From: an uncultured Aminicenantes bacterium
GTDB taxonomy: Bacteria; Acidobacteriota; Aminicenantia; UBA2199
NCBI GenBank assembly: GCA_965195285.1
Contig: CBDAFS010000015.1
Location: forward strand, 74,138 to 138,137
DNA length: 64,000 nt
Direction of reading: 5' to 3'
Of the stretch, positions 1 through 64,000 are shown piece by piece. The number at the start of each line of letters is the position of its first letter. Within the stretch, counting starts at the first letter, position 1. The position numbers and the translations under genes were made by a program. Under the pieces are notes generated by a model. The model had not been told where the DNA came from and did not search any database. It saw nothing but the letters and a program-made list of their open reading frames with translations.

Positions 1-180
1 GCCATTGGATTCTTTTTCCCGGTGGTGCCCAGAGGTCAGGCCAGAATCCGAACCCAATTGTCAGCATCCCACCAGATGACCGATCTGGAAAAAGCACTGG
101 ATGCCTTTGTCAAAATCGGTAAAAAGTTTGATATTTTATTTAAATCCAAACAGGAAGTTATTGAGATGTACGGAAACTGA
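1..180 (+). CDS. 3' end of a glycine C-acetyltransferase/AONS-family PLP enzyme (kbl paralogue), partial at the window edge
   Basis: Frame 1 reads AIGFFFPVVPRGQARIRTQLSASH...DAFVKIGKK...YGN*, closely matching the C-terminus of the downstream Kbl (IGFFYPVVPRGQARIRVQVSAAH). Confidence 0.8.
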   Translation, partial: AIGFFFPVVPRGQARIRTQLSASHQMTDLEKALDAFVKIGKKFDILFKSKQEVIEMYGN

Positions 181-197
181 TCAATCATGGAGGCGTC

Positions 198-1442
198 ATG
201 TATGAAAAAATCGGGAAAGAATTAAGTGAAGAACTCAAGCAAATAAAGCAGGCCGGGCTCTTCAAAGAGGAGCGAATTATACTGACCGACCAGAAAGCCA
301 ATATTCAGGTATCCTACCCGGCCGGTTCCGAGGCTAAATCGGTGCTCAATTTTTGTGCCAACAATTATCTGGGGCTTGCCAATCACCCGGAACTGGTTCA
401 GGCAGCCAGGCAGGCCCTGGATAAATATGGCCTGGGTTTGGCTTCGGTTCGTTTTATCTGCGGTACCCAGAATATTCACACCCAGCTGGAAAAGATCATT
501 TCCGATTTCTATCAGACCGATAACACCATTCTATATACTTCCTGTTATGATGCCAATGGCGGTCTTTTTGAAGGGATTTTAAGACCGGAAGATGCCATCG
601 TGACCGATGAGTTAAACCATGCCAGTATTATTGATGGCATACGTTTGTGTAAAGCCAAAAGGTTTATTTTCAAACATGGAGATATGAATTCTCTGGAGGA
701 AAGTTTACAGAATGCCCGTGAAGGCGAAAGGGATGAAAGTGTTTCTGTTTCCAGAAGAATTCTGGTTGCTACTGACGGTGTATTTTCCATGGATGGAAAC
801 ATTGCCAATTTGAGAGGTATTGTGGACCTGGCTAAAAAATATCAGGCCCTGGTGATGGTAGATGATTCTCATGCCACCGGTTTTCTGGGTAAAACCGGCC
901 GCGGATCTCTTGAGTACTGCAATGTACTGGGAGAAATTGATATTGTTACTTCCACACTGGGAAAGGCAATGGGCGGGGCTTCCGGTGGCTTCACCACCGG
1001 CAGACAGGAAATTGTCGATATGTTGCGACAGCGCTCCAGGCCCTATTTATTTTCCAACACCCTGGCACCGGCTCTGGTGTCGGCAGCGATCCGGGCATTT
1101 CAACTACTGGATAAAAGCGATGATCTCAGGCAAAAGCTGATGGAGAATACCCGATTCTTCCGGCAGAAAATGATTGACCTGGGTTTTGACATTATCCAGG
1201 GGAGTCACCCGATTGTCCCGGTCATGTTCAGGAAATTTGATGATGATGCCTTGCTGGCCCAACAGGTTTCTAAAGATCTTTATGAAATGGGAATCTATGT
1301 GATCGGCTTTTTCTATCCCGTGGTACCCAGAGGTCAGGCCAGGATACGGGTACAGGTATCAGCCGCCCATACCCGGGAACAACTCCAAAAGGCGATAGAT
1401 GCCTTCAAAACGGTTGGTAAAAAACATGGGGTTATCCAGTAA
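198..1442 (+). CDS. kbl: Glycine C-acetyltransferase (2-amino-3-ketobutyrate CoA ligase)
   Basis: NFCANNYLGL, SVRFICGTQ, DDSHATG, STLGKAMGG (PLP lysine) and RQRSRPYLFS motifs; GGAGG RBS. Confidence 0.92.
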   Translation: MYEKIGKELSEELKQIKQAGLFKEERIILTDQKANIQVSYPAGSEAKSVLNFCANNYLGLANHPELVQAARQALDKYGLGLASVRFICGTQNIHTQLEKIISDFYQTDNTILYTSCYDANGGLFEGILRPEDAIVTDELNHASIIDGIRLCKAKRFIFKHGDMNSLEESLQNAREGERDESVSVSRRILVATDGVFSMDGNIANLRGIVDLAKKYQALVMVDDSHATGFLGKTGRGSLEYCNVLGEIDIVTSTLGKAMGGASGGFTTGRQEIVDMLRQRSRPYLFSNTLAPALVSAAIRAFQLLDKSDDLRQKLMENTRFFRQKMIDLGFDIIQGSHPIVPVMFRKFDDDALLAQQVSKDLYEMGIYVIGFFYPVVPRGQARIRVQVSAAHTREQLQKAIDAFKTVGKKHGVIQ

Positions 1443-1471
1443 TCCGCCTGTTCAACGGTTTTGGCAAGGGG

Positions 1472-2932
1472 TTAGAGTCGACATGTCGGTTTTGATTTGA
1501 AAATAGCCTGATATTGTTTTTCAAAATCACTCTTTCCACACAATAAAAGACTGGCAAGCGGCATAATATTTTTAACCTGATCCAACAATGTATGGGCCAG
1601 TGATTTAATATCCCATTGGGCGTGTTGGTCATCTCTCAAGCGAATAAAATGATACAATTCCCGAAGGTTCATTTTCATGATTACCATCCGCCGGTGGGAG
1701 TTGGTCAGGATATAATCAGCGGCTTCTCCATAGCGTTCCCTCAACCTCTTGTAAACGAAGTTGGTAGTCTCTATGATATGCATAAATTCTTTTTCAAGGT
1801 GATTCAGGCAGATACTTTCCGGAACGGTATTTCCGAGTTGGATGTCATAATCCCCGCTTATTAAGGTAGCCATTCGGTGTCTTTTAAGCTGGGCAAAGTT
1901 GGATGCACTGATAAAGGCCTGGAAGGTTATTGAAGGGAGTTCGAATTCCCGGGGAGGGGTATCAAAGAATTCCATTTTTTTGAAAAGGTTTTTGAAAATA
2001 TCCTTTTTTTGATCCGATGATAATTTTTTTATCGTCTCAAGGGTTTTCGGGTAATCAGTTGAATGGTGCAGACTTAAAAAGGCAGCCAGAATTATATCAT
2101 CGCCTCGGGGTGTGAATTGGATGATTTTGGGCTCTGAAAAAGCTGACGAAGGTGTGGAGAGTGTTTTCCACTGATTTTTCAAGGTCTGCTTCAAGGCACA
2201 ATCATAATCCGATGGTTCCGGGAAGAGAATAATCGAAGGGGCGACATTTTTTATCAGATTAAAGATTTTTTCTCCCATATTCCTGACTTCCTGACTCAGG
2301 CTCAAAGAAAATCTTCTCAGCAGATGTTCAATATTCCGGGCGTTAATGGTCATTCCCATCTGTCCCTGAGTGGCCAGGGAAAGGATATATCTGGCATCCT
2401 CTTTGGCCCAGTTTTCCAGAAGGCGTTTTTTGCCCTTCTTTTCGATCAGTCGGGGGTATTTTGAAACAAGATATTTCTTTAAAACCAGATATGCTTTTTG
2501 GTAAAATTGGTTCTGAACATTGATGGTATCTTTAAATTGAGATATCGATTCCCTATCCTTGATTTCCGATGGAAGGACATAATCTCCCTTGAGGGTGACA
2601 TAACGCTGAGATTTTTCGGTATAAGATGCCAGACGGAATTTTTCGATTTCCTCCAGTGCAAGTCGTGATATTCCGATAACATCGAAATTAAATACGGCAT
2701 GTTCAGCCACTGAATGATGTCCCATTTCAAAAATGATGATTCGATTGGATTTTCGGGCTTTTTCCACATCTTCCCGTGCTTTTTTGCGCAGGGTGGTGAT
2801 ATCATCTGAACTGCGACTGATACGGGCATAGGCAGCGCTGAAGGTTTCAGGAGTTAAAATTTCATTTTTGCCTGTTTTCAAATGTTCCAGGATCTCTGTA
2901 TCCACATTGTAACCGGCTAATTCAATTTTCAA
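1472..2932 (-). CDS. thyX: FAD-dependent thymidylate synthase, tandem two-domain form
   Basis: GHHSVAEH, SYTEKSQRYV and EDARYIL in the N-half; QLKRHR, NLRELYHFIRLR and HAQWDI in the C-half; 486 aa is about twice a single ThyX domain. Confidence 0.85.
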   Translation of the reverse strand: MKIELAGYNVDTEILEHLKTGKNEILTPETFSAAYARISRSSDDITTLRKKAREDVEKARKSNRIIIFEMGHHSVAEHAVFNFDVIGISRLALEEIEKFRLASYTEKSQRYVTLKGDYVLPSEIKDRESISQFKDTINVQNQFYQKAYLVLKKYLVSKYPRLIEKKGKKRLLENWAKEDARYILSLATQGQMGMTINARNIEHLLRRFSLSLSQEVRNMGEKIFNLIKNVAPSIILFPEPSDYDCALKQTLKNQWKTLSTPSSAFSEPKIIQFTPRGDDIILAAFLSLHHSTDYPKTLETIKKLSSDQKKDIFKNLFKKMEFFDTPPREFELPSITFQAFISASNFAQLKRHRMATLISGDYDIQLGNTVPESICLNHLEKEFMHIIETTNFVYKRLRERYGEAADYILTNSHRRMVIMKMNLRELYHFIRLRDDQHAQWDIKSLAHTLLDQVKNIMPLASLLLCGKSDFEKQYQAIFKSKPTCRL

Positions 2933-2997
2933 TATTCCTCCATCTTGTCAATACTTTATTCAAATCCCAGGGGAATTTCTTTTGAAGGCCCGGTTAT

Positions 2998-3582
2998 TCA
3001 AGATTGTTGAAATTCAGAGATATGTTTGATAATATCGTGGGCACTTTCGTCCACAGAATTATTATTCCAGATTTCGATCACCTTCAGGTTGTCATCCTTT
3101 ATGGTCTGCAGGTAAAAAGATTCCGTTTCCTTGAAATAGTCCAGACTGGGTAGTTCTAATTTTTTGGTATCTTTCCTGTTTTCCAGAATTTTGGGGTCTA
3201 CCCTGATAAAAAAAATAATGTCGTAGGTCCTGATCCAGAAATGATAAAGGTTTTTCAGCAGGTTGTTTTTTTCCTCGGAATGGTTATTGGTCTCAACATC
3301 GGAAATGTATTTTTTATAGCGAATCCATTGATCCAGTATAGAAGTGTCACATAATAACAAATCCGGTGATGTCAATGCCTTCAGGTTCTCTTCATTTATC
3401 TGGTTTGTCAATGAATAAAACTGGCCGACAAAGTTCAATTTATTGTCGGTATCAAAGGGGTTTTTCTGGGATAGGTATTCAATGGATTCCACTTCCTCCT
3501 TCAATGAAAGAATTTTTTTGCCTTCATTCAGAATGGAAGTTTTGCCAGTACCCGTACAACCTGAAAATGAAATTTTTATCAT
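2998..3582 (-). CDS. P-loop NTPase, nucleoside/nucleotide kinase-like (AAA_28/dNK-like)
   Basis: N-terminal SGCTGTGKTS Walker A; LLLCDTSILD and YDIIFFIRVD resemble the dNK/NadR fold. Confidence 0.6.
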   Translation of the reverse strand: MIKISFSGCTGTGKTSILNEGKKILSLKEEVESIEYLSQKNPFDTDNKLNFVGQFYSLTNQINEENLKALTSPDLLLCDTSILDQWIRYKKYISDVETNNHSEEKNNLLKNLYHFWIRTYDIIFFIRVDPKILENRKDTKKLELPSLDYFKETESFYLQTIKDDNLKVIEIWNNNSVDESAHDIIKHISEFQQS

Positions 3583-3588
3583 AGGGCA

Positions 3589-3617
3589 ATTTTAATCTGA
3601 AAAAGAATAAAAGTCAA
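3589..3617 (-). promoter_or_regulatory. Sigma70-type promoter giving a probable leaderless transcript
   Basis: Minus strand TTGACT-N17-TAAAAT, then 6 nt before the ATG at 3582. Confidence 0.55.
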
Positions 3618-3667
3618 ATTCCAACATTGATTAAATATACCAATTTATGATACATTCTTACCTTGTG

Positions 3668-5848
3668 ATGAAAGTAAAAGCCAGAGTGATGATTGTTGTT
3701 TTTCTACTCAGTATCTCTTTCTACTGTTTTGGAGAAAAAATTGTTATCCAGGCTCAAAAAAAAGAATTTATTGATGATATATTCAAGGCTGAGGGTGATG
3801 TTGAGGTGATCTGGGGAGATTATCACATTTTTGCCCAGTATGTGGAGTATAATAAAAAAACCGGTATTGTGATAGCCCGGGGACGCGTGACCATGTCCTC
3901 CAAAGACAGTATTATAAGCGGGGAGGAAATGACCTTTAATACCAAAGATAAAACCGGAGAGATCATTGATGCTTACGGAATGATGAAGCCCACCATCCGT
4001 TATGAAACCGATCATTTAAAACAAATTGATGATGATACCCTGACCTTTGATAAAATGGACTTCACCTCCTGTTCCCAGTTAAAACCCAGATGGAAGATTA
4101 CCTGTAAAGAGGGAAAAATAAAAAAGGAAAAATATGTGGAGATGAAGCATGCGGTTTTCTGGATTAAAAAGATTCCTTTTTTTTATATTCCATATATCAA
4201 ATATCCGGTGGATAAAGACGGCCGGGCTACCGGTTTCTTATTTCCAAACTTCGGTTATTCAGATCTCAGGGGGTATTATATTTTGAATGCTTTTTTCTGG
4301 GAACTTAATTCCAATTTGGATTTGACCATCGGTCTGGATTATTATTCACAGGTTGGCTTGGGTAGCCATGAAGAACTGCGTTATCTTTATCGGAATATGA
4401 GTGGTTTTGTCAAGTTTTACTATTTCAATTATTCGGAAGACAGTGTGTTTCAAACCGACTCCGAATACGATTACTATATAAAGGCGGAACATTTACAGAA
4501 TATTAATTTTTTAAATACCAAAGTTATTTTCAAGGTCAATTACCCTAGCGACCCCAATTTTCTAAGGCAATTTAACAATAACTTTGACACGATTCTCAGT
4601 ACCAATTTCAATTCGTCATTTGCCCTGACATCATCTTTTTCGATTTTTAATTTTTCAATTTCCGCCTCTCGGTATGAAACATATATTCTTCAGGAGGAGG
4701 TCAATGATTTGGGCGAGGTGGAGCTGGTGGGTTCTTCCAAGTATAACTTAACGCTTCCATCCATTTCCCTGAATGTCAAGCAAAAGAAAATCGGAAAGCT
4801 TCCCGGTTATTTTTCTCTGAACTCAACCTATGAAAGTACAGAAAGAGGCGGTCTGGTACTGGAAGGAGAGCCGGAATTTGATTCTGATGAACGTTCGAAC
4901 CGGTTCATTGTTATTCCTCAATACACCTTGAGTTTGGTTAAACTTCCCTGGTTAAACGCAAGTGTAACACTGGATTCCCACAACAGTTTTTACGGAAGGA
5001 GTAAAGATCCTGAAACCGAGGAAGTGGTTGATGTGCCCTTGCGTATCAGTTATCAGGAAGCCAAATTTGTGCTGAAGGGTCCCATTTTTTATAAAATTTT
5101 CGATTCAAAAAAGAAGAAAACCAAGCATCTGATTGAACCCCAGGTGACCTTTCGTTATGCTACTTCTATTCCTGAGGAAGACCGGGAAAGAATGTTGATG
5201 GTTGATCTCAAGGACTACCCATCTTACTCTTATGTTGGGTTCAGTTTGACCAGCCGGTTGATTACCAAAGACAGAGCCGGGAATGAATCTCCTAGAGAAA
5301 TTTTGAGCTTTAGTCTGAGCCAGGAATATTATCTGGACCCGGAAGAAGCCAACCATAACAAGACGATCAACGATACCTATCCGGAATTTTCCGATTTGAG
5401 GGCAAGCTTGAGGTTCAAACCCTTTAAGAATTTCTCTCTGAATGTCAACGTGTCTTATAATTATTTTATCGAAGATTTTACCAGGATCAATGCCAAAATC
5501 GCTTATGATAATGAGAATAGTGTGGTCAACGGATATTTTTCTTATTCCAAGACCCGAAATGCCTATACAGCTGCTGATTATTTTTTCAACCGAGAGATCA
5601 TTCGCGCCCTTGTTAATTTGAATTTAAAGGGGTTTCCCTTGAAGCTTTCATCGGATATCAACTATGATATCACGGAAAAGGAATTCCGTTCAGCCTCAAT
5701 CAAGGCAATTCTGGATTATCAGTGTGTGATCATCAATGCAGAATTCAAGATTTTTTCATATTGGGGTCGGGAAGAGACTCAGTTTAATATCGGGGTGAGT
5801 TTCGGAAACCTGGGAATGGTATCCAATTTTTTTGGTGAGGGTGAGTAA
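3668..5848 (+). CDS. lptD: LPS-assembly outer-membrane protein LptD
   Basis: Signal peptide, OstA-like N-terminus (AEGDVEV, ARGRV), FTSC..PRW and GFLFP motifs, Tyr/Phe-rich barrel; start could be 3647. Confidence 0.8.
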   Translation: MKVKARVMIVVFLLSISFYCFGEKIVIQAQKKEFIDDIFKAEGDVEVIWGDYHIFAQYVEYNKKTGIVIARGRVTMSSKDSIISGEEMTFNTKDKTGEIIDAYGMMKPTIRYETDHLKQIDDDTLTFDKMDFTSCSQLKPRWKITCKEGKIKKEKYVEMKHAVFWIKKIPFFYIPYIKYPVDKDGRATGFLFPNFGYSDLRGYYILNAFFWELNSNLDLTIGLDYYSQVGLGSHEELRYLYRNMSGFVKFYYFNYSEDSVFQTDSEYDYYIKAEHLQNINFLNTKVIFKVNYPSDPNFLRQFNNNFDTILSTNFNSSFALTSSFSIFNFSISASRYETYILQEEVNDLGEVELVGSSKYNLTLPSISLNVKQKKIGKLPGYFSLNSTYESTERGGLVLEGEPEFDSDERSNRFIVIPQYTLSLVKLPWLNASVTLDSHNSFYGRSKDPETEEVVDVPLRISYQEAKFVLKGPIFYKIFDSKKKKTKHLIEPQVTFRYATSIPEEDRERMLMVDLKDYPSYSYVGFSLTSRLITKDRAGNESPREILSFSLSQEYYLDPEEANHNKTINDTYPEFSDLRASLRFKPFKNFSLNVNVSYNYFIEDFTRINAKIAYDNENSVVNGYFSYSKTRNAYTAADYFFNREIIRALVNLNLKGFPLKLSSDINYDITEKEFRSASIKAILDYQCVIINAEFKIFSYWGREETQFNIGVSFGNLGMVSNFFGEGE

Positions 5849-5850
5849 CC

Positions 5851-6786
5851 ATGCACCGCATTCTGGTTACTGGCTGTTCCGGATTCTTGTCCCGTTATTT
5901 AATCGATCTGCTGAAAGACAAAAAAGGATATGAGATCCATGGCCTCACTGAGGTAGAAGATTTCAAATCAAGTCAGTGCCGGGTATATCATTTAGACTTA
6001 AGGGACCCGGATAAAATGAGCCGGGTCATTAAGTCGGTCAAGCCAGAAATTGTCTATCATCTGGCAGCGGTTTCCAATGTAGGATACAGCTGGAAAAACC
6101 AGCGATTGACCTATGAAGTAAATTTTATCGGCAGTTCGAATATGCTTGAGAATCTGTGGCAGCATTGTCCTGAATCCAGGATTATTCTCATGAGTTCAGC
6201 GGAACTCTACGGTGGAGGCGGTAAAAAGCCGATAAAAGAAAACCTGCCAACTGATATTCGGAACCCCTATGCGCTTTCCAAGCTGGCCATGGAAATGGTC
6301 GGAGATATGTATTTCAACTCATTGGGTATGGATATCATCAAGGTGAGATCCTTTAATTTTACCGGTCCCGGTCAGGACAAAAATTTTGTCTGTTCTGATT
6401 TTGCCTGTCAAATTGCGGAAATTGAAAGAAGCAGAAGAGATCCGGTTATCCGAGTGGGTAATCTGGCTGCAGTGAGAGATTTTTCGGATGTGAGGGATAT
6501 TGCCGGTTATCTCATTGCTATTGGGGAACAGGGCGAGAGGGGGAGTTTATATCATGTTTGCTCGGGGACCGGTTATTCCATAGACTCAATGCTGGAAACT
6601 TTGCTCTCATTTTCAAAGATAAAAATTGAGGTAGAGGTTGACCGGTCAAAGTTCAGGCCGGTCGATATTCCGTTTCTGGTCGGAGATTGTAGTTTGATCA
6701 GAAAAAAGTTTAATTGTAATCCCCGATTTGATTTACGTCAGACCCTGCTGGATGTTTTAAATTACTGGAGAAACCGAATCAGATGA
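5851..6786 (+). CDS. NAD-dependent epimerase/dehydratase, GDP-mannose 4,6-dehydratase / Rmd-like
   Basis: GCSGFLS Rossmann motif, HLAAVS, YALSK, FNFTGPGQ and GNLAAVRDFSDVRD. Confidence 0.8.
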   Translation: MHRILVTGCSGFLSRYLIDLLKDKKGYEIHGLTEVEDFKSSQCRVYHLDLRDPDKMSRVIKSVKPEIVYHLAAVSNVGYSWKNQRLTYEVNFIGSSNMLENLWQHCPESRIILMSSAELYGGGGKKPIKENLPTDIRNPYALSKLAMEMVGDMYFNSLGMDIIKVRSFNFTGPGQDKNFVCSDFACQIAEIERSRRDPVIRVGNLAAVRDFSDVRDIAGYLIAIGEQGERGSLYHVCSGTGYSIDSMLETLLSFSKIKIEVEVDRSKFRPVDIPFLVGDCSLIRKKFNCNPRFDLRQTLLDVLNYWRNRIR

Positions 6787-7916
6787 ACGTTCATATGATA
6801 ACCGACAGATTTTCGATGGGCGGCGGTGCGGAGCATATATTTCAGGTGGTGAAGGGCATCAGAGAGATTGATTTCAGGATCTTCGCATATCCGGCCAGCT
6901 CCGGCCATCCGGCGGAATCCGAACGGGTAATGTCCAAGTTCAAGGCATTGAATAATGTGCTATTGGATGATGAGGGGTATGTACCGGGATCTGTTTTACA
7001 AAACAAGCCGGACATCATTCATTTTCATCACCTGCTTCCACTGTTTCATTTTTATAAAAATCCGTTCAGGCAACATAAAGTACCGGTAATATTTACTGCC
7101 CATGGTTTGCATATTCACAAGTATGAATTCTCCAACCAACAGTGGCTCCAAAAAGCATCCAGCCGGATAAAATATATTTTGCGTTTCATACTGGAAAAAT
7201 ATTTACTCAAACAGGTTGACCGGATCATAGCGGTTTCAAGAGAGGATGAGCTATTTATACAATCGGAATACCAACTGAATAATGTGACTTATCTCACCAA
7301 TGGGATCGCCATTGATTGCCTGGGTATATCTGATAGTGTTTCCAGAACTGAGTTGAGAAAGTCATTGAATTTACCGGTTGATTGTTTTTTGTTCATGACC
7401 GTGGCCCGGTTCAATTTTCAGAAGGCCTATGATTTTCTGATCAATACGATTGGCCCCATTGGAGGATTTTTAAAGGAAAACAAAGTTCGATTTATTCTGG
7501 TCGGGGGCGGAGCCGAATTCGATCGTATTCAGAAAATGGTGGTTGATCTTGGATTATCTTCATTCGTTTCTTTCCTGGGTGAGAGAACCGATAGTCTTAA
7601 GTTGATCAAAGCCGGAGATATTTTTCTGTTGCCATCACGGTGGGAGGGACTTCCGATTGTGCTTTTGGAGTGCGGATTGTTGCAGGTGCCGGTGATTGCT
7701 TCCGATACTTATGGTAACCGAGAAATCATCGGGCAGGACAATGGAATTCTATTCAAGAATTTGGATGGTCCGGAATTGATTAAGGTGATAAAAAAAGCGG
7801 TAAATAGAGAGTACGACTGGGATCCGCTGATTAAAAACCTGAAACGGGAAGTACAACAGAACTACAGCATTGAAAAAATGCTCGCCGGATTGAGAGCCAT
7901 TTACAATTCTTTCTGA
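6783..7916 (+). CDS. GT4 family glycosyltransferase
   Basis: GGGAE, TAHG, ARFNFQKA and PSRWEGLPIVLLE motifs; ATGA overlap with the upstream gene. Confidence 0.85.
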   Translation: MNVHMITDRFSMGGGAEHIFQVVKGIREIDFRIFAYPASSGHPAESERVMSKFKALNNVLLDDEGYVPGSVLQNKPDIIHFHHLLPLFHFYKNPFRQHKVPVIFTAHGLHIHKYEFSNQQWLQKASSRIKYILRFILEKYLLKQVDRIIAVSREDELFIQSEYQLNNVTYLTNGIAIDCLGISDSVSRTELRKSLNLPVDCFLFMTVARFNFQKAYDFLINTIGPIGGFLKENKVRFILVGGGAEFDRIQKMVVDLGLSSFVSFLGERTDSLKLIKAGDIFLLPSRWEGLPIVLLECGLLQVPVIASDTYGNREIIGQDNGILFKNLDGPELIKVIKKAVNREYDWDPLIKNLKREVQQNYSIEKMLAGLRAIYNSF

Positions 7917-7964
7917 ATAAAATCCATTTCATCTCCTTCTTTTGCCGGATTGACGGTTTTTTCT

Positions 7965-9653
7965 TTAATATAATCCCAGGTTATTCAACTGAATAGTGCC
8001 TTGGGTATCCGGGTAGGCGATGGCATTGTTGATGGAAATGAAAATAGCATAAATTTTGGACATATCCGGTTTGACTACTGGGCCGTGAATCAAATGAAAT
8101 TTATGAAAAGGTATGGAATGGTGGTTCCAGTCCGGTTCAACCAGAAAGGAATGCCTGAACCAGCTTTCTCCCTGCTGGGTTCTGATCCTGAACTCAATCC
8201 AGAGGCGGGATGTGTTTTTTCCCCGACTCTGGAAGGCAAATCCCGAATAGTTACTCAGGTCAAACCGGTTTCTGGCAGTAAGAGCAGCCCAAAAATCTTT
8301 TTGATCGGAGGTTTTTTTCAATTCGTAATCGAAGCGGGTTTGCCAATCCTGTGTAGGCAATTGTCGGGTGGAAACCGATCCACTGGACATGGAATTGGTC
8401 TCAATTGAAAAAAAATCCTCACGATTTACCAACAACTTGCTGATGAGATGTCTCTGGCGGGGCCGATCCGGATACTCCTTGCCGATATAAAAGGGATTGG
8501 TAAGTATCCAGGGGATTTTCCTGAAGCTGTTGTCGCTGACAAAAATCTCTGCCCGGTAAATCCCCGGGCCTGATATTTTATAGGACAGGTTTTTTTTGAG
8601 ATTTCGGGTTGTTTTCTGGAAGAGGGTACCGTCTTTTTTTATGACAATATCGGTTTCAAAGTCAAAAGGCAACCTCAGGTGGATGGTCCCTTCGGTTGTC
8701 CCGGTGGATTCACCCATTTCAAGCATATCTCCTGTTGAATTGGCAAAATAAATTTTAAAACCATTGGCCGGTGCAATGGCTTCCACCACATTGAAAAAAT
8801 GGCCTTGTTTAATGGCCTTAGTGATGATGGAAGCAGATTGGTGGGGATCCTGGCTGAGATTACGATCGATTTTAACATAGGTGTTGAATATTTCAAACAT
8901 GGACTGGTAAGAGGGGAAATGCAATTTGATGTTCCGAGAAATAGGCAGAACTGCATGGGCATCGCAGGCATAAATGGCCAAATATTTTCCACTTTGACTC
9001 AGTGAATCCCAGAAATCAATGTGCCTCTGCGGGTAATACAGGGTTTTTAGCAGGGCATAGCGTTTATTGAATAAATATTGAAGCGGGAATGTTAACAATT
9101 TGAACCATCCCCTCTTCCGGGCAAAACTGTAAGAATTGAATACTTCAATGCCGCTGAACTCATGAATATCCCAATCAGTCCAGGGAATCTTGTCGTCGAA
9201 GGGATGGGATATAAAGCTGACTCCTTGATCCCGGTTGATATCATCAATGGCCTCCTGCGGTTCGGGGGGGAAGTGATAATTGGGGACTTTGAAGCCAAAA
9301 ACCGCCAGATGGCCCGAATTTAACGAGAGTTCTGATCCTCCGATGAGCAACACATCGTTCATCCATGATGTGGATTTCGAACACATTAGGTTGGGTTCGC
9401 CATGGTCGGTTAGAATGATAAAATCCTGTTTCGCTTGTTTGGCAGCCCGGGTTATTTCATCCACTGAACCTTTGCCATCTGAAAAATTGGAATGGACATG
9501 ATAAACACCCTTAACATATCCGGAAGACATGGGAAGGGTATTGATTTCCTGGTGATAAAAAAGTGGAGGTAAAACAATTATTAATAAGAATATAATAACC
9601 AGGTAAAGCCCGTAGCGGAGAAGTTTCTTGCCTTTTTCTTTTGGCTGGTCCAT
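7965..9653 (-). CDS. Membrane-anchored PHP-domain metallohydrolase (CehA/McbA-like) with a C-terminal CBM11/CIA30-like domain
   Basis: HVHSNFSDG, LTDH, SHP, DAH and TNPFY motifs; N-terminal TM helix; C-terminal DLSNYSGFAF...W..HSIPF..F. Confidence 0.7.
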   Translation of the reverse strand: MDQPKEKGKKLLRYGLYLVIIFLLIIVLPPLFYHQEINTLPMSSGYVKGVYHVHSNFSDGKGSVDEITRAAKQAKQDFIILTDHGEPNLMCSKSTSWMNDVLLIGGSELSLNSGHLAVFGFKVPNYHFPPEPQEAIDDINRDQGVSFISHPFDDKIPWTDWDIHEFSGIEVFNSYSFARKRGWFKLLTFPLQYLFNKRYALLKTLYYPQRHIDFWDSLSQSGKYLAIYACDAHAVLPISRNIKLHFPSYQSMFEIFNTYVKIDRNLSQDPHQSASIITKAIKQGHFFNVVEAIAPANGFKIYFANSTGDMLEMGESTGTTEGTIHLRLPFDFETDIVIKKDGTLFQKTTRNLKKNLSYKISGPGIYRAEIFVSDNSFRKIPWILTNPFYIGKEYPDRPRQRHLISKLLVNREDFFSIETNSMSSGSVSTRQLPTQDWQTRFDYELKKTSDQKDFWAALTARNRFDLSNYSGFAFQSRGKNTSRLWIEFRIRTQQGESWFRHSFLVEPDWNHHSIPFHKFHLIHGPVVKPDMSKIYAIFISINNAIAYPDTQGTIQLNNLGLY

Positions 9654-9900
9654 TTTATCAGTTTAAAAAAAAATAAATCGGATAACTTATTATTATATCA
9701 TCAGCCCGAAACAAAGTCAAAATTATGGCGGTCTTTAATTGTAAAATGAACCTGGATACAGGTCCTCGGATCTTGTGGATATGGGACGCTGGAACGGGTA
9801 CCGGCTTGATTTTTTCAGCAAAATAGGATATAAATCTATTTGAAATTATACCGGTTGGGACTATGCGTCATTTCTGAAATTACTACAAAATCAGATCATT

Positions 9901-10755
9901 ATGGATGATTATTATAAAAATTTAACCGACTGCGTTAACCAATCTCTCCTTCAGGGAATTAATCCCAGCAAAAATTACCTGGAGGGAGCGGTTTACTATT
10001 CACTTTCTGTGAAGGGAAAGCGATTTCGTCCCCTGTTATTTCTCAGCTTGATCGAGGGATTTGGTCAATCACCCACCCAATACATTGATATTGCCTGTGG
10101 AATTGAATATATTCATACCTATTCACTGATTCATGATGACCTGCCAACCATGGACAATGATGATTTTCGTCGCGGCATGCCCACAGTACATAAACAGTTT
10201 AATGAACCGATTGCACTGCTGGCCGGAGACACACTCCTGACCCTGGCCATTGAAAGGGTTTCCCAGGCCAATATTTCGGAGCAAAAGACTGTCAGAATTA
10301 TAAGGATATTGACTTCCTGTATCGGCCTCAGAGGCATGGCAGGCGGGCAGGCAATGGATCTGGAGTTCAAAGGGGAGAAGGAAAAAATTTTCAGGATTCA
10401 ACGGATGAAAACAGCTGATTTGATCAGGGGAACACTATTGTCCGCTGCAGAGGTTTTGGATATGACCGATGTTCAAAAAAAAGCACTGGATATGGCCGGA
10501 GTGTTCATCGGAATTGCATTTCAGATGGCCGATGATTTACTGGATGTTATCGGCGATGAGCATGAAGTGGGGAAAAAGCTGCATAAAGATGCACTCAATA
10601 AGAGTCCGAATTCCGTGGTTTTTTACGGCAGGGAATTTATCGAGGAAAAAATTGATTTTTTATACCAAAAAACCATGGAAAAATTAAAAGAAATCAAGAT
10701 TGAATTTCCACCTTTTTTAAATTTAATAAAAAAAATGGCCTACCGGAGCCGATAA
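9901..10755 (+). CDS. ispA: Polyprenyl (farnesyl/geranylgeranyl) diphosphate synthase
   Basis: GKRFRP, SLIHDDLPTMDNDDFRRG and FQMADDLLD; directly upstream of dxs. Confidence 0.9.
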   Translation: MDDYYKNLTDCVNQSLLQGINPSKNYLEGAVYYSLSVKGKRFRPLLFLSLIEGFGQSPTQYIDIACGIEYIHTYSLIHDDLPTMDNDDFRRGMPTVHKQFNEPIALLAGDTLLTLAIERVSQANISEQKTVRIIRILTSCIGLRGMAGGQAMDLEFKGEKEKIFRIQRMKTADLIRGTLLSAAEVLDMTDVQKKALDMAGVFIGIAFQMADDLLDVIGDEHEVGKKLHKDALNKSPNSVVFYGREFIEEKIDFLYQKTMEKLKEIKIEFPPFLNLIKKMAYRSR

Positions 10756-12671
10756 TGGGGATACTGGACAAGGTTAATTTTCCATCTGATCTCAAGAAAC
10801 TGTCATTTCAGGAATTAGATCGATTATCCGCAGAAATCCGGGATGTCATTATCGATGTGGTATCCCGAAGCGGTGGCCATCTGTCATCCAATCTGGGTGT
10901 GGTTGATTTGACTTTATCGCTCCATCTGGCTTTCAATACTCCCCGGGACAAAATAATCTGGGATGTTGGACATCAGAGCTATACCCATAAAATCATAACC
11001 GGAAGAAAGGAAAGTATCTTTACCATCAGACAGAAGGGCGGTCTGGCCGGATATCCGGATATTCATGAGTCTGAACATGATTGCCTGAATACCGGACATG
11101 CGTCAACCTCACTGGCTTTTGCATCGGGTATGGCAGTGGCCAGGGATATGAATAAAAAAGATTTTCATATCATTGCCGTACTGGGTGACGGGGCGTTAAC
11201 CGGTGGTATGGCTCTGGAGGCCCTGAGTCACATCGGTCAGGTGAAACAGAGATTGATTATTGTATTGAATGACAACAAAATGTCCATCTCTCCGAATGTG
11301 GGGGGGATATCCAAGCATTTGAATTATCTGGTTGCCGGCAGGCCCTATATCCGTTTAAAGGAAATGCTGCAATCCGTTATGGGTTCCATTCCCGGAATTG
11401 GCAAGTCCATGGTTGAAGTGGCCCGGAAGATTGAAGTGTTGATGCGAACCATGATGGTACCCGGATCATTATTCGATGAACTGGGTGTAAAATATATCGG
11501 TCCCATTAATGGTCACAACATCAAGGAGATGATTAAAGAATTTGAAGAGGCCAAAAAGTATGATTTTCCGGTCCTGTTGCATGTGGTGACCAAAAAGGGA
11601 AAAGGATATCAGCCAGCTGCCGATAATCCGGTATCTTTTCACTCATCGGCTCCTTTTGATATTCAGAACGGAAAATTCATTAAGCCGGGAAATAAACCTT
11701 CTTACTCAAAAATTTTCGGCCAGACGGTCCTGGAGTTGGTCAGGAAGGATAACAAAATTATAGCCCTTACCGCAGCCATGCCCGAAGGTACGGGTCTGGA
11801 TATTGTTCAGAAGGAGTTCCCCGATAACTTTTTCGATGTGGGCATTGCCGAGCAATACATGTTTGATTTTGCCGGTGGGCTTTCGCTGGGAGGAATGAAA
11901 CCGGTAATTGGAATATATTCCACTTTCATGCAGCGGGCCATTGATCAGATTATTCATGATTTCACCTTGATGGATATCCCGGTAGTTGTAGGGATAGATC
12001 GGGCCGGTCTGGTCGGCGGCGACGGAAGTACCCATCAGGGCATTTATGATATTGCCATGCTCAGATCACTACCCAATGTGGTGATGATGGCTCCAAAGGA
12101 TGAAAATGAACTTCAACATATGATTTATACCGGGACCCGGTTGAACCGGATAGTTTTCATCCGATATCCAAAAGAACCGGGGGTGGGAGTGGACCTGGAT
12201 AAACGGTATAATGAGATCCCTTTTTCCAAAGCTGAAATCATGAGGGATGGCCGGGATGCGGTGGTTTTTGCGGTGGGTCCGCTGGTATACCAGGTTATAG
12301 AGGCTGCGGAGAAGCTGGCCAAGAAGGATCGGATAAATATCACCGTGGTTAATATCCGATATGTTAAGCCTTTTGACAAGGAATTGATTCTCAAGCTGGT
12401 CAGGAAAACCCGCAAGATTATAACCGTTGAGGATGGAATCAAGAACGGTGGATTTGGTTCAATGATCCAGGAGTTGCTAATTTCCGAGAGTATAAAAAAA
12501 TACAACATTTTATCCCTGGGTGTTTCAGAAGGGATTATTGAAGTGGCTTCCCGACAAGAACTACTGGAGAAATATCACCTGGATTCGGGGGGTCTGGTCA
12601 GAGAAATCAGGAATTTTTTGAAAAAAAATATTATAAACCGAATTTTAAATCCCAATATAGACAGAAGGTAA
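10755..12671 (+). CDS. dxs: 1-deoxy-D-xylulose-5-phosphate synthase
   Basis: GGHLSSNLG, WDVGHQSY, GDGALTGG, NDNKMSIS, DVGIAEQ and DRAGLVGGDGSTHQG. Confidence 0.95.
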   Translation: MGILDKVNFPSDLKKLSFQELDRLSAEIRDVIIDVVSRSGGHLSSNLGVVDLTLSLHLAFNTPRDKIIWDVGHQSYTHKIITGRKESIFTIRQKGGLAGYPDIHESEHDCLNTGHASTSLAFASGMAVARDMNKKDFHIIAVLGDGALTGGMALEALSHIGQVKQRLIIVLNDNKMSISPNVGGISKHLNYLVAGRPYIRLKEMLQSVMGSIPGIGKSMVEVARKIEVLMRTMMVPGSLFDELGVKYIGPINGHNIKEMIKEFEEAKKYDFPVLLHVVTKKGKGYQPAADNPVSFHSSAPFDIQNGKFIKPGNKPSYSKIFGQTVLELVRKDNKIIALTAAMPEGTGLDIVQKEFPDNFFDVGIAEQYMFDFAGGLSLGGMKPVIGIYSTFMQRAIDQIIHDFTLMDIPVVVGIDRAGLVGGDGSTHQGIYDIAMLRSLPNVVMMAPKDENELQHMIYTGTRLNRIVFIRYPKEPGVGVDLDKRYNEIPFSKAEIMRDGRDAVVFAVGPLVYQVIEAAEKLAKKDRINITVVNIRYVKPFDKELILKLVRKTRKIITVEDGIKNGGFGSMIQELLISESIKKYNILSLGVSEGIIEVASRQELLEKYHLDSGGLVREIRNFLKKNIINRILNPNIDRR

Positions 12672-12709
12672 AGACATTTTTATTGGTTGGACCGGGTTTC
12701 CCCGGATGA

Positions 12710-13993
12710 TCAATCCGGTATCAATTGTCCGGTTAGCTGAATCAATTCAATTTCCTTTAATTTGGCTTCGTATTTGGCAGTGGATACATTACTGCGGGAA
12801 CGAATAAGGTTGATCTGGGCTTCCCGGAACTGGGTAGTGGTTACCTGTCCCAGATTATACAATTCTTGGGTTCGCTTGAAATTCAATTCTGCTGCCTCAA
12901 CATATTGCTTTTGCAGGTCCAGCTCTAGCAAATTGTTCTTGTAGGCTTCATAGACATTAATAACCTTTTTTTCAAGAGTCAAGCGCTGGTCACGAACGGT
13001 TAATTCCTGGTTTTTCAATTCAATTTTGGCAATTTTTCTCTGCACGACGTTTTTGAAACCGTCGAAGAGATTTAGCTGGAGATTCAGGCCGATGCGGGTA
13101 TTTTCTTGGGGATCGTTAAGTGAAATTCCCCAGCCTCCTATACTCTGGTTGAGTCCATAGGAAGCGGAAAAAACCAGACGCGGATAGAATACCGAACTCG
13201 AAATTTTCACATCCAGTTGCAATTGTCTGAGATATTCCAGGGTTGACAAATAAGATGCATTACTGGATAGTGCGCGGACTTTCAGGTTTTCCAGTTGCAG
13301 ATCTGTCTGGAAACTGACTGCGGTTTCCACCCGAAAGGGATGATTTACCTCACGATTCAACAGTACATTCAGATTACGGCAGGCTTCTTCCCAGAGAAAA
13401 CGTGTCCGGTTAAGGATTACCTGATCTGCGGCAAAATCCACCTGAGCAGATAAAACCTCAATGGTTGTAGCCCTTCCGTATAATGAGCGTTTCCGGGCCC
13501 GTACCAGGCGCTCTTGAGAAATCTGCAGCATCTCCTCGGAAATAATCATCTGTTCATATGCCGATGCAGATGAATAATAGGCTGCACTCACCTCCAATAA
13601 TATCAGTTCGACTTGGTTGCGGGCCTCCAGATGTCCCAGACGTTTTCCGGACTGTAATTTCTTCCAGTTGAAGATATTTCCCAGGCCATCAAAAAGGGTA
13701 TAACTGGCCTGAATCTGGGTGCTGGTGGTGGTGCTGGTTTCTCTCTCATCGAATCCGATGCCACCTTCTTGATAGCTGGCATCTCCGCTTAGTTCCAGCT
13801 TAGGAAGCAATCCGGCATTGCCGATATGGGCATTGCGGTTGGCAATCAGGATATTATTCCTGGCCATTCTAATCTTCAAATTTTCCTTCAGGGCAATGGA
13901 AAGCGCTCTGGAATAGTTCAAATGATCGACTTCAGCCGGCAGCCAGAGAACCGTTAAACTCAGTAATATAATCAGGGTCATTGGTTTGTTCAT
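12710..13993 (-). CDS. TolC-family outer-membrane efflux protein
   Basis: Signal peptide, LPKLELSG and YTLFDG/LNLFDG repeats; last gene of an RND operon with ATGA overlap. Confidence 0.85.
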   Translation of the reverse strand: MNKPMTLIILLSLTVLWLPAEVDHLNYSRALSIALKENLKIRMARNNILIANRNAHIGNAGLLPKLELSGDASYQEGGIGFDERETSTTTSTQIQASYTLFDGLGNIFNWKKLQSGKRLGHLEARNQVELILLEVSAAYYSSASAYEQMIISEEMLQISQERLVRARKRSLYGRATTIEVLSAQVDFAADQVILNRTRFLWEEACRNLNVLLNREVNHPFRVETAVSFQTDLQLENLKVRALSSNASYLSTLEYLRQLQLDVKISSSVFYPRLVFSASYGLNQSIGGWGISLNDPQENTRIGLNLQLNLFDGFKNVVQRKIAKIELKNQELTVRDQRLTLEKKVINVYEAYKNNLLELDLQKQYVEAAELNFKRTQELYNLGQVTTTQFREAQINLIRSRSNVSTAKYEAKLKEIELIQLTGQLIPD

Positions 13994-16900
13994 TTGTCTT
14001 CCCCGCAAATAATGTCGGACTGTTCCCTGGCGAAAATTTCTTCACGAATGGCCGGCTCAACATCCTCCCGGGTCAGGTTCTTCTTGGAAATCTTTACTGA
14101 AAAATAAAAACGGGTGTTGTTTAATAAGGTGAGCATGGAGGGAAGCATCAGCAGGGTTAACAGCGTAGCGTACAACAACCCATAGGCAACAGAGATGGCC
14201 ATTGGCGATAGGAATTGGGCCTGGTGACTCTTCTCGAAGATCAGTGGTCCCAGTCCGGCTATGGTGGTCAGGGAGGTCAGGAGAACCGGGCGAAATCTGG
14301 AGAGTCCGGTATCGAAGAGAGCCTCTTTGAATTTTTTCCCCTGCTTGAGCATTCGGTTGAGGGTACTGACCAGCACCAGTGAATCGTTCACCACTATTCC
14401 GGCCAGGGCAATGGCCCCGAACCAGGACAGAATACTAACAATATATCCCTGAATAAAATGTCCCCAGAGGACACCCACAATACTGAATGGAATCAATATG
14501 ATTACTACCAGGGTCTGGCTGAAACTTCGAAAAGTGATGACGATTATCAAAAACATCAGGATGAAAATCGGAGGAGCAATACGTCCGATGGCTTTCATGG
14601 TTTTTAAATTTTCACGGCTCTGACCCTCGAACAAGAACTGTATGTCGGGATAACGGACTGCAATATCCGGTAGAATATCTTTTTTGATATCGGCAATGGT
14701 ATCCGGGACTGATTCTTTTGGATTGGTGATGTCCGCCTCCACATTGACCACCCGTTGGCCATCGATGTGGTTAATCGTCATCACCCCGCGATGGATGGAA
14801 AAATCGGCAATTTCGCCCAGAGGGTATTCCTTGTTGCCGGGTAACCGGATCCGCATGTTCTCCAGTTTTTGAATGGTGGAACGGTCTTTCTGGGTATAAC
14901 GCACCCAAATCTTGACTTCATCGATTCCACGCAGTATTCTCTGGGCCTCTCCGCCAAAAAAACCGGAGCGAACCTGACTGAGAACATCGGCAGTGGTTAA
15001 ACCCAGGGCATGGGCACTTTCTTTTAATCTAATGTTGACTTCCCTCAATCCCGGGGGATCGTCATCCACCACATCCTTTAATTTTTCAATTTTTCTCAAT
15101 TCCGCTTTGAGGGTTTCTTTGGCTTCCCGCAACTGGCCTAAATTATTGCTGGCCAGGGCAATGGATATGGGCTTCCCCCACCATCCCCGACCCCCGAATT
15201 CTAGTTTCTCCGCACCCGGGATCTTGCCCACCTGTTTCCGGATACGGTTGGTGGCCTTCATGTGATTCCAATCCCTTAGTTCACTGCTGATCAGGGTGAT
15301 CGCGAGGTTGCCCTGGTGGGTTCCCGGTCCGATACGGCGAGCGATTGAGAGTATCAAATTCTGACGGTCCTGATGTTGTTTTTTATAGATGTCATTAACC
15401 TGCCAGACCTTTTGCTCTATTCCGGACAGCAATGTATCGGTGATGGAATCCGGAGTGCCCGCAGGCATTTCCAGGATCACATCCACATTTCTACGCTCAA
15501 TGATGGGAAAAAAAGTGGTCTTGATCAAACTTCCCTGGAGGGCACCCAGGGTAATGATAAAGAGTGCCAGAGGCACTGCAATTCCGATCAATGGATACTG
15601 AATCACAAATTTAAGCGCAGGGCCATATACTCTTGTACGAATGGTTTTCAGGGTTTTGTCCGATACCCTTTCGATAATATTTTTACGCCGGGTATGATTG
15701 CACAGGGCCCGGGAATGGGCAATGTGGGCCGGAAGGATAAAGGTGGCTTCCACCAGTGAGAATAAAAGGGTGGCCACCACAACAAAAGCCAGATCGCGGG
15801 TTCGGTCTCCCAGGCCGCCTTCAAGGAAGAAAAATGTGGTGAAAATCACCACCGTGGTTAAAATGGAAGCCACAACCGAAGGCAGTACTTCAACGGTTCC
15901 CTTGACTGCTGCCTGGATCGGCTTTTCGCCCCGTTCGTGATGCTGGTAGATATTTTCCCCGATGACGATTCCATCATCAACCAGAATACCCAGAACCAGA
16001 ATCATACCCAGCAAGGACATAACATTGATAGTCAGATTGTAAAAAGGACCGAATATCAACATGCCGGCAAAGGAAACCGGAATGGCCAGGGCCACCCAAA
16101 AAGACATACGGGTATTCAGGGAAAGGGAAAGGAACAATAAAACCAGAAACATGCCCAGGAGACCATTGCTGGAGAGAACGTCAATCCGCTCCTGGATGAT
16201 TTCCGATCCGTCCCGAACCACATAGGCCTGAACATCCGGGTGGATCTGGTTGTAATTTTTGATATAGGCCTTTACCTGTTTGGTGATATGGAAGAGATCT
16301 TCACGGTTGGTGTTCTGTATGGTGACTCGGACTGCCGGATTTCCGTTGTGATAAACCCGGTTGGGATTTTCTGACCAACGGTCCTTTAAATCCGCCACAT
16401 CTTTGAGACGGATGATTACACCATCGTCGGTGGCTTTCAGCATATGGTTGGCCAGATCCCGGGCATAGTATCCCTTGACATTGGCCCGGATCAGCAACTC
16501 TTCCTGCTGTCCTTTAATTTTTCCCCCGGTCATACGGATATTGGCTTTCTGAATGGCAGAGATGACTTCCTGGAAGGTCAGTCCGTAGGCTCTCAGGTCC
16601 TTTTCTCTCAGTGCAATTTCGATTTCTTCGTCAGGGAAGCCGCTGAGGGAAATCTTGGAAATTCCCTCTTTTGACAACAGGTCTCGCTCCACACGGCGGG
16701 ACTCTTGTTTTAATCGAGCCAGGCTCACTTTTCCGAACAGAACAAAATCAATAGCAAAGTTTCGTGTTTCCCGGCGGTAAATAGTTAACCGCTCCATACC
16801 GACCGGAAAGGAGCTGACCTGATTAACCGCATTCTTGACATCCTGCAGAACCACATTGACATCATACCCGGTTAAAACCGTAATCGTTATCAGACAGGAA

Positions 16901-17163
16901 TTTTCGCTGGAGACCGATGTGACCCGTTCCAGGCCGGTCACTCCTTTCAGGTTGTCCTCGATCTTCAAAACAATGGCCTCTTCAATTTCCTCGGGCGCGG
17001 CACCGGGATAAGAAGCCTGAATCATAATGATCTTGCTGGGTATAATGGGAAAAAAGGTGGTTTTCATATTCTTGAATCCCACCCAGCCGAATAGGAACAT
17101 GGCTACCAGGAGCACATTTCCCAGGATTGGGTATTTAATGAATAGTTGAATGGCCTTTTTCAT
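13990..17163 (-). CDS. RND efflux permease (AcrB/AcrD/AcrF family)
   Basis: YPGAAPEEIE, GILVDDGIVIGEN, GIVVNDSLV and RFRPVLLTSLTT. Confidence 0.93.
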   Translation of the reverse strand: MKKAIQLFIKYPILGNVLLVAMFLFGWVGFKNMKTTFFPIIPSKIIMIQASYPGAAPEEIEEAIVLKIEDNLKGVTGLERVTSVSSENSCLITITVLTGYDVNVVLQDVKNAVNQVSSFPVGMERLTIYRRETRNFAIDFVLFGKVSLARLKQESRRVERDLLSKEGISKISLSGFPDEEIEIALREKDLRAYGLTFQEVISAIQKANIRMTGGKIKGQQEELLIRANVKGYYARDLANHMLKATDDGVIIRLKDVADLKDRWSENPNRVYHNGNPAVRVTIQNTNREDLFHITKQVKAYIKNYNQIHPDVQAYVVRDGSEIIQERIDVLSSNGLLGMFLVLLFLSLSLNTRMSFWVALAIPVSFAGMLIFGPFYNLTINVMSLLGMILVLGILVDDGIVIGENIYQHHERGEKPIQAAVKGTVEVLPSVVASILTTVVIFTTFFFLEGGLGDRTRDLAFVVVATLLFSLVEATFILPAHIAHSRALCNHTRRKNIIERVSDKTLKTIRTRVYGPALKFVIQYPLIGIAVPLALFIITLGALQGSLIKTTFFPIIERRNVDVILEMPAGTPDSITDTLLSGIEQKVWQVNDIYKKQHQDRQNLILSIARRIGPGTHQGNLAITLISSELRDWNHMKATNRIRKQVGKIPGAEKLEFGGRGWWGKPISIALASNNLGQLREAKETLKAELRKIEKLKDVVDDDPPGLREVNIRLKESAHALGLTTADVLSQVRSGFFGGEAQRILRGIDEVKIWVRYTQKDRSTIQKLENMRIRLPGNKEYPLGEIADFSIHRGVMTINHIDGQRVVNVEADITNPKESVPDTIADIKKDILPDIAVRYPDIQFLFEGQSRENLKTMKAIGRIAPPIFILMFLIIVITFRSFSQTLVVIILIPFSIVGVLWGHFIQGYIVSILSWFGAIALAGIVVNDSLVLVSTLNRMLKQGKKFKEALFDTGLSRFRPVLLTSLTTIAGLGPLIFEKSHQAQFLSPMAISVAYGLLYATLLTLLMLPSMLTLLNNTRFYFSVKISKKNLTREDVEPAIREEIFAREQSDIICGEDK

Positions 17164-17174
17164 AATAGAATTTC

Positions 17175-18281
17175 CTAATTTTCTGATACCCGAGCACCTT
17201 CCCGGGCTTCGACCCAGGTTTCACCCAGTATTCGAGTACCATCTGACAGGCCCCTTACAATCACCCGATCACCCATTTCCCCGACAATTTCCACTTTTTT
17301 GAGTACCAGCCGGTTATCTTTAACCACATAAACCTGGTCATTGTCTACCATTAAATCCTTGGCCAGGGTAAAGGCCATGGCAATGGGGGTTCCCCGGGCA
17401 TGTCCGTTCATATACATACCCTCCTTTAACAGTGGATCTGAAAGATGGATGTAAACCTTTACTGTCATGGAATTGCGGTCAATTACCCGGTTGATCCGCT
17501 GTATTCGACCTTTGAAGTCTCCGTTTACATCCTGGGTTTTCAAGTTGACTGTCTGGCCGACTCGAATCCGGCTCAGGTCAAAAAGACCGACCGGTGCTTC
17601 CAGTTCGTACAACTTGGTATTGGTGAATTCACCCAGTTTCTGACCGATCCTCACCAGGGTACCGGGATTGATGTTGGACTGAGTCACCAGGCCGGAAAAA
17701 GGGGCATTTATGGTATATTTGGCCAGAGTGGCTTCCATGCTTTTAATGTTGTAGAAAGAATTGAAAATATTACGTGAAGCGATATAATATCGTTCCTTTT
17801 CATTGGCGGGTTCCGGAAGCAGCGCTAAAGGTTTATCCAATTGGAATTGCCGTAAGTATTTTTCCCAGCGTTTGGCACTGGCGGGGAAATCAATGCTTAG
17901 ATCGGGTAAAAGCAGGGTCAGTTGGTTCAGCAAGCTGCTTTTCTGGGCCAGTACATTGTTGAGGTATACCTGATCGTCAATCATGATAAGCGTCTCTCCT
18001 TTACGAAAGGCGGTACCTTCTCTGAACTGTTTGCCGGTTCTTAGCAGGATTCCCGAGACCTCTGCATATATCTCCAGTTTGTCATACGCATAGAGGTGGC
18101 CGCTGATTTCAATAGGGGCATGGATGTTTTTGTTAACAACTGTGATTAACCTGGGTAAGGTGGCCTGACTGGCGGAAGGTTTTCGGCGCATGGGTTCCTT
18201 CTGATTACTGAGTATATTTCCGATGACAAAACTGATAACAACAATAGCCAGGGCTATTAATCCGATCCATTTCTTATTCAA
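17175..18281 (-). CDS. RND periplasmic adaptor (membrane fusion protein)
   Basis: N-terminal anchor, AEVSG and INAPFSGLV hairpin/lipoyl motifs; upstream of the RND permease. Confidence 0.88.
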   Translation of the reverse strand: MNKKWIGLIALAIVVISFVIGNILSNQKEPMRRKPSASQATLPRLITVVNKNIHAPIEISGHLYAYDKLEIYAEVSGILLRTGKQFREGTAFRKGETLIMIDDQVYLNNVLAQKSSLLNQLTLLLPDLSIDFPASAKRWEKYLRQFQLDKPLALLPEPANEKERYYIASRNIFNSFYNIKSMEATLAKYTINAPFSGLVTQSNINPGTLVRIGQKLGEFTNTKLYELEAPVGLFDLSRIRVGQTVNLKTQDVNGDFKGRIQRINRVIDRNSMTVKVYIHLSDPLLKEGMYMNGHARGTPIAMAFTLAKDLMVDNDQVYVVKDNRLVLKKVEIVGEMGDRVIVRGLSDGTRILGETWVEAREGARVSEN

Positions 18282-18434
18282 CTTGGCTCCTCCTGTTTTA
18301 GATAAAAAACCAATTAAACAAATCTATAAAGGAAATCTTTCAGTTTTTTTTAACGAAACAATTCTCATTCTATCACATGTTTCTGCCTTAAACAAGAAGT
18401 TGAAAAGAGGACCAAATCGCTATGGACACTGGAG

Positions 18435-19034
18435 TCATAAACCCAGTATATCTGTTATCCGTTTCAATATGGTTTTTAAATCCTGGTTGCCATCTATAAT
18501 GTGAATGTTTTTCCCGGTAAGAGCCAGATAATTTTTTCTGACCTTTTTCAAAAATTTTTTCTGCTCAAAAAGCTTTACCCGGGAATTACGGCTCTTTTTT
18601 ATACGGTTCATACCAATATTTACATCTACATCAATAATAAAGGTGATATCCGGCTCCGGGGCGAATTCCCGGTTCATCTGAATAATCTCGTCCATGTTCA
18701 TTCCCCGGGCTCCCTGATAACAGGCGGTTGAATAGTAATAACGATCCAAAATCACGGTTTTGTTCTGACTGAGGGCCGGCTTAATATTATGGGATACATT
18801 GAATTTTCTATCTTTAATGAAATAATTTAGTTCTTCTTCCAGGGGGATACTACTTTTAAACCTGGATATTTCTCTTATTTTTTTCCCCCAATTGGAATCA
18901 GAGGGTTCCCGCAGCCAGGCGACCGGAAGATTTTTTTCTTTCATATAATCAAAAAGCATTTTGGATACAGTGGTTTTGCCGGAACCGTCAATTCCTTCAA
19001 AGACAATTAGTTTGTGTGGTATTATTTCAGACAT
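18435..19034 (-). CDS. tmk: Thymidylate kinase
   Basis: FEGIDGSGKTT, LREP, ILDRYYYSTACYQG and PDITF. Confidence 0.93.
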   Translation of the reverse strand: MSEIIPHKLIVFEGIDGSGKTTVSKMLFDYMKEKNLPVAWLREPSDSNWGKKIREISRFKSSIPLEEELNYFIKDRKFNVSHNIKPALSQNKTVILDRYYYSTACYQGARGMNMDEIIQMNREFAPEPDITFIIDVDVNIGMNRIKKSRNSRVKLFEQKKFLKKVRKNYLALTGKNIHIIDGNQDLKTILKRITDILGL

Positions 19035-19098
19035 TTATTTTATTCATTCAGGATCAAAAATATATCATAATTATCGGTATTAATAAATACGGTAAATA

Positions 19099-20910
19099 TC
19101 AAATGAATTCTGCCAGTTTCATTTCCACCTTTTTTTCAACGGTTTTCAATGCATCTGCCAATTGATAATCCGGTGATGATTCAATTGACAGGCGCTCCTG
19201 CTTGAGAAAGTCGTAAGCGGTCTTTAGAGCCCGGACATAATCCCCCTTTTTGATGACATCCAGAAAACCGGGTGATTGATGTAATGATTGATTGTTCAGC
19301 AGATTGTTCAGATAATCAAACCGGGTTTCAACCTGATTAACCAATGGAAAATGAAATACGCTTCTGTCGGCTCTCAATATGGTTTTGGTTTTAATCTGTC
19401 CTTTGAACCGCTCATTACTGTTCAACAGCTCAAAGAGGGGTGTACTGGAATACGGAATGAGGAATGGAGAGTGGGCCAGTATAAAAAATGAAGGGAATTT
19501 CATTTTCAAATGAATGATGAGAAGAAACTCCCGGATGAACTCCTCCCAGCTGGAATCATGGTCACTGCTGATCCAGTAATGGTAGTTGAGGATACCCTTA
19601 TTTTCAAATGCATCCAGGAGGGTTTCGATCTGATTTTGATTCGGGATCCATTTTCCCAGTTTTTTTCCCCTTTTTTTCAAAAAAGTATCGGTGCCCAACC
19701 AGAGGAGGGGCCGGTTTTTTACAAACAGGGATGGATCCGAGAGCATTTCTACGATTTCAGGGGTTAGCTGTTGTTTCCGGTTGAAAAAAGAAGCGATTGA
19801 AGTCTGGACTCCCCATAATTTGAAATGGTTTTTTTTGATGGCATGAAAGACTCCAGACGCAAAGTGAGGATCCTGCAGGATATCATCGTCATTGATATTA
19901 ATGGTTTTGGCTGGTTCTGGGGCAATTTTATGGAATTTCAGTTTTTCTGAAAATGTTTCCAGCAAACCGGATATTTTTTCCAGAGGGATTTGTCTCAATG
20001 TCCGGCCCTGAACCCGGGAGCAGAATATACAGCCCCGGTTGCACCCCCGGGTTACATTCAATTCAAGCCCGTTTCCGAAATGGCTGGCATCCAGAAAATC
20101 CAGGTTGAAATGAAATTTGCTGAAATTCTGCGGTTGGTTTATATAATCAAAGTCGGAAATAATCATTGTCCCTTGGCTTTGAAACAGAAACCCCCTCCAT
20201 TTGAACAGTTCATCGATATTATTCAGGTGAATGGCCTTCAACAAAGAAGGTAAAATGAATTCTGATTCTCCCCGGATCATTAAATTGATTTCAGGCAGAT
20301 GATAAGCGGATTGAAGGGGATTCAGGCTGATTAAGGGTCCACCGGCTACAATCAGGCCCTGGTACTGCGGCCTGATTAAATTCAGAAATTCCGAAATATC
20401 CATCAAGGAATCTTCATACAGAGTTAATCCCAAGGCATCATAATAGTTCCAGTTCAGGTTCGGTGGAACAGCGGGAAGCGGGATAATGCGGGTATGGACT
20501 TCAAATTCCGCTTCCGATAGAGAAGATCCGAGAAACAGCCAGGCAGTGGGTATTTGGATGGACTTCCACCTAATATCTGAGAGCATTGAGGGGTAAATAA
20601 GGAGTACTCTGTTTAGAGAATAAGAAAGGGAAATATTCTTTTTCAAGGTAAAGGTATCATGAATATCTCTTTTGATGTTGGAAAATCTATGGTCTTTCAT
20701 TTGAATGCTCATTATATTTTTGTTTATATAAATGGAATTGGAGGAATGGTTTTTATCCAGGTTGACCTTGATAAAGGTGCAGTGCTTTTCATTCAGTTCT
20801 CGCCACTGCTGGATATCCAACAGAATTTCCATCACCTGTGGCGGAGAAAAATCCAGGGGATGATACGAAATCAGCCACTTCCCGGTCAATGCATCCTTAA
20901 AATTACTCAT
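19099..20910 (-). CDS. Radical SAM protein with a probable N-terminal B12-binding-type domain
   Basis: TRGCNRGCIFC (CxxxCxxC), VAGGP, RGESE and INDDD. Confidence 0.75.
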   Translation of the reverse strand: MSNFKDALTGKWLISYHPLDFSPPQVMEILLDIQQWRELNEKHCTFIKVNLDKNHSSNSIYINKNIMSIQMKDHRFSNIKRDIHDTFTLKKNISLSYSLNRVLLIYPSMLSDIRWKSIQIPTAWLFLGSSLSEAEFEVHTRIIPLPAVPPNLNWNYYDALGLTLYEDSLMDISEFLNLIRPQYQGLIVAGGPLISLNPLQSAYHLPEINLMIRGESEFILPSLLKAIHLNNIDELFKWRGFLFQSQGTMIISDFDYINQPQNFSKFHFNLDFLDASHFGNGLELNVTRGCNRGCIFCSRVQGRTLRQIPLEKISGLLETFSEKLKFHKIAPEPAKTININDDDILQDPHFASGVFHAIKKNHFKLWGVQTSIASFFNRKQQLTPEIVEMLSDPSLFVKNRPLLWLGTDTFLKKRGKKLGKWIPNQNQIETLLDAFENKGILNYHYWISSDHDSSWEEFIREFLLIIHLKMKFPSFFILAHSPFLIPYSSTPLFELLNSNERFKGQIKTKTILRADRSVFHFPLVNQVETRFDYLNNLLNNQSLHQSPGFLDVIKKGDYVRALKTAYDFLKQERLSIESSPDYQLADALKTVEKKVEMKLAEFI

Positions 20911-21069
20911 GGTTTGCTCTCATTATACACCAAATGGATCGGGTGTTGGACTTGACAATCAAAATCAAGGTTCTATAAGTAACTATAAATTACCATGTTT
21001 GTTGAGATCCGAAACTCTGGTTTGCGTTATTGATTAAATTGAACTATAGTGGTTGTATTGGTATGTGAA

Positions 21070-21444
21070 ATGGAAGATTATATACTTAGCGCTAAAAATT
21101 CGGGTTTTAAAACCTGTTCGGTTTGCCGTCAAACCTGGAATGACCGGGCGGAGTTTTTGGCTGATCCGGACCTTGAAATAATCGGTTACCAGGTTCATTT
21201 CAAAGATTTGAAAAAGGGACTTTTCATGTTCAATCACAGTTGCAATACCAGCCTGGCCATACCTGCCGAGAAATTTACCGACCTTTACCATGGTGAGATA
21301 GTGAAGGAAAGGAAAACCGGGACCGAGGAATGCCCGGGTTACTGCCTGCATAAGGATGAGTTGCAACCCTGCCCGGCGATATGCGAATGTGCCTATGTCA
21401 GGGACATCATTCAGATCATACGCAACTGGCCCAAGAGGGATTAA
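21070..21444 (+). CDS. Small Cys-rich, probably metal-binding hypothetical protein
   Basis: CSVC, FNHSCNTSL, CPGYC and CPAICEC. Confidence 0.6.
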   Translation: MEDYILSAKNSGFKTCSVCRQTWNDRAEFLADPDLEIIGYQVHFKDLKKGLFMFNHSCNTSLAIPAEKFTDLYHGEIVKERKTGTEECPGYCLHKDELQPCPAICECAYVRDIIQIIRNWPKRD

Positions 21445-21452
21445 TCAAAAAG

Positions 21453-23060
21453 TTAGAGTAACAGATGTAAATATTTAAAGGCTGATTTTTGGGTATAAAG
21501 ATCTTCTACGTCAATAATAAAGTTATATTTCCCCTTTTTCATCCAATCCATACTTATTTTTATGTTTACCTCGGTATTTTCAGGTTTCAGACTTTTGTTT
21601 TGGTCGTAAAGCGTTTTATTGTCTTCACCCTTTATTTGAACATGGACATTTACCATTCCCGATTTTTTCCCTTCAATTTCCTTTACCAAAAGATCAATTA
21701 TTGTGAAATAGAGAATGTTGTTTTCAAATTTTACCTTTTCAAGCTTAATATCTGTTATTTCTGATTTTCTTTTTTTCAAATAGGTGGATATATAGTCTGC
21801 CCTTATATTATCATCATAAAAAACATTATATTTTTTGTTATTTACCTTCACCTTTATCTTTCCGATTTTATTCGGATTATCAGGGGCATATGTGAGTATA
21901 TAATAGACATCCACGGTTTCAACTACTCTCTTTAATGAAGTATCCAGTTTATTTGAGACCAGCAGTTCCCCTCCGGTTTTTTCAGTGATCAGGCGAAGAC
22001 AGTTTTCCAGATCGGTATTGATTTCACTGAATTCCAGATCTTTGGATAACACATTGTTATAGGATGTGAAAAAAAGTGAGTGAAATGTGGCATTGGCTTT
22101 ATAAAAAAGTTTACTGATTTCTTCGGAGGGAAAATCATTTGAAACCTTTAATTCCCGATCTGCGGTATTTAATAGCTTTGAAATGATTCTTGATTTGACA
22201 GCATCCTCACTTCTTCCCATTTGCAAGTTCATGATCAAAGCCCGGATTGACGATCTCATTTCTCCGGTGAATTTGAGTTCGGGAAATTTTTCAAACTGAT
22301 AAAAGGAAATGACCCATTTTTCCAGGTCGATTTTTTCAAGCAAATGGGCGAAATTATAAAACGTATCAATATCGGGAATCAAATATTTCTTTTTATACTC
22401 TTTCCAGATAGCCAAATAGTTATTCATAAACAGGATGACATCATTGGCATTCATTCCCCCTTCTTGATTTCTGTTCGACAATAAAACTTTTAAACGGCTA
22501 AGATCAATAGCATGACTTACCCGTTGAAAATATGTATTGAAGCGGATTCTGGCATTTTTGCATTGTAATTTTAATACCTTTTCGATAATAGGATATAACT
22601 CAGAAATGTCCGGTATTTGATTGAAATACATGGTTTTATCATTTATAAATAACAGCAACTTGTCCTCTTTGTACAAAATATTTTGGATGAAATTTTTGAT
22701 GCTTTTTTTTAAATTGGGATTAAAATTCGAAACCCGGAAAACCAGGACAAAATATCTGGGTTTTCTTTTTACGACTCTATCGGCTGTCAGATCATATTTT
22801 TGATGCTTGATTATTTTTCTTACCGAATAAAATCCATGGATATCCTGTTCTATTCCGTTTTCATATAGTTTGAAATCGGATTTTTTGAGGTTGGCAATCG
22901 CTTTCCCCTTGATCATGATCCTGACTGGCACTTCTACGTTCACGACTCTTACCTCTTCTCTGATTTCATCCTGACCATGTTGGGCAAGAACCATCGGGGT
23001 AGAGAGGGCCATCAATAAAATAAACAGAAGCAAATAAAAAATGTTTATGATTTTACCCAT
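21453..23060 (-). CDS. Secreted VWA-related protein of the Acidobacteria/Aminicenantes type
   Basis: Signal peptide; EEVRVVNVEVPV..LKKSDFKLYENG; TGG..YYILTYAP. Confidence 0.65.
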   Translation of the reverse strand: MGKIINIFYLLLFILLMALSTPMVLAQHGQDEIREEVRVVNVEVPVRIMIKGKAIANLKKSDFKLYENGIEQDIHGFYSVRKIIKHQKYDLTADRVVKRKPRYFVLVFRVSNFNPNLKKSIKNFIQNILYKEDKLLLFINDKTMYFNQIPDISELYPIIEKVLKLQCKNARIRFNTYFQRVSHAIDLSRLKVLLSNRNQEGGMNANDVILFMNNYLAIWKEYKKKYLIPDIDTFYNFAHLLEKIDLEKWVISFYQFEKFPELKFTGEMRSSIRALIMNLQMGRSEDAVKSRIISKLLNTADRELKVSNDFPSEEISKLFYKANATFHSLFFTSYNNVLSKDLEFSEINTDLENCLRLITEKTGGELLVSNKLDTSLKRVVETVDVYYILTYAPDNPNKIGKIKVKVNNKKYNVFYDDNIRADYISTYLKKRKSEITDIKLEKVKFENNILYFTIIDLLVKEIEGKKSGMVNVHVQIKGEDNKTLYDQNKSLKPENTEVNIKISMDWMKKGKYNFIIDVEDLYTQKSAFKYLHLLL

Positions 23061-23202
23061 ATCCTTATCTCCTTATGTTCAGAATAAATGTAAAAGTCAA
23101 TTTTTGTTTAATATTTAATTACCGTTTAATTGGATATAAAGTTAGTCGATTTCTGAAACAGACGAATAGTGTGGGGGTTTTTTCAGTACAGTCCTTGTCG
23201 GA

Positions 23203-24096
23203 TTATCGTACATTCTCATTTGTTATTAAAATATCGATTATTTCCTGTATGATATTTTCAGATTGTGATTTGGAAAAACTGCAGGATCCGGCCCCGTGAT
23301 GTCCCCCGCCACCGAACCGGGAACAGAGCGCTCCGATATTCACCTGACAGGTTTTGTTAAAAATACTGTGTCCGATACTGACAATAACCGTATCCCGGTT
23401 TGTTACATCAAAACGGATTTTCAGGTTAACCGACGTGTCTGGATAGATTGAAAAAACCAGGAAACGGTTGCCACCGGGATAGGTTTCAAATGATCTGAAA
23501 TCGGTTATACTCACCTGTTTGATGATACGGGTATTCTCCTGCAGTACTTTTAAATATTTGCGGTTTTCAACGATTACGGATTTGGCGCGTTTTTTTACCT
23601 CCGGGTCTTTGAGAATTTGATTGATATCTTTAAATCTGAGCAGATTGACCAGCCGGTCCCAGTAGGGACGGTCACTGACTCTAAAACTGTGAATGGTGCT
23701 GGATAGCATGATATAAGGGTAATTTTCCGGATTAAGAACTTCATTAAGGCTTAAATCCGCCGAATCGATTTTATCAGTAGCTTGAACCAGAGGGTTGAAA
23801 TCCCTGATAAATTCTTTGTGGTAGTATTCAAAGATAATTCGGGCTGCAGAGGGGGAAACCCGGAAACAGCCCTGGAAAGGCCGGTCTATGCGGTTGGAGA
23901 GATGGTGGTCGAACCATAAGGAACACCTTTCATCAAAGGCCATATTGGCAATGATGTCTCCCGATTGAATATCGATCAAACCCCGATGTATCTGATTGGG
24001 TTCCACCCATTCCACGGGACCCGTGATATCCAGAGCCTCGATCAAAAGTACAGCGCAAACAATACCGTCAAAATCAGGACGGGTAACAATTCTCAC
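23203..24096 (-). CDS. DHH-family phosphoesterase (exopolyphosphatase/nanoRNase-like)
   Basis: TRPDFDG, WFDHH and GGGGHHGAG (DHHA1). Confidence 0.8.
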   Translation of the reverse strand: MRIVTRPDFDGIVCAVLLIEALDITGPVEWVEPNQIHRGLIDIQSGDIIANMAFDERCSLWFDHHLSNRIDRPFQGCFRVSPSAARIIFEYYHKEFIRDFNPLVQATDKIDSADLSLNEVLNPENYPYIMLSSTIHSFRVSDRPYWDRLVNLLRFKDINQILKDPEVKKRAKSVIVENRKYLKVLQENTRIIKQVSITDFRSFETYPGGNRFLVFSIYPDTSVNLKIRFDVTNRDTVIVSIGHSIFNKTCQVNIGALCSRFGGGGHHGAGSCSFSKSQSENIIQEIIDILITNENVR

Positions 24097-24130
24097 GCCA
24101 AAGACTCTTTAGATTGCTGGCTATAAAATA

Positions 24131-24403
24131 TTATGATGATTCGGGTTTTTCCGGGGGTTTATAATCATCAAAATTTTCAATGATTTCTAAATTGAACCGT
24201 CTTTTTTGTTTCATGCCGGCAGCTGCCAGAATGATTCGGATGGCCCTTGCCGTTCTGCCCTGCTTGCCAATGACCTTGCCGAGATCGGATTGGTGTACCC
24301 TCAATTCCAGAATACTGGTTTGTTCACCGTCGATCTGGGTGACCTTGACATCATCGGGCATGTCAACCAATGCCTTACATACTGTTTCCACGAGTTCTTT
24401 CAC
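24131..24403 (-). CDS. khpA: KH-domain RNA-binding protein KhpA
   Basis: [10 protein letters not shown]...[17 protein letters not shown]. Confidence 0.88.
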
Positions 24404-24601
24404 TTTGGTCTCCTTATTGATCGGATTTTGCTTTCATTGTGTAGAATTTACCGCTGGAATCACCAAACACCTATTAGGAAAATCCATTCTAACCATATAA
24501 TTATTGTGCAATAAATCTTTCAGGTTGTCAATCTAAATCATAGAAAATCAATTTTATTCCGTAAATTTGTAAACAGGCCCTCTTTCTGCTATACTCTGGT
24601 C

Positions 24602-26779
24602 ATGAAAATATTAAAGCGTAACCAATCAATGTTGTTGTGTATTATCATGTTTACCGTGGTGTTGTTTGTCCAGAATCCCTTTCTGAAAGCAGACAATCAG
24701 GAAAACCAGAAGGAAGCGGTTGTTCAGGACCAACCCGTGGCCGATAATCCTTTTTTCAAGCCATTTGACACTCCCTTTGGATTGCCACCATTTGATCAGA
24801 TTCGGAATGAGCATTTTTTCCCTACCTTTGTTAAAAGTATGCAGGATGAAGTGGCTGAAATCGAGGTCATTATCAACAATCCGGAAGCACCTACCTTTGA
24901 AAATACGCTGGAAGCCATGGAAAAGACCGGTGAGTTGTTATCAAATGTGGCTCAGGTTTTTTTCCATTTATACGGTGTGGATAACAATGATGAACGAAAA
25001 CAGATCGCCGTAAAAGTGATTCCCCTGTTGAGCAAACACCGCAGTTTTATCACCTTAAATGATAAATTGTTTGCCAGGGTCAAAGCGGTTCATAAGCAGA
25101 AAGACAATCTTGAATTGAAAGCGGAACAGAAAAAATTACTTGAAGAAACTTACAAGGCGTTTGTACGCAGCGGTGCAAACCTGGATCCCGATGGTAAGGA
25201 AAAGGTAAAGAAAATAGATGCGGAATTGTCTGTTCTTGGGTTGAAATTCAGAAATAATCTTTTAACCGAAACCAACAGCTTCAAGATGTTTCTGGATAAA
25301 GAAGAAGATCTGGAAGGCCTTCCTTCCTCGGTAATCGAAGCAGCGGCCGTAGTAGCTGAAAAAGCCGGGCACAAGGGAAAATGGTTGTTTACCCTGCACA
25401 AACCGAGTTGGATACCCTTTCTCCAGTATTCCAAGAAGCGGGAACTCAGGGAAAAGCTGTACAAGGGGTATATCAATCGCGGGGACAATGATAATGAATT
25501 TGATAACAAGAAGATCATTGCCAAAATAGCCTCCCTCCGGGTCAAGAAAGCCCATATCATGGGATACAAAACACATGCCGATTTCAGGCTGGAAGTCAAT
25601 ATGTCCAAGACCCCGGCCAATGTGTATAAGCTGCTCGATCAGTTGTGGATCCCGACTCTGAAAATGGCCAAGAACGAGGCCAAGATCCTTCAGTCCATGA
25701 TTGACAAAAAGGGTGGTGATTTCAAACTTCAATCCTGGGACTGGTGGTACTATACGGAAAAACTGAGAAAGGAAACATATGCACTGGATGATGATCTGCT
25801 CAGACCATATTTTGAGCTTAACAATGTCAGGGAGGGTGCTTTCTATGTGGCCAACAAACTGTACGGCCTTCAATTTGTGGAAAAAACCGATATCCCCAAT
25901 TATCATAAGGATGCCCAGGTTTTTGAAGTACTGGAAGCCGATGGCAGCCATCTCGGTATCCTCTATACCGATTATTACTATCGGGAAAGCAAACGGGGTG
26001 GAGCCTGGTGTGGAGGATTGAGGGATCAATCCAATATCAGCGACAAGAAAGTCCATCCGGTGGTAACCAATGTGTGCAACTTTTCTCCCCCTGTGGGTGA
26101 CAAACCCTCTCTGCTAACCTATGAACAAGTTTCTACTCTGTTTCATGAATTCGGACATGCCCTTCATGCCCTGTGCAATAAAACCACTTATCCAAGCCTG
26201 GCTTATCCGCCCTGGGATTTTATTGAATTGCCTTCCCAGATTATGGAGCACTGGTGTGCCGAGCCTGAAGTCATGAAGATTTATGCCCGTCACTATAAAA
26301 CCAATGAAGTCATTCCCCAGGAATTGATAGAAAAACTGCAGAATAGCAGCCTATTTAACCAGGGTTTCATCACTCTGGAATACCTGGCTGCCTGTTACCT
26401 GGATCTGAACTGGCATACCTTATCCGAACCCATTGAAATGGATACCGAAAGTTTTGAAGACAGCTACCTCAAAAAAATCGGTTTGATACCCGAGATTATT
26501 TCCCGTTACCGCAGCACCTATTTTGCCCATATTATCGGTGGATATGATGCCGGTTATTACGCTTATATCTGGGCCGAAGTCTTGGATTGTGATGCCTTTG
26601 AGGCATTCAAGGAAACCAGTCTGTTTGATAAGGAAACCGCCAAGCGTTTTCGGGATAATGTTCTGGCCAAAGGCGGAATGGAAGATCCCATGGTCCTGTA
26701 CAAACGGTTTCGGGGAGCAGAACCCAAGATAGACGGGCTGTTGGAAAAACGTGGACTGAACCAGAAAACAGAAGAATAA
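24602..26779 (+). CDS. dcp: M3 metallopeptidase (peptidyl-dipeptidase Dcp-like), exported
   Basis: HEFGHALH, DFIELPSQIMEHW, KRGGAW and YYAYIWAEVLD; signal peptide. Confidence 0.88.
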   Translation: MKILKRNQSMLLCIIMFTVVLFVQNPFLKADNQENQKEAVVQDQPVADNPFFKPFDTPFGLPPFDQIRNEHFFPTFVKSMQDEVAEIEVIINNPEAPTFENTLEAMEKTGELLSNVAQVFFHLYGVDNNDERKQIAVKVIPLLSKHRSFITLNDKLFARVKAVHKQKDNLELKAEQKKLLEETYKAFVRSGANLDPDGKEKVKKIDAELSVLGLKFRNNLLTETNSFKMFLDKEEDLEGLPSSVIEAAAVVAEKAGHKGKWLFTLHKPSWIPFLQYSKKRELREKLYKGYINRGDNDNEFDNKKIIAKIASLRVKKAHIMGYKTHADFRLEVNMSKTPANVYKLLDQLWIPTLKMAKNEAKILQSMIDKKGGDFKLQSWDWWYYTEKLRKETYALDDDLLRPYFELNNVREGAFYVANKLYGLQFVEKTDIPNYHKDAQVFEVLEADGSHLGILYTDYYYRESKRGGAWCGGLRDQSNISDKKVHPVVTNVCNFSPPVGDKPSLLTYEQVSTLFHEFGHALHALCNKTTYPSLAYPPWDFIELPSQIMEHWCAEPEVMKIYARHYKTNEVIPQELIEKLQNSSLFNQGFITLEYLAACYLDLNWHTLSEPIEMDTESFEDSYLKKIGLIPEIISRYRSTYFAHIIGGYDAGYYAYIWAEVLDCDAFEAFKETSLFDKETAKRFRDNVLAKGGMEDPMVLYKRFRGAEPKIDGLLEKRGLNQKTEE

Positions 26780-27039
26780 GTCCTATAAGATAGCGGGAAT
26801 TTTAGCGGTCAGGGAAGTTTTCCTGTCCATATAATAATCAAATAGCCGTCAACTGTCGAATTTCAGATACAGTTTGTTGTTAAATGTCTCAATCCTTTCC
26901 GGAACAGGGTGGAAAACAAATTGGTTCCCCGGACGTATTAAGGATGGGCATCAGTAAGCGGAAGGCCAAATGATCAAAAAAACACCGGTTTTTTTACTCT
27001 CATCATTCAGGCGGTAAATCATGAATGGGGTATTGGCGA

Positions 27040-27774
27040 TCAGATTACGTCGATAACCCCGGCCAGTGGTCCTTCGAAATCGGGTACAGGCAGGGGCTGG
27101 GAGGAATTACTACGGATTTGGGCGGACAGGGAGAATGAGGTATACCCCTGGATCTGGGAATCGGTGGTCATGTAAGTCTTCATTCCGGTTTCACCGGCAA
27201 TCATGTCATTCAGGGGATCATTGCCCACCATAAGGCAGTGTTCTGGCTGAAGGCCGATTTTTTGACAGATTTCCCGGAAATATTTAGGCTGGGGTTTACA
27301 ATAAACACTGTTCTCGATGTGGGTAATCCATGAGTAGGGCAGGGTATCCACCCCGGCCCAGGCCAGGCGGATCATCTGGACTGACAGCGGCCAGAGGGGA
27401 TTTGAGGCGGCAACCAGTTTGATACCCCGCTCACTGATGGTTTTCAGCAGGTCATGGGTTCCCTTGATCGTTTCGACCATGGTGCCCAACTGATCGAATT
27501 CCGTGGCATAGAAATCCTCAAAGCGGCTCCAGAATTCCGGTTTCAGGTTTTCCATATCCCGGCTGAAATGATTCAGGTAATAATCGGCATTGGATATCAG
27601 GCCCTGGTTGTCCAGCAGGGCCCTGGTGGCTCCGATCAGGCGCTTTTGGAAAGTGTCGGCAGTGAAAATGTCAAGGAATTTCGGGGTCAGCCGGGTCATA
27701 TAGGCCTTGAAAAAGGCATTTTCATCGAATAGAATCAGGGTGTTGTCGATATCAAACAGCACGGCTTCTATCAT
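27040..27774 (-). CDS. HAD-superfamily hydrolase
   Basis: FDIDNTL, ASNP, CKP and MVGND..ND; GGAG RBS before ATG 27774. Confidence 0.85.
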   Translation of the reverse strand: MIEAVLFDIDNTLILFDENAFFKAYMTRLTPKFLDIFTADTFQKRLIGATRALLDNQGLISNADYYLNHFSRDMENLKPEFWSRFEDFYATEFDQLGTMVETIKGTHDLLKTISERGIKLVAASNPLWPLSVQMIRLAWAGVDTLPYSWITHIENSVYCKPQPKYFREICQKIGLQPEHCLMVGNDPLNDMIAGETGMKTYMTTDSQIQGYTSFSLSAQIRSNSSQPLPVPDFEGPLAGVIDVI

Positions 27775-27891
27775 CGGTTTCTCCTGAAGTGAATTCAATA
27801 TATATTGATTACTTGCTGGGTACATTGATATTTTAAGAAGAAGTTGAATAGAAATCAATCCAAAAAAGTAAAAAAATAAACAATCTGGAAT

Positions 27892-28146
27892 TCAAATATT
27901 GCTGAGATAGGTGATTTTTTTGATTCGAGATAGTTTTTTGGTATGGTATTCAATCTGATAGGCCTTTTTCTTGTTCAGGGTCCGGGTATTAACCAGCAAC
28001 CGCACTGGCCAGCGGGAGCGGGTATATTTGGAGCCGGTTCCCCGGTTGTGTTCCTGAATTCGATCCGTTAAGCGAATGGCCTGGCAGGTACCGCAGTAGT
28101 AAGTATGATCCGAACATTCCAGTAAATAAACGGTCCAAGTTTCCAT
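27892..28146 (-). CDS. GIY-YIG nuclease family protein (YazA/UPF0213-like)
   Basis: VYLLECSDHTYYCG...RIQEHN.G.GSKYTRSRWPV. Confidence 0.85.
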   Translation of the reverse strand: METWTVYLLECSDHTYYCGTCQAIRLTDRIQEHNRGTGSKYTRSRWPVRLLVNTRTLNKKKAYQIEYHTKKLSRIKKITYLSNI

Positions 28147-28542
28147 TTTGGGGTTTTCTTACATCAAATTATATAGAGAAATCTATTGAAAATCAAAAAA
28201 TTTATTTGAATTTTTTGGCAAAAATTTGGCACAGTTTATGATAATGTAATAATGAAAGAACTAACCCCAGAATTTTTTATTGTTTTTTGTTATTATTTAT
28301 GTTATCTTTGCTAAGAAAAAAATGTGACAGTTGTAATCCCTCCGCTTTATGATATAAGTGCAGTTCTGAATATTCTTGAACATAAACATATTTTTTTGAG
28401 CTTTAAGAAAAAGCATCAACATTTACCGACATTTATCAAACTTCCTTTAGCTGCTTTTACTCAAAAATACCTTGGTCAAATTAATCGTGGATAGTGGTAA
28501 GAACATAGACCAAAATTCTCTATAGTTCACGTGTAGCTAATC

Positions 28543-29037
28543 ATGAGCGCTTACCTTAATGAACTATGGAAAATGGTTGTTTTTATTGGAATCCAATATA
28601 CATTGGGTCGCAGGGGATCTTACCCCTATGGCTTACTGGTTCATTTCAGTCTGGTAAAGATCACCATAATTGTAGTGATTAGCGATGTCATTCAGACGAT
28701 TGCATTGCTATACCTTTTTGAATATTCTTTTGACAAAATTCCAATATTAAAAAAATTAAAGCACTGCCTGACAAAAAAAAAAAAAAAGAAATATCCAAAT
28801 GGAAAATCAAAAAAATCCTTTTGGGAAAAAATTACAAAATGGAGAGAAGTCGGTGTTGTCATTATTGCTGCCTTGCCTTACGGTGGAGGAGCATTATCCG
28901 GAAGTATCCTGGCTTATTCCATGAAAATGAAGAAAAAAAAGGCATTTTTTTTTATTATTCTTGGTTGTATTATCGGTTCAACGCTCTATTACCTGGGCTT
29001 TTATGGAATAATTGAGATAATAGATAAAATTAAATAA
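28543..29037 (+). CDS. Small membrane protein (small multidrug export-like)
   Basis: About four hydrophobic segments and an IAALPYGGGA motif. Confidence 0.55.
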   Translation: MSAYLNELWKMVVFIGIQYTLGRRGSYPYGLLVHFSLVKITIIVVISDVIQTIALLYLFEYSFDKIPILKKLKHCLTKKKKKKYPNGKSKKSFWEKITKWREVGVVIIAALPYGGGALSGSILAYSMKMKKKKAFFFIILGCIIGSTLYYLGFYGIIEIIDKIK

Positions 29038-29087
29038 CATGGGTAGGTCAGAGGAAATTGATATCGGGTAAAATCGATACCATTTTT

Positions 29088-29363
29088 TTAAGATAATAAA
29101 ACCTTCTCATAACTTCTTAAAAGTGCTAAATTAACTGATTGCCAACTCTTGTTTTTGGCAGACTCTTTTGCCACTTCTCCCATCAGTTTCATACTACTTG
29201 TGTCTTTTAATAAAAACTCAATTTTTTCAACAAAATCTCTCGGTGAATTGGCTTTGGCAATAAGGTCATCGAGATCTTTTTCTTTGACCAATCGGCCAAC
29301 ATATAACAGAATGGGGTGGTCATTTGCATTTATAGATTTCCGTATATCATCGTTTTTTCTGGT
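29088..29363 (-). pseudogene. GT4 glycosyltransferase remnant with an internal deletion
   Basis: Reads ...DHPILLYVGRLVKEKDLDDLI joined directly to AKANSPRDFVEKIEFLL...SWQSV; the ExFG motif region and the N-domain are absent. Confidence 0.6.
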
Positions 29364-29556
29364 CTATCATCTATTCAATCATCTGTCTTATTTTGTGATG
29401 TTTTCTATCAATTTGTTTTGTTTTTAAACAATATTATACTATTTATTGATTCTGTTTTCGAGAGGCATTACCAATAAAAATCGCTCAATATAATTATAAA
29501 AGCATAGCAAAGAATTGGAAAAATATTTTACTTAGGCTAAAATTAGATTTGAAAAA

Positions 29557-31110
29557 ATGAAGATAAAAACCAGAAGGAAAAAGAAAGATAAAAAAATGCT
29601 AAGGCGCTTTCTGAATTTTGTGGAAAAAGCTGGTAATCGGCTTCCCCATCCTGGAACTCTGTTTGCCTTATTTGCAGTTGGTGTTATTCTGGCTTCCGAA
29701 ATTGCTGTTCAGTTGAATCTATCTGTGATCCATCCCGGTACCAAAGAAATTGTCATGCCTTTCAGCCTTCTCTCCATCAAGGGGCTTCACTTGATTCTCA
29801 CCAAAATGGTGGATAATTTTACCAGTTTTGCTCCGCTGGGAACTGTTTTGGTGGCCATGCTGGGGATTGGTCTGGCCGAAAAAACCGGATTAATAGGAGC
29901 CGCTTTAAAAAAATTGGTACTATCGGCCCCATCTCATTTACTCACCTTTGTGATTATTTTTGCAGGGGTAATGTCCAATATTGCCAGCGGGGTAGGATAT
30001 GTATTACTGGTGCCTTTGGCTGCCATTATATTTAAGTCGGTGGGTAGGAATCCGCTGGCAGGGATTGCCGCTGCATTTGCAGGTGTTTCCGGAGGATACA
30101 GCGCCAATCTACTGTTGGGTACCATTGATCCATTACTGGCAGGAATTTCTCAGGAGGCGGCTCAAATTGTAGACCCAATGTATCAGGTTAATCCTGCATG
30201 CAATTATTTTTTTATGGTTGTATCCTCTTTTATCATTGCCGGTGTCGGAACCTGGGTGACAGAAAAAGTTATAGAGCCTCGTTTGGGAAAATCAGGGTCT
30301 TTCAAAGTTAAAAAGAATGCCAAGGAAGAAATGGCAGTATTAACTCCTGAGGAGAGTAGGGGGTTGAGATTCACACTGTTGACATTAATTTTTATCGTCG
30401 GGATTTTACTCTGGGGGATATTGCCATCAAACGGTTTTTTAAGGGATGCAGATACAGGCGGGCTCTTGAAATCACCTTTCCTATCTGGCATTGTGGCCCT
30501 AATCTTTCTTATTTCCCTTGTGTTAAGCATTGCCTATGGCATCGGAGCCCGAACCCTGAAAAATGATAAAGAGATCATGAAGGGTATGGCCCAGTCCATG
30601 TCTACCATGGGTACTTACATCGTACTGGTTTTTTTTGCCGCCCAATTTGTTGCCTTCTTTGACTGGTCCAACATTGGCATCATAGTCGCGGTTAAAGGGG
30701 CAGGCTTTTTGGAATCTTCCGGAATGAAGGGAATCCTTTTAATGTTACTGTTTGTGTTGATTGCAGCCTTAATCAATCTGGTGATGGGCAGTGCTTCTGC
30801 CAAATGGGCTATCATGGCACCGGTGTTCATCCCAATGTTTATGATTCTGGGATATTCTCCGGAGTTTGTTCAGGTTGTTTATCGGATCGGAGACAGTGTC
30901 AGTAATATCATTTCTCCGATGATGGCCTACTTTGCACTCATTGTTGCTTTTGTGGAAAAATATGATAAAAGAGCGGGAATCGGTTCGGTTATTGCATTGA
31001 TGCTTCCTTATACCATTGCTTTCTTGGTGGTCTGGTCAGTTTTATTAGTTATATGGATGCTGCTGGGAATACCTGTGGGTCCCGGTGCACCCATCCATTT
31101 GGCAACATGA
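29557..31110 (+). CDS. abgT: AbgT-family transporter
   Basis: [37 protein letters not shown] and [13 protein letters not shown]. Confidence 0.9.
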
Positions 31111-31220
31111 CTATTCCATAATCTGACCGGTCATGAGAGGTAAAAATCAGGGCTATGATGACCAAAGATCTTGTCGAAATCAAAAAAAAGACAGAAACCA
31201 TGCACCCGGATATTCGATCT

Positions 31221-32900
31221 TTAACGGTTTTTTAATTTTTTCTTTTTTTTTCTACTGGTTTTTCCCTTCTGGGAGAGGGAGTGTTTTTTGATATCCTCTT
31301 TGGGAGAGGCAATCCTGATGGATGCCCCCCCGACAATCTTGTCAAAGGATTTGAGTATCAAATCCGTATATTTTTTTTCCACTTCCACAAAGGAAAAAGA
31401 ATTGAAAATATCTATTTTGCCGATATCTACCTGCCGGTCTCCGGTAACATCGATCATCATGCCGATCAGAGCCTGAGGAAGGACATTATCCTTTTTGCCA
31501 AGTCTGATAAAAAAGCGGGTCATATCAGATCGTTGAAAATCCGTTGCCTTTTTTTTCCGGTCATCTTTTTTTAGTGGTTCGTTCAGATCCACTGTGTCCT
31601 TGTAGTATGATAAAAATCGGTTAAATTCCAGAGCAACGAATTGTTTGATCAGCTGTTCTTTGTTCAGCCATTCAAGTTTTTTATATATCACTGTTAAATA
31701 TGGGTCGATTTGCGAGTCGTCCACTTCCACCTGCTCCATTTTATTAATAAGGCTAAAGAGTTGTTTTTCACAGATGGCCTGGCCATTGGGGATGGGAGCA
31801 TATTCAAATTTTTTATTGATTAGTTTTTCGATTTGTTTGATTTTAAATTTCTCTTTTTGATGAATGATGACAATGGATATGCCTCTCTTGCCCGCACGCC
31901 CGGTTCTACCGCTCCTGTGGGTATATACCAGCAGTTCGTCAGGAAGGTTGTAGTTGATTACATGGCTTAAATCTTCCACATCTAACCCCCGGGCTGCTAC
32001 ATCGGTGGCCACCAGGATTTGAAGGGTTTTTTGCCGGAACCGGTGCATTACATAATCCCGTTGAGCCTGGGAGAGGTCGCCATGCAGGGCATCGGCATTG
32101 TATCCGTCCTTAATCAACTGATCAGCCACCTCCTTGGTTTCGATGCGGGTGCGGCAGAATACGATACCATAAATATCAGGATTATGGTCCACGATCCGTT
32201 TTAATGCCAGGTAGCGGTTTTTTGCCTGAACCATATAGTATATGTGAGAAACATGCTCGGCACCGACGTTCCTCTGGCCAATGGTTATTTCAATGGCCTC
32301 TTTCATATGGGTGCCGGCCAGTTCAACCACATCCCGCGGCATGGTGGCTGAGAAAAGGTAAGTGTGTTTGTTTTTAGAGGTTTTTTCCAGAATAGCGGTA
32401 AGATCCTCTTTGAATCCCATTTTCAACATTTCGTCAGCTTCATCCAGCACCAGGGAATCGATAACTGAAATATCAACTTTTTTCCGGTTCATTAGATCCA
32501 GCAGCCGGCCCGGAGTGGCCACAATAATTTGCGGCCCTTTTTTTAACCGTCTGATCTGTTCTTCGATGTTGGCTCCACCGTAGATGGCCAGGATATGGAT
32601 TTTTTTCAGGTAGCGGGCATAATCGATTAAATCCCCGGTCACCTGCACACACAACTCCCGGGTGGGACAGAGGATTAGTTTTTTTACCCTCTTTTCTCTC
32701 TCATCTGTCTTCTGAATTAAGGGCAGGCCAAAGGCAGCGGTTTTTCCGGTGCCGGTCTGAGCCAGTCCCACCAGGTCTCCCTGCCGCTCCAGTATGATGG
32801 GAATCACCTTGGATTGAATGGGCATAGGTTCCTTAAAGCCGAGGTCCTCTATGCTGTCCAGTAAAGGTTGGCATATACCCATTTCTTTAAATTTATTCAT
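31221..32900 (-). CDS. DEAD-box RNA helicase with a DbpA-type C-terminal domain (DeaD-like)
   Basis: AQTGTGKT, PTREL, DEAD, SAT and HRSGRTGR. Confidence 0.92.
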   Translation of the reverse strand: MNKFKEMGICQPLLDSIEDLGFKEPMPIQSKVIPIILERQGDLVGLAQTGTGKTAAFGLPLIQKTDEREKRVKKLILCPTRELCVQVTGDLIDYARYLKKIHILAIYGGANIEEQIRRLKKGPQIIVATPGRLLDLMNRKKVDISVIDSLVLDEADEMLKMGFKEDLTAILEKTSKNKHTYLFSATMPRDVVELAGTHMKEAIEITIGQRNVGAEHVSHIYYMVQAKNRYLALKRIVDHNPDIYGIVFCRTRIETKEVADQLIKDGYNADALHGDLSQAQRDYVMHRFRQKTLQILVATDVAARGLDVEDLSHVINYNLPDELLVYTHRSGRTGRAGKRGISIVIIHQKEKFKIKQIEKLINKKFEYAPIPNGQAICEKQLFSLINKMEQVEVDDSQIDPYLTVIYKKLEWLNKEQLIKQFVALEFNRFLSYYKDTVDLNEPLKKDDRKKKATDFQRSDMTRFFIRLGKKDNVLPQALIGMMIDVTGDRQVDIGKIDIFNSFSFVEVEKKYTDLILKSFDKIVGGASIRIASPKEDIKKHSLSQKGKTSRKKKKKLKNR

Positions 32901-33062
32901 ATTTACACTTCCTGTTAAATCTCATTTAGAAAAAATATGGTAAAATCGATAAACCGGGAAATTAATATTTCTCCTACCTTATGAAAAGTAAAATGTTTTA
33001 TAAATCAATTGGGTTACTATTTTCCAAACTATATTATATCCAAAAAATCAATTTTCATCAAG

Positions 33063-33097
33063 ATAAAAAAATGACCCCTAAAAGAATCGAATCTTTA
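33063..33097 (-). repeat. att-like duplicate of the tRNA-Lys 3' end
   Basis: ATAAAAAAATGACCCCTAAAAGAATCGAATCTTTA versus ATAAAAAAATGACCCCTAAAGGAATCGAACCTTTA at 55400. Confidence 0.8.
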
Positions 33098-33171
33098 TTT
33101 CTCTTTTATGTAAAAAAAAGAGAACCAAGCGAATTTCAATACTTCAAAAGACCGTCCCTTTTCATCTCTAT

Positions 33172-33200
33172 TTGACAATCTCAATGTTATTAGCTAAACT
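33172..33200 (+). promoter_or_regulatory. Sigma70-type promoter of the metal-uptake operon
   Basis: TTGACA-N17-TAAACT upstream of a GGAGG RBS. Confidence 0.5.
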
Positions 33201-33235
33201 TTGCCCTCATCACTTTGTTAAATGGAGGACAGTTA

Positions 33236-34450
33236 ATGATGAAAAAAATCCTTGTTGTATTAATAATAATACCAATAACAATCAGCACTCTTTATACCCA
33301 GAGCCAAAAGATATCATCACCTTTTTCACAGGCCAAATTTGTACCTAACATTTCTGCTATCCTTGATTTTTCATATATTTACACAGATATTGATGATATG
33401 GAATTCGGCAGAATGTATTTGCCAGGATATTCAACCATTACTGACGATTATAATTATGGATTGAATGGCTTTTCCTTCACCTATTTTGAGCTGGCCCTTG
33501 AATCGGTTGTGGATCCTTATTTTGATCTTTTTGCGGTTTTTCAATTTGCAATCGGTGAATTTTCAATAGAGGAAGCCTTTTTTAGAACCAGGAGCCTTCC
33601 GGCAGGTTTTCAAATCAAAGGGGGAAAATTTTTCAGTGGTTTGGGAAGACTAAATTCCCAGCATGATCACAGATGGAATTTTTGTGACCAGCCCCTCATC
33701 TATAAATCAATTTTTGGAGCCATCAATCTTAATGACCTGGGTATTCAGTTGAATTGGGTAGCCCCAACTGATTTGTTTTTAAAGTTGGGTCTCGAGGTAT
33801 TCCAAGGGCAAAACCAGGAATCTTATTCGTTTCATAACGAAGATATGTTCATCGGTGATATCCTATATGAAAAATCACCTGTTCCCCTGTTTGTCACCTT
33901 TCTTAAAACTTCCACAGATATTGGAAATTTTGTTTTTCTTGGAGGTATAGCTTATGTAAATGGAAAGATTAATAAGTCCTATGATGATGCCGGATATGGG
34001 TTGTCTGGGACCAGTCAGGTTTTGGGAATTGATTTCACTGTTAAATATTTAATAGATTCATATCGTTATCTTAATTTACAGAGTGAATTTTTTTATCGAC
34101 ATATAAAAGGAGACAGAGTTACCGGGGCAGATACCCAAAATATAAAAAAAAGCCATCAGGGATTCTATACAGAACTTATCTGGCGCTACAACCGGAGATG
34201 CCGGTGTGGAATAAGGTATGATCTGGTAAAGGGAGGCGATAATTTATACCTGGATGAAAACAGTATTATTACAGGGGATCTGAATAAATATTCAGCCATG
34301 ATTGAATTTAATGCCACTGAGTTTTCAAGAATTAGGATTCAGTATAATTACAGTAAAGCCAAGGTGTTGGATAATGAATTAAAGACATTTTCTGAAATAT
34401 TCATCAACTGTAATTTTGCTATTGGTGCCCATGGTGCCCACACATTTTAA
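33236..34450 (+). CDS. Outer-membrane beta-barrel protein associated with metal (Zn/Mn) uptake
   Basis: Signal peptide, ELALESVVDPYF, GRLNSQHDH, EFSRIRIQY and a C-terminal GAHGAHTF. Confidence 0.7.
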   Translation: MMKKILVVLIIIPITISTLYTQSQKISSPFSQAKFVPNISAILDFSYIYTDIDDMEFGRMYLPGYSTITDDYNYGLNGFSFTYFELALESVVDPYFDLFAVFQFAIGEFSIEEAFFRTRSLPAGFQIKGGKFFSGLGRLNSQHDHRWNFCDQPLIYKSIFGAINLNDLGIQLNWVAPTDLFLKLGLEVFQGQNQESYSFHNEDMFIGDILYEKSPVPLFVTFLKTSTDIGNFVFLGGIAYVNGKINKSYDDAGYGLSGTSQVLGIDFTVKYLIDSYRYLNLQSEFFYRHIKGDRVTGADTQNIKKSHQGFYTELIWRYNRRCRCGIRYDLVKGGDNLYLDENSIITGDLNKYSAMIEFNATEFSRIRIQYNYSKAKVLDNELKTFSEIFINCNFAIGAHGAHTF

Positions 34451-34466
34451 ATTGAGGAGTTGACCT

Positions 34467-35354
34467 ATGAAAAAGACAGTTATCATATTGATATGTTTTT
34501 TATTTTCTTTTAGCCTGTTTTCTAAGTTAAGGGTGGTTACTACTTATCCCTATATGAAAGATATCACCGATCGAATTGGAAAAGATAAGGTTAATGTTAT
34601 TGCCCTATCTCCGGGCAACTGGGATCCCCATGTTATCATACCCAAACCCTCACTGATTGCTCAGGTCAGAAGAGCTGATCTATTGATCATTAATGGTGGA
34701 CAACTGGAAATCGGATGGATCCCCCCGGTAATCAGACAGGCAAATAATGCCAAGGTCTTGCCATCCAAAAAAGGTTTTTTAGATCTCTCAAATTTTGTCA
34801 AGATGATCCAGGTGCCGGATAGTGTCTCAAGGGAACAGGGTGATATTCATCCAGCGGGAAATCCCCATTATCATCTGGATCCCCATAATATTCCTCTTTT
34901 GATAGATGCAATTGCCGACAAGCTGATTGACCTGGACCCTGATAATATGGAATATTACAATAAAAATAAAGAAGAATTCCTCAATTTATGGAAAATAAAG
35001 ATTGTTGAATGGGAGAAAAAATTGGCCCCGTTGAAGGGGACGAAATACCTTGAGTTTCACAAAAATTTTGATTATTTCTTACAAAGATTTGGCCTGATTG
35101 TTATAGACACTATTGAACCTTTGCCCGGGATACCGCCCACCTCTAGGCACACGATTGATCTGATTAAAAAGTTAAAAACCGAAAAAGTGGCTAAAATTTT
35201 ACATGATGTCTATCACTCATCCAAATGCACCAAATTAATCTCTAAAAAAACCAGTGTCCCCTGGGTTATCATCCCGCATGATGTTTTGGCCATTAATAAA
35301 GTTAAAGATCTCTTTTCATTATATGATGAAATAGTTGATAGGCTGATCAAATGA
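34467..35354 (+). CDS. Metal ABC transporter substrate-binding protein (ZnuA/TroA family)
   Basis: VVTTYP, DPH, GDIHPAGNPHYHLDP and EPLPGIPPT. Confidence 0.88.
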   Translation: MKKTVIILICFLFSFSLFSKLRVVTTYPYMKDITDRIGKDKVNVIALSPGNWDPHVIIPKPSLIAQVRRADLLIINGGQLEIGWIPPVIRQANNAKVLPSKKGFLDLSNFVKMIQVPDSVSREQGDIHPAGNPHYHLDPHNIPLLIDAIADKLIDLDPDNMEYYNKNKEEFLNLWKIKIVEWEKKLAPLKGTKYLEFHKNFDYFLQRFGLIVIDTIEPLPGIPPTSRHTIDLIKKLKTEKVAKILHDVYHSSKCTKLISKKTSVPWVIIPHDVLAINKVKDLFSLYDEIVDRLIK

Positions 35355-36100
35355 TTGAAATTTTGGATATCTTGGCCCCCGCCTTTTTGCTATCCATTGT
35401 TTTACTCGGTATTCACTCCTATTTCGGACTGGAAATAATCAAACGCGGTATCATTTTTACTGATCTGGCCATTGGACAGATGGCGGCATTGGGGACGGCT
35501 GTATCACTTTTGATATGGGAAACTGAATATTATATGGTGTCGCTGGTTTTTGCACTCACAGGAGCCCTGCTGATCGCTTATGCCTCCAAAAGGGTCAAAA
35601 ACTTGGAGGCTTATATCGGACTGCTATATGCTTTTGCTGTCTCGTCTGTGGTTATCCTGCTTTCCCATTCTGCTCATGGAATGGAAAAATTCCACGAGCT
35701 AATGGCTGCTGATATACTTTTTACTCCCATAAATGAAGTTTACAAAACGGCTGTTTTTTATGCATTGCTGGGAATAGGCATCTATTATGCTATGAAAAAA
35801 ACCACTGGATTCATAAGAGATATACTCTTTTTTGTCACCTTTGCGGTCACCGTAACCAGTTCGGTAAAACTGGCGGGCGTACTGGTTATTTTCGCCATTC
35901 TGATTTCACCGGCACTCATTGCCACTATATTAAAGGCCAAAAGGCCGATTTTTTTTGCATGGGGTATTGGATTGATTATTAACCTTATTTCAATTTCAGT
36001 TTCTTATTTAATAGATCTCCCTACTGGTTATACCCTGGTATTTTTCCATGCGCTGTGCTCAATTATTGTCTGTCTGATAAAACCAACAACAAGCGATTGA
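35351..36100 (+). CDS. Metal ABC transporter permease (ABC-3/ZnuB-like)
   Basis: GIHSYFGLEIIKRGIIFTDLAI, SSVKLAGVLVIFAILISPA and DLPTG. Confidence 0.82.
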   Translation: MIEILDILAPAFLLSIVLLGIHSYFGLEIIKRGIIFTDLAIGQMAALGTAVSLLIWETEYYMVSLVFALTGALLIAYASKRVKNLEAYIGLLYAFAVSSVVILLSHSAHGMEKFHELMAADILFTPINEVYKTAVFYALLGIGIYYAMKKTTGFIRDILFFVTFAVTVTSSVKLAGVLVIFAILISPALIATILKAKRPIFFAWGIGLIINLISISVSYLIDLPTGYTLVFFHALCSIIVCLIKPTTSD

Positions 36101-36140
36101 CTGTTCTGAATATTTAAGTTATGAATTTATCTTTGTTTGA

Positions 36141-36713
36141 TTAACGTTGCCAAAAAGGAGAGTATCTGGTGTTGTTTCTCAATCCCCTTCCTCTACCACG
36201 TCCATTGTAGAAGCTCATATTTCGACCCCTACCACGTGCACGTCCAAAGCCTCTACCATAACCCATACCATAACCTCTGCCAAAACCTGTACGGTAACCT
36301 CTACCCAGATTAATTCCCAGACAGGAGTCAGAAGGAAGTAATACAATCTGTTCAGTGGTTAGTATGCCCAAGGTGTCAAGACGGTAATCCAATATCTTTT
36401 CTTGGAATTTCTGTTGCAGAGCAGAAATTTCTTTTTGTTTGGTTATGATAGCGGTATTGTCCGGAGGTGATTTGAAAAGTAAGGTTCGAAGTTCCAAAGA
36501 CTTGGAGGTTAAGTGATTTTGGATTGGAATAATTTCTTTTGTGAAATTCAGCTGAAGATTTTCAAATTTTACTTTTTGTTCTGTGGTTAAATTCAACATT
36601 GAAGTATAGTTAGTCCAGGGGCACCATGGTGTCCAGCCGGGGGATTGGGCTGATAGAAAAGAATATGATACCAGTATTAGAATGATGCTGAATAAAGTAA
36701 GCGACTTTTTCAT
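36141..36713 (-). CDS. Periplasmic Spy/CpxP/ZraP-like protein with a Gly/Arg-rich tail
   Basis: Signal peptide, two LTxEQ motifs (LTTEQ) and GRGYGMGYGRGFGR repeats. Confidence 0.7.
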   Translation of the reverse strand: MKKSLTLFSIILILVSYSFLSAQSPGWTPWCPWTNYTSMLNLTTEQKVKFENLQLNFTKEIIPIQNHLTSKSLELRTLLFKSPPDNTAIITKQKEISALQQKFQEKILDYRLDTLGILTTEQIVLLPSDSCLGINLGRGYRTGFGRGYGMGYGRGFGRARGRGRNMSFYNGRGRGRGLRNNTRYSPFWQR

Positions 36714-36885
36714 AATTAACTCCTTTATATTTTATTAGTCATGTTAGGTAATAGTTGCATTTAATCTTCTATATATTAATACAGATGTTGGCTGTTTTTT
36801 CTTTCATTTTTTTTAAAAAAGGAAGGGATTATTTAAATAATCATTTGGGTTAACACTTTTTATTTAAATGAAGATTAACGGTTGG

Positions 36886-37641
36886 TTATTGTGTCCGATT
36901 TCTTCTTTTGTGCCAAAATCCTCTGATTTCATGCTTTCTGCCATAACCACGGCCAAATAAAGGTCGAATTTCGCTGGCTATAAATTTGTTATCCCCTGTC
37001 TTATTTCCAATGAGCTTTATCTTTAACCCGATTTCCGGTCTACGTTTTCCTCGCCATAGCGTGTTTGAAATATCGATTTCCCAAACAATACCCTGCAAAT
37101 CTTTGACATTTATTTCTTGCGAAGATACTAATTTTACAATTTCTCCGGCTAACAGTCCTTTTTGGGGAGACATCCACATTCTGTGCCTGCCAGAATTTAT
37201 CATGCGATAAATCGGGATATTTTTTTGAAATACAGATTCGAGCCTTTCTGAAAAACCGGTTTGATATAAGAGGAGTCCGCCAATAATTGAAAGTAAAATA
37301 CTGGATAGAATTATGATTGTCGTGTTGATCCGATACCCTTTCTCTGTGCGTCTAAAATAGTAATAAGCCACTACTAAAAAAAAGAATAAAAAAACAAACC
37401 AGAAATAGGGAAGTATTAAGATTACATAACCCAACAACGTATAATTCAGAAGATGATATAAATCCCAGTCAACATGCTTTATTTGGAAAATAACCACACT
37501 GCTGGCAATAATTCCGAGCAGGATTGATAATCCAAACAGCGTCCAGGTAACTGATTTTTTCAAAATAAAATATTTTTTAGGATACGGTTTGAGTTTCTCT
37601 TTTTTGATTTTTTTGATGACATTTTTACTTATCTCAGTCAT
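36886..37641 (-). CDS. Membrane protein, probable anti-sigma factor
   Basis: Three TM helices, Y.FRRTEKGYR, C-terminal OB-like GLLAGEI...FIASEIRP; overlaps the ECF sigma stop. Confidence 0.6.
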   Translation of the reverse strand: MTEISKNVIKKIKKEKLKPYPKKYFILKKSVTWTLFGLSILLGIIASSVVIFQIKHVDWDLYHLLNYTLLGYVILILPYFWFVFLFFFLVVAYYYFRRTEKGYRINTTIIILSSILLSIIGGLLLYQTGFSERLESVFQKNIPIYRMINSGRHRMWMSPQKGLLAGEIVKLVSSQEINVKDLQGIVWEIDISNTLWRGKRRPEIGLKIKLIGNKTGDNKFIASEIRPLFGRGYGRKHEIRGFWHKRRNRTQ

Positions 37642-38249
37642 TGTTCACCCTTTAACCAATAATGTTTTATTAGTTTTTTAAATTTTGATTTTGCCCGGTT
37701 AATCAACGTGGCAACGGTTCCGGGAGGTTTTCGTAAAATATCGCTTATTTCGGTATATTTTTTATCTTCAAGGTATCGAAGAACCAGTACTTCTCGATAT
37801 TTATGGGGAAGTTTTGAGAGTAACTCTCTAATGTTGTCCGCTTTTTCTCTTGATATTAATGCCTGATAAGGATAGCTCTCATCATTAATAATGTGGGATA
37901 AGTTAATAATATCACTATGGTTGAGTTGCAAATGGGACTTGGGTAATCGGGATTCACTTTTTTTATAGAAATTTATTATTTCATTATGTGCAATACGGTA
38001 AATCCAACTGGAAAATTTTAACTTTTGATTGAATCCATTAAGATTACAATAAACTTTGATAAAAATGTCCTGTAAAATATCTTCTGATTCCGGATGGGTA
38101 ATATCTGATATTCGATTAATATAACGCAATAATTTCCTTTCATACCTTTTGATCAAATAGTAAAAATATTTTTTATTTCTCAAAGAAAGTTGCACCAATT
38201 CTTCATCGGTCAGTTTTTCAATTTTTCTAACTGTTGAGTTTTCAGACAT
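37638..38249 (-). CDS. ECF RNA polymerase sigma factor (SigW-like)
   Basis: LTDEELV, EDILQDIF, FSSWIYRIAHN, YREVLVLRY and GTVATLINRAK. Confidence 0.9.
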   Translation of the reverse strand: MSENSTVRKIEKLTDEELVQLSLRNKKYFYYLIKRYERKLLRYINRISDITHPESEDILQDIFIKVYCNLNGFNQKLKFSSWIYRIAHNEIINFYKKSESRLPKSHLQLNHSDIINLSHIINDESYPYQALISREKADNIRELLSKLPHKYREVLVLRYLEDKKYTEISDILRKPPGTVATLINRAKSKFKKLIKHYWLKGEQ

Positions 38250-38264
38250 GAGTAAAACCAATTG

Positions 38265-38666
38265 TTATCCAGATTTCTCAGAAGTTGAATCAATGAGCTT
38301 TTCCAAGAGGCGGCGTTCTTTCTTAGTCGGTCGGCCGCTGCCTTTTCCTCTGGCAGCGAAAATCAGACCCAGAGGGTTGTTTCTGGCCTGATCCAGTTTT
38401 TCAAGGTCGGCGACCGGGGTGATCTCCTCGACCAATTCGCGAGCCATGGCAGCCGAGACTCTTTTGACTGCAAGGTTCTTAACCAGGTATTGGCGCACGA
38501 TCGGCGGCTGCTTGATGAATATGATTTCCCCGGCCCGGATCGGACGGGAGGGCTTGACCGCGCTTCCGGCAACCTGGACGCGACCGCCGCGGCAAACCCT
38601 GTTGGCCAGGCTCCTGGTCTTGAAAAGCCGCGCGGCCCACAACCATTGATCGATCCGAGTTGACAT
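38265..38666 (-). CDS. hslR: Ribosome-associated heat shock protein Hsp15 (S4 domain)
   Basis: RIDQWLWAARLFKTRSLA and GSGRPTKKERR. Confidence 0.88.
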   Translation of the reverse strand: MSTRIDQWLWAARLFKTRSLANRVCRGGRVQVAGSAVKPSRPIRAGEIIFIKQPPIVRQYLVKNLAVKRVSAAMARELVEEITPVADLEKLDQARNNPLGLIFAARGKGSGRPTKKERRLLEKLIDSTSEKSG

Positions 38667-38787
38667 TGTTCTTGCTTGTATTATATAACAAGGCAGGTGA
38701 AAAATAAACAGACTTGCTGCTTCGCAAAAGAAAAAGAAAAGAAGAAGAAGAAGGGGTCAGAAGAAGGGGTCAAGTCTTTAATCAGAA

Positions 38788-39108
38788 GGGGTCAAGTCTT
38801 TAATTCACGTTTCGTGATAAGCCTCATTATTTCAATCACCTTATTCTCAACCGAGGAGTATTTATTAACATATGATAATGGTTAGGTTTCAAAGCAAACG
38901 CATATATATTAACAGACCATAATTCTGATGCCTGGGAAAGCAAGTCAATAAAAGTTTGGTAATCCTCATCATCTAAATAAATTATCTCCAATCTCCTTCC
39001 CCTGTTCATAACATGATACCAGGCTCCAGGATATTCAATTCTTAAAGGCCTGCTCATGACAATACAATATCATTATATTCTTGAAACGAAGTCCAAAGAC
39101 TTGACCCC
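38788..39108 (-). mobile_element. TIR-flanked Y1/HUH (RAYT-like) transposase element, internally deleted
   Basis: Inverted GGGGTCAAGTCTTT termini at 38788 and 39108, with extra tandem copies at 38753 and 38766. Confidence 0.75.
38792..39057 (-). pseudogene. REP-associated tyrosine (Y1) transposase pseudogene
   Basis: MSRPLRIEYPGAWYHVMNRG...PNHYHML (HUH motif) stops after 73 aa; another frame carries a plausible C-terminal tail VENKVIEIMRLITKRELKT* ending in the repeat. Confidence 0.8.
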
Positions 39109-39379
39109 TTTATTTATTATGTGATACGATTAGCAGGTGCAAAAGAGTAATAAAGTAAGGCACCGTCCCCGTAATTTAATTATTGATTGTAAACAGAGAT
39201 TTGACTTTCTTAAATTGTTAAATTAGTATAGTTAGTAAAAGCATAGTCTTCCATTTAGAGCTCTATTTTGGAGAGAATGTCATTATGAGTACAATTTTTT
39301 CCTTAAAAAAATCGCGGAGGTGAACGATGGGGTTATTTTTTGATTTTAACAAAACATTTAATGAAATGGGTAGGGCATT

Positions 39380-39504
39380 TGTGCGTGGTCACCAGGTTTG
39401 AGACTTTTCTGGTCATGAGGTTTGAGACTTTATTAAAGTTAATATTTTCAGAAAAGTTTTAAACCTTTTATCCCCAAAAGTTTAAAAACTGGTGTTCACG
39501 CACA
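39380..39504. mobile_element. 125-bp MITE with IS21-like ends
   Basis: TG...CA ends, 24/29 terminal inverted repeat, internal repeated GTTTGAGACTTT-type units; no target duplication. Confidence 0.6.
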
Positions 39505-39544
39505 ACAACATAAAGAAAATATTATGGATCTGTAAATTAAAAAA

Positions 39545-40702
39545 ATGGAAATCATCAATATGGCACAACTCTTAACAATCGGCGTGATTGGAAAAACACT
39601 AAAAGAAAACGAAAAACGAGTAGCCATTCATCCGGAACATATAAAAAGCATTCCAAAGGGATTACGAAAACAAATCACTTTTGAAGAAGGTTATGGATTG
39701 AGATTTGGCATGGATGATAACACTTTAGCCAAACTTACATCAGGGCGAGTTGCTTCCAGAGAAGAAATACTGAAAGGTTTTGATTGTGTGCTAATACCCA
39801 AACCTTTGGCAAAAGATTTGTCTCAGGTACGAGCAGGTGCAATTGTCTGGGGTTGGCCGCATTGTGTACAACAGAAAGAAATGACGCAAGTATCAATTGA
39901 AAGAAAATTAACCCTTATTGCCTGGGAAGAAATGTTTACATGGAGCCGAACAGGTGATAAAAATATGCATATTTTTTATAAAAACAATGAAATAGCAGGC
40001 TATGCCAGTGTAAATCATGCGATAAGTCTTATCGGAGTTGTCGGGAATTATGGAAAACCCCGAAAAGCAGTGGTACTCAGTTTTGGATCGGTGAGTCGAG
40101 GGGCAGTATATGCATTGCAAGGTCAAGGATCTCGAGATATCACGGTCTACACCTGTCGCGCATCAACAAATGTGAGTGATCAATTGCCTACAATATCTTT
40201 TAAACAAATGAAGAATGACGATTCAGGAAATTTGCTTGCAGTTGAATCTGACGGCAGTACTCGCCCATTTGCAGAAGCATTATCAGATGTGCAAATAATT
40301 GTTAATGGAACCCTTCAAGATGTTGACCATCCAAAAATGTTTGTACCTGAAGATGAGGCTGATAAATTGATGAAAGGCACTCTTATTATTGATATAAGCT
40401 GTGATGAGGGAATGGGTTTTTGGTGTGCCAAACCAACATCCTTTGAATACCCAATGTTTGAAGTGGCGGGTAAATTTTATTATTCAGTGGATCACAGTCC
40501 AAGTTATTATTGGAATTCTGCCTCATGGGAAATTTCAAAAGCATTACTTCCATTTTTACCCATAGTTATTGGGGGACCAAATAAATGGGAAAAGAACAAA
40601 ACCATTTCAAAAGCAATAGAAATATGCAATGGAGTAATTCAAAATCCGAAAATTCTTTCATTCCAAAATCGAGAGAAAGATTATCCACACCAATTTCGTT
40701 AA
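39545..40702 (+). CDS. N(5)-(carboxyethyl)ornithine synthase-like protein (AlaDh/PNT family)
   Basis: KENEKRVAIHP, WGWPHCVQ, NNEIAGY, IDISCD and YSVDHSPSYYW. Confidence 0.8.
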   Translation: MEIINMAQLLTIGVIGKTLKENEKRVAIHPEHIKSIPKGLRKQITFEEGYGLRFGMDDNTLAKLTSGRVASREEILKGFDCVLIPKPLAKDLSQVRAGAIVWGWPHCVQQKEMTQVSIERKLTLIAWEEMFTWSRTGDKNMHIFYKNNEIAGYASVNHAISLIGVVGNYGKPRKAVVLSFGSVSRGAVYALQGQGSRDITVYTCRASTNVSDQLPTISFKQMKNDDSGNLLAVESDGSTRPFAEALSDVQIIVNGTLQDVDHPKMFVPEDEADKLMKGTLIIDISCDEGMGFWCAKPTSFEYPMFEVAGKFYYSVDHSPSYYWNSASWEISKALLPFLPIVIGGPNKWEKNKTISKAIEICNGVIQNPKILSFQNREKDYPHQFR

Positions 40703-40799
40703 TGAATTCTATTACAATGAAAATTACATCGTAAAACATAGGGTTTAAGAAAACTTGTAAAACAAGAAAAGACATGGAAAAATTCAGGGAATATTTATA

Positions 40800-41621
40800 A
40801 TGGGCATAATAATTAATAAAGAACTTAACAGATTACGAACAATAATCGAAAAAAATAGAGTTGCATTTACTGATGTGGCTAATATTCAACAGCTACAAGT
40901 TGGATATGATGTTAGGGCAGACAATTATAGCAAAGAAAGCCAAAGCAGGCCGGATAAAGTACATCAGACTACTTTAACAGAGAGGTTCTTTCTTGAAGAA
41001 CTGAGAGGATTAATAAGCGGCAAAAGAATTGCTTATTTGGATGTTGGCTGTGCAGATGGCAGAAGAACTAAGAGGTTTTTCAACGAACTGGAGGATTTTT
41101 GCCAAATTGACAGACTTTGTGCAATCGACTACTCAAGAGAAATGGTTGCACAAGCACAAGGAATTCTGGGACATTCAAAAGTTGCATGGGGAAATATTAC
41201 TGATTTACCTTTTCAGGCTGAATTCAATGTAGTTACCTGTATGTATGGCGTTATTGGACATTTACCGGAGGATTTGATTCAACAAGCTATTAATAATCTA
41301 TCTCAGACTCTCGTAGATGGAGGCATTCTCTGCATAGATGTTCTTGGAAGAGATCAGAAGTTTCTTAAACAATACCGTTATAACGAAGTCAATAGTAATC
41401 ATGGGAAATATGTTGCATATTTTGTTAAAGTAGGAGGGAGTCCGTTAATGAATGGCAAAGACCAGCGAATAGTCTATACTATGCGGATGTTTACTCCGGG
41501 AGAAATAAAAACTTACGCTAAGAATACAGGTCTTAGACCAGTAGCAGATAAAGAAATTTATCCGGTTGAAAGAGGGGTTAATGAAATGGAATATGCATTA
41601 GTACTTAAAAAAGAGTGCTAA
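40800..41621 (+). CDS. Class I SAM-dependent methyltransferase
   Basis: LDVGCADG, IDYSREM, FNVVTCM and LVDGG. Confidence 0.8.
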   Translation: MGIIINKELNRLRTIIEKNRVAFTDVANIQQLQVGYDVRADNYSKESQSRPDKVHQTTLTERFFLEELRGLISGKRIAYLDVGCADGRRTKRFFNELEDFCQIDRLCAIDYSREMVAQAQGILGHSKVAWGNITDLPFQAEFNVVTCMYGVIGHLPEDLIQQAINNLSQTLVDGGILCIDVLGRDQKFLKQYRYNEVNSNHGKYVAYFVKVGGSPLMNGKDQRIVYTMRMFTPGEIKTYAKNTGLRPVADKEIYPVERGVNEMEYALVLKKEC

Positions 41622-41697
41622 CAAATCTATTTGTTTGCTTCGATAGAATATCCATACCAATTTCGTTAATGAATTTTATGACAAAAAATTTTACATT

Positions 41698-41749
41698 GTA
41701 TAACACTGTGTATAGCGCATTAAAACGCGCCATACACTAACCGTTAGGC
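41698..41749 (+). other. Integron attC-like site
   Basis: GTATAAC...GTGTATAGCGC-loop-GCGCCATACAC...GTTAGGC: R''/R' boxes with an internal palindrome, followed by an ORF start. Confidence 0.55.
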
Positions 41750-41792
41750 GAAATATTATTCGGTCATTACGGAGCTACATATTTATAGAGAG

Positions 41793-42032
41793 ATGTATAT
41801 GAAAATTTTAAAGCCGCACTTAGATTCAATTTTTGATATTGCTGGTTCAGACGAAAATGCACTCACAAAATCATTTGGCGTAATTCTGAGAAAAGATAAG
41901 ACATTACTGAGTAATTTTTTGTCGGTTGCTATGAAAAAATCTTACTCAATATCAAAGCAGTTATTTGACAGAACTCATTTTTATTTTGAAAAAAGTTATT
42001 CTGGGGGGCGAACTGATTATCTTCTCCGTTGA
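41793..42032 (+). pseudogene. N-terminal fragment of a probable PD-(D/E)XK nuclease-like cassette gene
   Basis: ENALTKSF...FEK..GGRTD motif, broken at about 42017 by an IS3 remnant. Confidence 0.5.
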
Positions 42033-42115
42033 GTACTTCTTTCTGCTCATTCTGCCTCCTCAGATCCAGATAAATACTAACATAAAAACTGGATCAGTTT
42101 ATGGGGGGCAGGTGT
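42012..42115 (-). mobile_element. IS3-family left-end remnant
   Basis: Minus strand CCTGCCCCCC end motif, GGAGG RBS and an orfA start MSRKKYSTEKIIS (ATG at 42050). Confidence 0.55.
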
Positions 42116-42140
42116 ACGCATAATCGGGGTCAGGTCTAAA

Positions 42141-43784
42141 CAGGCTGTTGCCCAAATAAGGTTTTTTATATTTAAGGGTTGAGGGAAAATATTCCGAAAA
42201 GGCCTATAATATTGATTAATTAAGCATTTCATGGTATAATATTGTTTTTTGAGGTGTTTAAAAATGATGGGTAACGAAGAGAGTCAAGAGGACAAATTCA
42301 TTTACAATTTTCGTCTCAGTAAACGTATACCTTTGGATCATCCTTTAAGAAAGATAAGGGATATGCTTGATCTTGATTTTCTGTATGATCTTCTAAAGAG
42401 AAAGTACGGAACCAGGGGCAATGTATCAGTACCGCCTCCGGTATTGATGAAGATGATGTTGTTGTTGGTATTTTACAATGTTCGTTCGGAGCGAGAGTTG
42501 ATGCGAACCATACCTATGAGATTAGATTGGATTTGGTTTTTAGGATATGACCTGGACGATGATATTCCGCATCATAGTGTATTATCCAAAGCCAGGAAGC
42601 GTTGGGGAGAGGCAGTATTTAAAGAGTTATTCGAACGAATACTGCTTCAGGCTGCCGAATCCGGTTTGGTAGATGGGGGTAAGCTTTTTGCGGATTCTTC
42701 ATTGGTTGAGGCAGATGCATCGAGGAATTCGGTAAAAAGGATAAGCAATATGAAATTAGCCTCCACTTATAAGGAGTTGTTAAACAGGTTGGATGAAGGA
42801 GAGTCAGAGGATGAAGAGGAGCCGGGGGATAAAGGGAATGAAGGAGGCCGATACAGTAAAGTAAATAAGATACATAAGAGTGACACCGATCCTGAAGCAA
42901 CCATAGTTCGTCAGCAGGGGAGTTCAGATCTTTATTATAAAGTTCACCGCAGTGTAGATGAGAGGTGTGAAGTGATAACCTGTTGTCATACGACAACCGG
43001 AATAGTGAATGAGGCTCATGTTCTGAAAGATCTGATAGATGGTCATAAGGCGATTTTAGGTTGTGATCCGGGAATAATTGTGGCAGACAGCAAATATGGT
43101 ACAAAGGAGAATTTTGTTAAATTAAAGAAGAGGGGGATCAAGACTCATATCAAAGATTTATCCATGGCCCAGAAAGAAGGAGGGTCAAGGAAAGGGAAAT
43201 TTTCGAAGGAAGATTTTGAATATAACATTGAGGGGGATTATTTTGTATGTCCAGGTGGAGAGAAATTAAAAAAGAGGTCCTATAATCCCAATCGTGGTTG
43301 GTACGAATACAAAGCGAGTAAGAATAAATGTGATGTATGCCGCCTTCGATTACAGTGCACAGCTGACAAAAATGGTCGTAGTTTGAAGAGGCACCCGGAG
43401 GAAAAATATTTACAGTTGGCCAAACAGGATGCCCATAGTATTGGAGCGAAAGCTGATTTAAAGAAGAGGCAGCACTTAATGGAAAGGAGCTTTGCGACCG
43501 GTATCCGTTATGGCTATAAAAGAGCCAGGTGGAGGAATATGTGGCGAGTATCGATTCAGCAGTATTTAATAGCAACTGTCCAGAACCTTCAGAAGATTTT
43601 CATTTATGGAGGGGATTTAAGACATAATAAGGCAATTTATCTTAATTTGTTACAAAAATTTAGCTTAAAAAATTGTATATTTGGAATATTAACAAAAATT
43701 AATCTCAATCTCAGTGTTTTAAATTTAAAAGTATAGTAAATTTATAAATGTGGTGTTTAAGATTATGGTTTAGGCAACAGCCTG
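42141..43784 (+). mobile_element. IS1182-family insertion sequence (1644 bp)
   Basis: Inverted repeats CAGGCTGTTGCC(C/T)AAA (15/16) and a 4-bp target duplication TAAA. Confidence 0.85.
42264..43736 (+). CDS. IS1182-family DDE transposase
   Basis: IPLDHPLRKI, RSERELM, PHHSVLS, DSSLVEADAS, TDPEA, ADSKYG, CPGG and C..C...QC. Confidence 0.88.
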   Translation: MMGNEESQEDKFIYNFRLSKRIPLDHPLRKIRDMLDLDFLYDLLKRKYGTRGNVSVPPPVLMKMMLLLVFYNVRSERELMRTIPMRLDWIWFLGYDLDDDIPHHSVLSKARKRWGEAVFKELFERILLQAAESGLVDGGKLFADSSLVEADASRNSVKRISNMKLASTYKELLNRLDEGESEDEEEPGDKGNEGGRYSKVNKIHKSDTDPEATIVRQQGSSDLYYKVHRSVDERCEVITCCHTTTGIVNEAHVLKDLIDGHKAILGCDPGIIVADSKYGTKENFVKLKKRGIKTHIKDLSMAQKEGGSRKGKFSKEDFEYNIEGDYFVCPGGEKLKKRSYNPNRGWYEYKASKNKCDVCRLRLQCTADKNGRSLKRHPEEKYLQLAKQDAHSIGAKADLKKRQHLMERSFATGIRYGYKRARWRNMWRVSIQQYLIATVQNLQKIFIYGGDLRHNKAIYLNLLQKFSLKNCIFGILTKINLNLSVLNLKV

Positions 43785-44194
43785 TAAAGAATAAAGAAAT
43801 CGATTGTCCAAGAATATGGTTTTCCTACAAATCAACAGTACTTTTTTCAACTAAAAAGTAATTGATTTTTAAATAAAACATTTCTACATTTGTGTGCGTC
43901 GTCCCCCTTTTTCAGCATTTTAAATATTCCTATTTAATTGGGATGTTAAATTTGACGGGAGCGAAAGGGATGAGTTGGAAAAATAAAAAATTGTAGAAAG
44001 AGTGAACAAGGAAATTCGACATCGAGTATTGGAATGAAAAACATTACAGACAAATCTTTATTCTTTAGACTTGACCCCTAAGATTTTTTTTTTGAATTAG
44101 ATGGATGGTGTTTTGTGGGGCTGATATTGTTATTTCGTAACCACTCTATCAAAGACTAGATGCATATCTTTGCTGAAGTAGGATAGGGGGTTTA

Positions 44195-44323
44195 TCAATA
44201 TGGGCCAGCTGGTCCCTGATTTATATTTTTTTCTTTTTTCTGTTTTCGTTTTTCTTTTTGGGTGAGTTTGCCCTTTTTTTGATGTTCTCGTTTGCTTTTA
44301 TCTTTTTTCCCTTTATCGCCCAT
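44195..44323 (-). CDS. Small Lys-rich basic protein (42 aa), not in the ORF track
   Basis: MGDKGKKDKSKREHQKKGKLTQKEKRKQKKEKNINQGPAGPY* with an AAGGGGGA RBS. Confidence 0.55.
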   Translation of the reverse strand: MGDKGKKDKSKREHQKKGKLTQKEKRKQKKEKNINQGPAGPY

Positions 44324-44475
44324 ATTTATTCCCCCTTACCTGTTTAATTTTATTAATAATTTTAATATATAACCATATGAATTTTATAAAATCGGGGACA
44401 GATTGTCAATTTATTAATTTTTTTAAAATACCTTATCTTGCTAACTCCACCTCAAATCCCTATATAGGCATAAAA

Positions 44476-45492
44476 CTAAACTAACTTGTTTAAATATCTT
44501 TCAGTGAACTTTATTATATTATTCATCATGTCAACTGCCTCAACCGGATATTTTCCCACAGCTGATTCAGCCGAAAGCATAACAAAGTTACTCCCGTCTA
44601 TTATAGCGTTGGCCACATCGCTTACCTCCGCGCGGGTAGGGATGCGGTTTTCGGTCATACTCTCCAGCATCTGCGTCGCGGTTATAACAAACTTTCCGGC
44701 GCGCCTGCATTTTTTGATAATTGTCTTTTGTATAACAGGGATTTCGTAAACTGGCAACGACACCCCCATATCTCCGCGCGCTATCATGATGCCGTCCGAA
44801 ACCTTGATTATTTCATCAATATTTTTTATACCATCCCGATTCTCTATTTTGGCAATAACCCGGCACCGCGAACCTCCTCCAAGTACCTTTCTTACATCCA
44901 TGATATCCTTTTTCGTGCACACGAATGACTGTGCGATATATTCAACACCTTGCTTTTCACAAAAGAGTATATCCTTTATATCCTTCTGGCTTATACTACC
45001 AAATTCCAGCCGTGCCTCCGGGATATTTACGCCCTTATGTCCTTTAAGCAAGCCGCCGAATACCACTTTGACCTTTAAGCTGTTTTTAACCCGGGCAATC
45101 ACTTCTAAAACGATATTTCCGTCATCTATGAATATTTGGTGGCCGTTCTTAATAGGGTGTAACGGGCATTGATAATCAAAAGGTATTTTTTTATGCGATC
45201 CATTTGTTTTTTGCTGGGTAAGCCACACTATCTGGTCTTTTTTAAGCAAAATTGGAGCAATAAGATCACCTACCCTTATGCGATGGCCTTGCAAGTCACC
45301 AAGAAGCTTAACGCTCCTATGATATTTTTTATTTAAAAGCCGAATGAGTCCTATTCTATGAAGCAATTCTTGCGGCTTGCTGTGGGAAAAATTCAGACGC
45401 CCAACATCCATGCCGGCAAGCATCATTTTTTTAAGCACCGTCTCGCTCGACGACACTGGGCCAAGCGTACAGATTATCTTAGTCTTAACCAT
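44476..45492 (-). CDS. pyk: Pyruvate kinase, short form lacking the C-terminal domain
   Basis: [49 protein letters not shown] and MLSAESA; ends at 338 aa. Confidence 0.88.
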
Positions 45493-46033
45493 AAAATTTA
45501 TTCATATTACATTTCACTCTCGTCAGCTCCATAACTAAACCCTCGGGCGATTGGACCACGTTGCTCGCTTGACAAACTGAAACGTTTCAACCTGCCGTCG
45601 TCTTCTATTAAGGCTTCCGAATAAAACCGACTTTCCGGATAGTTCTGGATGAAATCTTCATACGCCTGAATGGAATTGTTTTTAGTCACAATAGGAAAAT
45701 CGTTTTTCCATCCTGTTAAAAAAATATTAGAGAATTGGCTATCCATTGTCAAGCAATTGAGTGAAATATGTTTCATGGAAAGGACCGGGTGCAGAAATGT
45801 AATTTTAATGAGAAACCTTTTGGATTTTTACCTGGCTGCCTTATACAATAAAAGAGAAAAACAAAAAATGTAGAAAATTAAATTTTCTACACAAATCCGG
45901 AATATTTCAAGTAATATTGAAATGCAAAACCTGATCCCACTCATTCCATTAATGTATAAGTGGAGATTTTTTGGGAACCCGGACGATACTGGAACCGTTA
46001 TAAGTTTATTATGCAGGAATTAAGGAGAATCAG

Positions 46034-47059
46034 ATGAAGAAAATTCTAATACTATCATTTATTTTAATTTCGTCATTATTAATCAATATTTATGCATCGG
46101 AACCGGTGGAACTGCCGGAGCTTACCCGACCGTCAATGTTCATTATTAATTATGACCGGATATATGTCCTGGAAGAGGCAACGGTTCGCGTCTATTCCCT
46201 TGAAGATTTTACATTAATAAAAAAGTTCGGCAGGGCAGGGGAAGGGCCCAAAGAGTTCAAGTACAGCGGTGGAGACGGCAGGCCGTTGTCGATGAGTTTT
46301 TTTAAGGGGCAGTTGATCGTGAACAGTGTGATGAAGATGTCTTTTTTTGATAAGGATGGGGTTTATATCACGGAAACAAAGGTGGCTGTGGACAGACTCC
46401 TCTTTCCCATTAACGGCAAGTATCTGGGTATCGGCCCCACTGCAACTGAAAAAAATGCTCAATGCATCGGATTTACCATCTATGACGGTCAGTTTAAATC
46501 ACCACAAGTTATATTCATAAGCGATGTTGAAATTAACAATCCAACCAGATTTGTGCTGCCCATTACAAGCTTCACCTACAAACCCGTCTATAAAGAAAAG
46601 ATATTTGTGAATTCAAGCTCCGATGATTTCAGGATTAATGTATTTAATAGTGAAGGGAAAAAAGAATATACCATAGAGAAAAAATATCCGAAAATTAAAA
46701 TACCGGGTCATTTCAGAACTGAAGCGTTGGCGTTCTTCAAAAAAAGCCCGGTGTTCAAAAGTGCCTTTGAATATCTGAAAAAGATTTTGATTATAAGAGA
46801 ATATTATCCTCCAATCAGGGACCTTCAAATCGTTGATGATCACCTATACGTTCTTACCTTCAAACGAAAGGGTGACCTCTGGGAATTAATTAAACTTGAT
46901 CTGAAAGGTGATGAGAAAGGCCGATTATTCATACCTCTGACTGAATATGAATATTTCACCTGGTATCCGGTCTTCTACTCTGTTTATAAGGGAAAGGTTT
47001 ATACACTGGTGGAAGATGAGGAAGACGAAGTCTGGAAGATTTACATAAACACATTTTAA
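46034..47059 (+). CDS. Secreted 6-bladed beta-propeller (NHL-like) protein
   Basis: Signal peptide and FGRAGEGPKEF motif; AAGGAG RBS. Confidence 0.65.
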   Translation: MKKILILSFILISSLLINIYASEPVELPELTRPSMFIINYDRIYVLEEATVRVYSLEDFTLIKKFGRAGEGPKEFKYSGGDGRPLSMSFFKGQLIVNSVMKMSFFDKDGVYITETKVAVDRLLFPINGKYLGIGPTATEKNAQCIGFTIYDGQFKSPQVIFISDVEINNPTRFVLPITSFTYKPVYKEKIFVNSSSDDFRINVFNSEGKKEYTIEKKYPKIKIPGHFRTEALAFFKKSPVFKSAFEYLKKILIIREYYPPIRDLQIVDDHLYVLTFKRKGDLWELIKLDLKGDEKGRLFIPLTEYEYFTWYPVFYSVYKGKVYTLVEDEEDEVWKIYINTF

Positions 47060-47203
47060 ACAAAAAAATCCCAATGTCCTAACGGATCGTGCAAAATACA
47101 AGACCTGACCCTATTAAACTTCATAGATCAATAATACTTTTTTCAAATAAAAAGTAATTGATTTTTAAATACAGCATTTCTACAATTTGTGTGCACCGTC
47201 ACC

Positions 47204-47359
47204 CTTGTCATAGACTGCGGAGATGCAATGCTTCTTCTTGGAGAGATTGGTGATGTTAGGGCAATCGACCCAATAATGAATTTTGACGCGAACGTTGGGC
47301 AATTCCTAACATACAAGAACGCCGCTCTTGACAAGCTTCGGAAGGCTAAGCATAGTTAG
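47204..47359 (+). pseudogene. C-terminal fragment of a HEAT-repeat protein
   Basis: LVIDCGDAMLLLGEIGDVRAIDPI...AALDKL*, starting right after a GCACCGTCACCC repeat with no start codon region. Confidence 0.45.
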
Positions 47360-47471
47360 AAGAGGGTTTGCGTGAAAGAGTTTCCCTTATTATTGGGAAT
47401 GGGGGGATTTGACAAAGAAAAATCATTTCTATAACATTTTATTTTGGTAACATAAAAAAGGAGAATGGAGA

Positions 47472-48440
47472 ATGTTAACCAGAAAATGTCTTAATTGCGG
47501 TGTCCCATTGGCACTCAGAGAAGACCAGGTCGAATTAGAAGTAGAGATGCGTAAAGTAAATCCTGAATTTGAATTGCCTGTCTGGTGTGCAATCTGTGAA
47601 AGAAAGTTAAAGAAAAAAAAATTGAATATTGTCAATTTTATTTATGATGTCTTATCTATTTTAATTGCATTGGGTATTCTTGCATTAATTATTAACATCG
47701 GTGAAAAGAGTCCCAATCTCTTTACAAAAGTGATTTTAAACCTTAATTTACTTTCCTACATGACGCTTAATATCGGTGTAGGATTTTTATCCAGTTTGCT
47801 TTTTGTGGTTTTGCTTGAGAATTACAATCCGAGAGGACATGCTATTGATAAATCACATCTATGGGTGCACAAAGATACAAAAACCAAACAAAGTGATGCC
47901 ACCAAGCGTGATGTATATGAACATTATCATGGCTATGGCAGCTGGGAAAAAAAGTCAAAAGCTGAATGGAAAATTATCCATATAATTGGACTCATTTTTG
48001 CCGGATGTGGAGGTTTTTTTGTTGCGCTTTTGAAAGAAAAAGCCTATAACATACCGGTTGTATTGATAGCGGGTGTTATTGGTGTGTTGATTTACATCCT
48101 TATTCACAAGTTATTGGATATTGAATTTTTAACCCATGATAATTCCAGTAACTCGCTTCAGCCTGTTAGCATGGATTTTTCCAATTTATTTAAAGGGCAA
48201 ACTTCAGGTTCGATGTTATATTACGGGATAGCATTTTTCATCATATTTGTTTTCAGTATTGTGGTCTCAATATATTGGGTGATATATTTTTTCATATTAC
48301 ATAAAGAAAGTACAATATTATTAAATCCTCCCCTGATACAGCTATATACCATCTCGCTGAGATTGATGGGGATATTAATACTCTTTTTATTGGGGGAATG
48401 GTTGTTGTTAAAGCAAAAAGAAAGAAAAGCCAAGAGTTAA
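47472..48440 (+). CDS. Multi-pass membrane protein with an N-terminal zinc ribbon
   Basis: CLNCG...CAIC and about six TM segments; GGAG RBS. Confidence 0.6.
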   Translation: MLTRKCLNCGVPLALREDQVELEVEMRKVNPEFELPVWCAICERKLKKKKLNIVNFIYDVLSILIALGILALIINIGEKSPNLFTKVILNLNLLSYMTLNIGVGFLSSLLFVVLLENYNPRGHAIDKSHLWVHKDTKTKQSDATKRDVYEHYHGYGSWEKKSKAEWKIIHIIGLIFAGCGGFFVALLKEKAYNIPVVLIAGVIGVLIYILIHKLLDIEFLTHDNSSNSLQPVSMDFSNLFKGQTSGSMLYYGIAFFIIFVFSIVVSIYWVIYFFILHKESTILLNPPLIQLYTISLRLMGILILFLLGEWLLLKQKERKAKS

Positions 48441-48549
48441 TAGAAAAAAGGATTGAAAAAAAGCTATTAGGCTTAAGAAAAATCACTCGACTTTTTTTCT
48501 ACCCCTTCTCGCAAGAGACCGGAAATGGTATCAAATCTAAAAGTTAACC

Positions 48550-48752
48550 GGGGTCAGGTCTAAAGAATAAAGAAATCGATTGCACACCGCATTTTAAATA
48601 TTCCTATTTAATTGGGATGTTATATTTGACGGGGGCGAAAGGGATGTGTTGTAAAAATAAAGAATAGTAGAAAGAGTGAACAAGGATATTCGACATCGAG
48701 TATTGGAATGAAAAACATTACAGACAAATCTTTATTCTTTAGACCTGACCCC
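48550..48752. repeat. GGGG-TIR MITE copy 2 (intact, 203 bp)
   Basis: Perfect 24-bp terminal inverted repeat GGGGTCAGGTCTAAAGAATAAAGA / TCTTTATTCTTTAGACCTGACCCC. Confidence 0.85.
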
Positions 48753-48766
48753 CAAGATGTTCAAAA

Positions 48767-51730
48767 CTATTTATTACCTTCCAGCTCTTTCACCCTTTTT
48801 CTGGCATCTTCAACCAGGGGCTGGAACTGTTGATCGCAATCTTTCCATAAATCGATAAATTTATTGTAGTTTTCAATGGCCTTGCCTTTCCAGCCTTTTT
48901 GTTCATATATTTTCCCCAGCATGTAAAAGCTTTTAGCATAGATATCTCCAAAGATGAGCCTGCCGGTGGTTAGAGATAGGATCTTTTCATACTGTTCCTG
49001 AGCTTTTTCAAAATCTCCCTTTATATAAAAAGCCGCGGCCAGGGGTTCGATAAACAAAGCATGCTGATCTGCTGAGTACATCTTATGTTGATGGGGCAGC
49101 AAAGTTATGGCTTTTTTAAAATATTCTACAGCTTTTGAAGAATTGTTTCTTTTTGATTCGATCATTCCCATAAGATGAAAATAAAATCTTGTACGCTTTT
49201 GGTTCATTCCTTTTTTGATCAATTCCCTGAGTTCATCTGCGGTTTTTTGGGCTAAATCCAGTGATCTTTTAGCAGCCAACACAACTCCCTTATAATACAA
49301 TATCGATGTTTGATTCCCCAGGTTCTTTCCTTTGACTGCCCTGTCCCATTCAATTTTGCACTCTTTTAATGCCTCACTGTGATTTCCTGATTTGAGATAT
49401 TTGTAAATTAAAGATCTCTTGAAGATTAAATGCCAGGCCCACTGACCGGACCTTTTGGCCAGTTTGAGTCCCAATCTTACCTGGTTTAGCGATTCATTGA
49501 ATTTTCCTGATAATAAAAACAAAGAGGATAACATCAACCTGCCATACAATTTATTTGGTGTTCCACCGGATTCAAGAAGTTTCCGGTATTCCCGTTCCGA
49601 TTTAATCATATCTCCTTTATAAATATAAATATCACCCTTTAAACGGAAATCATAAAAAGAATCAGGGTTTATAGAAGATGCCTTGTCTGCTTCAGCAATG
49701 GCAAGTTCATATTTGTTCTGGAGAATATAAATATGGGCCAGTCGGCGGCGAATAAAGGCATTGTCCGAAATATTATTGAGATAAAAACTTAGTAATTCCT
49801 CTGCCCTGTCATATAAACCCTTTGCTTCATATGCTTCTGCTAAAGTATAATATGACGTTATACTTTCAGCACTTAAAGAGATTTTGAATTTTTCTATGGC
49901 CTTGTCCCACTCTTCCAAATCGCTGTATAAGAGCCCCAACTGGTGGTGGCCGGATAAATCTTCAGGGTAAAATTGCAGCAATTTTTTATAGGCTGCCATG
50001 GCTTTTTTATCGTTGTTTTCCACATTTAAATAGAACTCAGCCTGGTTTCGGTAACGCTCTCTATCTGATATCCTGTCACTCAATTCAAAGGATTTCTTTA
50101 CATATCTTTTCATAGCATTAAAATCACCTATATTATAGGAAGCCATTGCCAGTGACCGGTAAGCAGTGGCAAACCTGGGATCAATGGCTATAGCTTTCTT
50201 GTAATAGGGGATAGCTTTTCGGTAATTTCCGTTTTGATATAATTTTCCAGCTGTAATGTAGTTTTTATATGCTTCAAGAGACGAGGTGGTAATGGTCCCG
50301 ATATTCCTGTCGATATCTTCAGAAATTACCTGCTCGGAAAGATCGAAATTCAATTTGATCTTTTTTGTGACCTCATCCACCTTTGATAAGACATTTTTTT
50401 CTCCCCTGGACTCTACGGTTAATGAGTTAATAATGTCACCTGAATCGGCTTTATAAATCATTATGTTGATACGAAAATTTTCACCGATTTTGATATAGTT
50501 TCCCCTGATTATGTGATTTGTTTTCCCACGGGCAGCGACTTTTAATAAATCCTCGGTAGAGTATTTTTTTGATTCCAGTAGATTCAATTTTTTCAGGATA
50601 CCGAAGAGTCTGTCTCCTGGTAAAACATTGATCAGTTTTGACTGGGATAAGTCTGTGATAAGTAACTCTGCAAGAGCGCTGCGCCAGTAATCCAGTTTCT
50701 CATCTCCTGTGTTGTTCTCAAAGTATACAATGGCAATTGAGGGTTTTTCCCCTGGTTTAATTACAGGTGTTTCTGGTTTCGGTTTTCCTTTGAATATAAA
50801 ATAACCGGCAATGATGATAACCGCAATAAAAATACTTCCCAGAATCAAAACTTTTTGAGAGGCTTTCAGGGTGATCTCCGGACTGGTTTTTTTTCTGGAA
50901 ACGCTTACATCCGGCGTTGAGTCCTTTTTCAGTTTTTCCAGGTCAACCATCATATCATCCACATGCTGGTACCTTTCAGAAGGATCTTTGACCAGGGCCT
51001 TGTTAATAATCCGCTCCAGTTCCTGGGGAACTCCGGTGCGTATAGCAGTGACAGGCTCCGGATCCTCGTTTAAAATGGCATATACAACTGCCTGTTCATA
51101 ATCCCCTTTAAAAGGTAATTGACCCGTAACCATTTCATAGAGCAATACGCCCAGGGACCAGATATCAGTCCTGTGATTCACCTTCTTGCCCATGGACTGT
51201 TCGGGTGACATGTAGGATGTGGTTCCCACCGTGGTGCCGACTTTGGTTAATTTGGATTTTCCCTTTAGCTTGGCCAGACCGAAATCCATGATCTTCACCT
51301 GGCCTTTTTCATTTATCATGATATTAGCACTTTTGATATCTCTGTGAACAATCCCCTTCTCATGTGCTTCCTGCAGGCCTTCTGCAATCTGAAATGCAAT
51401 TTTTAAGGATTCATCTATTTTTAAAGGACCAGATTCGATCTTTTCTTTTAGGTTCTGGCCTTCAATATAACTCATGGCTATAAAAATCTGGTCTTCCTGT
51501 TCATCTATCTCATAAATTGAGCAAATATTCTGGTGTTCCAGAGCAGCCGAAGCTTGAGCTTCTATAAAAAACCTTTCCTTGGAATCCTTATCTCTGGTAA
51601 ACTCGGGAGGCAGAAATTTCAGGGCAACTGTACGTTTTAGTTTTGTATCCTCAGCCTTATAAACAACTCCCATTCCACCTTCACCGAGTTTCTCAAGGAT
51701 TTTGTAGTGGGAAATGGTTTTTCCGATCAT
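48767..51730 (-). CDS. Ser/Thr protein kinase with TM, TolB_N-like and TPR domains
   Basis: LGEGGMGVVY, VALKFL, HRDIKSAN, DFGLAK and YMSPEQ, then IAIVYFENNTGD and TPR repeats. Confidence 0.9.
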   Translation of the reverse strand: MIGKTISHYKILEKLGEGGMGVVYKAEDTKLKRTVALKFLPPEFTRDKDSKERFFIEAQASAALEHQNICSIYEIDEQEDQIFIAMSYIEGQNLKEKIESGPLKIDESLKIAFQIAEGLQEAHEKGIVHRDIKSANIMINEKGQVKIMDFGLAKLKGKSKLTKVGTTVGTTSYMSPEQSMGKKVNHRTDIWSLGVLLYEMVTGQLPFKGDYEQAVVYAILNEDPEPVTAIRTGVPQELERIINKALVKDPSERYQHVDDMMVDLEKLKKDSTPDVSVSRKKTSPEITLKASQKVLILGSIFIAVIIIAGYFIFKGKPKPETPVIKPGEKPSIAIVYFENNTGDEKLDYWRSALAELLITDLSQSKLINVLPGDRLFGILKKLNLLESKKYSTEDLLKVAARGKTNHIIRGNYIKIGENFRINIMIYKADSGDIINSLTVESRGEKNVLSKVDEVTKKIKLNFDLSEQVISEDIDRNIGTITTSSLEAYKNYITAGKLYQNGNYRKAIPYYKKAIAIDPRFATAYRSLAMASYNIGDFNAMKRYVKKSFELSDRISDRERYRNQAEFYLNVENNDKKAMAAYKKLLQFYPEDLSGHHQLGLLYSDLEEWDKAIEKFKISLSAESITSYYTLAEAYEAKGLYDRAEELLSFYLNNISDNAFIRRRLAHIYILQNKYELAIAEADKASSINPDSFYDFRLKGDIYIYKGDMIKSEREYRKLLESGGTPNKLYGRLMLSSLFLLSGKFNESLNQVRLGLKLAKRSGQWAWHLIFKRSLIYKYLKSGNHSEALKECKIEWDRAVKGKNLGNQTSILYYKGVVLAAKRSLDLAQKTADELRELIKKGMNQKRTRFYFHLMGMIESKRNNSSKAVEYFKKAITLLPHQHKMYSADQHALFIEPLAAAFYIKGDFEKAQEQYEKILSLTTGRLIFGDIYAKSFYMLGKIYEQKGWKGKAIENYNKFIDLWKDCDQQFQPLVEDARKRVKELEGNK

Positions 51731-52101
51731 GTATCATCTCTCCGATGAATTTTATAGCATATAGATATTTTATTTTCAATAAAAGGGGATTAACTTTTGA
51801 TTTTAATTTATCATAGAAAAAAAATGTCCCATGAAGGAATCAAATCCCTTCAATTCTGGCCAGATCCGGCCTATCCACCACCTCCTCCCCTGATCGCCCA
51901 ATCCCGCAAAATGCACACTATCTGCCTCACCTTTGGGACCGGTGGCATCCGGTGGGGAATGGGGGGGGTGGGTATTCCTATACAGTATAGTGCAATTCTT
52001 CATGAATTTCACAAGTATATTGAACTATAACATTTTCTTGACTTTCATTTTAAAACTCCCTAAAATATCTTCGTGTTTATATTTGAAATGGAGGAGGAGA
52101 A

Positions 52102-52698
52102 ATGAAATCAACACTTAGAGCTTTACTCTATTTTATTTTTCTTTTAGGATTGATTTATCATCTGGGTTGTTCAACGACCGGTGAGGTGGATAATCAATAT
52201 ATTCTCACCGTGAGTTTGGCGAATGGAGTTTCCGGAATTCCGGCAACAGGTACATATGTGTATGATGAAAATCAAACCGTTACGTATAGTTATACCCTTG
52301 AGGTCGGATTTAGAAATCTGGTGGTTTTCCTGAATGATGTGGCCATTGCCGATTCTGGAATTATTACCATGGATAATAACCATGTACTTAGGGTGGTGGC
52401 GGATCCGCCATTCGATGTTACCGGCGAATGGCATGGTTATTTAGAGGGGGGGTTGGCAAGAGAATTCTGGGTGACTTTTTTTGAAGATAATTATTGCATC
52501 GGCATACTGGAAAATTATTCCGGTGAATTCGATCAAAGCAATTACCAGATTTCAGACGGGCATATTTCTATCGATCTGGATAGTGGATCGCGTGATTTTT
52601 TGATGGAGGGAACTATCGAAAACGACAATCGGATGAGTGGTACCTGGTATTCATATTTTTATGGAACGAACGGAACCTGGTGGTTGGAAAGAGATTAG
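52102..52698 (+). CDS. Putative lipoprotein
   Basis: Hydrophobic signal ending in a HLGC lipobox; GGAGGAGGAG RBS. Confidence 0.65.
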   Translation: MKSTLRALLYFIFLLGLIYHLGCSTTGEVDNQYILTVSLANGVSGIPATGTYVYDENQTVTYSYTLEVGFRNLVVFLNDVAIADSGIITMDNNHVLRVVADPPFDVTGEWHGYLEGGLAREFWVTFFEDNYCIGILENYSGEFDQSNYQISDGHISIDLDSGSRDFLMEGTIENDNRMSGTWYSYFYGTNGTWWLERD

Positions 52699-52773
52699 GT
52701 TCATGTGTTGGGTCTGGTCTTTCGAAATCAATTTCATAAGAATCATGTCATCAGTATTGAGGGATTCGATATT

Positions 52774-53025
52774 ATGAAAATTACCAAACAAGATGTGGTT
52801 TGGGCATATCGGCTTATGCTGGACAGAGATCCGGAGAGAGAAGAGGTTATTGAGAACTATATTAAAATATGCAATACGCCGGAGCAACTCAGGGATATAA
52901 TATTATCCTCGGAAGAATTCAATGAAAGAAATCCGACTTTTGCCCAAAACTATATCAAGATTCCATTTCCGCCGGAAGAGCTGATGCACTTGGTGGCTGG
53001 ATTGTATGACTGGGGTCAGGTCTAA
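52774..53025 (+). pseudogene. Truncated gene (DUF4214-like N-terminus, probably a methyltransferase) cut by a GGGG-TIR
   Basis: AYRLMLDRDPE...ILSSEEF, then PFPPEELMHLVAG; the last codons and stop come from GGGGTCAGGTCTAA at 53012. Confidence 0.55.
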
Positions 53026-53125
53026 AGAATAAAGAAATCAATTGTTTCCGTCATTTTTAAGGATCCACATTTAAATGGGATGATTTGTTTATTTGAAGGG
53101 TCGAAAAGGAGAAATTGTAAAAAAA
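53012..53125 (+). repeat. GGGG-TIR MITE copy 3 (left end with diverged body)
   Basis: GGGGTCAGGTCTAAAGAATAAAGAAATC followed by a degenerate version of the MITE interior. Confidence 0.7.
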
Positions 53126-53573
53126 ATGATCCAATTATCTTAATATTATATGTTGTAATGTAAAATTTGTCCCCAGTCTATGTAAACTATACAAAAATGC
53201 CCAAAATTGCAAAAAAGGTCAAATAAGATTAAACTCAAGAACTCAAGCACCGTCCCCATCAGTAGTAACCTGGTTTAGAATGTATGGAGTGTTTTTAGGT
53301 TAATATATGTAAGTGTCAAATAAAGTACATCTTCACAAGATTACCTTATGCCAAAACTTCTATTGATTGTGAGGCCCTCATGGCACAAGAGAGTTTACGG
53401 CGGAAAAAGGTAGCAACCAAAGTAATATCAATGGTTTCGGGAGTATTTAAGCCTACAATAAACCGCACTATCCATAGTTAGATATGGTAAACTCGATTTT
53501 AGGCCTGGAAACCCTTTATTATCAACGGTTTCAAATGTGGTTTTTGGGAGTTTGATATGAAAATTAAAATTCT

Positions 53574-54896
53574 CTATAAACTATCCGGGAATTTTTCTTC
53601 CTTAGGTTCAGTTTTAATGTTTTTCAGTTCATTCATTATTGCTAAGGTTTCCCTATATTCTTTGGCTTCAGCTACTTTGGTAAATTCTATCTCCTCGTGC
53701 TCAGATCTTACTTTTTTTTCGATATCTTCTAATTCAACTTGAAAGAATTCTTTCCTAAAATTAACCTGATTCAATCGAGTTGCTTTAAATTCCTGGTGTA
53801 ATATAGCTTCCAATTCTGGAGCGTTTTCAGAATAAATCATCGCATGAACATCAAATGCAAATGGTACTGAAGCATCACCAAGTTCTTTCACACGATCTAA
53901 GGGTTCCAGTCTCCTGGTCAATCCAATTTTATAAACCCTTTCCCCAAAAGATCCAATATTTGAGATAATATACACATGACCAGATTTGGTCAGTTGAGCT
54001 CTGGAAATAGCTCGCTCCTTTTTCTCTTGTGCATCTTCCAATGCTTGTTGCATTTCAATTAGTTTTTTATTTAGGGATTCCATTTCCTCATCCTTAGCCA
54101 TGGTCATTTTTGCTTTTACTTCAGCAAGAGCTTTCTGATATTTTCTCTCATCATCCTCTGCCTCTTTTTTTGCTTGCTCAATTTCTTTTTGAACTTTTTC
54201 CTCTTCCCTCATTTGTTTTCTAATTTTTCGTTGTTCCTCTTTTTCTTCATATTTTTTTTCTTGATATTCATGCGCCAAATGTAGTTCTTTGATTTTTAAG
54301 TCCAAGTAGGAATCCGTTATATATATTCTATTTGGTTCACCCAATTTATTGATAGTTTCAAAAGCCTTTTTAATTCTCTCTTCCATTTTAATTATATTAT
54401 TCCATTTAACCTTTAATACTGTAGCATCGCATTCTCCATTAAAGGCTCTTAACATTAATTTCATGCTTCTGTTTGTCATCTGTCTGCCTTTGACCTTGCT
54501 TCCCTCAACAGTCCACTCAGTATTACAAATAATCGCATCTTTTTCTTTTATGAGAGATTTTTGTTCTTTAAGGATCATATCCAATTCCTCTTTATACTTT
54601 TCTGAGGTGTCAAAATCAAAATGGGGATGATAAACCCCATATGTAGTAAATTCGTATTCTTCTTGAATTATACTTAGGTCCAAAAGAAATTTATCGTATA
54701 TTTCTTTTTTAACTTTGTAGTCAGATTTCATTTCTTCAAATTCTTTAGTTTTTAAATCAATTTCTGCATCAATATCAATTATTCCTTTGTATTTTTTGTA
54801 CAGGTAATCGTGTTTCTGTTTAAATTTAAAAAATAGAAATATAAATCCAAATAGTAAAACAATAGAGATAATGAGAAAAATGAGATAATTGTCCAT
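53574..54896 (-). CDS. DUF4041 / T5orf172 (MUG113, GIY-YIG-like) domain protein
   Basis: N-terminal TM, LMLRAFNGEC, coiled coil, GHVYIISNIGSFGE.VYKIGLTRR, ELGDASVPF.FDVH and RKEFF. Confidence 0.88.
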   Translation of the reverse strand: MDNYLIFLIISIVLLFGFIFLFFKFKQKHDYLYKKYKGIIDIDAEIDLKTKEFEEMKSDYKVKKEIYDKFLLDLSIIQEEYEFTTYGVYHPHFDFDTSEKYKEELDMILKEQKSLIKEKDAIICNTEWTVEGSKVKGRQMTNRSMKLMLRAFNGECDATVLKVKWNNIIKMEERIKKAFETINKLGEPNRIYITDSYLDLKIKELHLAHEYQEKKYEEKEEQRKIRKQMREEEKVQKEIEQAKKEAEDDERKYQKALAEVKAKMTMAKDEEMESLNKKLIEMQQALEDAQEKKERAISRAQLTKSGHVYIISNIGSFGERVYKIGLTRRLEPLDRVKELGDASVPFAFDVHAMIYSENAPELEAILHQEFKATRLNQVNFRKEFFQVELEDIEKKVRSEHEEIEFTKVAEAKEYRETLAIMNELKNIKTEPKEEKFPDSL

Positions 54897-55408
54897 AACT
54901 GCCTCCTGTAATAATTTTAAAACAGGTTATATATCATTCCCAAAAAACTTTAGTTAAAGTTTAAACAGGTGATATTCAAAAGTCAAATAAATCGATTCTG
55001 AAGCTCGTTAATAAATTCAAGAAAATAAAGAAATTACCTTAATATATAGGCTGTTTTGACAGTTTTATAATAAAATCCATGATCCAAACCCTTACTAAGG
55101 TATACAAAGTTTGATTTTGGGTCTGGAAACCCTCTATTATCAACACTTTGAAATGAGGTTTTTGGGTATTTGAGAACGTTAGGGGGTGTTGGTGTTTTTT
55201 ATTGATATTATTACAAAGTTGTGATTGAAAAATTTCAATCAATGGGAATACGGATGGCCTCCACCAATTCGCCTGGCCATGAACTATTGAAAGAGAAGAG
55301 GGACGGTGCTTTGAAACTTGGAAATTTGATGCCCAATTTCATGTAGAATGCAAACTTAACAAATTGTTCTAATATTTGAGTTCAAAATAGGGAAGGGAAA
55401 TAAAAAAA

Positions 55409-55481
55409 TGACCCCTAAAGGAATCGAACCTTTAACCTATTGATTAAGAGTCAATTGCTCTGCCAATTGAGCTAAGGGGCC
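55409..55481 (-). tRNA. tRNA-Lys(CTT)
   Basis: GGCCCCT TA GCTC AATTGGCA GAGC A ATTGA CT-CTT-AA TCAAT AGGTT AAAGG TTCGATT CCTTT AGGGGTC A; complete cloverleaf, CCA not encoded. Confidence 0.95.
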
Positions 55482-55530
55482 ATCTTAAGGGGTAATTTAG
55501 CATATTTTGGGGCGGGTGTCAATTAGGGAA

Positions 55531-55837
55531 GTTCTACGTTCCAGGTTCTATGTTCTAGGTTCTAAGTTCTGCGTACTATATTTATCTGACTTGTCATTCC
55601 TTGGTCATTTGTGACTGTTGGTCACGTCATTAAGAGCTTTAGAGAGCATGTCATAAGCACGCGATGCGTGCGTCATTTGTATACAAAGCATACGTAATAA
55701 GTTCACTGCGTTCACGTCATTAAGAGTCCGAGAAAACTGTAATGACAAGTTATGATAGTTCTTAATGACCAAATCAGAGAGTTTTAATGACGAGAGTTTG
55801 ATAGATATAATGACAAGTTTCAGAGAACTGTAATGAC
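55531..55837. repeat. Heptamer run plus GTCAT/ATGAC 22-bp-period array, copy A
   Basis: About seven GTTCTAN-type heptamers at 55531-55579; GTCAT at 55604, 55626, 55650, 55672, (GTAAT) 55694 and 55716; ATGAC at 55742, 55765, 55787, 55810 and 55833. Confidence 0.85.
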
Positions 55838-56003
55838 AAGTTGGTGTTTTCCCTTAAATCTAACCTGAACTGATAACTCTCTCACTTTCTCAATTCAATC
55901 TTAATCTCAGGTTTGCCCTGAATTTCCCGATATATTTGGAAATATTTCTTGACAATCAATATTATTTATAATATTAATGTATTTAAGCAGAGGGGTGTTT
56001 CGT

Positions 56004-56393
56004 ATGGAAATTCGCCAGGAGAAAAAAATTGTTTTTGTCGATGATGAAATCTTCATGCGCGAGTTGTGGAAGCGGATCCTGACCGGGGAGGGTTATGAGG
56101 TTTTTACCGCATCGACTGCCGAGGAATGCCTGGAAATCGCTGAAAAGGTGAAACCAGACCTCATCATTTCAGATATCCTCATGCCTCAAATGGACGGGCT
56201 CGACCTATGCAAGGAAATCCGAAAACGGGAATCCCTGTGTGACATTCCCATCATATTGATCACCGGGGTGTTCAAGGACCTGGCTTTCAGGTCCAGGGTA
56301 GATAACAGTACTGCCGATGCCTTTATCCTGAAACCTCTGGATGAGCAACACTTGTTGAGCAAGATACAGGAATTGATTCAGAAAAAGAGATAA
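56004..56393 (+). CDS. Single-domain response regulator (receiver)
   Basis: VDDE, DLIISDILMPQMDG, ITG and KP. Confidence 0.9.
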   Translation: MEIRQEKKIVFVDDEIFMRELWKRILTGEGYEVFTASTAEECLEIAEKVKPDLIISDILMPQMDGLDLCKEIRKRESLCDIPIILITGVFKDLAFRSRVDNSTADAFILKPLDEQHLLSKIQELIQKKR

Positions 56394-56400
56394 TCTGAAA

Positions 56401-57138
56401 TTACAAACGGAAATCCCGGGTGATTTTTTTCAAATGGGGTTTTAAAAGGGCCATCCCTTCCTCGGCATTCTCAAAGTAATCAAACATCCGGATGTCTTCC
56501 GGTGAGATTAATTTCATGTCAACCAGTTTTTGAAAATCAATGACCTTCTCCCAGAATTTCCGGTCATACAACAGCAGGACAATGTTATGAGACTTGATTT
56601 TTCCGGTCTGGACCAGGGTCAGGGTTTCAAAAAGCTCATCCAGGGTGCCGTAGCCTCCCGGGAAAAAAATCGCTGCCTTGGCCTGATAGAGAAACCACAG
56701 TTTTCTCATAAAAAAATAATGAAATTCAAAATTAAGCTCGGGGGTGATGTAGGGGTTGGGTTCCTGCTCATGGGGCAGGGAGATATTCAAACCGATGGAA
56801 GGGGAATGGCCCCGCTGAGCCCCCCGGTTGGCCGCTTCCATGATGCCGGGGCCACCTCCGGTACAGATGGTGAAGCCATCTCCGTTTCTGGCAATTTCAT
56901 GTGACCATTTGCTCAGCTGAAAGGCTAATTCTTCGGCCGCTTCATAGTAATTCTGGGGGAGTTCCGGCTGATTCCCCGGTTTGATCCGGGCTGAACCGAA
57001 AAACACAACGGTATGCTTGACATTTTTTTCATTCAGCCGTTTTTCCGGTTCCATGTATTCGGCTAAAATCCTCAGGCTTCTGGCCTTTCGGGAATTTAAA
57101 AAATCCAGGTTTTTATACGCTTTTTGGGAACGTTTCAT
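56401..57138 (-). CDS. LOG-family protein (TIGR00730-like)
   Basis: FGSARI, TGGGPGIMEAANRGA, FHYFFMRK and PGGYGTLDE. Confidence 0.9.
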   Translation of the reverse strand: MKRSQKAYKNLDFLNSRKARSLRILAEYMEPEKRLNEKNVKHTVVFFGSARIKPGNQPELPQNYYEAAEELAFQLSKWSHEIARNGDGFTICTGGGPGIMEAANRGAQRGHSPSIGLNISLPHEQEPNPYITPELNFEFHYFFMRKLWFLYQAKAAIFFPGGYGTLDELFETLTLVQTGKIKSHNIVLLLYDRKFWEKVIDFQKLVDMKLISPEDIRMFDYFENAEEGMALLKPHLKKITRDFRL

Positions 57139-57211
57139 TTTTTCCTCTGATCAAAGGCCATTATACCTTAAATGGGGAGTTCAGTAAAATTCATAGTACT
57201 TCTTATTATCT

Positions 57212-57422
57212 GAGGTAGAGGTAAAGGTAAAGAAAAAGGTAGAGGTAAAGGTGAAGGTGAAGGAAAAGGTTAAGGTAGAGGTAAAGGAAAAGGTAAAGGT
57301 AAAGGAAGTAAATCGTAAAATGCAAGGTGTGAAATGTAAAAAACCACTGGTCATTACAACTCTCTGGTACTTGTCATTGAAACTCTCTGATTTGGTCATT
57401 AAGAACTATCATAACTTGTCAT
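57212..57422. repeat. AGGTAR hexamer run, heptamer run and an inverted half of the GTCAT/ATGAC array (copy C)
   Basis: About 15 hexamer units at 57212-57305; GTCAT at 57350, 57373, 57395 and 57418, the reverse complement of the ATGAC half of copies A/B. Confidence 0.8.
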
Positions 57423-57511
57423 TATAGTGAATAATCAGTTATTTTGTTCTTAACTTCGAATTTCATGTTTAAATTGAATTTTTTTGATATAATTTTCTAT
57501 GGAGGTATTGG

Positions 57512-58090
57512 GTGAATGTAAGAGAATTGTTACAAAAAACCAGAAGTTACCGTCGATTTTACCAGAATGAAAAAATTCCTATGGCTGAATTGAGAGAGAT
57601 GATCGACCAGGTCCGCCTGATGCCCTCTCCGGCCAATTTACAGCCCTTGAAATTTGTATTAATCAACCATGGGGAAACCTGTGATGCCATCTTTACCCAT
57701 TTAAAATGGGCAGCCTATCTGGAGGGATGGGAGGGCCCGGAAAGGGGTGAACAACCGGTAGCCTATATTGTCATATTAGGAAACCGCAAGGTCAGCCTGC
57801 ATATTGACTGGGATTACGGCATCGCTCTGCAGGTGCTCATGCTCAGTGCCACGGAAAAAGGATATGGCGGGTGTGCCATTGCTGCCTGCAACAAGAAGAA
57901 GATCGCTGAGATCCTAGATATACCGGGAGATCATGAAATCGCCTGTGTGATTGCCCTGGGAAAGCCCCGGGAAACCGTGGTGGTTGATGATGTGGTTCAA
58001 GGCGACATTAAATACTGGCGGGACGAGCAGGATATCCACCATGTGCCCAAGAGAAGTACAGACGAGTTGATATTCAAGGTGATTGAGTAG
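57512..58090 (+). CDS. Nitroreductase family protein
   Basis: RSYRRF, PSPANLQPL, GYGGC and HHVPKRS. Confidence 0.88.
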   Translation: MNVRELLQKTRSYRRFYQNEKIPMAELREMIDQVRLMPSPANLQPLKFVLINHGETCDAIFTHLKWAAYLEGWEGPERGEQPVAYIVILGNRKVSLHIDWDYGIALQVLMLSATEKGYGGCAIAACNKKKIAEILDIPGDHEIACVIALGKPRETVVVDDVVQGDIKYWRDEQDIHHVPKRSTDELIFKVIE

Positions 58091-58092
58091 AT

Positions 58093-58532
58093 AAGGTAAA
58101 GATAAAGGTAAAGATAAAGGTGAAGGAAAAAAATTCTTTTTGAATTTCGAATAATGAACAAGGAATGATGAAGTGTTATCGAAAAATGATTGTTTTCCTT
58201 CTACATTCGGTGGTCATTGGCTCGTATGGCTCGCGTCATATGTTCACTTCGTGAACGTCATAAGTTCGCAAAGCTCACGTCATTAAGAGCTTTAGAGAAC
58301 TTGTCATAAGCATGCTATGCGTGCGTCATTTGCATACAAAGCATACGTAATAAGTTCACTGTGTTCACGTCATGAATATCCCCAGAAAACTGTAATGACA
58401 AGTTATGATAGTTCTTAATGACCAAATCAGAGAGTTTTAATGACAAGAATTTGATAGATATAATGACAAGTTTCAGAGTGCTGTAATGACAAGTTATGGT
58501 TTTTCCTAAACCTTAATCTTAACCTTTACCTC
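58093..58532. repeat. Nested hexamer / heptamer / GTCAT-ATGAC array / inverted hexamer, copy B
   Basis: GTCAT at 58213, 58235, 58257, 58279, 58303, 58325, (GTAAT) 58347 and 58369; ATGAC at 58395, 58418, 58440, 58463 and 58486; flanked by AGGTAA-type and TTACCT-type runs. Confidence 0.85.
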
Positions 58533-58539
58533 GGTTTTA

Positions 58540-61500
58540 CTACAACTGGCTCATCTTCTTATAATATTCGTGTTTGTCCTTTTTAAACTGAATGGCCTGT
58601 TCATAGAGCTTGTCAGCGACATCCGGAAACTGCCGTTTCAGGGTATTGTAACGGATTTCATTCATCAGAAAATCCATCATATCCATCTTGGGATCCTTGG
58701 TTTCGTAGACAAACGGGTTCTTGTCTTCTTTGGCCAGTTGGGGATTGAAGCGGTACAGGTGCCAGTATCCGGATTCCACGGCATTTTTCTCTTCCAGGTA
58801 GGTCTTGCTCATGTCAAAACCATGGGCGATACAGGGTGCATAGGCGATAATGATTGAAGGTCCATTGTACGCTTCGGCCTCCAGAAAAGCCTTGACCGTC
58901 TGGTTGTAATTGGCACCCAGGCTGATCTGGGCCACGTAAATATAGCCGTAGCTCATGCACATCAATCCCAGATCCTTTTTCCCGGTCCGCTTGCCGGCCG
59001 CTGCGAATTTGGCAGTCGAGGCCAGGGGAGTGGCTTTTGAGGCCTGTCCGCCGGTATTGGAATAGACTTCCGTATCTACAACTAATATATTTACATTGCG
59101 GTTGGCTGCTAATACATGGTCAAGTCCGCCGTAGCCGATATCATAGGCCCAACCGTCGCCACCCAGGCACCAGACCGAGCGGTCTACCAAGTAATCCTGC
59201 AGTTCAACGACTTTTTTAATCATTGAGAGGGTGTTTTCATTGGCTGACTTGAGAGTGGCGGGAAGCAGGTCCTTAACCTTCTGGGCTGCCACCTGGGCCT
59301 CTTCATCGGTATCGGTCCAGAGATCAAGGCTCTGCTGAAAAGCTGATTTCAGATCCGCTGATATACCGTTGGCCATCAGTTTTTCGATGTTCCGCTTCAA
59401 TTGCTTGCGGTTGGCATCCACGGCCAGTCTCATGCCGAAACCGTATTCGGCATTGTCCTCAAACAGGGAATTGGCCCATACCGGCCCCTTGCCCCGCTTG
59501 GAAGTGGTGTAGGGAATGGTGGGGAAAGTGCCTCCGAAAATGGAGGTACAGCCCGTGGCATTGGCAATGACCATACGTTCTCCGAACAACTGGGTGGCCA
59601 GTTTTACGTATGGGGTTTCACCGCAGCCGGCACAGGCTCCGGAGAATTCAAACAGGGGGGTTCTAAATTGGGTGCCCTTGTAAGTGGTCAGGGGGGCGCC
59701 GTCAATGATATTATCCGGAAGTGATTCGAAAAACAGCTCATTGTTCCGCTCTCCGGATTTCCGCTCTTCCTGAATCGGTTTGAACTGCAGGGCTTTATCC
59801 TTGGAAATACAGGCATTCACACAATTGCCACAGCCGGTGCAGTCCTCGATGTAGACCTGAATTTTAAATTCGAGGTTTCGGTCATTCTTTGTTCTTGATT
59901 TCAGGGTCTTGAAGGTATGAGGGGCATCTTTCAGCTTATCGGGTTCGATCTGTTTGGCACGGATAGCTGCGTGGGGGCAGATCAGGGAACAGACATTGCA
60001 CTGGATGCAGTTTTCCGAAATCCAGTGAGGGACCAGAGGGGCGATACCTCTTTTTTCCAGTTTGGAGGTTCCAGTGGGAACACATCCATCCAGGGGCATA
60101 TCCGAAACGGGAATATCATCCCCTTTCAATTGCATCATTTTGGCAATCACGTTTTTCTCAAACCGGGAGGCATCTTCCGGGATCAGAGGCGCATGCTCAT
60201 AGGATTTTTCGATCTTATCCACACTGTCCGGATAGGCTACCAGTTCAAGCTCAGCACTGGTTTTGTCCACGGCTTTCCAGTTCATTCTAACAATTTCATC
60301 ACCTTTCTTTTCAAAGGATTTTTTAATGGATGCCTTGATCAGTTTGATGGCTTCTTTCTCCTCAAGGATTCCCGAGATTTTAAAAAATGCAACCTGCATT
60401 ACCGTTGATATCCGGTTGCCCAGGCCGACTTCGTGGGCAATTTTAAGGGCATCGATGTTGAAGAATTTCAGTTTTTTATTGATAATTGTCTCCTGCATGT
60501 CCCGTGTAAGATGGTTGAATACGTCGGTATTGGGCCATTCGGAATTGAGCAGAAAAGTGCCTCCCCGGGTAATACCCTGAAGCAGATTGTAACTGCCGAT
60601 ATAGGCAGGATTGTGAACTGCAATAAAGTCCGAATTCCTGACCAGGTAGCATGATTGAATTTCACTTTTGCCAAATCGCAAATGGGAAACCGTGGTACCT
60701 CCTGATTTTTTGGAATCATAGGAAAAATAACCCTGGGCATACATATCCGTATTATCACCAATAATCTTAATAGAATTCTTGTTGGCCCCGACAGTTCCGT
60801 CTGAACCAAGGCCCCAGAAAATACAACGTTTGGCATCCTCGGGTTCGGCATCGATTTCTTCGTTGATGGGAATGGACAGGTTGGACACATCATCATGGAT
60901 ACCGACCGTAAAATTATGGAAGGCCGGTCCGTCAAGATGATCGTATACCGCTTTGACCATGGAGGGGGTGAAATCCTTTGAGCCCAGGCCGTAGCGGCCT
61001 CCGATGATCTGGATATCTTTTCCGAACAGAGCGGTTTTGACATCCTGGTACAGGGGTTCGCCAATGGCACCCGGTTCCTTGGTCCGGTCCAGTACGGCTA
61101 TTTTTTTAACTGACTGGGGAATGGAGCGGATAAAGGCATCGACCACAAAGGGGCGGAAAAGCCTGACTTTGAGGGCCCCGACTTTTTCCCCGCGTTTTTT
61201 CAGGTGGTTGATGGTCTCTTCGATAACATCCACGCCGGAGCCCATGGCGATAATGATTTTATCGGCATCCGGGTCTCCCACATAGTCAAACAGGTTGTAT
61301 CGACGGCCGACTTTCTGGTACAACAGATCCATGTATTTTTCAACCAGCGCCGGAACCCGGTCATAATATTTGTTGACGGTTTCCCGGCCCTGAAAATAAA
61401 CTTCAGGGTTTTCCTGGCCGACTTTTAAAAAAGGTTTGTCCGGGTTCAAAGCCAGTTTTCTGAAATTCTCCACATGTTTCATGTCCAGCATGGATGCCAT

Positions 61501-62070
61501 GGTTTCATAATCTATCATTTCGACTTTTTTGATCTCGTGGGACAACCTGAATCCTTCGAAAAAATTCAAAAAGGGTATCCGGGCTTCCAGTGTGGTTAGA
61601 TGGGAAACCACGGCCAGGTCCATGATTTCCTGAACCGAAGCGGCAGCCACCAGTCCCCAGCCGGTATTGCGGACCGACATGACATCGGAATGATCTCCGA
61701 AAATAGAAAGGGATTGACAGGCCAGAGAGCGGGCTGATACGTGGAAAACCGTGGGCAGCATTTCTCCGGCGATCTTATGCATGTTGGGGATCATCAGTAA
61801 TAATCCCTGGGAAGCGGTGAAAGTGGTGGCCATGGAACCGGCTGAAAGCACTCCGTGTATGGCTCCGGCAGCCCCGGCTTCGGATTGCATCTCAATCACA
61901 TCCACTTCCTGGCCGAATATATTTTTGCGTCCGTAGGCAGACCAGGTATCTGCCAGTTCTCCCATTACAGAGGAGGGTGTAATCGGGTAAATAGCGGCAA
62001 CTTCACTGAATGCATAGGCCACATGGGTGGCAGCGGTATTTCCATCAATGGTTGATTTCTTGATTTTCAT
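58540..62070 (-). CDS. nifJ: Pyruvate:ferredoxin (flavodoxin) oxidoreductase
   Basis: AIYPITPS, MQSEAGAAG, GLGSDGTVGANK, two 4Fe-4S motifs, ACAGCGE and GGDGWAYDIG. Confidence 0.95.
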   Translation of the reverse strand: MKIKKSTIDGNTAATHVAYAFSEVAAIYPITPSSVMGELADTWSAYGRKNIFGQEVDVIEMQSEAGAAGAIHGVLSAGSMATTFTASQGLLLMIPNMHKIAGEMLPTVFHVSARSLACQSLSIFGDHSDVMSVRNTGWGLVAAASVQEIMDLAVVSHLTTLEARIPFLNFFEGFRLSHEIKKVEMIDYETMASMLDMKHVENFRKLALNPDKPFLKVGQENPEVYFQGRETVNKYYDRVPALVEKYMDLLYQKVGRRYNLFDYVGDPDADKIIIAMGSGVDVIEETINHLKKRGEKVGALKVRLFRPFVVDAFIRSIPQSVKKIAVLDRTKEPGAIGEPLYQDVKTALFGKDIQIIGGRYGLGSKDFTPSMVKAVYDHLDGPAFHNFTVGIHDDVSNLSIPINEEIDAEPEDAKRCIFWGLGSDGTVGANKNSIKIIGDNTDMYAQGYFSYDSKKSGGTTVSHLRFGKSEIQSCYLVRNSDFIAVHNPAYIGSYNLLQGITRGGTFLLNSEWPNTDVFNHLTRDMQETIINKKLKFFNIDALKIAHEVGLGNRISTVMQVAFFKISGILEEKEAIKLIKASIKKSFEKKGDEIVRMNWKAVDKTSAELELVAYPDSVDKIEKSYEHAPLIPEDASRFEKNVIAKMMQLKGDDIPVSDMPLDGCVPTGTSKLEKRGIAPLVPHWISENCIQCNVCSLICPHAAIRAKQIEPDKLKDAPHTFKTLKSRTKNDRNLEFKIQVYIEDCTGCGNCVNACISKDKALQFKPIQEERKSGERNNELFFESLPDNIIDGAPLTTYKGTQFRTPLFEFSGACAGCGETPYVKLATQLFGERMVIANATGCTSIFGGTFPTIPYTTSKRGKGPVWANSLFEDNAEYGFGMRLAVDANRKQLKRNIEKLMANGISADLKSAFQQSLDLWTDTDEEAQVAAQKVKDLLPATLKSANENTLSMIKKVVELQDYLVDRSVWCLGGDGWAYDIGYGGLDHVLAANRNVNILVVDTEVYSNTGGQASKATPLASTAKFAAAGKRTGKKDLGLMCMSYGYIYVAQISLGANYNQTVKAFLEAEAYNGPSIIIAYAPCIAHGFDMSKTYLEEKNAVESGYWHLYRFNPQLAKEDKNPFVYETKDPKMDMMDFLMNEIRYNTLKRQFPDVADKLYEQAIQFKKDKHEYYKKMSQL

Positions 62071-62284
62071 ATTATCTCCTTTTTTTTGATTCTGAATTTG
62101 ATTTTCCGGGAAATCGTTCCAGGTTTTAATAATTAATAAAATATTAACACATGAGCTACCTGTGTGTCAAGAAGAATTTTATTCAAATCCGGAATGATTT
62201 CAAAGTTCAGCATGTTGAAACCAGTGAAATATTCTGGTATTATAAATTGAGGCCAGTTTATTTCGACAACCTCTGGAGTTGATT

Positions 62285-63730
62285 ATGAAAATTCAAAAGA
62301 AAAGGACTTTAAATACGGAAGCAGTGGAAGGGATTGTTGTTCCTGTCTTCCAGAAGTGTGACTTTAACCGGGTGATACAAATCTATCCGGAAGTGGAGCA
62401 ATTCATCAAGAAATACAGATTCAAGGGGAAGACGGGCGACCGGATCGTTTTCAATTCATTGCGATTATCCAAACTGATGATCATGGTGGGAGCAGGTGAT
62501 GTCGGCCAGTTAAAAGATGCTGTCAAATCCGCCAACCATATTATCTCGATATTGAAGGAACACCGCATTCGTAAAGCCGGAATTCATTTTGTCCAGGATC
62601 TGGAAATCCCCCACGATTATGCCATCAATCTCATCGATTTTTTATTTATCAACAATTACCGTTTTGATGCCTATTTGAGCAAAAAGGAAAAGGAAAAAAA
62701 GGTCAAACATATCCATCTGGTATTCGATTGGAAAAAACCGATCAGCAGCCAGGATCTCCGGGAGCGTGAAGCCATCAACAAAAGCATCATTCTGACCCGG
62801 AATTTGATTAATGAAATTCCTGAAAAAGTAAACCCGGATTCAATGGTAGATGCTTTTACAGAATTATCCCGGGAGCAAAACCTGGACATTTCGATTCAGA
62901 GGTTAAAAGAACTGAAAAATAACGGGATGAATGGACTTCTATCGGTTGGAAAAGGATCACCCTATGAGCCGGCCCTGATCAAAATATCCTATTCTCCCGG
63001 TACATATAAAAGGACTCTGGCTGTCGTGGGAAAGGGCATTACATTTGACTCAGGCGGTTTAAATATCAAGGTAGGCAATTATATGGAGGAAATGAAATGT
63101 GATATGGCCGGCGCAGCAATAGTTCTGGGTATTATTAAAGCTGTTTCGGAGCTCCGGCTTCCGGTCAGGATAATCGGGTATGCGGCCATTGCGGAGAATA
63201 TGCCGGGTCAACAGGCCTATAAGCCCGGAGATATTATTACCTATAAAAATAAGAAAACCGTTGAAGTGATCAATACCGATGCGGAAGGGCGCCTGATCCT
63301 GGCCGATGCCCTGATTGAGGCTGCTTCTGATAAGCCTGATTATATTATTGAATTCTCAACCCTTACCGGAGCCATTCTGGTGGCCCTTGGGGATATGGTG
63401 GCCGGACTGATGACTACCCATAACCATCTAAAACAGATTCTGGTGAAATCCGCGGACAAGACCTGTGATTTTGTTTGGGCCATGCCCATGCTTGAAGAGT
63501 ACAGGGAAAGCATCAAGTCAAAAATCGCCGATTTAAAAAATGCCAATTATAAATGGGGATCTTCGATTAAGGCCGGACTATTCCTGAATGAGTTTGTTGA
63601 AAAAGTACCCTTTGCCCATATTGATGTGGCTGGGACTGCCTTCATTTCTCAAACCAATGCTTTTTATTCCCAGGAAGGTGCCACCGGTTTTGGTATCCGC
63701 CTGATGATGGATTTTCTGAAGAAGTTATAG
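62285..63730 (+). CDS. pepA: Leucyl aminopeptidase (M17)
   Basis: GKGITFDSGG, MKCDMAG, NTDAEGRL and HIDVAG. Confidence 0.93.
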   Translation: MKIQKKRTLNTEAVEGIVVPVFQKCDFNRVIQIYPEVEQFIKKYRFKGKTGDRIVFNSLRLSKLMIMVGAGDVGQLKDAVKSANHIISILKEHRIRKAGIHFVQDLEIPHDYAINLIDFLFINNYRFDAYLSKKEKEKKVKHIHLVFDWKKPISSQDLREREAINKSIILTRNLINEIPEKVNPDSMVDAFTELSREQNLDISIQRLKELKNNGMNGLLSVGKGSPYEPALIKISYSPGTYKRTLAVVGKGITFDSGGLNIKVGNYMEEMKCDMAGAAIVLGIIKAVSELRLPVRIIGYAAIAENMPGQQAYKPGDIITYKNKKTVEVINTDAEGRLILADALIEAASDKPDYIIEFSTLTGAILVALGDMVAGLMTTHNHLKQILVKSADKTCDFVWAMPMLEEYRESIKSKIADLKNANYKWGSSIKAGLFLNEFVEKVPFAHIDVAGTAFISQTNAFYSQEGATGFGIRLMMDFLKKL

Positions 63731-63829
63731 CCCTGAGTGGCCTGACAAACCCTGATAATGAAGGTTTCAGGGTGTATTTTACTTTTTTTTTAAATTGACA
63801 AATCCATTTTTTAATATTATATTGAAAGA

Positions 63830-63929
63830 GTGGAACCGCTTATTGAAGTCAAATTAATGGGCCTGATCATGGATCCGATTTCCAAAACCCCGGTGATGAT
63901 CCTCAAGCCCATAAAAGATAAAAAAATCA
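63830..63929 (+). CDS. Bifunctional nuclease (DUF151) family protein, 5' partial
   Basis: GTG start, (M)EPLIEVKLMGLIMDPISKTPVMILK; preceded by TTGACA-N17-TATATT; cut off by adapter. Confidence 0.65.
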
Positions 63930-64000
63930 AGATCGGAAGAGCACACGTCTGAACTCCAGTCACATGTCAGAATCTCGTATGCCGTCTTCTGCTTGAAAAA
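63930..64000 (+). other. Illumina TruSeq indexed adapter (sequencing artefact)
   Basis: AGATCGGAAGAGCACACGTCTGAACTCCAGTCAC-ATGTCAGA-ATCTCGTATGCCGTCTTCTGCTTG then poly-A. Confidence 0.99.

What the first reader, a model, noticed from the sequence alone, without database searches (positions are those of the whole stretch)
33063..55434. Integrase-less tRNA-Lys island whose reconstructed attachment site is itself a ~200-bp inverted-repeat-bracketed unit
Seen: the tRNA-Lys 3' end is duplicated 22 kb away (33063-33097 vs 55400-55434, 33/35 identical). Just inside each boundary is one arm of a 21-bp inverted repeat: TTCAAAAGACCGTCCCTTTTC (33143-33163) and GAAGAGGGACGGTGCTTTGAA (55295-55315), 18/21 complementary. 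These arms belong to the GCACCGTCCCC motif family also found at 39160, 43896, 47193 and 53247. Joining the two att copies in silico gives a ~206-bp unit GGGACGGT...[tRNA 3' fragment]...ACCGTCCC, about the size of the island's 203-bp GGGG-TIR MITE. I found no tyrosine or serine integrase. Apart from the IS1182 DDE transposase and an IS3 stub, the only recombination-type gene is a Y1/HUH transposase relic. Inference: a G-rich TIR/HUH system may have captured a tRNA 3' fragment and used it to dock or accumulate cargo at a tRNA. The conventional alternative is arm sites of a lost integrase.
Basis: partly seen in the sequence, partly recalled or inferred. Interest (0 to 1): 0.8.

Follow-up and report, generated by a model that had tools for sequence, protein, structure and literature searches.

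The report
Decayed integrase-less tRNA-Lys genomic island
A 22-kb stretch beside a lysine tRNA gene looks like the worn-down, patchwork remnant of inserted mobile DNA that has lost the enzyme that inserted it, which is a known and fairly common fate rather than a new kind of element.

Summary
The last 26 nt of tRNA-Lys(CTT) plus 9 nt of its T-run are repeated 22.3 kb away (33/35). One arm of an inverted repeat lies just inside each copy. I extend the arms from 21 bp to 32 bp (25/32), and no shuffle or random window pair reached their score. No integrase or resolvase, and no relic of one, was detected anywhere in the 64-kb window.

The interval is AT-richer than its flanks (GC3 0.38 vs 0.49) and is a mosaic. 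It holds a metal-uptake operon, an ECF sigma module, a truncated pyruvate kinase, an IS1182 nested in a MITE-like element, a 73-aa RAYT stub and a SNIPE/PD-lambda-1 defence gene next to the tRNA.

Best reading: a decayed tDNA island of the CIME type. The direct repeats are attL/attR cores (T-arm type). The arms are accessory or arm-type protein sites of a former ~206-bp attP.

The att halves resemble neither the MITE nor the REP repeats beyond chance, and the Y1 gene is dead.

The empty-site test could not be done. Ordinary overall; modest interest.

The parts
55408..55482 (-). Intact tRNA-Lys(CTT) gene, the integration target. Its 3' end faces the island.
   Evidence: ARAGORN; Rfam RF00005 at 73.1 bits.
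55400..55434 (.). tRNA-proximal copy of the 35-bp direct repeat (att core). It comprises 26 nt of the tRNA 3' end (T-stem/loop/stem and acceptor 3' strand) plus 9 nt of the T-run.
   Evidence: (D4). A terminator-like hairpin plus T-run was found here.
33063..33097 (.). Displaced tRNA-Lys 3' fragment (distal att copy), 33/35 identical and in the same orientation as the tRNA.
   Evidence: (D4).
33132..33163 (+). Left arm of the inverted repeat, starting 34 bp inside the distal core. It abuts a sigma-70-like promoter at 33172-33200 that faces the porin-like operon.
   Evidence: 25/32; promoter scan.
55295..55326 (-). Right arm of the inverted repeat, ending 73 bp inside the tRNA-proximal core.
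51816..51850 (.). Possible third, decayed tRNA-3'-end-like relic (25/35 to the core, same orientation). If real, the island is a tandem of an 18.7-kb part and a 3.5-kb part.
   Evidence: D4, 71%. In one search, 2 of 200 block shuffles reached 25/35, and the best match in the other 41.5 kb of the window was 21/35. No arm motif lies next to it.
53574..54896 (-). SNIPE / PD-lambda-1 homologue (N-terminal transmembrane helix, DUF4041, T5orf172/GIY-YIG nuclease). This anti-phage defence gene is the gene nearest the tRNA.
   Evidence: PADLOC PD-Lambda-1, E 1.9e-173; Pfam DUF4041, MUG113 and T5orf172; PHROG 1847; passages of PMC13190303.
53472..53555 (.). 84-nt direct repeat D2a, just downstream of the SNIPE gene. 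Its partner D2b lies at 55090-55173 (77% identical).
   Evidence: D2.
55090..55173 (.). 84-nt direct repeat D2b, upstream of the SNIPE gene.
   Evidence: D2.
33236..36100 (+). Operon at the island's left edge: porin-like outer-membrane protein (no Pfam hit), ZnuA-type metal-binding protein and ABC-3 permease. No ATPase gene is present.
   Evidence: Pfam; relatives of the first gene; RBS and ATG at 33236 read.
36141..38666 (-). LTXXQ/Metal_resist periplasmic protein, a membrane protein (putative anti-sigma factor, inferred), an ECF sigma factor and an Hsp15-like S4 protein.
   Evidence: Pfam; NCBIfam Hsp15.
38836..39057 (-). Y1/HUH (RAYT-like) transposase relic of 73 aa. It retains HUH (HYH) but lacks the C-terminal half. 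GGGGTCAAGTCT repeats flank it in inverted orientation (38766 and 38788 on +, 39097 on -).
   Evidence: Pfam Y1_Tnp positions 6-60 of 121, E 2.8e-5; translation; repeats.
42126..44078 (.). GGGG-TIR MITE-like element interrupted by an IS1182-family IS (42141-43784, TIR CAGGCTGTTGCC, 4-bp duplication TAAA) and by a ~106-bp repeat unit (about 43807-43914).
   Evidence: (D8, D10, I23, I24); Pfam DUF772 and DDE_Tnp_1_6.
48550..48752 (.). Intact 203-bp MITE-like element with perfect 24-bp terminal inverted repeats.
   Evidence: (I3).
44476..45492 (-). Truncated pyruvate kinase: barrel domain only, matching model positions 2-339 of 476.
   Evidence: Pfam PK; NCBIfam TIGR01064.
48767..51730 (-). Ser/Thr protein kinase with a TPR-rich C-terminal region (987 aa).
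   Evidence: Pfam. The kinase domain matches PD-T4-6 models in PADLOC, which I read as generic kinase similarity.
39160..39170 (+). Internal copy of GCACCGTCCCC (0 mismatches), intergenic.
53247..53257 (+). Internal copy of GCACCGTCCCC (0 mismatches), intergenic. It shares TCAA(A)GCACCGTCCC with the right arm, in inverted orientation, 2.07 kb away across the SNIPE gene.
47127..47203 (+). 77-bp repeat unit (AT-rich palindrome followed by GCACCGTCACC). Its second copy at 43831-43905 sits inside the disrupted MITE-like element.
   Evidence: D5, 90%.

Best explanation
The interval 33098-55399 is the decayed, mosaic remnant of one or more integrative elements that entered the 3' end of tRNA-Lys(CTT) by site-specific recombination.

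Shown:
- An intact tRNA gene plus a displaced 3' fragment lie in direct orientation and bound the interval.
- The interval is compositionally distinct from both flanks.
- The core contains the T-stem/T-loop/T-stem. This is a natural 5-bp inverted repeat around a 7-nt spacer, the layout of core-type sites of tyrosine recombinases.
- One arm of a 32-bp inverted repeat lies 34 bp inside one core copy and the other 73 bp inside the other copy.
- No recombinase gene or relic is left.

Inferred:
- The element was once circular, with a ~206-bp attP made of arm, core and arm.
- A heterobivalent tyrosine integrase, with or without an excisionase or host factor, bound the arms and exchanged strands in the T-loop region. 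This regenerated the tRNA from element DNA and pushed the old 3' end 22 kb away.
- The integration module was later deleted. The island then became a dumping ground for an IS1182, MITE/REP-type repeats, a RAYT gene that itself decayed, gene fragments and a SNIPE defence gene.

Today it is an att-bounded element without an integrase, which is the definition of a CIME. It can move only if a cognate integrase is supplied from elsewhere.
For: - tRNA plus displaced 3' fragment, same orientation, 33/35 identical. This is the signature used to map tDNA islands (abstract and search-strategy passages of PMC4383910).
- The core spans the T-arm and acceptor 3' strand, matching the 'T-stem region' class of att sites tabulated in PMC4383910.
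- The arms are significant and symmetric about the core. The rebuilt span of 206 bp is on the scale of lambda attP, which is ~240 bp with Int arm-binding sites on both sides of a C-O-C' core (introduction of bioRxiv 10.1101/2023.11.06.565760).
- Foreign composition: GC is 0.369 against 0.422 and 0.446 in the flanks. GC3 is 0.381 for 17 island ORFs against 0.490 for 27 flank ORFs (Mann-Whitney p = 5e-5).
- Mosaic and decay: truncated pyruvate kinase, RAYT stub, nested IS, and 8 exact GGGGTCARGTCT copies, all inside the island.
- A defence gene, SNIPE/PD-lambda-1, sits at the tRNA-proximal end.
- There is a possible third, decayed tRNA-3'-like relic. This fits the decay-then-accretion history described for CIMEs (passage of PMC5704250).
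- No integrase was found in the whole window.
Against: - No integrase, excisionase, relaxase or any relic of one was found. That a tyrosine recombinase made the junctions is therefore inferred from anatomy only.
- There is only one arm per side, whereas characterised attP sites have several arm-type sites.
- Copies of the arm's core motif also lie inside the island, at 39160, 47193, 53247 and more loosely 43896. The attP model does not explain them.
- The possible internal relic at 51816 has no arms beside it and is only marginally significant (2 of 200 shuffles).
- The gene at the island's left edge has relatives at 96, 85, 80, 80, 77, 73, 72, 71 and 71% identity. This runs parallel to the flanking DEAD helicase (95, 95, 93, 83, 77, 75, 67%) and LOG protein (94, 91, 90, 88, 79%).
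- A 65%-identical helicase and a 71%-identical edge protein both come from a contig of 22,724 nt in the same source. If that is one contig, the helicase-to-edge-gene linkage is old. That sits uneasily with a 33/35 repeat that should be neutral.
- No empty site, circular junction or relative with an integrase could be examined.
Confidence: 0.6

Rival explanations
1. The island is still mobile as a satellite. The two cores and both arms stay in good shape because an integrase encoded elsewhere in the genome, or on an incoming related element, excises and integrates the island in trans or after accretion.
For: - The cores (33/35) and arms (25/32) are well kept, while coding content around them has decayed.
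- Transfer of CIME-ICE tandems has been observed (passage of PMC5704250).
- Only 64 kb of a 138-kb contig was visible.
Against: - No integrase is visible in the window.
- The arms need never have been identical to each other, so 25/32 says little about selection.
- No junction or population data are available.
Confidence: 0.12
2. The arms and their internal relatives are cis-regulatory sites (an operator or promoter element) for island genes, for example targets of the island's ECF sigma factor or another regulator. Their symmetry about the att copies is then incidental.
For: - The motif occurs only in intergenic DNA of the island. All 4 copies with at most 1 mismatch are inside it and none is in the other 41.6 kb.
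- The left arm abuts the -35 box of a sigma-70-like promoter facing the porin-like operon.
- Four copies point toward a downstream gene: 33151 to 33236, 39162 to 39545, 47193 to 47472, and 55300 to 54896.
- Four sites share ATTTC-N15/16-CGTC spacing (alignment A1).
Against: - Distances to the start codons vary from 73 to about 400 bp.
- Two copies (43896, 53249) have no co-oriented gene downstream.
- No such site lies upstream of the ECF sigma operon itself.
- The promoter scan found no promoter-like site beside the right arm; the nearest on its strand starts about 150 bp away.
- The 32-bp match between the two arms is much longer than the 10-15 bp shared with the internal copies.
Confidence: 0.1
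3. The 22 kb is not one acquired block. Its left part (porin-like/ZnuA operon) is native chromosome. The tRNA fragment and arms would then be scars of an older integration followed by rearrangement, for example recombination between two related elements, with later insertions near the tRNA.
For: - The edge gene's relatives parallel those of the flank genes in identity.
- The contig length of 22,724 nt and the source are shared by a helicase homologue (P0022) and an edge-gene homologue (P0251).
- GC3 is heterogeneous inside the island, from 0.27 to 0.65.
- There is a possible internal relic at 51816.
Against: - The edge operon's GC3 (0.33-0.40) is low like the rest of the island and unlike the adjacent helicase (0.51).
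- Matching contig lengths is indirect. The other length coincidence (3636 nt, a helicase and a LOG homologue) is within what chance gives among about 120 x 120 pairs.
- None of the 80 fetched loci shows any synteny.
Confidence: 0.1
4. One reading: a G-rich TIR / Y1-HUH (RAYT-type) system captured a tRNA 3' fragment inside a ~200-bp TIR unit and uses it to dock or accumulate cargo at the tRNA.
For: - A RAYT-like relic with flanking inverted GGGGTCAAGTCT repeats exists in the island.
- GGGGTCA is also the tRNA's 3' end, and 11 of its 12 copies in the window lie in the interval.
- The rebuilt unit (206 bp) and the MITE (203 bp) are similar in size.
Against: - The Y1 gene is a 73-aa stub without the catalytic half.
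- The att halves show no similarity to the MITE or REP repeats beyond shuffles (24 to 131 of 200 shuffles reach the observed scores).
- GGGGTCA is not enriched in the window.
- From my own recall of these families: Y1 elements act on short hairpins in single-stranded DNA and do not make 35-bp target duplications, whereas a tRNA 3' duplication is the hallmark of tyrosine-integrase insertion.
Confidence: 0.03

Closest known systems
[quoted passage not shown]
   Same: Bounded by two att copies at the 3' end of a tRNA gene. No integrase, excisionase or transfer genes. Possible tandem (accretion) history.
   Different: CIMEs were defined in Streptococcus, where the parent ICE is known. Here no parent element, no conjugation relic and no proof of mobilisation exist, and the host is an uncultured, probably Aminicenantes-like bacterium (named hits).
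tDNA genomic islands as mapped by Islander (PMC4383910; abstract and search-strategy passages)
   Same: Intact tRNA plus displaced 3' fragment in the correct orientation marks the end points. The att core is of the T-stem type. The size (22 kb) is typical.
   Different: Islander requires an integrase gene inside the candidate. This interval has none, so that filter would reject it.
Lambda-type attP of heterobivalent tyrosine integrases (description in the introduction of bioRxiv 10.1101/2023.11.06.565760)
   Same: The rebuilt site spans about 200-240 bp. The central core has short inverted repeats around a 7-nt spacer (here the T-stem and T-loop). Additional protein-site-like repeats lie on both arms.
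   Different: Only one repeat per arm was found instead of several. Binding is untested and the integrase is missing.
Defence-gene cargo at integration hotspots: SNIPE / PD-lambda-1 (PMC13190303, passages seen)
   Same: A full-length homologue with a transmembrane segment, DUF4041 and a GIY-YIG-type nuclease is the gene nearest the tRNA.
   Different: It is cargo and not part of the recombination machinery. Its anti-phage activity in this host is untested.

Membership tests
tDNA-integrated genomic island (Islander criteria) | Intact tRNA/tmRNA gene plus a displaced fragment of the same gene, in the same orientation, bounding the island | tested here: met
   35-bp repeat, 33/35, 3' fragment, direct orientation, 22.3 kb apart.
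tDNA-integrated genomic island (Islander criteria) | An integrase gene inside the island | tested here: not met
   0 of 26 ORFs, 0 of 78 frames and 0 of 33 ORFs match an integrase, resolvase or recombinase family.
CIME (cis-mobilizable element) | attL and attR retained | tested here: met
   Both core copies and both flanking arms are present. This is shown at sequence level only.
CIME (cis-mobilizable element) | Integration and transfer genes lost | tested here: met
   No integrase, excisionase, relaxase or type IV secretion family was found among the island ORFs and frames.
CIME (cis-mobilizable element) | Descent from an ICE/IME, and mobilisation after accretion with a related element | not testable with these tools
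   No parent element or relative locus could be fetched. Metagenome contigs were closed.
attP of a heterobivalent tyrosine recombinase | Core with two inverted core-type half-sites around a 6-8 bp overlap | tested here: inconclusive
   The core contains AAAGG-TTCGATT-CCTTT, the T-stem/loop/stem, which has that geometry. The crossover point is unknown.
attP of a heterobivalent tyrosine recombinase | Arm-type binding sites on both sides of the core, bound by the integrase N-domain | tested here: inconclusive
   One significant 32-bp inverted repeat flanks the core at 34 and 73 bp. There is only one site per arm, and binding cannot be tested.
REP/RAYT or IS200/IS605-type Y1 (HUH) element (as the engine of the att unit) | Intact Y1 transposase with the HUH motif and the catalytic tyrosine | tested here: not met
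   The gene is a 73-aa stub matching profile positions 6-60 of 121. HYH is present and the rest is missing.
REP/RAYT or IS200/IS605-type Y1 (HUH) element (as the engine of the att unit) | The unit's ends belong to the repeat family served by the transposase | tested here: not met
   Comparing the att halves with the REP repeats, 24, 51, 73 and 43 of 200 shuffles reach the observed score.
MITE (for the rebuilt 206-bp unit) | Terminal inverted repeats at the very ends, a target-site duplication, and several copies | tested here: not met
   The unit exists only as an in-silico join. No second copy is in the window. It has no similarity to the 203-bp MITE (131 and 77 of 200 shuffles reach the score). 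No flanking duplication is seen at the arm ends (read).

The most novel reading that the evidence does not exclude
The island is not dead. Its split ~206-bp attP (two cores at 33/35, arms at 25/32) is kept because an integrase encoded elsewhere moves this integrase-less cargo and defence island in trans. That would make it a CIME-like satellite in an uncultured Aminicenantes-like lineage, with the internal GCACCGTCCCC copies serving as extra binding sites of the same system.
Probability: 0.12. Interest if true: 0.5.

Novelty: new member of a known kind. Interest (0 to 1): 0.25.

Why it matters
This is an example of how tRNA-linked islands age. The recombinase is lost, while the att scars, accessory sites and a defence gene stay, and the region fills with insertion sequences and small repeats.

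Island finders that demand an integrase would miss such loci, so they are probably under-counted in uncultured lineages. If a helper integrase could still move the att scars, the locus would show cargo mobilisation in trans outside the Firmicutes, where CIMEs were defined.

As it stands, it is a well-preserved but ordinary remnant.

Tried and rejected
- **Empty-site test through genome contigs.** The best locus was only 58% identical. I scanned 23 of the 80 loci for tRNAs (the 20 best plus three others) and none had a tRNA-Lys. tblastn of 23 window proteins against all 80 loci found only 3 generic response-regulator hits and no synteny. In hindsight, a DNA-pattern scan for arm-core-arm would have used that scan better. 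It could not be repeated.
- **Contig-length matching** across the three protein searches. One likely shared contig (22,724 nt; helicase plus edge gene) and one coincidence within chance (3,636 nt; helicase plus LOG). This is indirect and I used it only as a caveat.
- **Phage collection.** blastn of both att halves gave only 26-30-nt matches in 9 records, the best five (30 nt) over the tRNA part of the query (two of them annotated tRNA-Arg), and nothing for the other half. The plasmid and E. coli collections were not searched.
- **Compensatory-pair idea** for the two repeat mismatches. Rejected: they give G52:U62 and A53.C61, not a restored pair.
- **ECF-type promoter reading** of ATTTC-N15-CGTC. 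Kept only as part of a rival; no such site lies upstream of the sigma operon.
- **SSV-type split integrase** (an int gene cut by its own attP). Rejected: only about 140 bp on one side and about 500 bp on the other side of non-coding DNA adjoin the cores, with no Pfam signal.
- **Tn7/CAST-type insertion next to a tRNA.** Rejected: there are no TnsB-type genes or multiple end repeats, and the duplication is 35 bp of tRNA.
- **Integron-cassette reading** of the 84-nt repeats around SNIPE. Dropped: the resemblance to attC core sites is weak and there is no integron integrase.
- **Rfam at permissive threshold** over the island found only the tRNA; the other 11 hits are far below their gathering scores.
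- **PDB sequence search** with the Y1 stub gave no hit.
- **'IS3 stub'** was not found.

Full report
**1. The observation**

ARAGORN finds one tRNA in the window, tRNA-Lys(CTT) at 55408-55482 on the minus strand. Rfam agrees at 73.1 bits.

The 26-nt tRNA part occurs twice in the window and never in 100 shuffles. Read on the tRNA strand, the repeat is the T-stem, T-loop, T-stem and acceptor 3' strand (26 nt), followed by TTTTTTTAT, the T-run after the gene. The two mismatches fall at tRNA positions 53 and 62. They do not restore a pair, so I dropped an early idea that they were compensatory.

They extend toward the core to 32 bp, 33132-33163 and 55295-55326, at 25/32. Plain 18/21 was reached by 1 of 200 shuffles of the two 300-bp end regions. 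A composition-weighted score, which credits the rare G+C-rich centre, was reached by 0 of 300 dinucleotide shuffles and by 0 of 294 random pairs of 300-bp stretches from the window.

Joining the ends gives 140 + 66 = 206 bp. The intact MITE-like element at 48550-48752 is 203 bp (pair I3).

**2. No recombinase**

- Pfam on 26 ORFs of the interval and its borders gave no integrase, resolvase or recombinase.
- I then listed all 274 stop-to-stop frames of at least 35 aa in 32900-55600. I scanned the 72 that overlap intergenic DNA, plus six unassigned ORFs, at E up to 0.5. The result was again none.
- NCBIfam on 22 flank ORFs and 11 island ORFs gave none, so the whole 64-kb window lacks one.
- The unassigned island proteins carry signal peptides, lipoboxes or several membrane segments (sequences). 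They are poor candidates for an unrecognised recombinase.
- The only transposition genes are an IS1182-type DDE transposase and a Y1 stub.

**3. What the interval contains**

It is AT-richer than both flanks: GC 0.369 against 0.422 and 0.446. GC3 is 0.381 for 17 island ORFs against 0.490 for 27 flank ORFs (Mann-Whitney p = 5e-5). It is also heterogeneous, with GC3 from 0.27 to 0.65.

From left to right:
- a porin-like protein, a ZnuA-type binding protein and an ABC-3 permease, with no ATPase gene;
- an LTXXQ periplasmic protein, a membrane protein, an ECF sigma factor and an Hsp15-like S4 protein;
- the Y1 stub;
- an AlaDH/PNT-like protein and a methyltransferase;
- a GGGG-TIR MITE-like element (42126-44078) broken by an IS1182 (42141-43784, 4-bp duplication TAAA);
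- a pyruvate kinase cut after its barrel domain (model positions 2-339 of 476);
- two unknown envelope proteins;
- the intact MITE;
- a 987-aa Ser/Thr kinase with TPR repeats;
- two small unknown genes;
- next to the tRNA, a full-length homologue of PD-lambda-1 (PADLOC E 1.9e-173).

PD-lambda-1 has been renamed SNIPE. It is a membrane-anchored GIY-YIG nuclease with a DUF4041 domain that cleaves phage DNA during injection (passages of PMC13190303). The protein here has the same three parts.

All eight exact copies of GGGGTCARGTCT, plus one copy with one mismatch, lie between 38.7 and 53.0 kb. None lies in the other 41.6 kb.

**4.

The Y1 protein is 73 aa. It has the HUH motif (HYH) and stops a few residues later, matching only profile positions 6-60 of 121. 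It is flanked by inverted GGGGTCAAGTCT repeats, so it looks like a dead RAYT with its REP repeats.

I aligned each att half with the MITE and with the REP repeats and compared the scores with shuffles. In the six comparisons, 131, 24, 51, 77, 73 and 43 of 200 shuffles reached the observed score. There is no similarity beyond chance.

The heptamer GGGGTCA, shared by the tRNA 3' end and the TIRs, is not enriched in the window (12 found, 9.18 expected).

The arms' core motif is a different family. ACCGTCCC occurs 5 times against 1.03 expected. The four copies of GCACCGTCCCC with at most one mismatch are all in the island. The left arm itself differs from that 11-mer at three positions. The total at up to two mismatches (14 against 7.55 expected) was reached by 3 of 100 shuffles.

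So the '206-bp unit resembles the 203-bp MITE' link is a coincidence of size, and no working HUH enzyme is present.

**5. Most likely mechanism**

A tRNA gene regenerated at one end and its displaced 3' fragment at the other end are the defining scars of tyrosine-integrase insertion into tDNA (abstract of PMC4383910). The core here is of the T-stem type tabulated there.

The T-arm supplies a 5-bp inverted repeat around a 7-nt loop, which is the geometry of core-type sites. Lambda attP spans about 240 bp, with Int arm-binding sites on both sides of such a core (introduction of bioRxiv 10.1101/2023.11.06.565760). A 206-bp arm-core-arm unit therefore reads naturally as a former attP, with the arms as sites for the integrase N-domain or an accessory protein.

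The integration module has since been deleted. [quoted passage not shown]

A weaker third tRNA-3'-like stretch at 51816-51850 matches the core at 25/35. Two of 200 block shuffles reached that, and the best match elsewhere in the window is 21/35. It hints at tandem accretion, but no arm lies beside it.

The integration event, the binding role of the arms and the deletion of the integrase are all inferred. None is shown.

**6. What speaks against this or stays open**

- Known attP sites have several arm sites. I find one per side.
- The attP model does not explain the internal motif copies. Several sit upstream of co-oriented genes, and the left arm abuts a sigma-70-like promoter. A regulatory reading therefore remains a rival.
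- One internal copy (53247) forms a 14/15 inverted pair with the right arm across the SNIPE gene. That gene is also bracketed by an 84-nt direct repeat. I cannot explain either feature.
- The edge gene's relatives (96, 85, 80, 80, 77, 73, 72, 71, 71% identity) track those of the flanking helicase (95, 95, 93, 83, 77, 75, 67%) and LOG protein (94, 91, 90, 88, 79%).
- A helicase homologue and an edge-gene homologue share a contig length of 22,724 nt and a source. If they lie on one contig, the island or its left part is old or partly native. That fits poorly with a nearly intact repeat that should be neutral.
- A second length coincidence (3,636 nt, helicase and LOG) is within chance expectation, and I give it no weight.

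**7. What could not be checked**

- So neither an empty site, nor a relative with an integrase, nor other arm-core-arm units could be looked for.
- The phage collection holds nothing similar to the att halves beyond short (26-30-nt) matches, the best five over the tRNA part. The plasmid collection was not searched.
- No supplementary files were consulted.
- Named hits suggest an uncultured Aminicenantes/Acidobacteriota-like host (79% LOG hit; 64% helicase hit). This is weak evidence.

**8. Verdict**

The interpretation as an integrase-less, att-bounded tRNA-Lys island is right. The proposed HUH/TIR capture mechanism is not supported.

The locus is a new example of a known kind, a decayed tDNA island of the CIME type carrying a defence gene. 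Its interest is modest. The boldest reading still allowed is that a helper integrase mobilises it in trans, at about 12%.

Noticed in passing
window 55531-55570 and 55731-55842: The 494-bp spacer between the tRNA and the response-regulator gene holds two repeat arrays. One is a heptamer array (GTTCTAG, 5.7 copies). The other has a 23-bp period (4.9 copies) built around TAATGACAAGTT, with further GTCATTAAGAG copies at about 55627 and 55716. It looks like a set of repeated protein-binding sites.
   Followed up: no
window 53472-53555 and 55090-55173: An 84-nt direct repeat (77% identical) brackets the SNIPE/PD-lambda-1 gene. Outside it lies a 14/15 inverted pair of the TCAA(A)GCACCGTCCC motif (53244-53257 and 55299-55313). 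The defence gene may be a cassette in its own right.
   Followed up: partly
window 43831-43905 and 47127-47203: A ~77-bp repeat unit (the first 61 nt 90% identical) consists of an AT-rich palindrome followed by ATTTCTACA(A)TTTGTGTGC-CGTC-CC. One copy lies within a ~106-bp insertion in the disrupted MITE-like element, so the unit may itself be mobile.
   Followed up: partly
window 42126-44078: Nested insertion: an IS1182-family element (42141-43784, TIR CAGGCTGTTGCC, 4-bp duplication TAAA) sits inside a GGGG-TIR MITE-like element. An intact 203-bp copy of that element is at 48550-48752, and a solo end is at 53012-53035.
   Followed up: yes
window 38746-38805 and 39097-39108: GGGGTCA(A/G)GTCT repeats flank the dead RAYT-like gene in inverted orientation and resemble the MITE ends (GGGGTCAGGTCT). 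All exact copies in the window are inside the island. The 'MITE' may be a REPIN-like doublet served by a RAYT rather than an IS1182 derivative.
   Followed up: partly
window 44476-45492 (-): This pyruvate kinase gene ends after the barrel domain (338 aa, model positions 2-339 of 476). No C-terminal domain was found in the neighbouring frames. It is probably a pseudogene fragment beside the disrupted MITE-like element.
   Followed up: partly
window 38265-38666 (-): The Hsp15-like S4-domain gene has GC 0.567 and GC3 0.649 in an island that averages GC 0.37. It is the strongest compositional outlier in the window.
   Followed up: no
window 51851-51990: A G+C-rich stretch with a run of eight G follows the tRNA-3'-like relic. 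It contains GGGACCGGTGGC, which is close to the arm motif in reverse orientation. It has no ORF with a family hit.
   Followed up: no
window 39386-39431: A 24-bp tandem duplication (TGGTCACCAGGTTTGAGACTTTTC, 1.9 copies) lies upstream of the AlaDH-like gene. The region gave only a sub-threshold microRNA-type Rfam hit.
   Followed up: no
window 1472-2932 (-): This 486-aa ORF matches the 211-position ThyX model in two stretches, so it is probably a tandem-duplicated or fused FAD-dependent thymidylate synthase.
   Followed up: no

Follow-up and report, generated by a model that had tools for sequence, protein, structure and literature searches.

What are the short GGGG-headed repeats that lie between so many unrelated genes in this 64-kb stretch of an Aminicenantes genome (the window), and did they build the gene mosaic around them? 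The preliminary description saw them as cut-and-join sites at which an HUH enzyme assembled foreign DNA in an integron-like manner. We consider it very probable that they are the terminal inverted repeats (TIRs) of TIRtrons, that gene-less copies of these elements have accumulated in a variable region, and that the mosaic reflects tRNA-linked turnover together with repeat-associated rearrangement. The TIRtron is a known but little-studied mobile element with a RAYT-like tyrosine transposase.

All of the motif positions listed earlier are present in the window. GGGGTCARGTCT forms the tip of 24-nt TIRs, and GCACCGTCCCC that of a second type of end. The copies are:

38753-38760, partial copy, GGGGTCAG
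38766, 38788, 42126, 48550 and 53012, plus strand, exact GGGGTCARGTCT
39097-39108, 44067-44078 and 48741-48752, minus strand, exact GGGGTCARGTCT
39160-39170 and 53247-53257, GCACCGTCCCC type
43892-43907, GCACCGTCCCC-type variant GTGTGCGTCGTCCCCC
44394, GGGGACA, with its complement at 53167-53176
47101-47112, minus strand, AGGGTCAGGTCT, a one-mismatch copy of GGGGTCARGTCT
47189-47204, GCACCGTCCCC-type variant ..GCACCGTCACCC

The nine GGGGTCARGTCT matches, all within 38766..53023, compare with 0.48 expected, and none of 100 shuffles reaches nine. The suggestion that the flanks are free of such motifs holds for GGGGTCARGTCT, which does not occur at up to one mismatch in the rest of the window. 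A further A-type tip lies at 55299, and degenerate debris lies at 31197-31227 and 33146-33159, outside the range first claimed. In the whole genome there are 36 exact copies of GGGGTCARGTCT, and strict tips number 43 of T-type and 56 of A-type, where mononucleotide shuffles give about 2.3 and 4.7 (99 in total, about 7 expected). Only 12 of these 99 tips lie within ORFs of at least 120 aa, which make up 88% of the genome. The window holds the densest cluster, 11 tips in 14.5 kb where 0.44 are expected (Poisson 1.9e-12; 4e-10 corrected for 226 windows), and the next densest has six. Thus, the genome-wide count bears out the uneven spread.

The source of these ends is found elsewhere in the genome. 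A tblastn search found 21 transposase-element loci, 14 of them near full length (at least 840 nt), and so the intact Y1 copies that the preliminary description proposed to look for do exist. The autonomous elements are about 1 kb long and each lies between inverted ends of the GGGG[AT]C type, a few having GGTGAC or AGGGAC. ORFs of 300-324 aa are present in seven of the eight elements examined, and the transposase sequences show NHYH and YIHLNP motifs. Pfam finds Y1_Tnp in all three element proteins searched and Bac_DnaA_C in two. The transposases score 71 and 69 with the NCBIfam RAYT model, below its cut-off of 80, and 21.6 with NF033573 (cut-off 55). The 3.3-Mb genome has at least 14 near-full-length lineages, 30-60% identical to one another, and 33 of 41 related genomes, G000 (the genome under study) among them, have TIRYT homologues.

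These properties agree with what the available portions of the literature say of TIRYT/TIRtron elements, namely dispersed families of TIRs and ends of the form GGGGWSAS (Di Nocera, De Gregorio & Rocco 2013, PMC3733652), and of TnpA-Y1 subclass 2.1, which has a DnaA-like tail (Quentin et al. 2018, PMC6006769). As there, a Y1/HUH gene of about 300-324 aa lies between GGGGWS-headed TIRs, some proteins have a DnaA-C-like HTH tail, several different TIRYT genes share one genome, and ends are also dispersed as singles, dimers and groups. Thus, the proposed link to HUH enzymes was correct: the repeats are ends of RAYT-like Y1/HUH elements. No TIRYT transposition is shown experimentally in the available portions of these two papers.

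Between 38753 and 55330 we find two intact MITEs (203 and 163 bp), one MITE split by an IS1182 element, one internally deleted transposase element and no fewer than six solo or half ends from several families. With one outlying remnant and one adjoining gene fragment, they are:

31197..31227, minus strand, 31-nt remnant of the 5' end of a TIRYT gene, directly after the stop of a DEAD-box helicase
38753..38787, plus strand, tip "stutter" of partial ends GGGGTCAG and GGGGTCAAGTCTTTAATCAG, each with an AAG flank, ahead of a full end
38788..39108, minus strand, internally deleted TIRtron of 321 bp with two T-type ends
39141..39170, minus strand, solo A-type end GGGGACGGTGCCTTACTTTATTAC, cognate to TIRtron C49:48790-49769
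42126..42140, plus strand, first 15 nt of the left end of the split MITE
42141..43784, plus strand, IS1182-family insertion sequence within the MITE end, ORF 42249-43736 (495 aa)
43785..44078, plus strand, remainder of the split MITE
44394..44428, plus strand, solo GGGGACAGATTGTCAATTTATTAATT repeat with further copies on C24, C12, C40 and C45
47085..47112, minus strand, solo T-type end AGGGTCAGGTCTTGTATTTTGCAC, resembling the GGGGTCAGGTCTTGCATTGC family
47127..47204, minus strand, 78-nt unit with the A-like tip ..GTGTGCACCGTCACCC at its end
47205..47356, plus strand, start-less HEAT-repeat gene remnant of one repeat unit, abutting a tip
48550..48752, minus strand, intact 203-bp MITE with perfect 24-nt ends GGGGTCAGGTCTAAAGAATAAAGA
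53012..53174, plus strand, 163-bp MITE, left end as in the 203-bp MITE, right end diverged (GGGGACAAATTTTACATTAC)
53229..53257, minus strand, solo A-type end GGGGACGGTGCTTGAGTTCTTGAGTTT, family of C31:40707 and C62:83184
55299..55330, plus strand, solo A-type end AGGGACGGTGCTTTGAAACTTGGAAA, family with copies on C20, C45, C53 and C62

Behind the conserved tip (GGGGTCA.. or GGGGACGGTGC) every end carries a short direct repeat specific to its family, such as TAAAGA-A-TAAAGA or TTGACA-N-TTGACA. The deleted TIRtron retains about 67-72 N-terminal transposase codons (38842-39057, minus strand; tblastn 75% over 67 aa) and each end of the 1039-bp element C46:20630-21668 matches it at 77-78% identity. 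About 100 nt of the 203-bp MITE is homologous to the 3' end of TIRtron C47:23077-24135, and the MITE folds as single-stranded DNA into a long hairpin (-32.6 kcal/mol, z -6.5). The 163-bp MITE is 80% identical to C55:112099-112263, and the 31-nt remnant matches C14:34081-34111 at 30 of 31 positions (E 1.4e-8). The debris at 33146-33159 is a possible tip, with a 13/14 match to the C9 type. The split MITE contains a nested insert of about 100 nt (about 43808-43907) with an A-like tip at its own end, and the 78-nt unit is 89% identical to 43831-43909. The IS1182-family element (NF033551 302.9 bits, cut-off 270) has 16-nt inverted ends and a TAAA duplication. Its IS-free joint, 42136->43785 with four shared letters, is present in sequencing run X13 of a near-identical strain (0-6 differences per contig piece) and is the sole clean empty-site joint; presence/absence polymorphism of a MITE was not directly seen. 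The stutter stretch is about 41 nt shorter in that strain.

We suggest that the copies in the window are non-autonomous derivatives, i.e., MITEs, a deleted TIRtron and solo or half ends, which may have been moved in trans by cognate transposases encoded elsewhere in the genome. These enzymes would bind the ends, plausibly through the HTH tail, and would cut single-stranded DNA at the tips, as the IS200/IS605 and TnpA-REP enzymes do. The candidate for the main MITE family is the element C47:23077-24135. Accumulation at this place could have two reasons: the DNA from hslR to tRNA-Lys is strain-variable, A+T-rich and probably tolerant of insertions, and the elements appear to land beside or inside each other. 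With the strict motifs the latter tendency is modest, as an A tip lies within 200 nt of 5 of the 43 T tips, where 500 controls averaged 1.4 and reached at most 6.

The wider setting of the cluster is a tRNA gene:

33063..33097, plus strand, att-like scar, a 35-nt direct copy (33/35) of the tRNA-Lys 3' end plus 7 A
55408..55482, minus strand, tRNA-Lys(CTT), 3' end toward the repeat-rich region

The copy corresponds to 55400-55434 and lies 22.3 kb from the tRNA. The near-identical strain is without an 8.3-kb block beside the tRNA, and this block begins 5 nt to the right of the tip of 47085..47112. Better support for the missing block comes from read depth, which is 0 over 47616-48216 and 49419-50019 and about 31 on the flanks, than from the contig joint 47117->55405, whose short side is 30 letters, with up to 43 unplaced letters. 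Since the variable block adjoins tRNA-Lys and a copy of its end lies 22 kb away, ordinary tRNA-linked island turnover is indicated, and the gene mosaic fits a variable region of this kind. G+C in part of the region is 0.33-0.40 (genome 0.42). However, no integrase was found among the 24 ORFs scanned (29.5-56.4 kb), and the span includes hslR, pyk and a 341-aa gene, all conserved in the genus, which makes the region an old, decayed or composite island at best.

Did the repeats themselves break the chromosome? As dispersed homology or as TIRYT-nicked sites they could have caused deletions, inversions and translocations, not capture. In the same-genus genome G001, hslR, the 341-aa gene and the helicase are neighbors in this order, and in G000 they are separated. 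End debris is present at four of the five definable breakpoints (38753-39170, 47101-47112, 31197-31227 and the possible tip at 33146-33159), and G001 has a GGGGAC tip at the matching break upstream of the helicase. In another same-genus genome, G003, a C47-type TIRtron (95% identical, the similarity beginning 6 nt ahead of the GGGG) lies at a locus other than that in G000, and the site orthologous to it in G000 is occupied by a decayed TIRtron from a different family, which speaks for mobility of these elements. The HEAT remnant (HEAT_PBS E 0.0018) begins right after the tip at 47204, as was first reported, and has a single unit, where the best 150 of 1989 family matches have 5-15 units in 295-2543 aa. 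Thus, the early claim that some motifs mark real breakpoints stands, both against G001 and at the strain-variable block. Because several breakpoints coincide with ends, a causal role is possible. However, the breakpoints are few, chosen post hoc and defined against one comparator of 370 contigs, the hslR/sigma factor breakpoint (38261/38265) is without a repeat, and no single split element accounts for the orientations seen at 47101 and 31197. Insertions also build up in DNA that is already variable, so that co-location is no proof of cause. We therefore hold this explanation only tentatively.

The ends could instead be domesticated, serving as REP-like terminators, mRNA stabilizers or protein-binding sites. 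Their placement would suit such roles, as 87 of the 99 tips are located outside long ORFs and convergent genes often flank them. The MITE hairpin would suit them as well, and REP/REPIN systems are vertically kept according to the available portions of the literature. Against this, each family has few copies, and truncation, nesting or interruption affects many of them. The near-intact transposases fall into about 14 distinct lineages, in place of one or two single-copy RAYTs, and placement differs between G000 and G003. Thus, a host function is very unlikely.

The capture of foreign segments, strung together by an HUH enzyme at GGGG-tagged sites in a Y1-driven, integron-like way, was the original proposal. 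In its favor, such an element is present at 7 of the 12 junctions from hslR to tRNA-Lys, which upholds the reported position of the motifs at gene boundaries. The strain-variable block starts 5 nt after a tip and the HEAT remnant directly at one, an orthologue of the ceo-like gene is missing from 40 relatives (best match 25% identity), and stutters suggest repeated cutting at tips. The ORF ending at 53025 (52705-53025) was also said to be broken by a repeat. It does take its stop there, entering the MITE end by 14 nt, with its last four codons and TAA inside the 163-bp MITE, but it is an orphan and the truncation is putative. However, the ends pair into closed, self-contained small elements and the genes between them sit outside, the region has no intact TIRYT, and the 24 scanned ORFs include no recombinase except the IS1182 transposase. 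Several of the cargo genes are not foreign, being genus-level or paralogous by sequence comparison. The genome has a single pyruvate kinase, pyk, which G001 has as well (82%). Nucleotide identity to counterparts in the genus is 76-87% for pyk, the 341-aa gene and the kinase. The 341-aa gene, the 198-aa gene and the kinase are members of large paralogous families of this genome and occur together again on contig C32. No inter-repeat segment was seen elsewhere bounded by the same repeats, and the right edge of the variable block is the tRNA end, whose GGGGTCA is a 7-mer seen 409 times in the genome (about 400 by a uniform-base estimate). We regard capture as highly improbable; the mosaic is better explained by ordinary tRNA hot-spot turnover and repeat-associated rearrangement.

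The likeness to integrons (IntI with attI/attC) is thus only superficial, in short repeats between unrelated genes. Integrons have one attC per cassette, whereas the repeats here are complete small transposable elements in either orientation, no IntI-type recombinase is among the 24 ORFs, and several genes are not foreign. RAYT/REPIN systems (Bertels & Rainey 2011, PMC3116915; Bertels et al. 2017, PMC5581495) are closer, with a related Y1 transposase flanked by its own repeat, spread of the repeat as an inverted doublet with a long hairpin fold, and apparent co-variation of repeat and enzyme by family. They differ in having GTAG-headed REP hairpins, absent here, in place of 24-30-nt TIRs around a 160-200-nt body, one to three transposase lineages per genome rather than many, hundreds of copies rather than single digits to tens, and in the RAYT model score.

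The IS200/IS605 elements (IS608, ISDra2) belong to the same enzyme superfamily (Pfam Y1_Tnp). They have subterminal hairpins, whereas the elements here have true TIRs and a transposase twice as long, with an HTH tail and an NF033573 score below cut-off. As in IS200/IS605, no target duplication is evident at MITE or TIRtron ends. In the main MITE family one flank is conserved, AT[GA]A[TC]C (nine listed ends, two probably from one locus), and IS608 likewise has a conserved flank on one side only. IS608 has a TTAC target on one side.

Compared with the TIRtrons in the available portions of the published accounts (PMC3733652, PMC6006769), several features here stand apart, though they may already be described: the at least 14 diverse near-full-length lineages, clear MITE derivatives that include chimeras with unlike ends, the conserved single flank, and flank-plus-tip stutters, which occur at 10 T tips out of 42 and 6 A tips out of 56 (random 40-mers: 0.4% and 1.8%). 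There are also two tip types; GGGGTCA fits the consensus as given in those portions and GGGGACGG departs from it at position 7. Tips lie close to contig ends in seven cases (1.1 expected), as for multi-copy repeats.

GGGG-headed repeats are strongly clustered in the window, as the preliminary description had claimed. The sequence GGGGTCARGTCT occurs nine times in the 64 kb, eight times exactly and once with a single mismatch; 0.48 occurrences are expected, and none of 100 shuffles reached nine. All of these copies fall within 38766-53023, in a window that is the final 64 kb of its contig (C15) in an assembly of 3.28 Mb, 62 contigs and 42% G+C. Every motif position reported before was confirmed by re-reading the sequence, that of the partial copy (38753) included. 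The GCACCGTCCCC-type motifs are present at 39160, 43892-43907, 47189-47204 and 53247, and GGGGACA is found at 44394 and, as its complement, at 53167-53176. The 24-nt inverted repeat GGGGTCAGGTCTAAAGAATAAAGA has the 12-mer GGGGTCARGTCT as its outer tip. A second, larger end type has the tip GGGGACGGTGC, whose complement is GCACCGTCCCC. We refer to the two kinds of tip as T-type (GGGGTCA..) and A-type, respectively. The ends pair into small elements, which are either TIRtrons, i.e., units of about 1 kb with a single gene for a RAYT-like Y1/HUH tyrosine transposase (TIRYT), or their gene-less derivatives (MITEs).

Elements and related features (window positions unless a contig of the host genome is named)
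38788-39108: transposase-element remnant; its two ends are from a related family, and the first ~67 transposase codons are kept
42126-42140 and 43785-44078: split MITE, first 15 nt and remainder, with an IS1182-family element between
42141-43784: IS1182-family element, 1644 bp (NF033551, 302.9 bits; cut-off 270)
48550-48752: MITE, 203 bp, bounded by two perfect inverted copies of GGGGTCAGGTCTAAAGAATAAAGA
53012-53174: MITE, 163 bp, right end diverged
55408-55482: tRNA-Lys(CTT), 3' end towards the repeat region
C47:23077-24135: autonomous TIRtron, with the same 24-nt ends as the MITEs
C14:33136-34171: autonomous TIRtron

The window's remaining repeats are solo ends. As single-stranded DNA, the 203-bp MITE forms a single long hairpin (-32.6 kcal/mol, z -6.5). 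About 100 nt at the 3' end of C47:23077-24135 recur in the main MITE family, and some MITEs are chimeric, with unlike ends. Each end consists of the conserved tip followed by a short direct repeat specific to the family (TAAAGA-A-TAAAGA, TTGACA-N-TTGACA, TTGTA-N-TTGTA or TTAC-N-TTAC); these direct repeats are plausible candidates for the binding sites of the transposase HTH tail.

The IS1182-family element is a separate insertion, which splits the MITE end at the point following GGGGTCAGGTCTAAA. Its inverted ends are 16 nt long (15 of 16 nt matching), it is flanked by a TAAA duplication, and the IS-free joint, 42136 to 43785, is found in X13, a sequencing run that carries a near-identical strain. 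The host genome has one copy; in X13 the element assembles separately, as a contig whose depth is 1.7-fold that of the flanks. In another comparison genome (G002, locus L004, contig C264, 1-341), an 89%-identical element occupies the same position of the end in another MITE variant, which has other genes as neighbours. Either the IS targets the MITE end or the composite moved.

The preliminary description proposed to look for an intact Y1 transposase elsewhere in the genome, and such genes were found many times over, in single-gene units of about 1 kb bracketed by the same ends. By tblastn there are 21 TIRYT loci in the host genome, 14 of them at least 840 nt long, with mutual identities of about 30-60%. 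Intact ORFs of 300-324 aa are present in seven of eight elements examined. The Pfam domain Y1_Tnp was found in all three proteins tested (C47, C14 and C15; E = 2e-14, 7e-15 and 4e-11), and the motifs NHYH and YIHLNP/YVLKNP are visible in the TIRYT proteins. Within the window, the transposase gene is represented by the 67-codon remnant only. Inverted ends flank the gene on both sides in 12 of 15 printed loci (on C8, C9, C12, C14, C15, C21, C26, C31, C47, C49, C50 and C61), where they begin GGGG[AT]C or a close variant (GGTGAC, AGGGAC). The incomplete or variant loci are on C46 (one of its ends being a CCCT variant), C27 (5' end beginning GAGTGAC) and C30 (3' end not in the printed flank). Bac_DnaA_C was detected in both T-type proteins tested, at 32.5 and 37.4 bits (cut-off 31.5), and the C-terminal half of the one A-type protein tested has no Pfam match.

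We assign these elements to a class that is already in print. RAYT-like genes flanked by terminal inverted repeats (TIRs) were named TIRYTs, and their elements TIRtrons, in 2013 (Di Nocera et al., PMC3733652). The attribution of the repeats to a RAYT-like HUH transposase in the preliminary description was correct. The sections of that paper on TIRs give GGGGWSAS as common to many of them and describe the ends as moderately abundant dispersed families of singles, dimers and groups. In the corresponding sections of Quentin et al. (2018, PMC6006769), 20 of the 26 TIRYTs are assigned to TnpA-Y1 subclass 2.1, a group recognised by the motifs NH[YF]H and Y[IV]HLNP together with a tail that resembles DnaA-C or is an HTH. 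The host elements agree on every testable feature apart from two of the A type: its tip differs from the consensus at one position, and its tail gave no Pfam match. Their gene is flanked by terminal inverted repeats rather than REP hairpins, and the ends are dispersed as repeat families in the same genome. Against GGGGWSAS, GGGGTCAG fits, GGGGTCAA differs at the last base and the A-type GGGGACGG differs at position 7. The related classes are distinct. RAYT/REPIN systems have GTAG-headed REP palindromes in inverted doublets, whereas the repeats here are GGGG-headed TIRs of 24-30 nt, and the proteins score 71.0 and 69.1 bits, under the NF047646 cut-off of 80, and are thus not RAYT equivalogs. 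IS200/IS605 elements have subterminal hairpins and no TIRs, whereas the TIRs here are perfect; with 21.6 and 17.1 bits for NF033573 against a cut-off of 55, the proteins are not of the IS200 type.

Two minimal end forms have a REP-like shape: a 49-nt perfect hairpin at C31:81037-81085 made of two T-type ends with their tips outward (GGGGTCAGGTCTTGCATT..AATGCAAGACCTGACCCC), and an A-type end adjoining a T-type hairpin at C26:1128-1168. In addition, the DNA flanking two TIRtrons is directly duplicated over about 95 nt (C15:51303-52500, outside the window) and about 45 nt (C8:11256-12110), each duplicated sequence occurring twice in the genome only. Flank duplications this long are uncommon for an IS of any kind and would not be expected of a Y1 enzyme.

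Genome-wide counting of the motifs, another check proposed at the outset, gave 43 T-type and 56 A-type strict tips; shuffles gave about 2.3 and 4.7, for a total of 99 against about 7. Only 12 of the 99 lie inside ORFs of at least 120 aa, and such ORFs make up 88% of the genome. Seven tips are no more than 300 nt from a contig end, where 1.1 would be expected, as is usual when multi-copy repeats are assembled. The cluster in the window is the densest in the genome, with 11 strict tips in 14.5 kb against 0.44 expected; the next four clusters have six each. The placement of the repeats at gene junctions also holds, as 7 of the 12 junctions from hslR to tRNA-Lys bear an element when degenerate copies are counted. 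In such genomes, GGGG-headed repeats between genes flag DNA that is tolerant of insertion and prone to rearrangement.

The association of tips with synteny breakpoints is borne out in part: element debris lies at four of the five breakpoints definable against G001, a same-genus genome, and this is a post hoc count against one fragmented comparator. The same-genus genomes are in 270-520 contigs, and a further genome, G017, matched at hslR alone and could not serve for synteny. The G001 gene order is hslR, a 341-aa gene and a DEAD-box helicase gene, the latter two overlapping by 4 nt. In the host genome 7.3 kb separates hslR from the 341-aa gene, and the helicase gene is at 31221-32900. A 31-nt TIRYT remnant directly follows the helicase stop, and a solo tip is found 42 nt past the stop of the 341-aa gene. 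The break upstream of the helicase gene has the copy of the tRNA-Lys end described below and a possible tip; at the corresponding place in G001 there is a GGGGAC tip. The orientations of the debris are inconsistent with one split element. We consider a causal role of the repeats in rearrangement rather unlikely.

The elements themselves are mobile. A C47-type TIRtron (95%) is at a different locus in G003, also of the same genus, and the orthologous site in the host genome is occupied by a TIRtron from another family, in decayed form. Hence, these elements move as units of the form GGGG..CCCC, and they return to intergenic sites already used. The ends show no evident target duplication. At one end of the main MITE family, the flank is AT[GA]A[TC]C at nine listed ends (two of them probably one locus), and the other flank is variable; this one-sided conservation resembles the one-sided target of IS608. 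A stutter, i.e., a second tip fragment of the same orientation in the outward 40 nt, is present at 10 of 42 T tips and 6 of 56 A tips, against 0.4% and 1.8% of random 40-mers, respectively. Its usual form is the flank, a tip of 6-7 nt, the flank again and then the full end, and at 38718-38783 the copy number varies between strains. The sections of PMC3733652 and PMC6006769 devoted to TIRYTs report no transposition assay or target rule. The host genome is of some use as a naturally occurring model of this class, for which those sections demonstrate no transposition. It offers unusual material: about 14 near-intact, mutually diverged elements with their own ends, matched gene-less derivatives and chimeric MITEs, together with the one-sided conserved flank, the recurrent stutter of flank plus tip and natural strain variants in public sediment metagenomes.

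The region ends at tRNA-Lys(CTT), and an Rfam scan of 30-60 kb gave tRNA only. The 3' end of this gene with seven A residues (55400-55434) has a direct copy, 33 of 35 nt matching, at 33063-33097, 22.3 kb away. This 35-nt repeat looks like the att scar of an old integration; no integrase was found between the two copies. The X13 strain was identified from contigs with 0-6 differences per piece. One of its contigs joins 47117 to 55405, and its depth falls from about 31 on the flanks to 0 at 47616-48216 and 49419-50019. Therefore, 8.3 kb (47118-55404) is missing from this strain; the short side of the joint is only 30 letters, so the depth gaps carry the argument. The missing block comprises the HEAT stump, a 322-aa ORF, a MITE, a Ser/Thr kinase-TPR gene, 198-aa and 106-aa ORFs, a second MITE and a DUF4041/T5orf172 gene. 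In X13, 33 nt of the tRNA end are present twice, and the stutter at 38718-38783 is shorter. These strain differences are the behaviour of a tRNA-linked variable region. One could instead take the TIRYT ends as active HUH cut-and-join points where gene blocks are gained or lost, with the 8.3-kb block joined at the tip at 47112 and the stutters at 16 of 98 ends as scars of cleavage and religation. If so, TIRtrons would be a single-strand-DNA route of gene-block exchange; we consider this very unlikely.

Some further observations concern the same region. Joints in two other runs (X3 and X4) and the joint 53257 to 55300 in X13 were rejected as cross-mapped repeat copies of other loci or organisms, with short sides and likeness below 95%. 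The GGGGTCA at the tRNA 3' end was likewise rejected as a mimic of a tip, since this 7-mer occurs 409 times in the genome, about as expected by chance. In the 89-aa ORF upstream of pyk, 105 nt (45527-45631) are replaced by one T in X13, and this ORF is therefore probably not under strong constraint. A repeat family of about 250 nt (85-90% identical) lies past the tRNA, at 55622-55870 and ~58275-58523, and also at C42:12758-12928; it has internal short repeats of the AATGACAAGTT type and is unrelated to the GGGG ends.

The evidence is against an integron-like assembly of foreign segments, as proposed in the preliminary description: ends of a single family pair as closed small elements, and the genes lie outside them. 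An integron would be expected to have IntI with attI, and apart from the IS1182 transposase no recombinase was found among the 24 ORFs (17 + 7) scanned at 29.5-56.4 kb. Integrons have one attC per cassette in one orientation, whereas the repeats here are in both orientations and paired as MITEs. The only pyruvate kinase gene of the genome, pyk, has an 82% orthologue in G001, and the 341-aa gene and the kinase gene have same-genus matches at 76% and 87%. Paralogous families are found in the host genome for the 341-aa gene (11 loci), the 198-aa gene (at least 13 loci) and the kinase gene (many loci), and those of the 341-aa (46034-47059), kinase-TPR (48767-51730) and 198-aa (52102-52698) genes meet at C32:24114-29054. 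The 198-aa gene has a lipoprotein-like signal, and its paralogues adjoin two other MITEs on C53. Other genes are strain-specific. The best identity of the ceo-like gene is 25% among 40 relatives, in which neither the HEAT piece nor the ORF at 52705-53025 has a match. The latter is an orphan; in a collection of 5.8 billion proteins it has no match of greater length, and at near lengths it matches itself only. None of the inter-repeat segments recurs elsewhere with the same boundaries. That the ends are capture points stringing foreign genes together is thus extremely unlikely, and in the annotation of such genomes, intergenic GGGG-headed repeats should be read as transposon ends and not as a gene-capture system.

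A recent truncation of pyk by a repeat was also considered, and was dropped since the G001 orthologue, which has another tail, stops near the equivalent residue. The gene (44476-45492, minus strand) encodes 338 aa that cover profile positions 2-339 of 476; the pyruvate kinases of other relatives have 466-513 aa. No PK_C domain was found in the whole assembly at E <= 1, and the controls were positive in 14 of 14 genomes. Two further direct repeats were rejected as parts of TIRtrons, their edges being without GGGG ends. One, of 73 nt (79%; 40675-40747 and 41642-41714), brackets the methyltransferase gene and covers the last codons of the ceo-like ORF, and the other, of 84 nt (77%; 53472-53555 and 55090-55173), brackets the DUF4041/T5orf172 gene.
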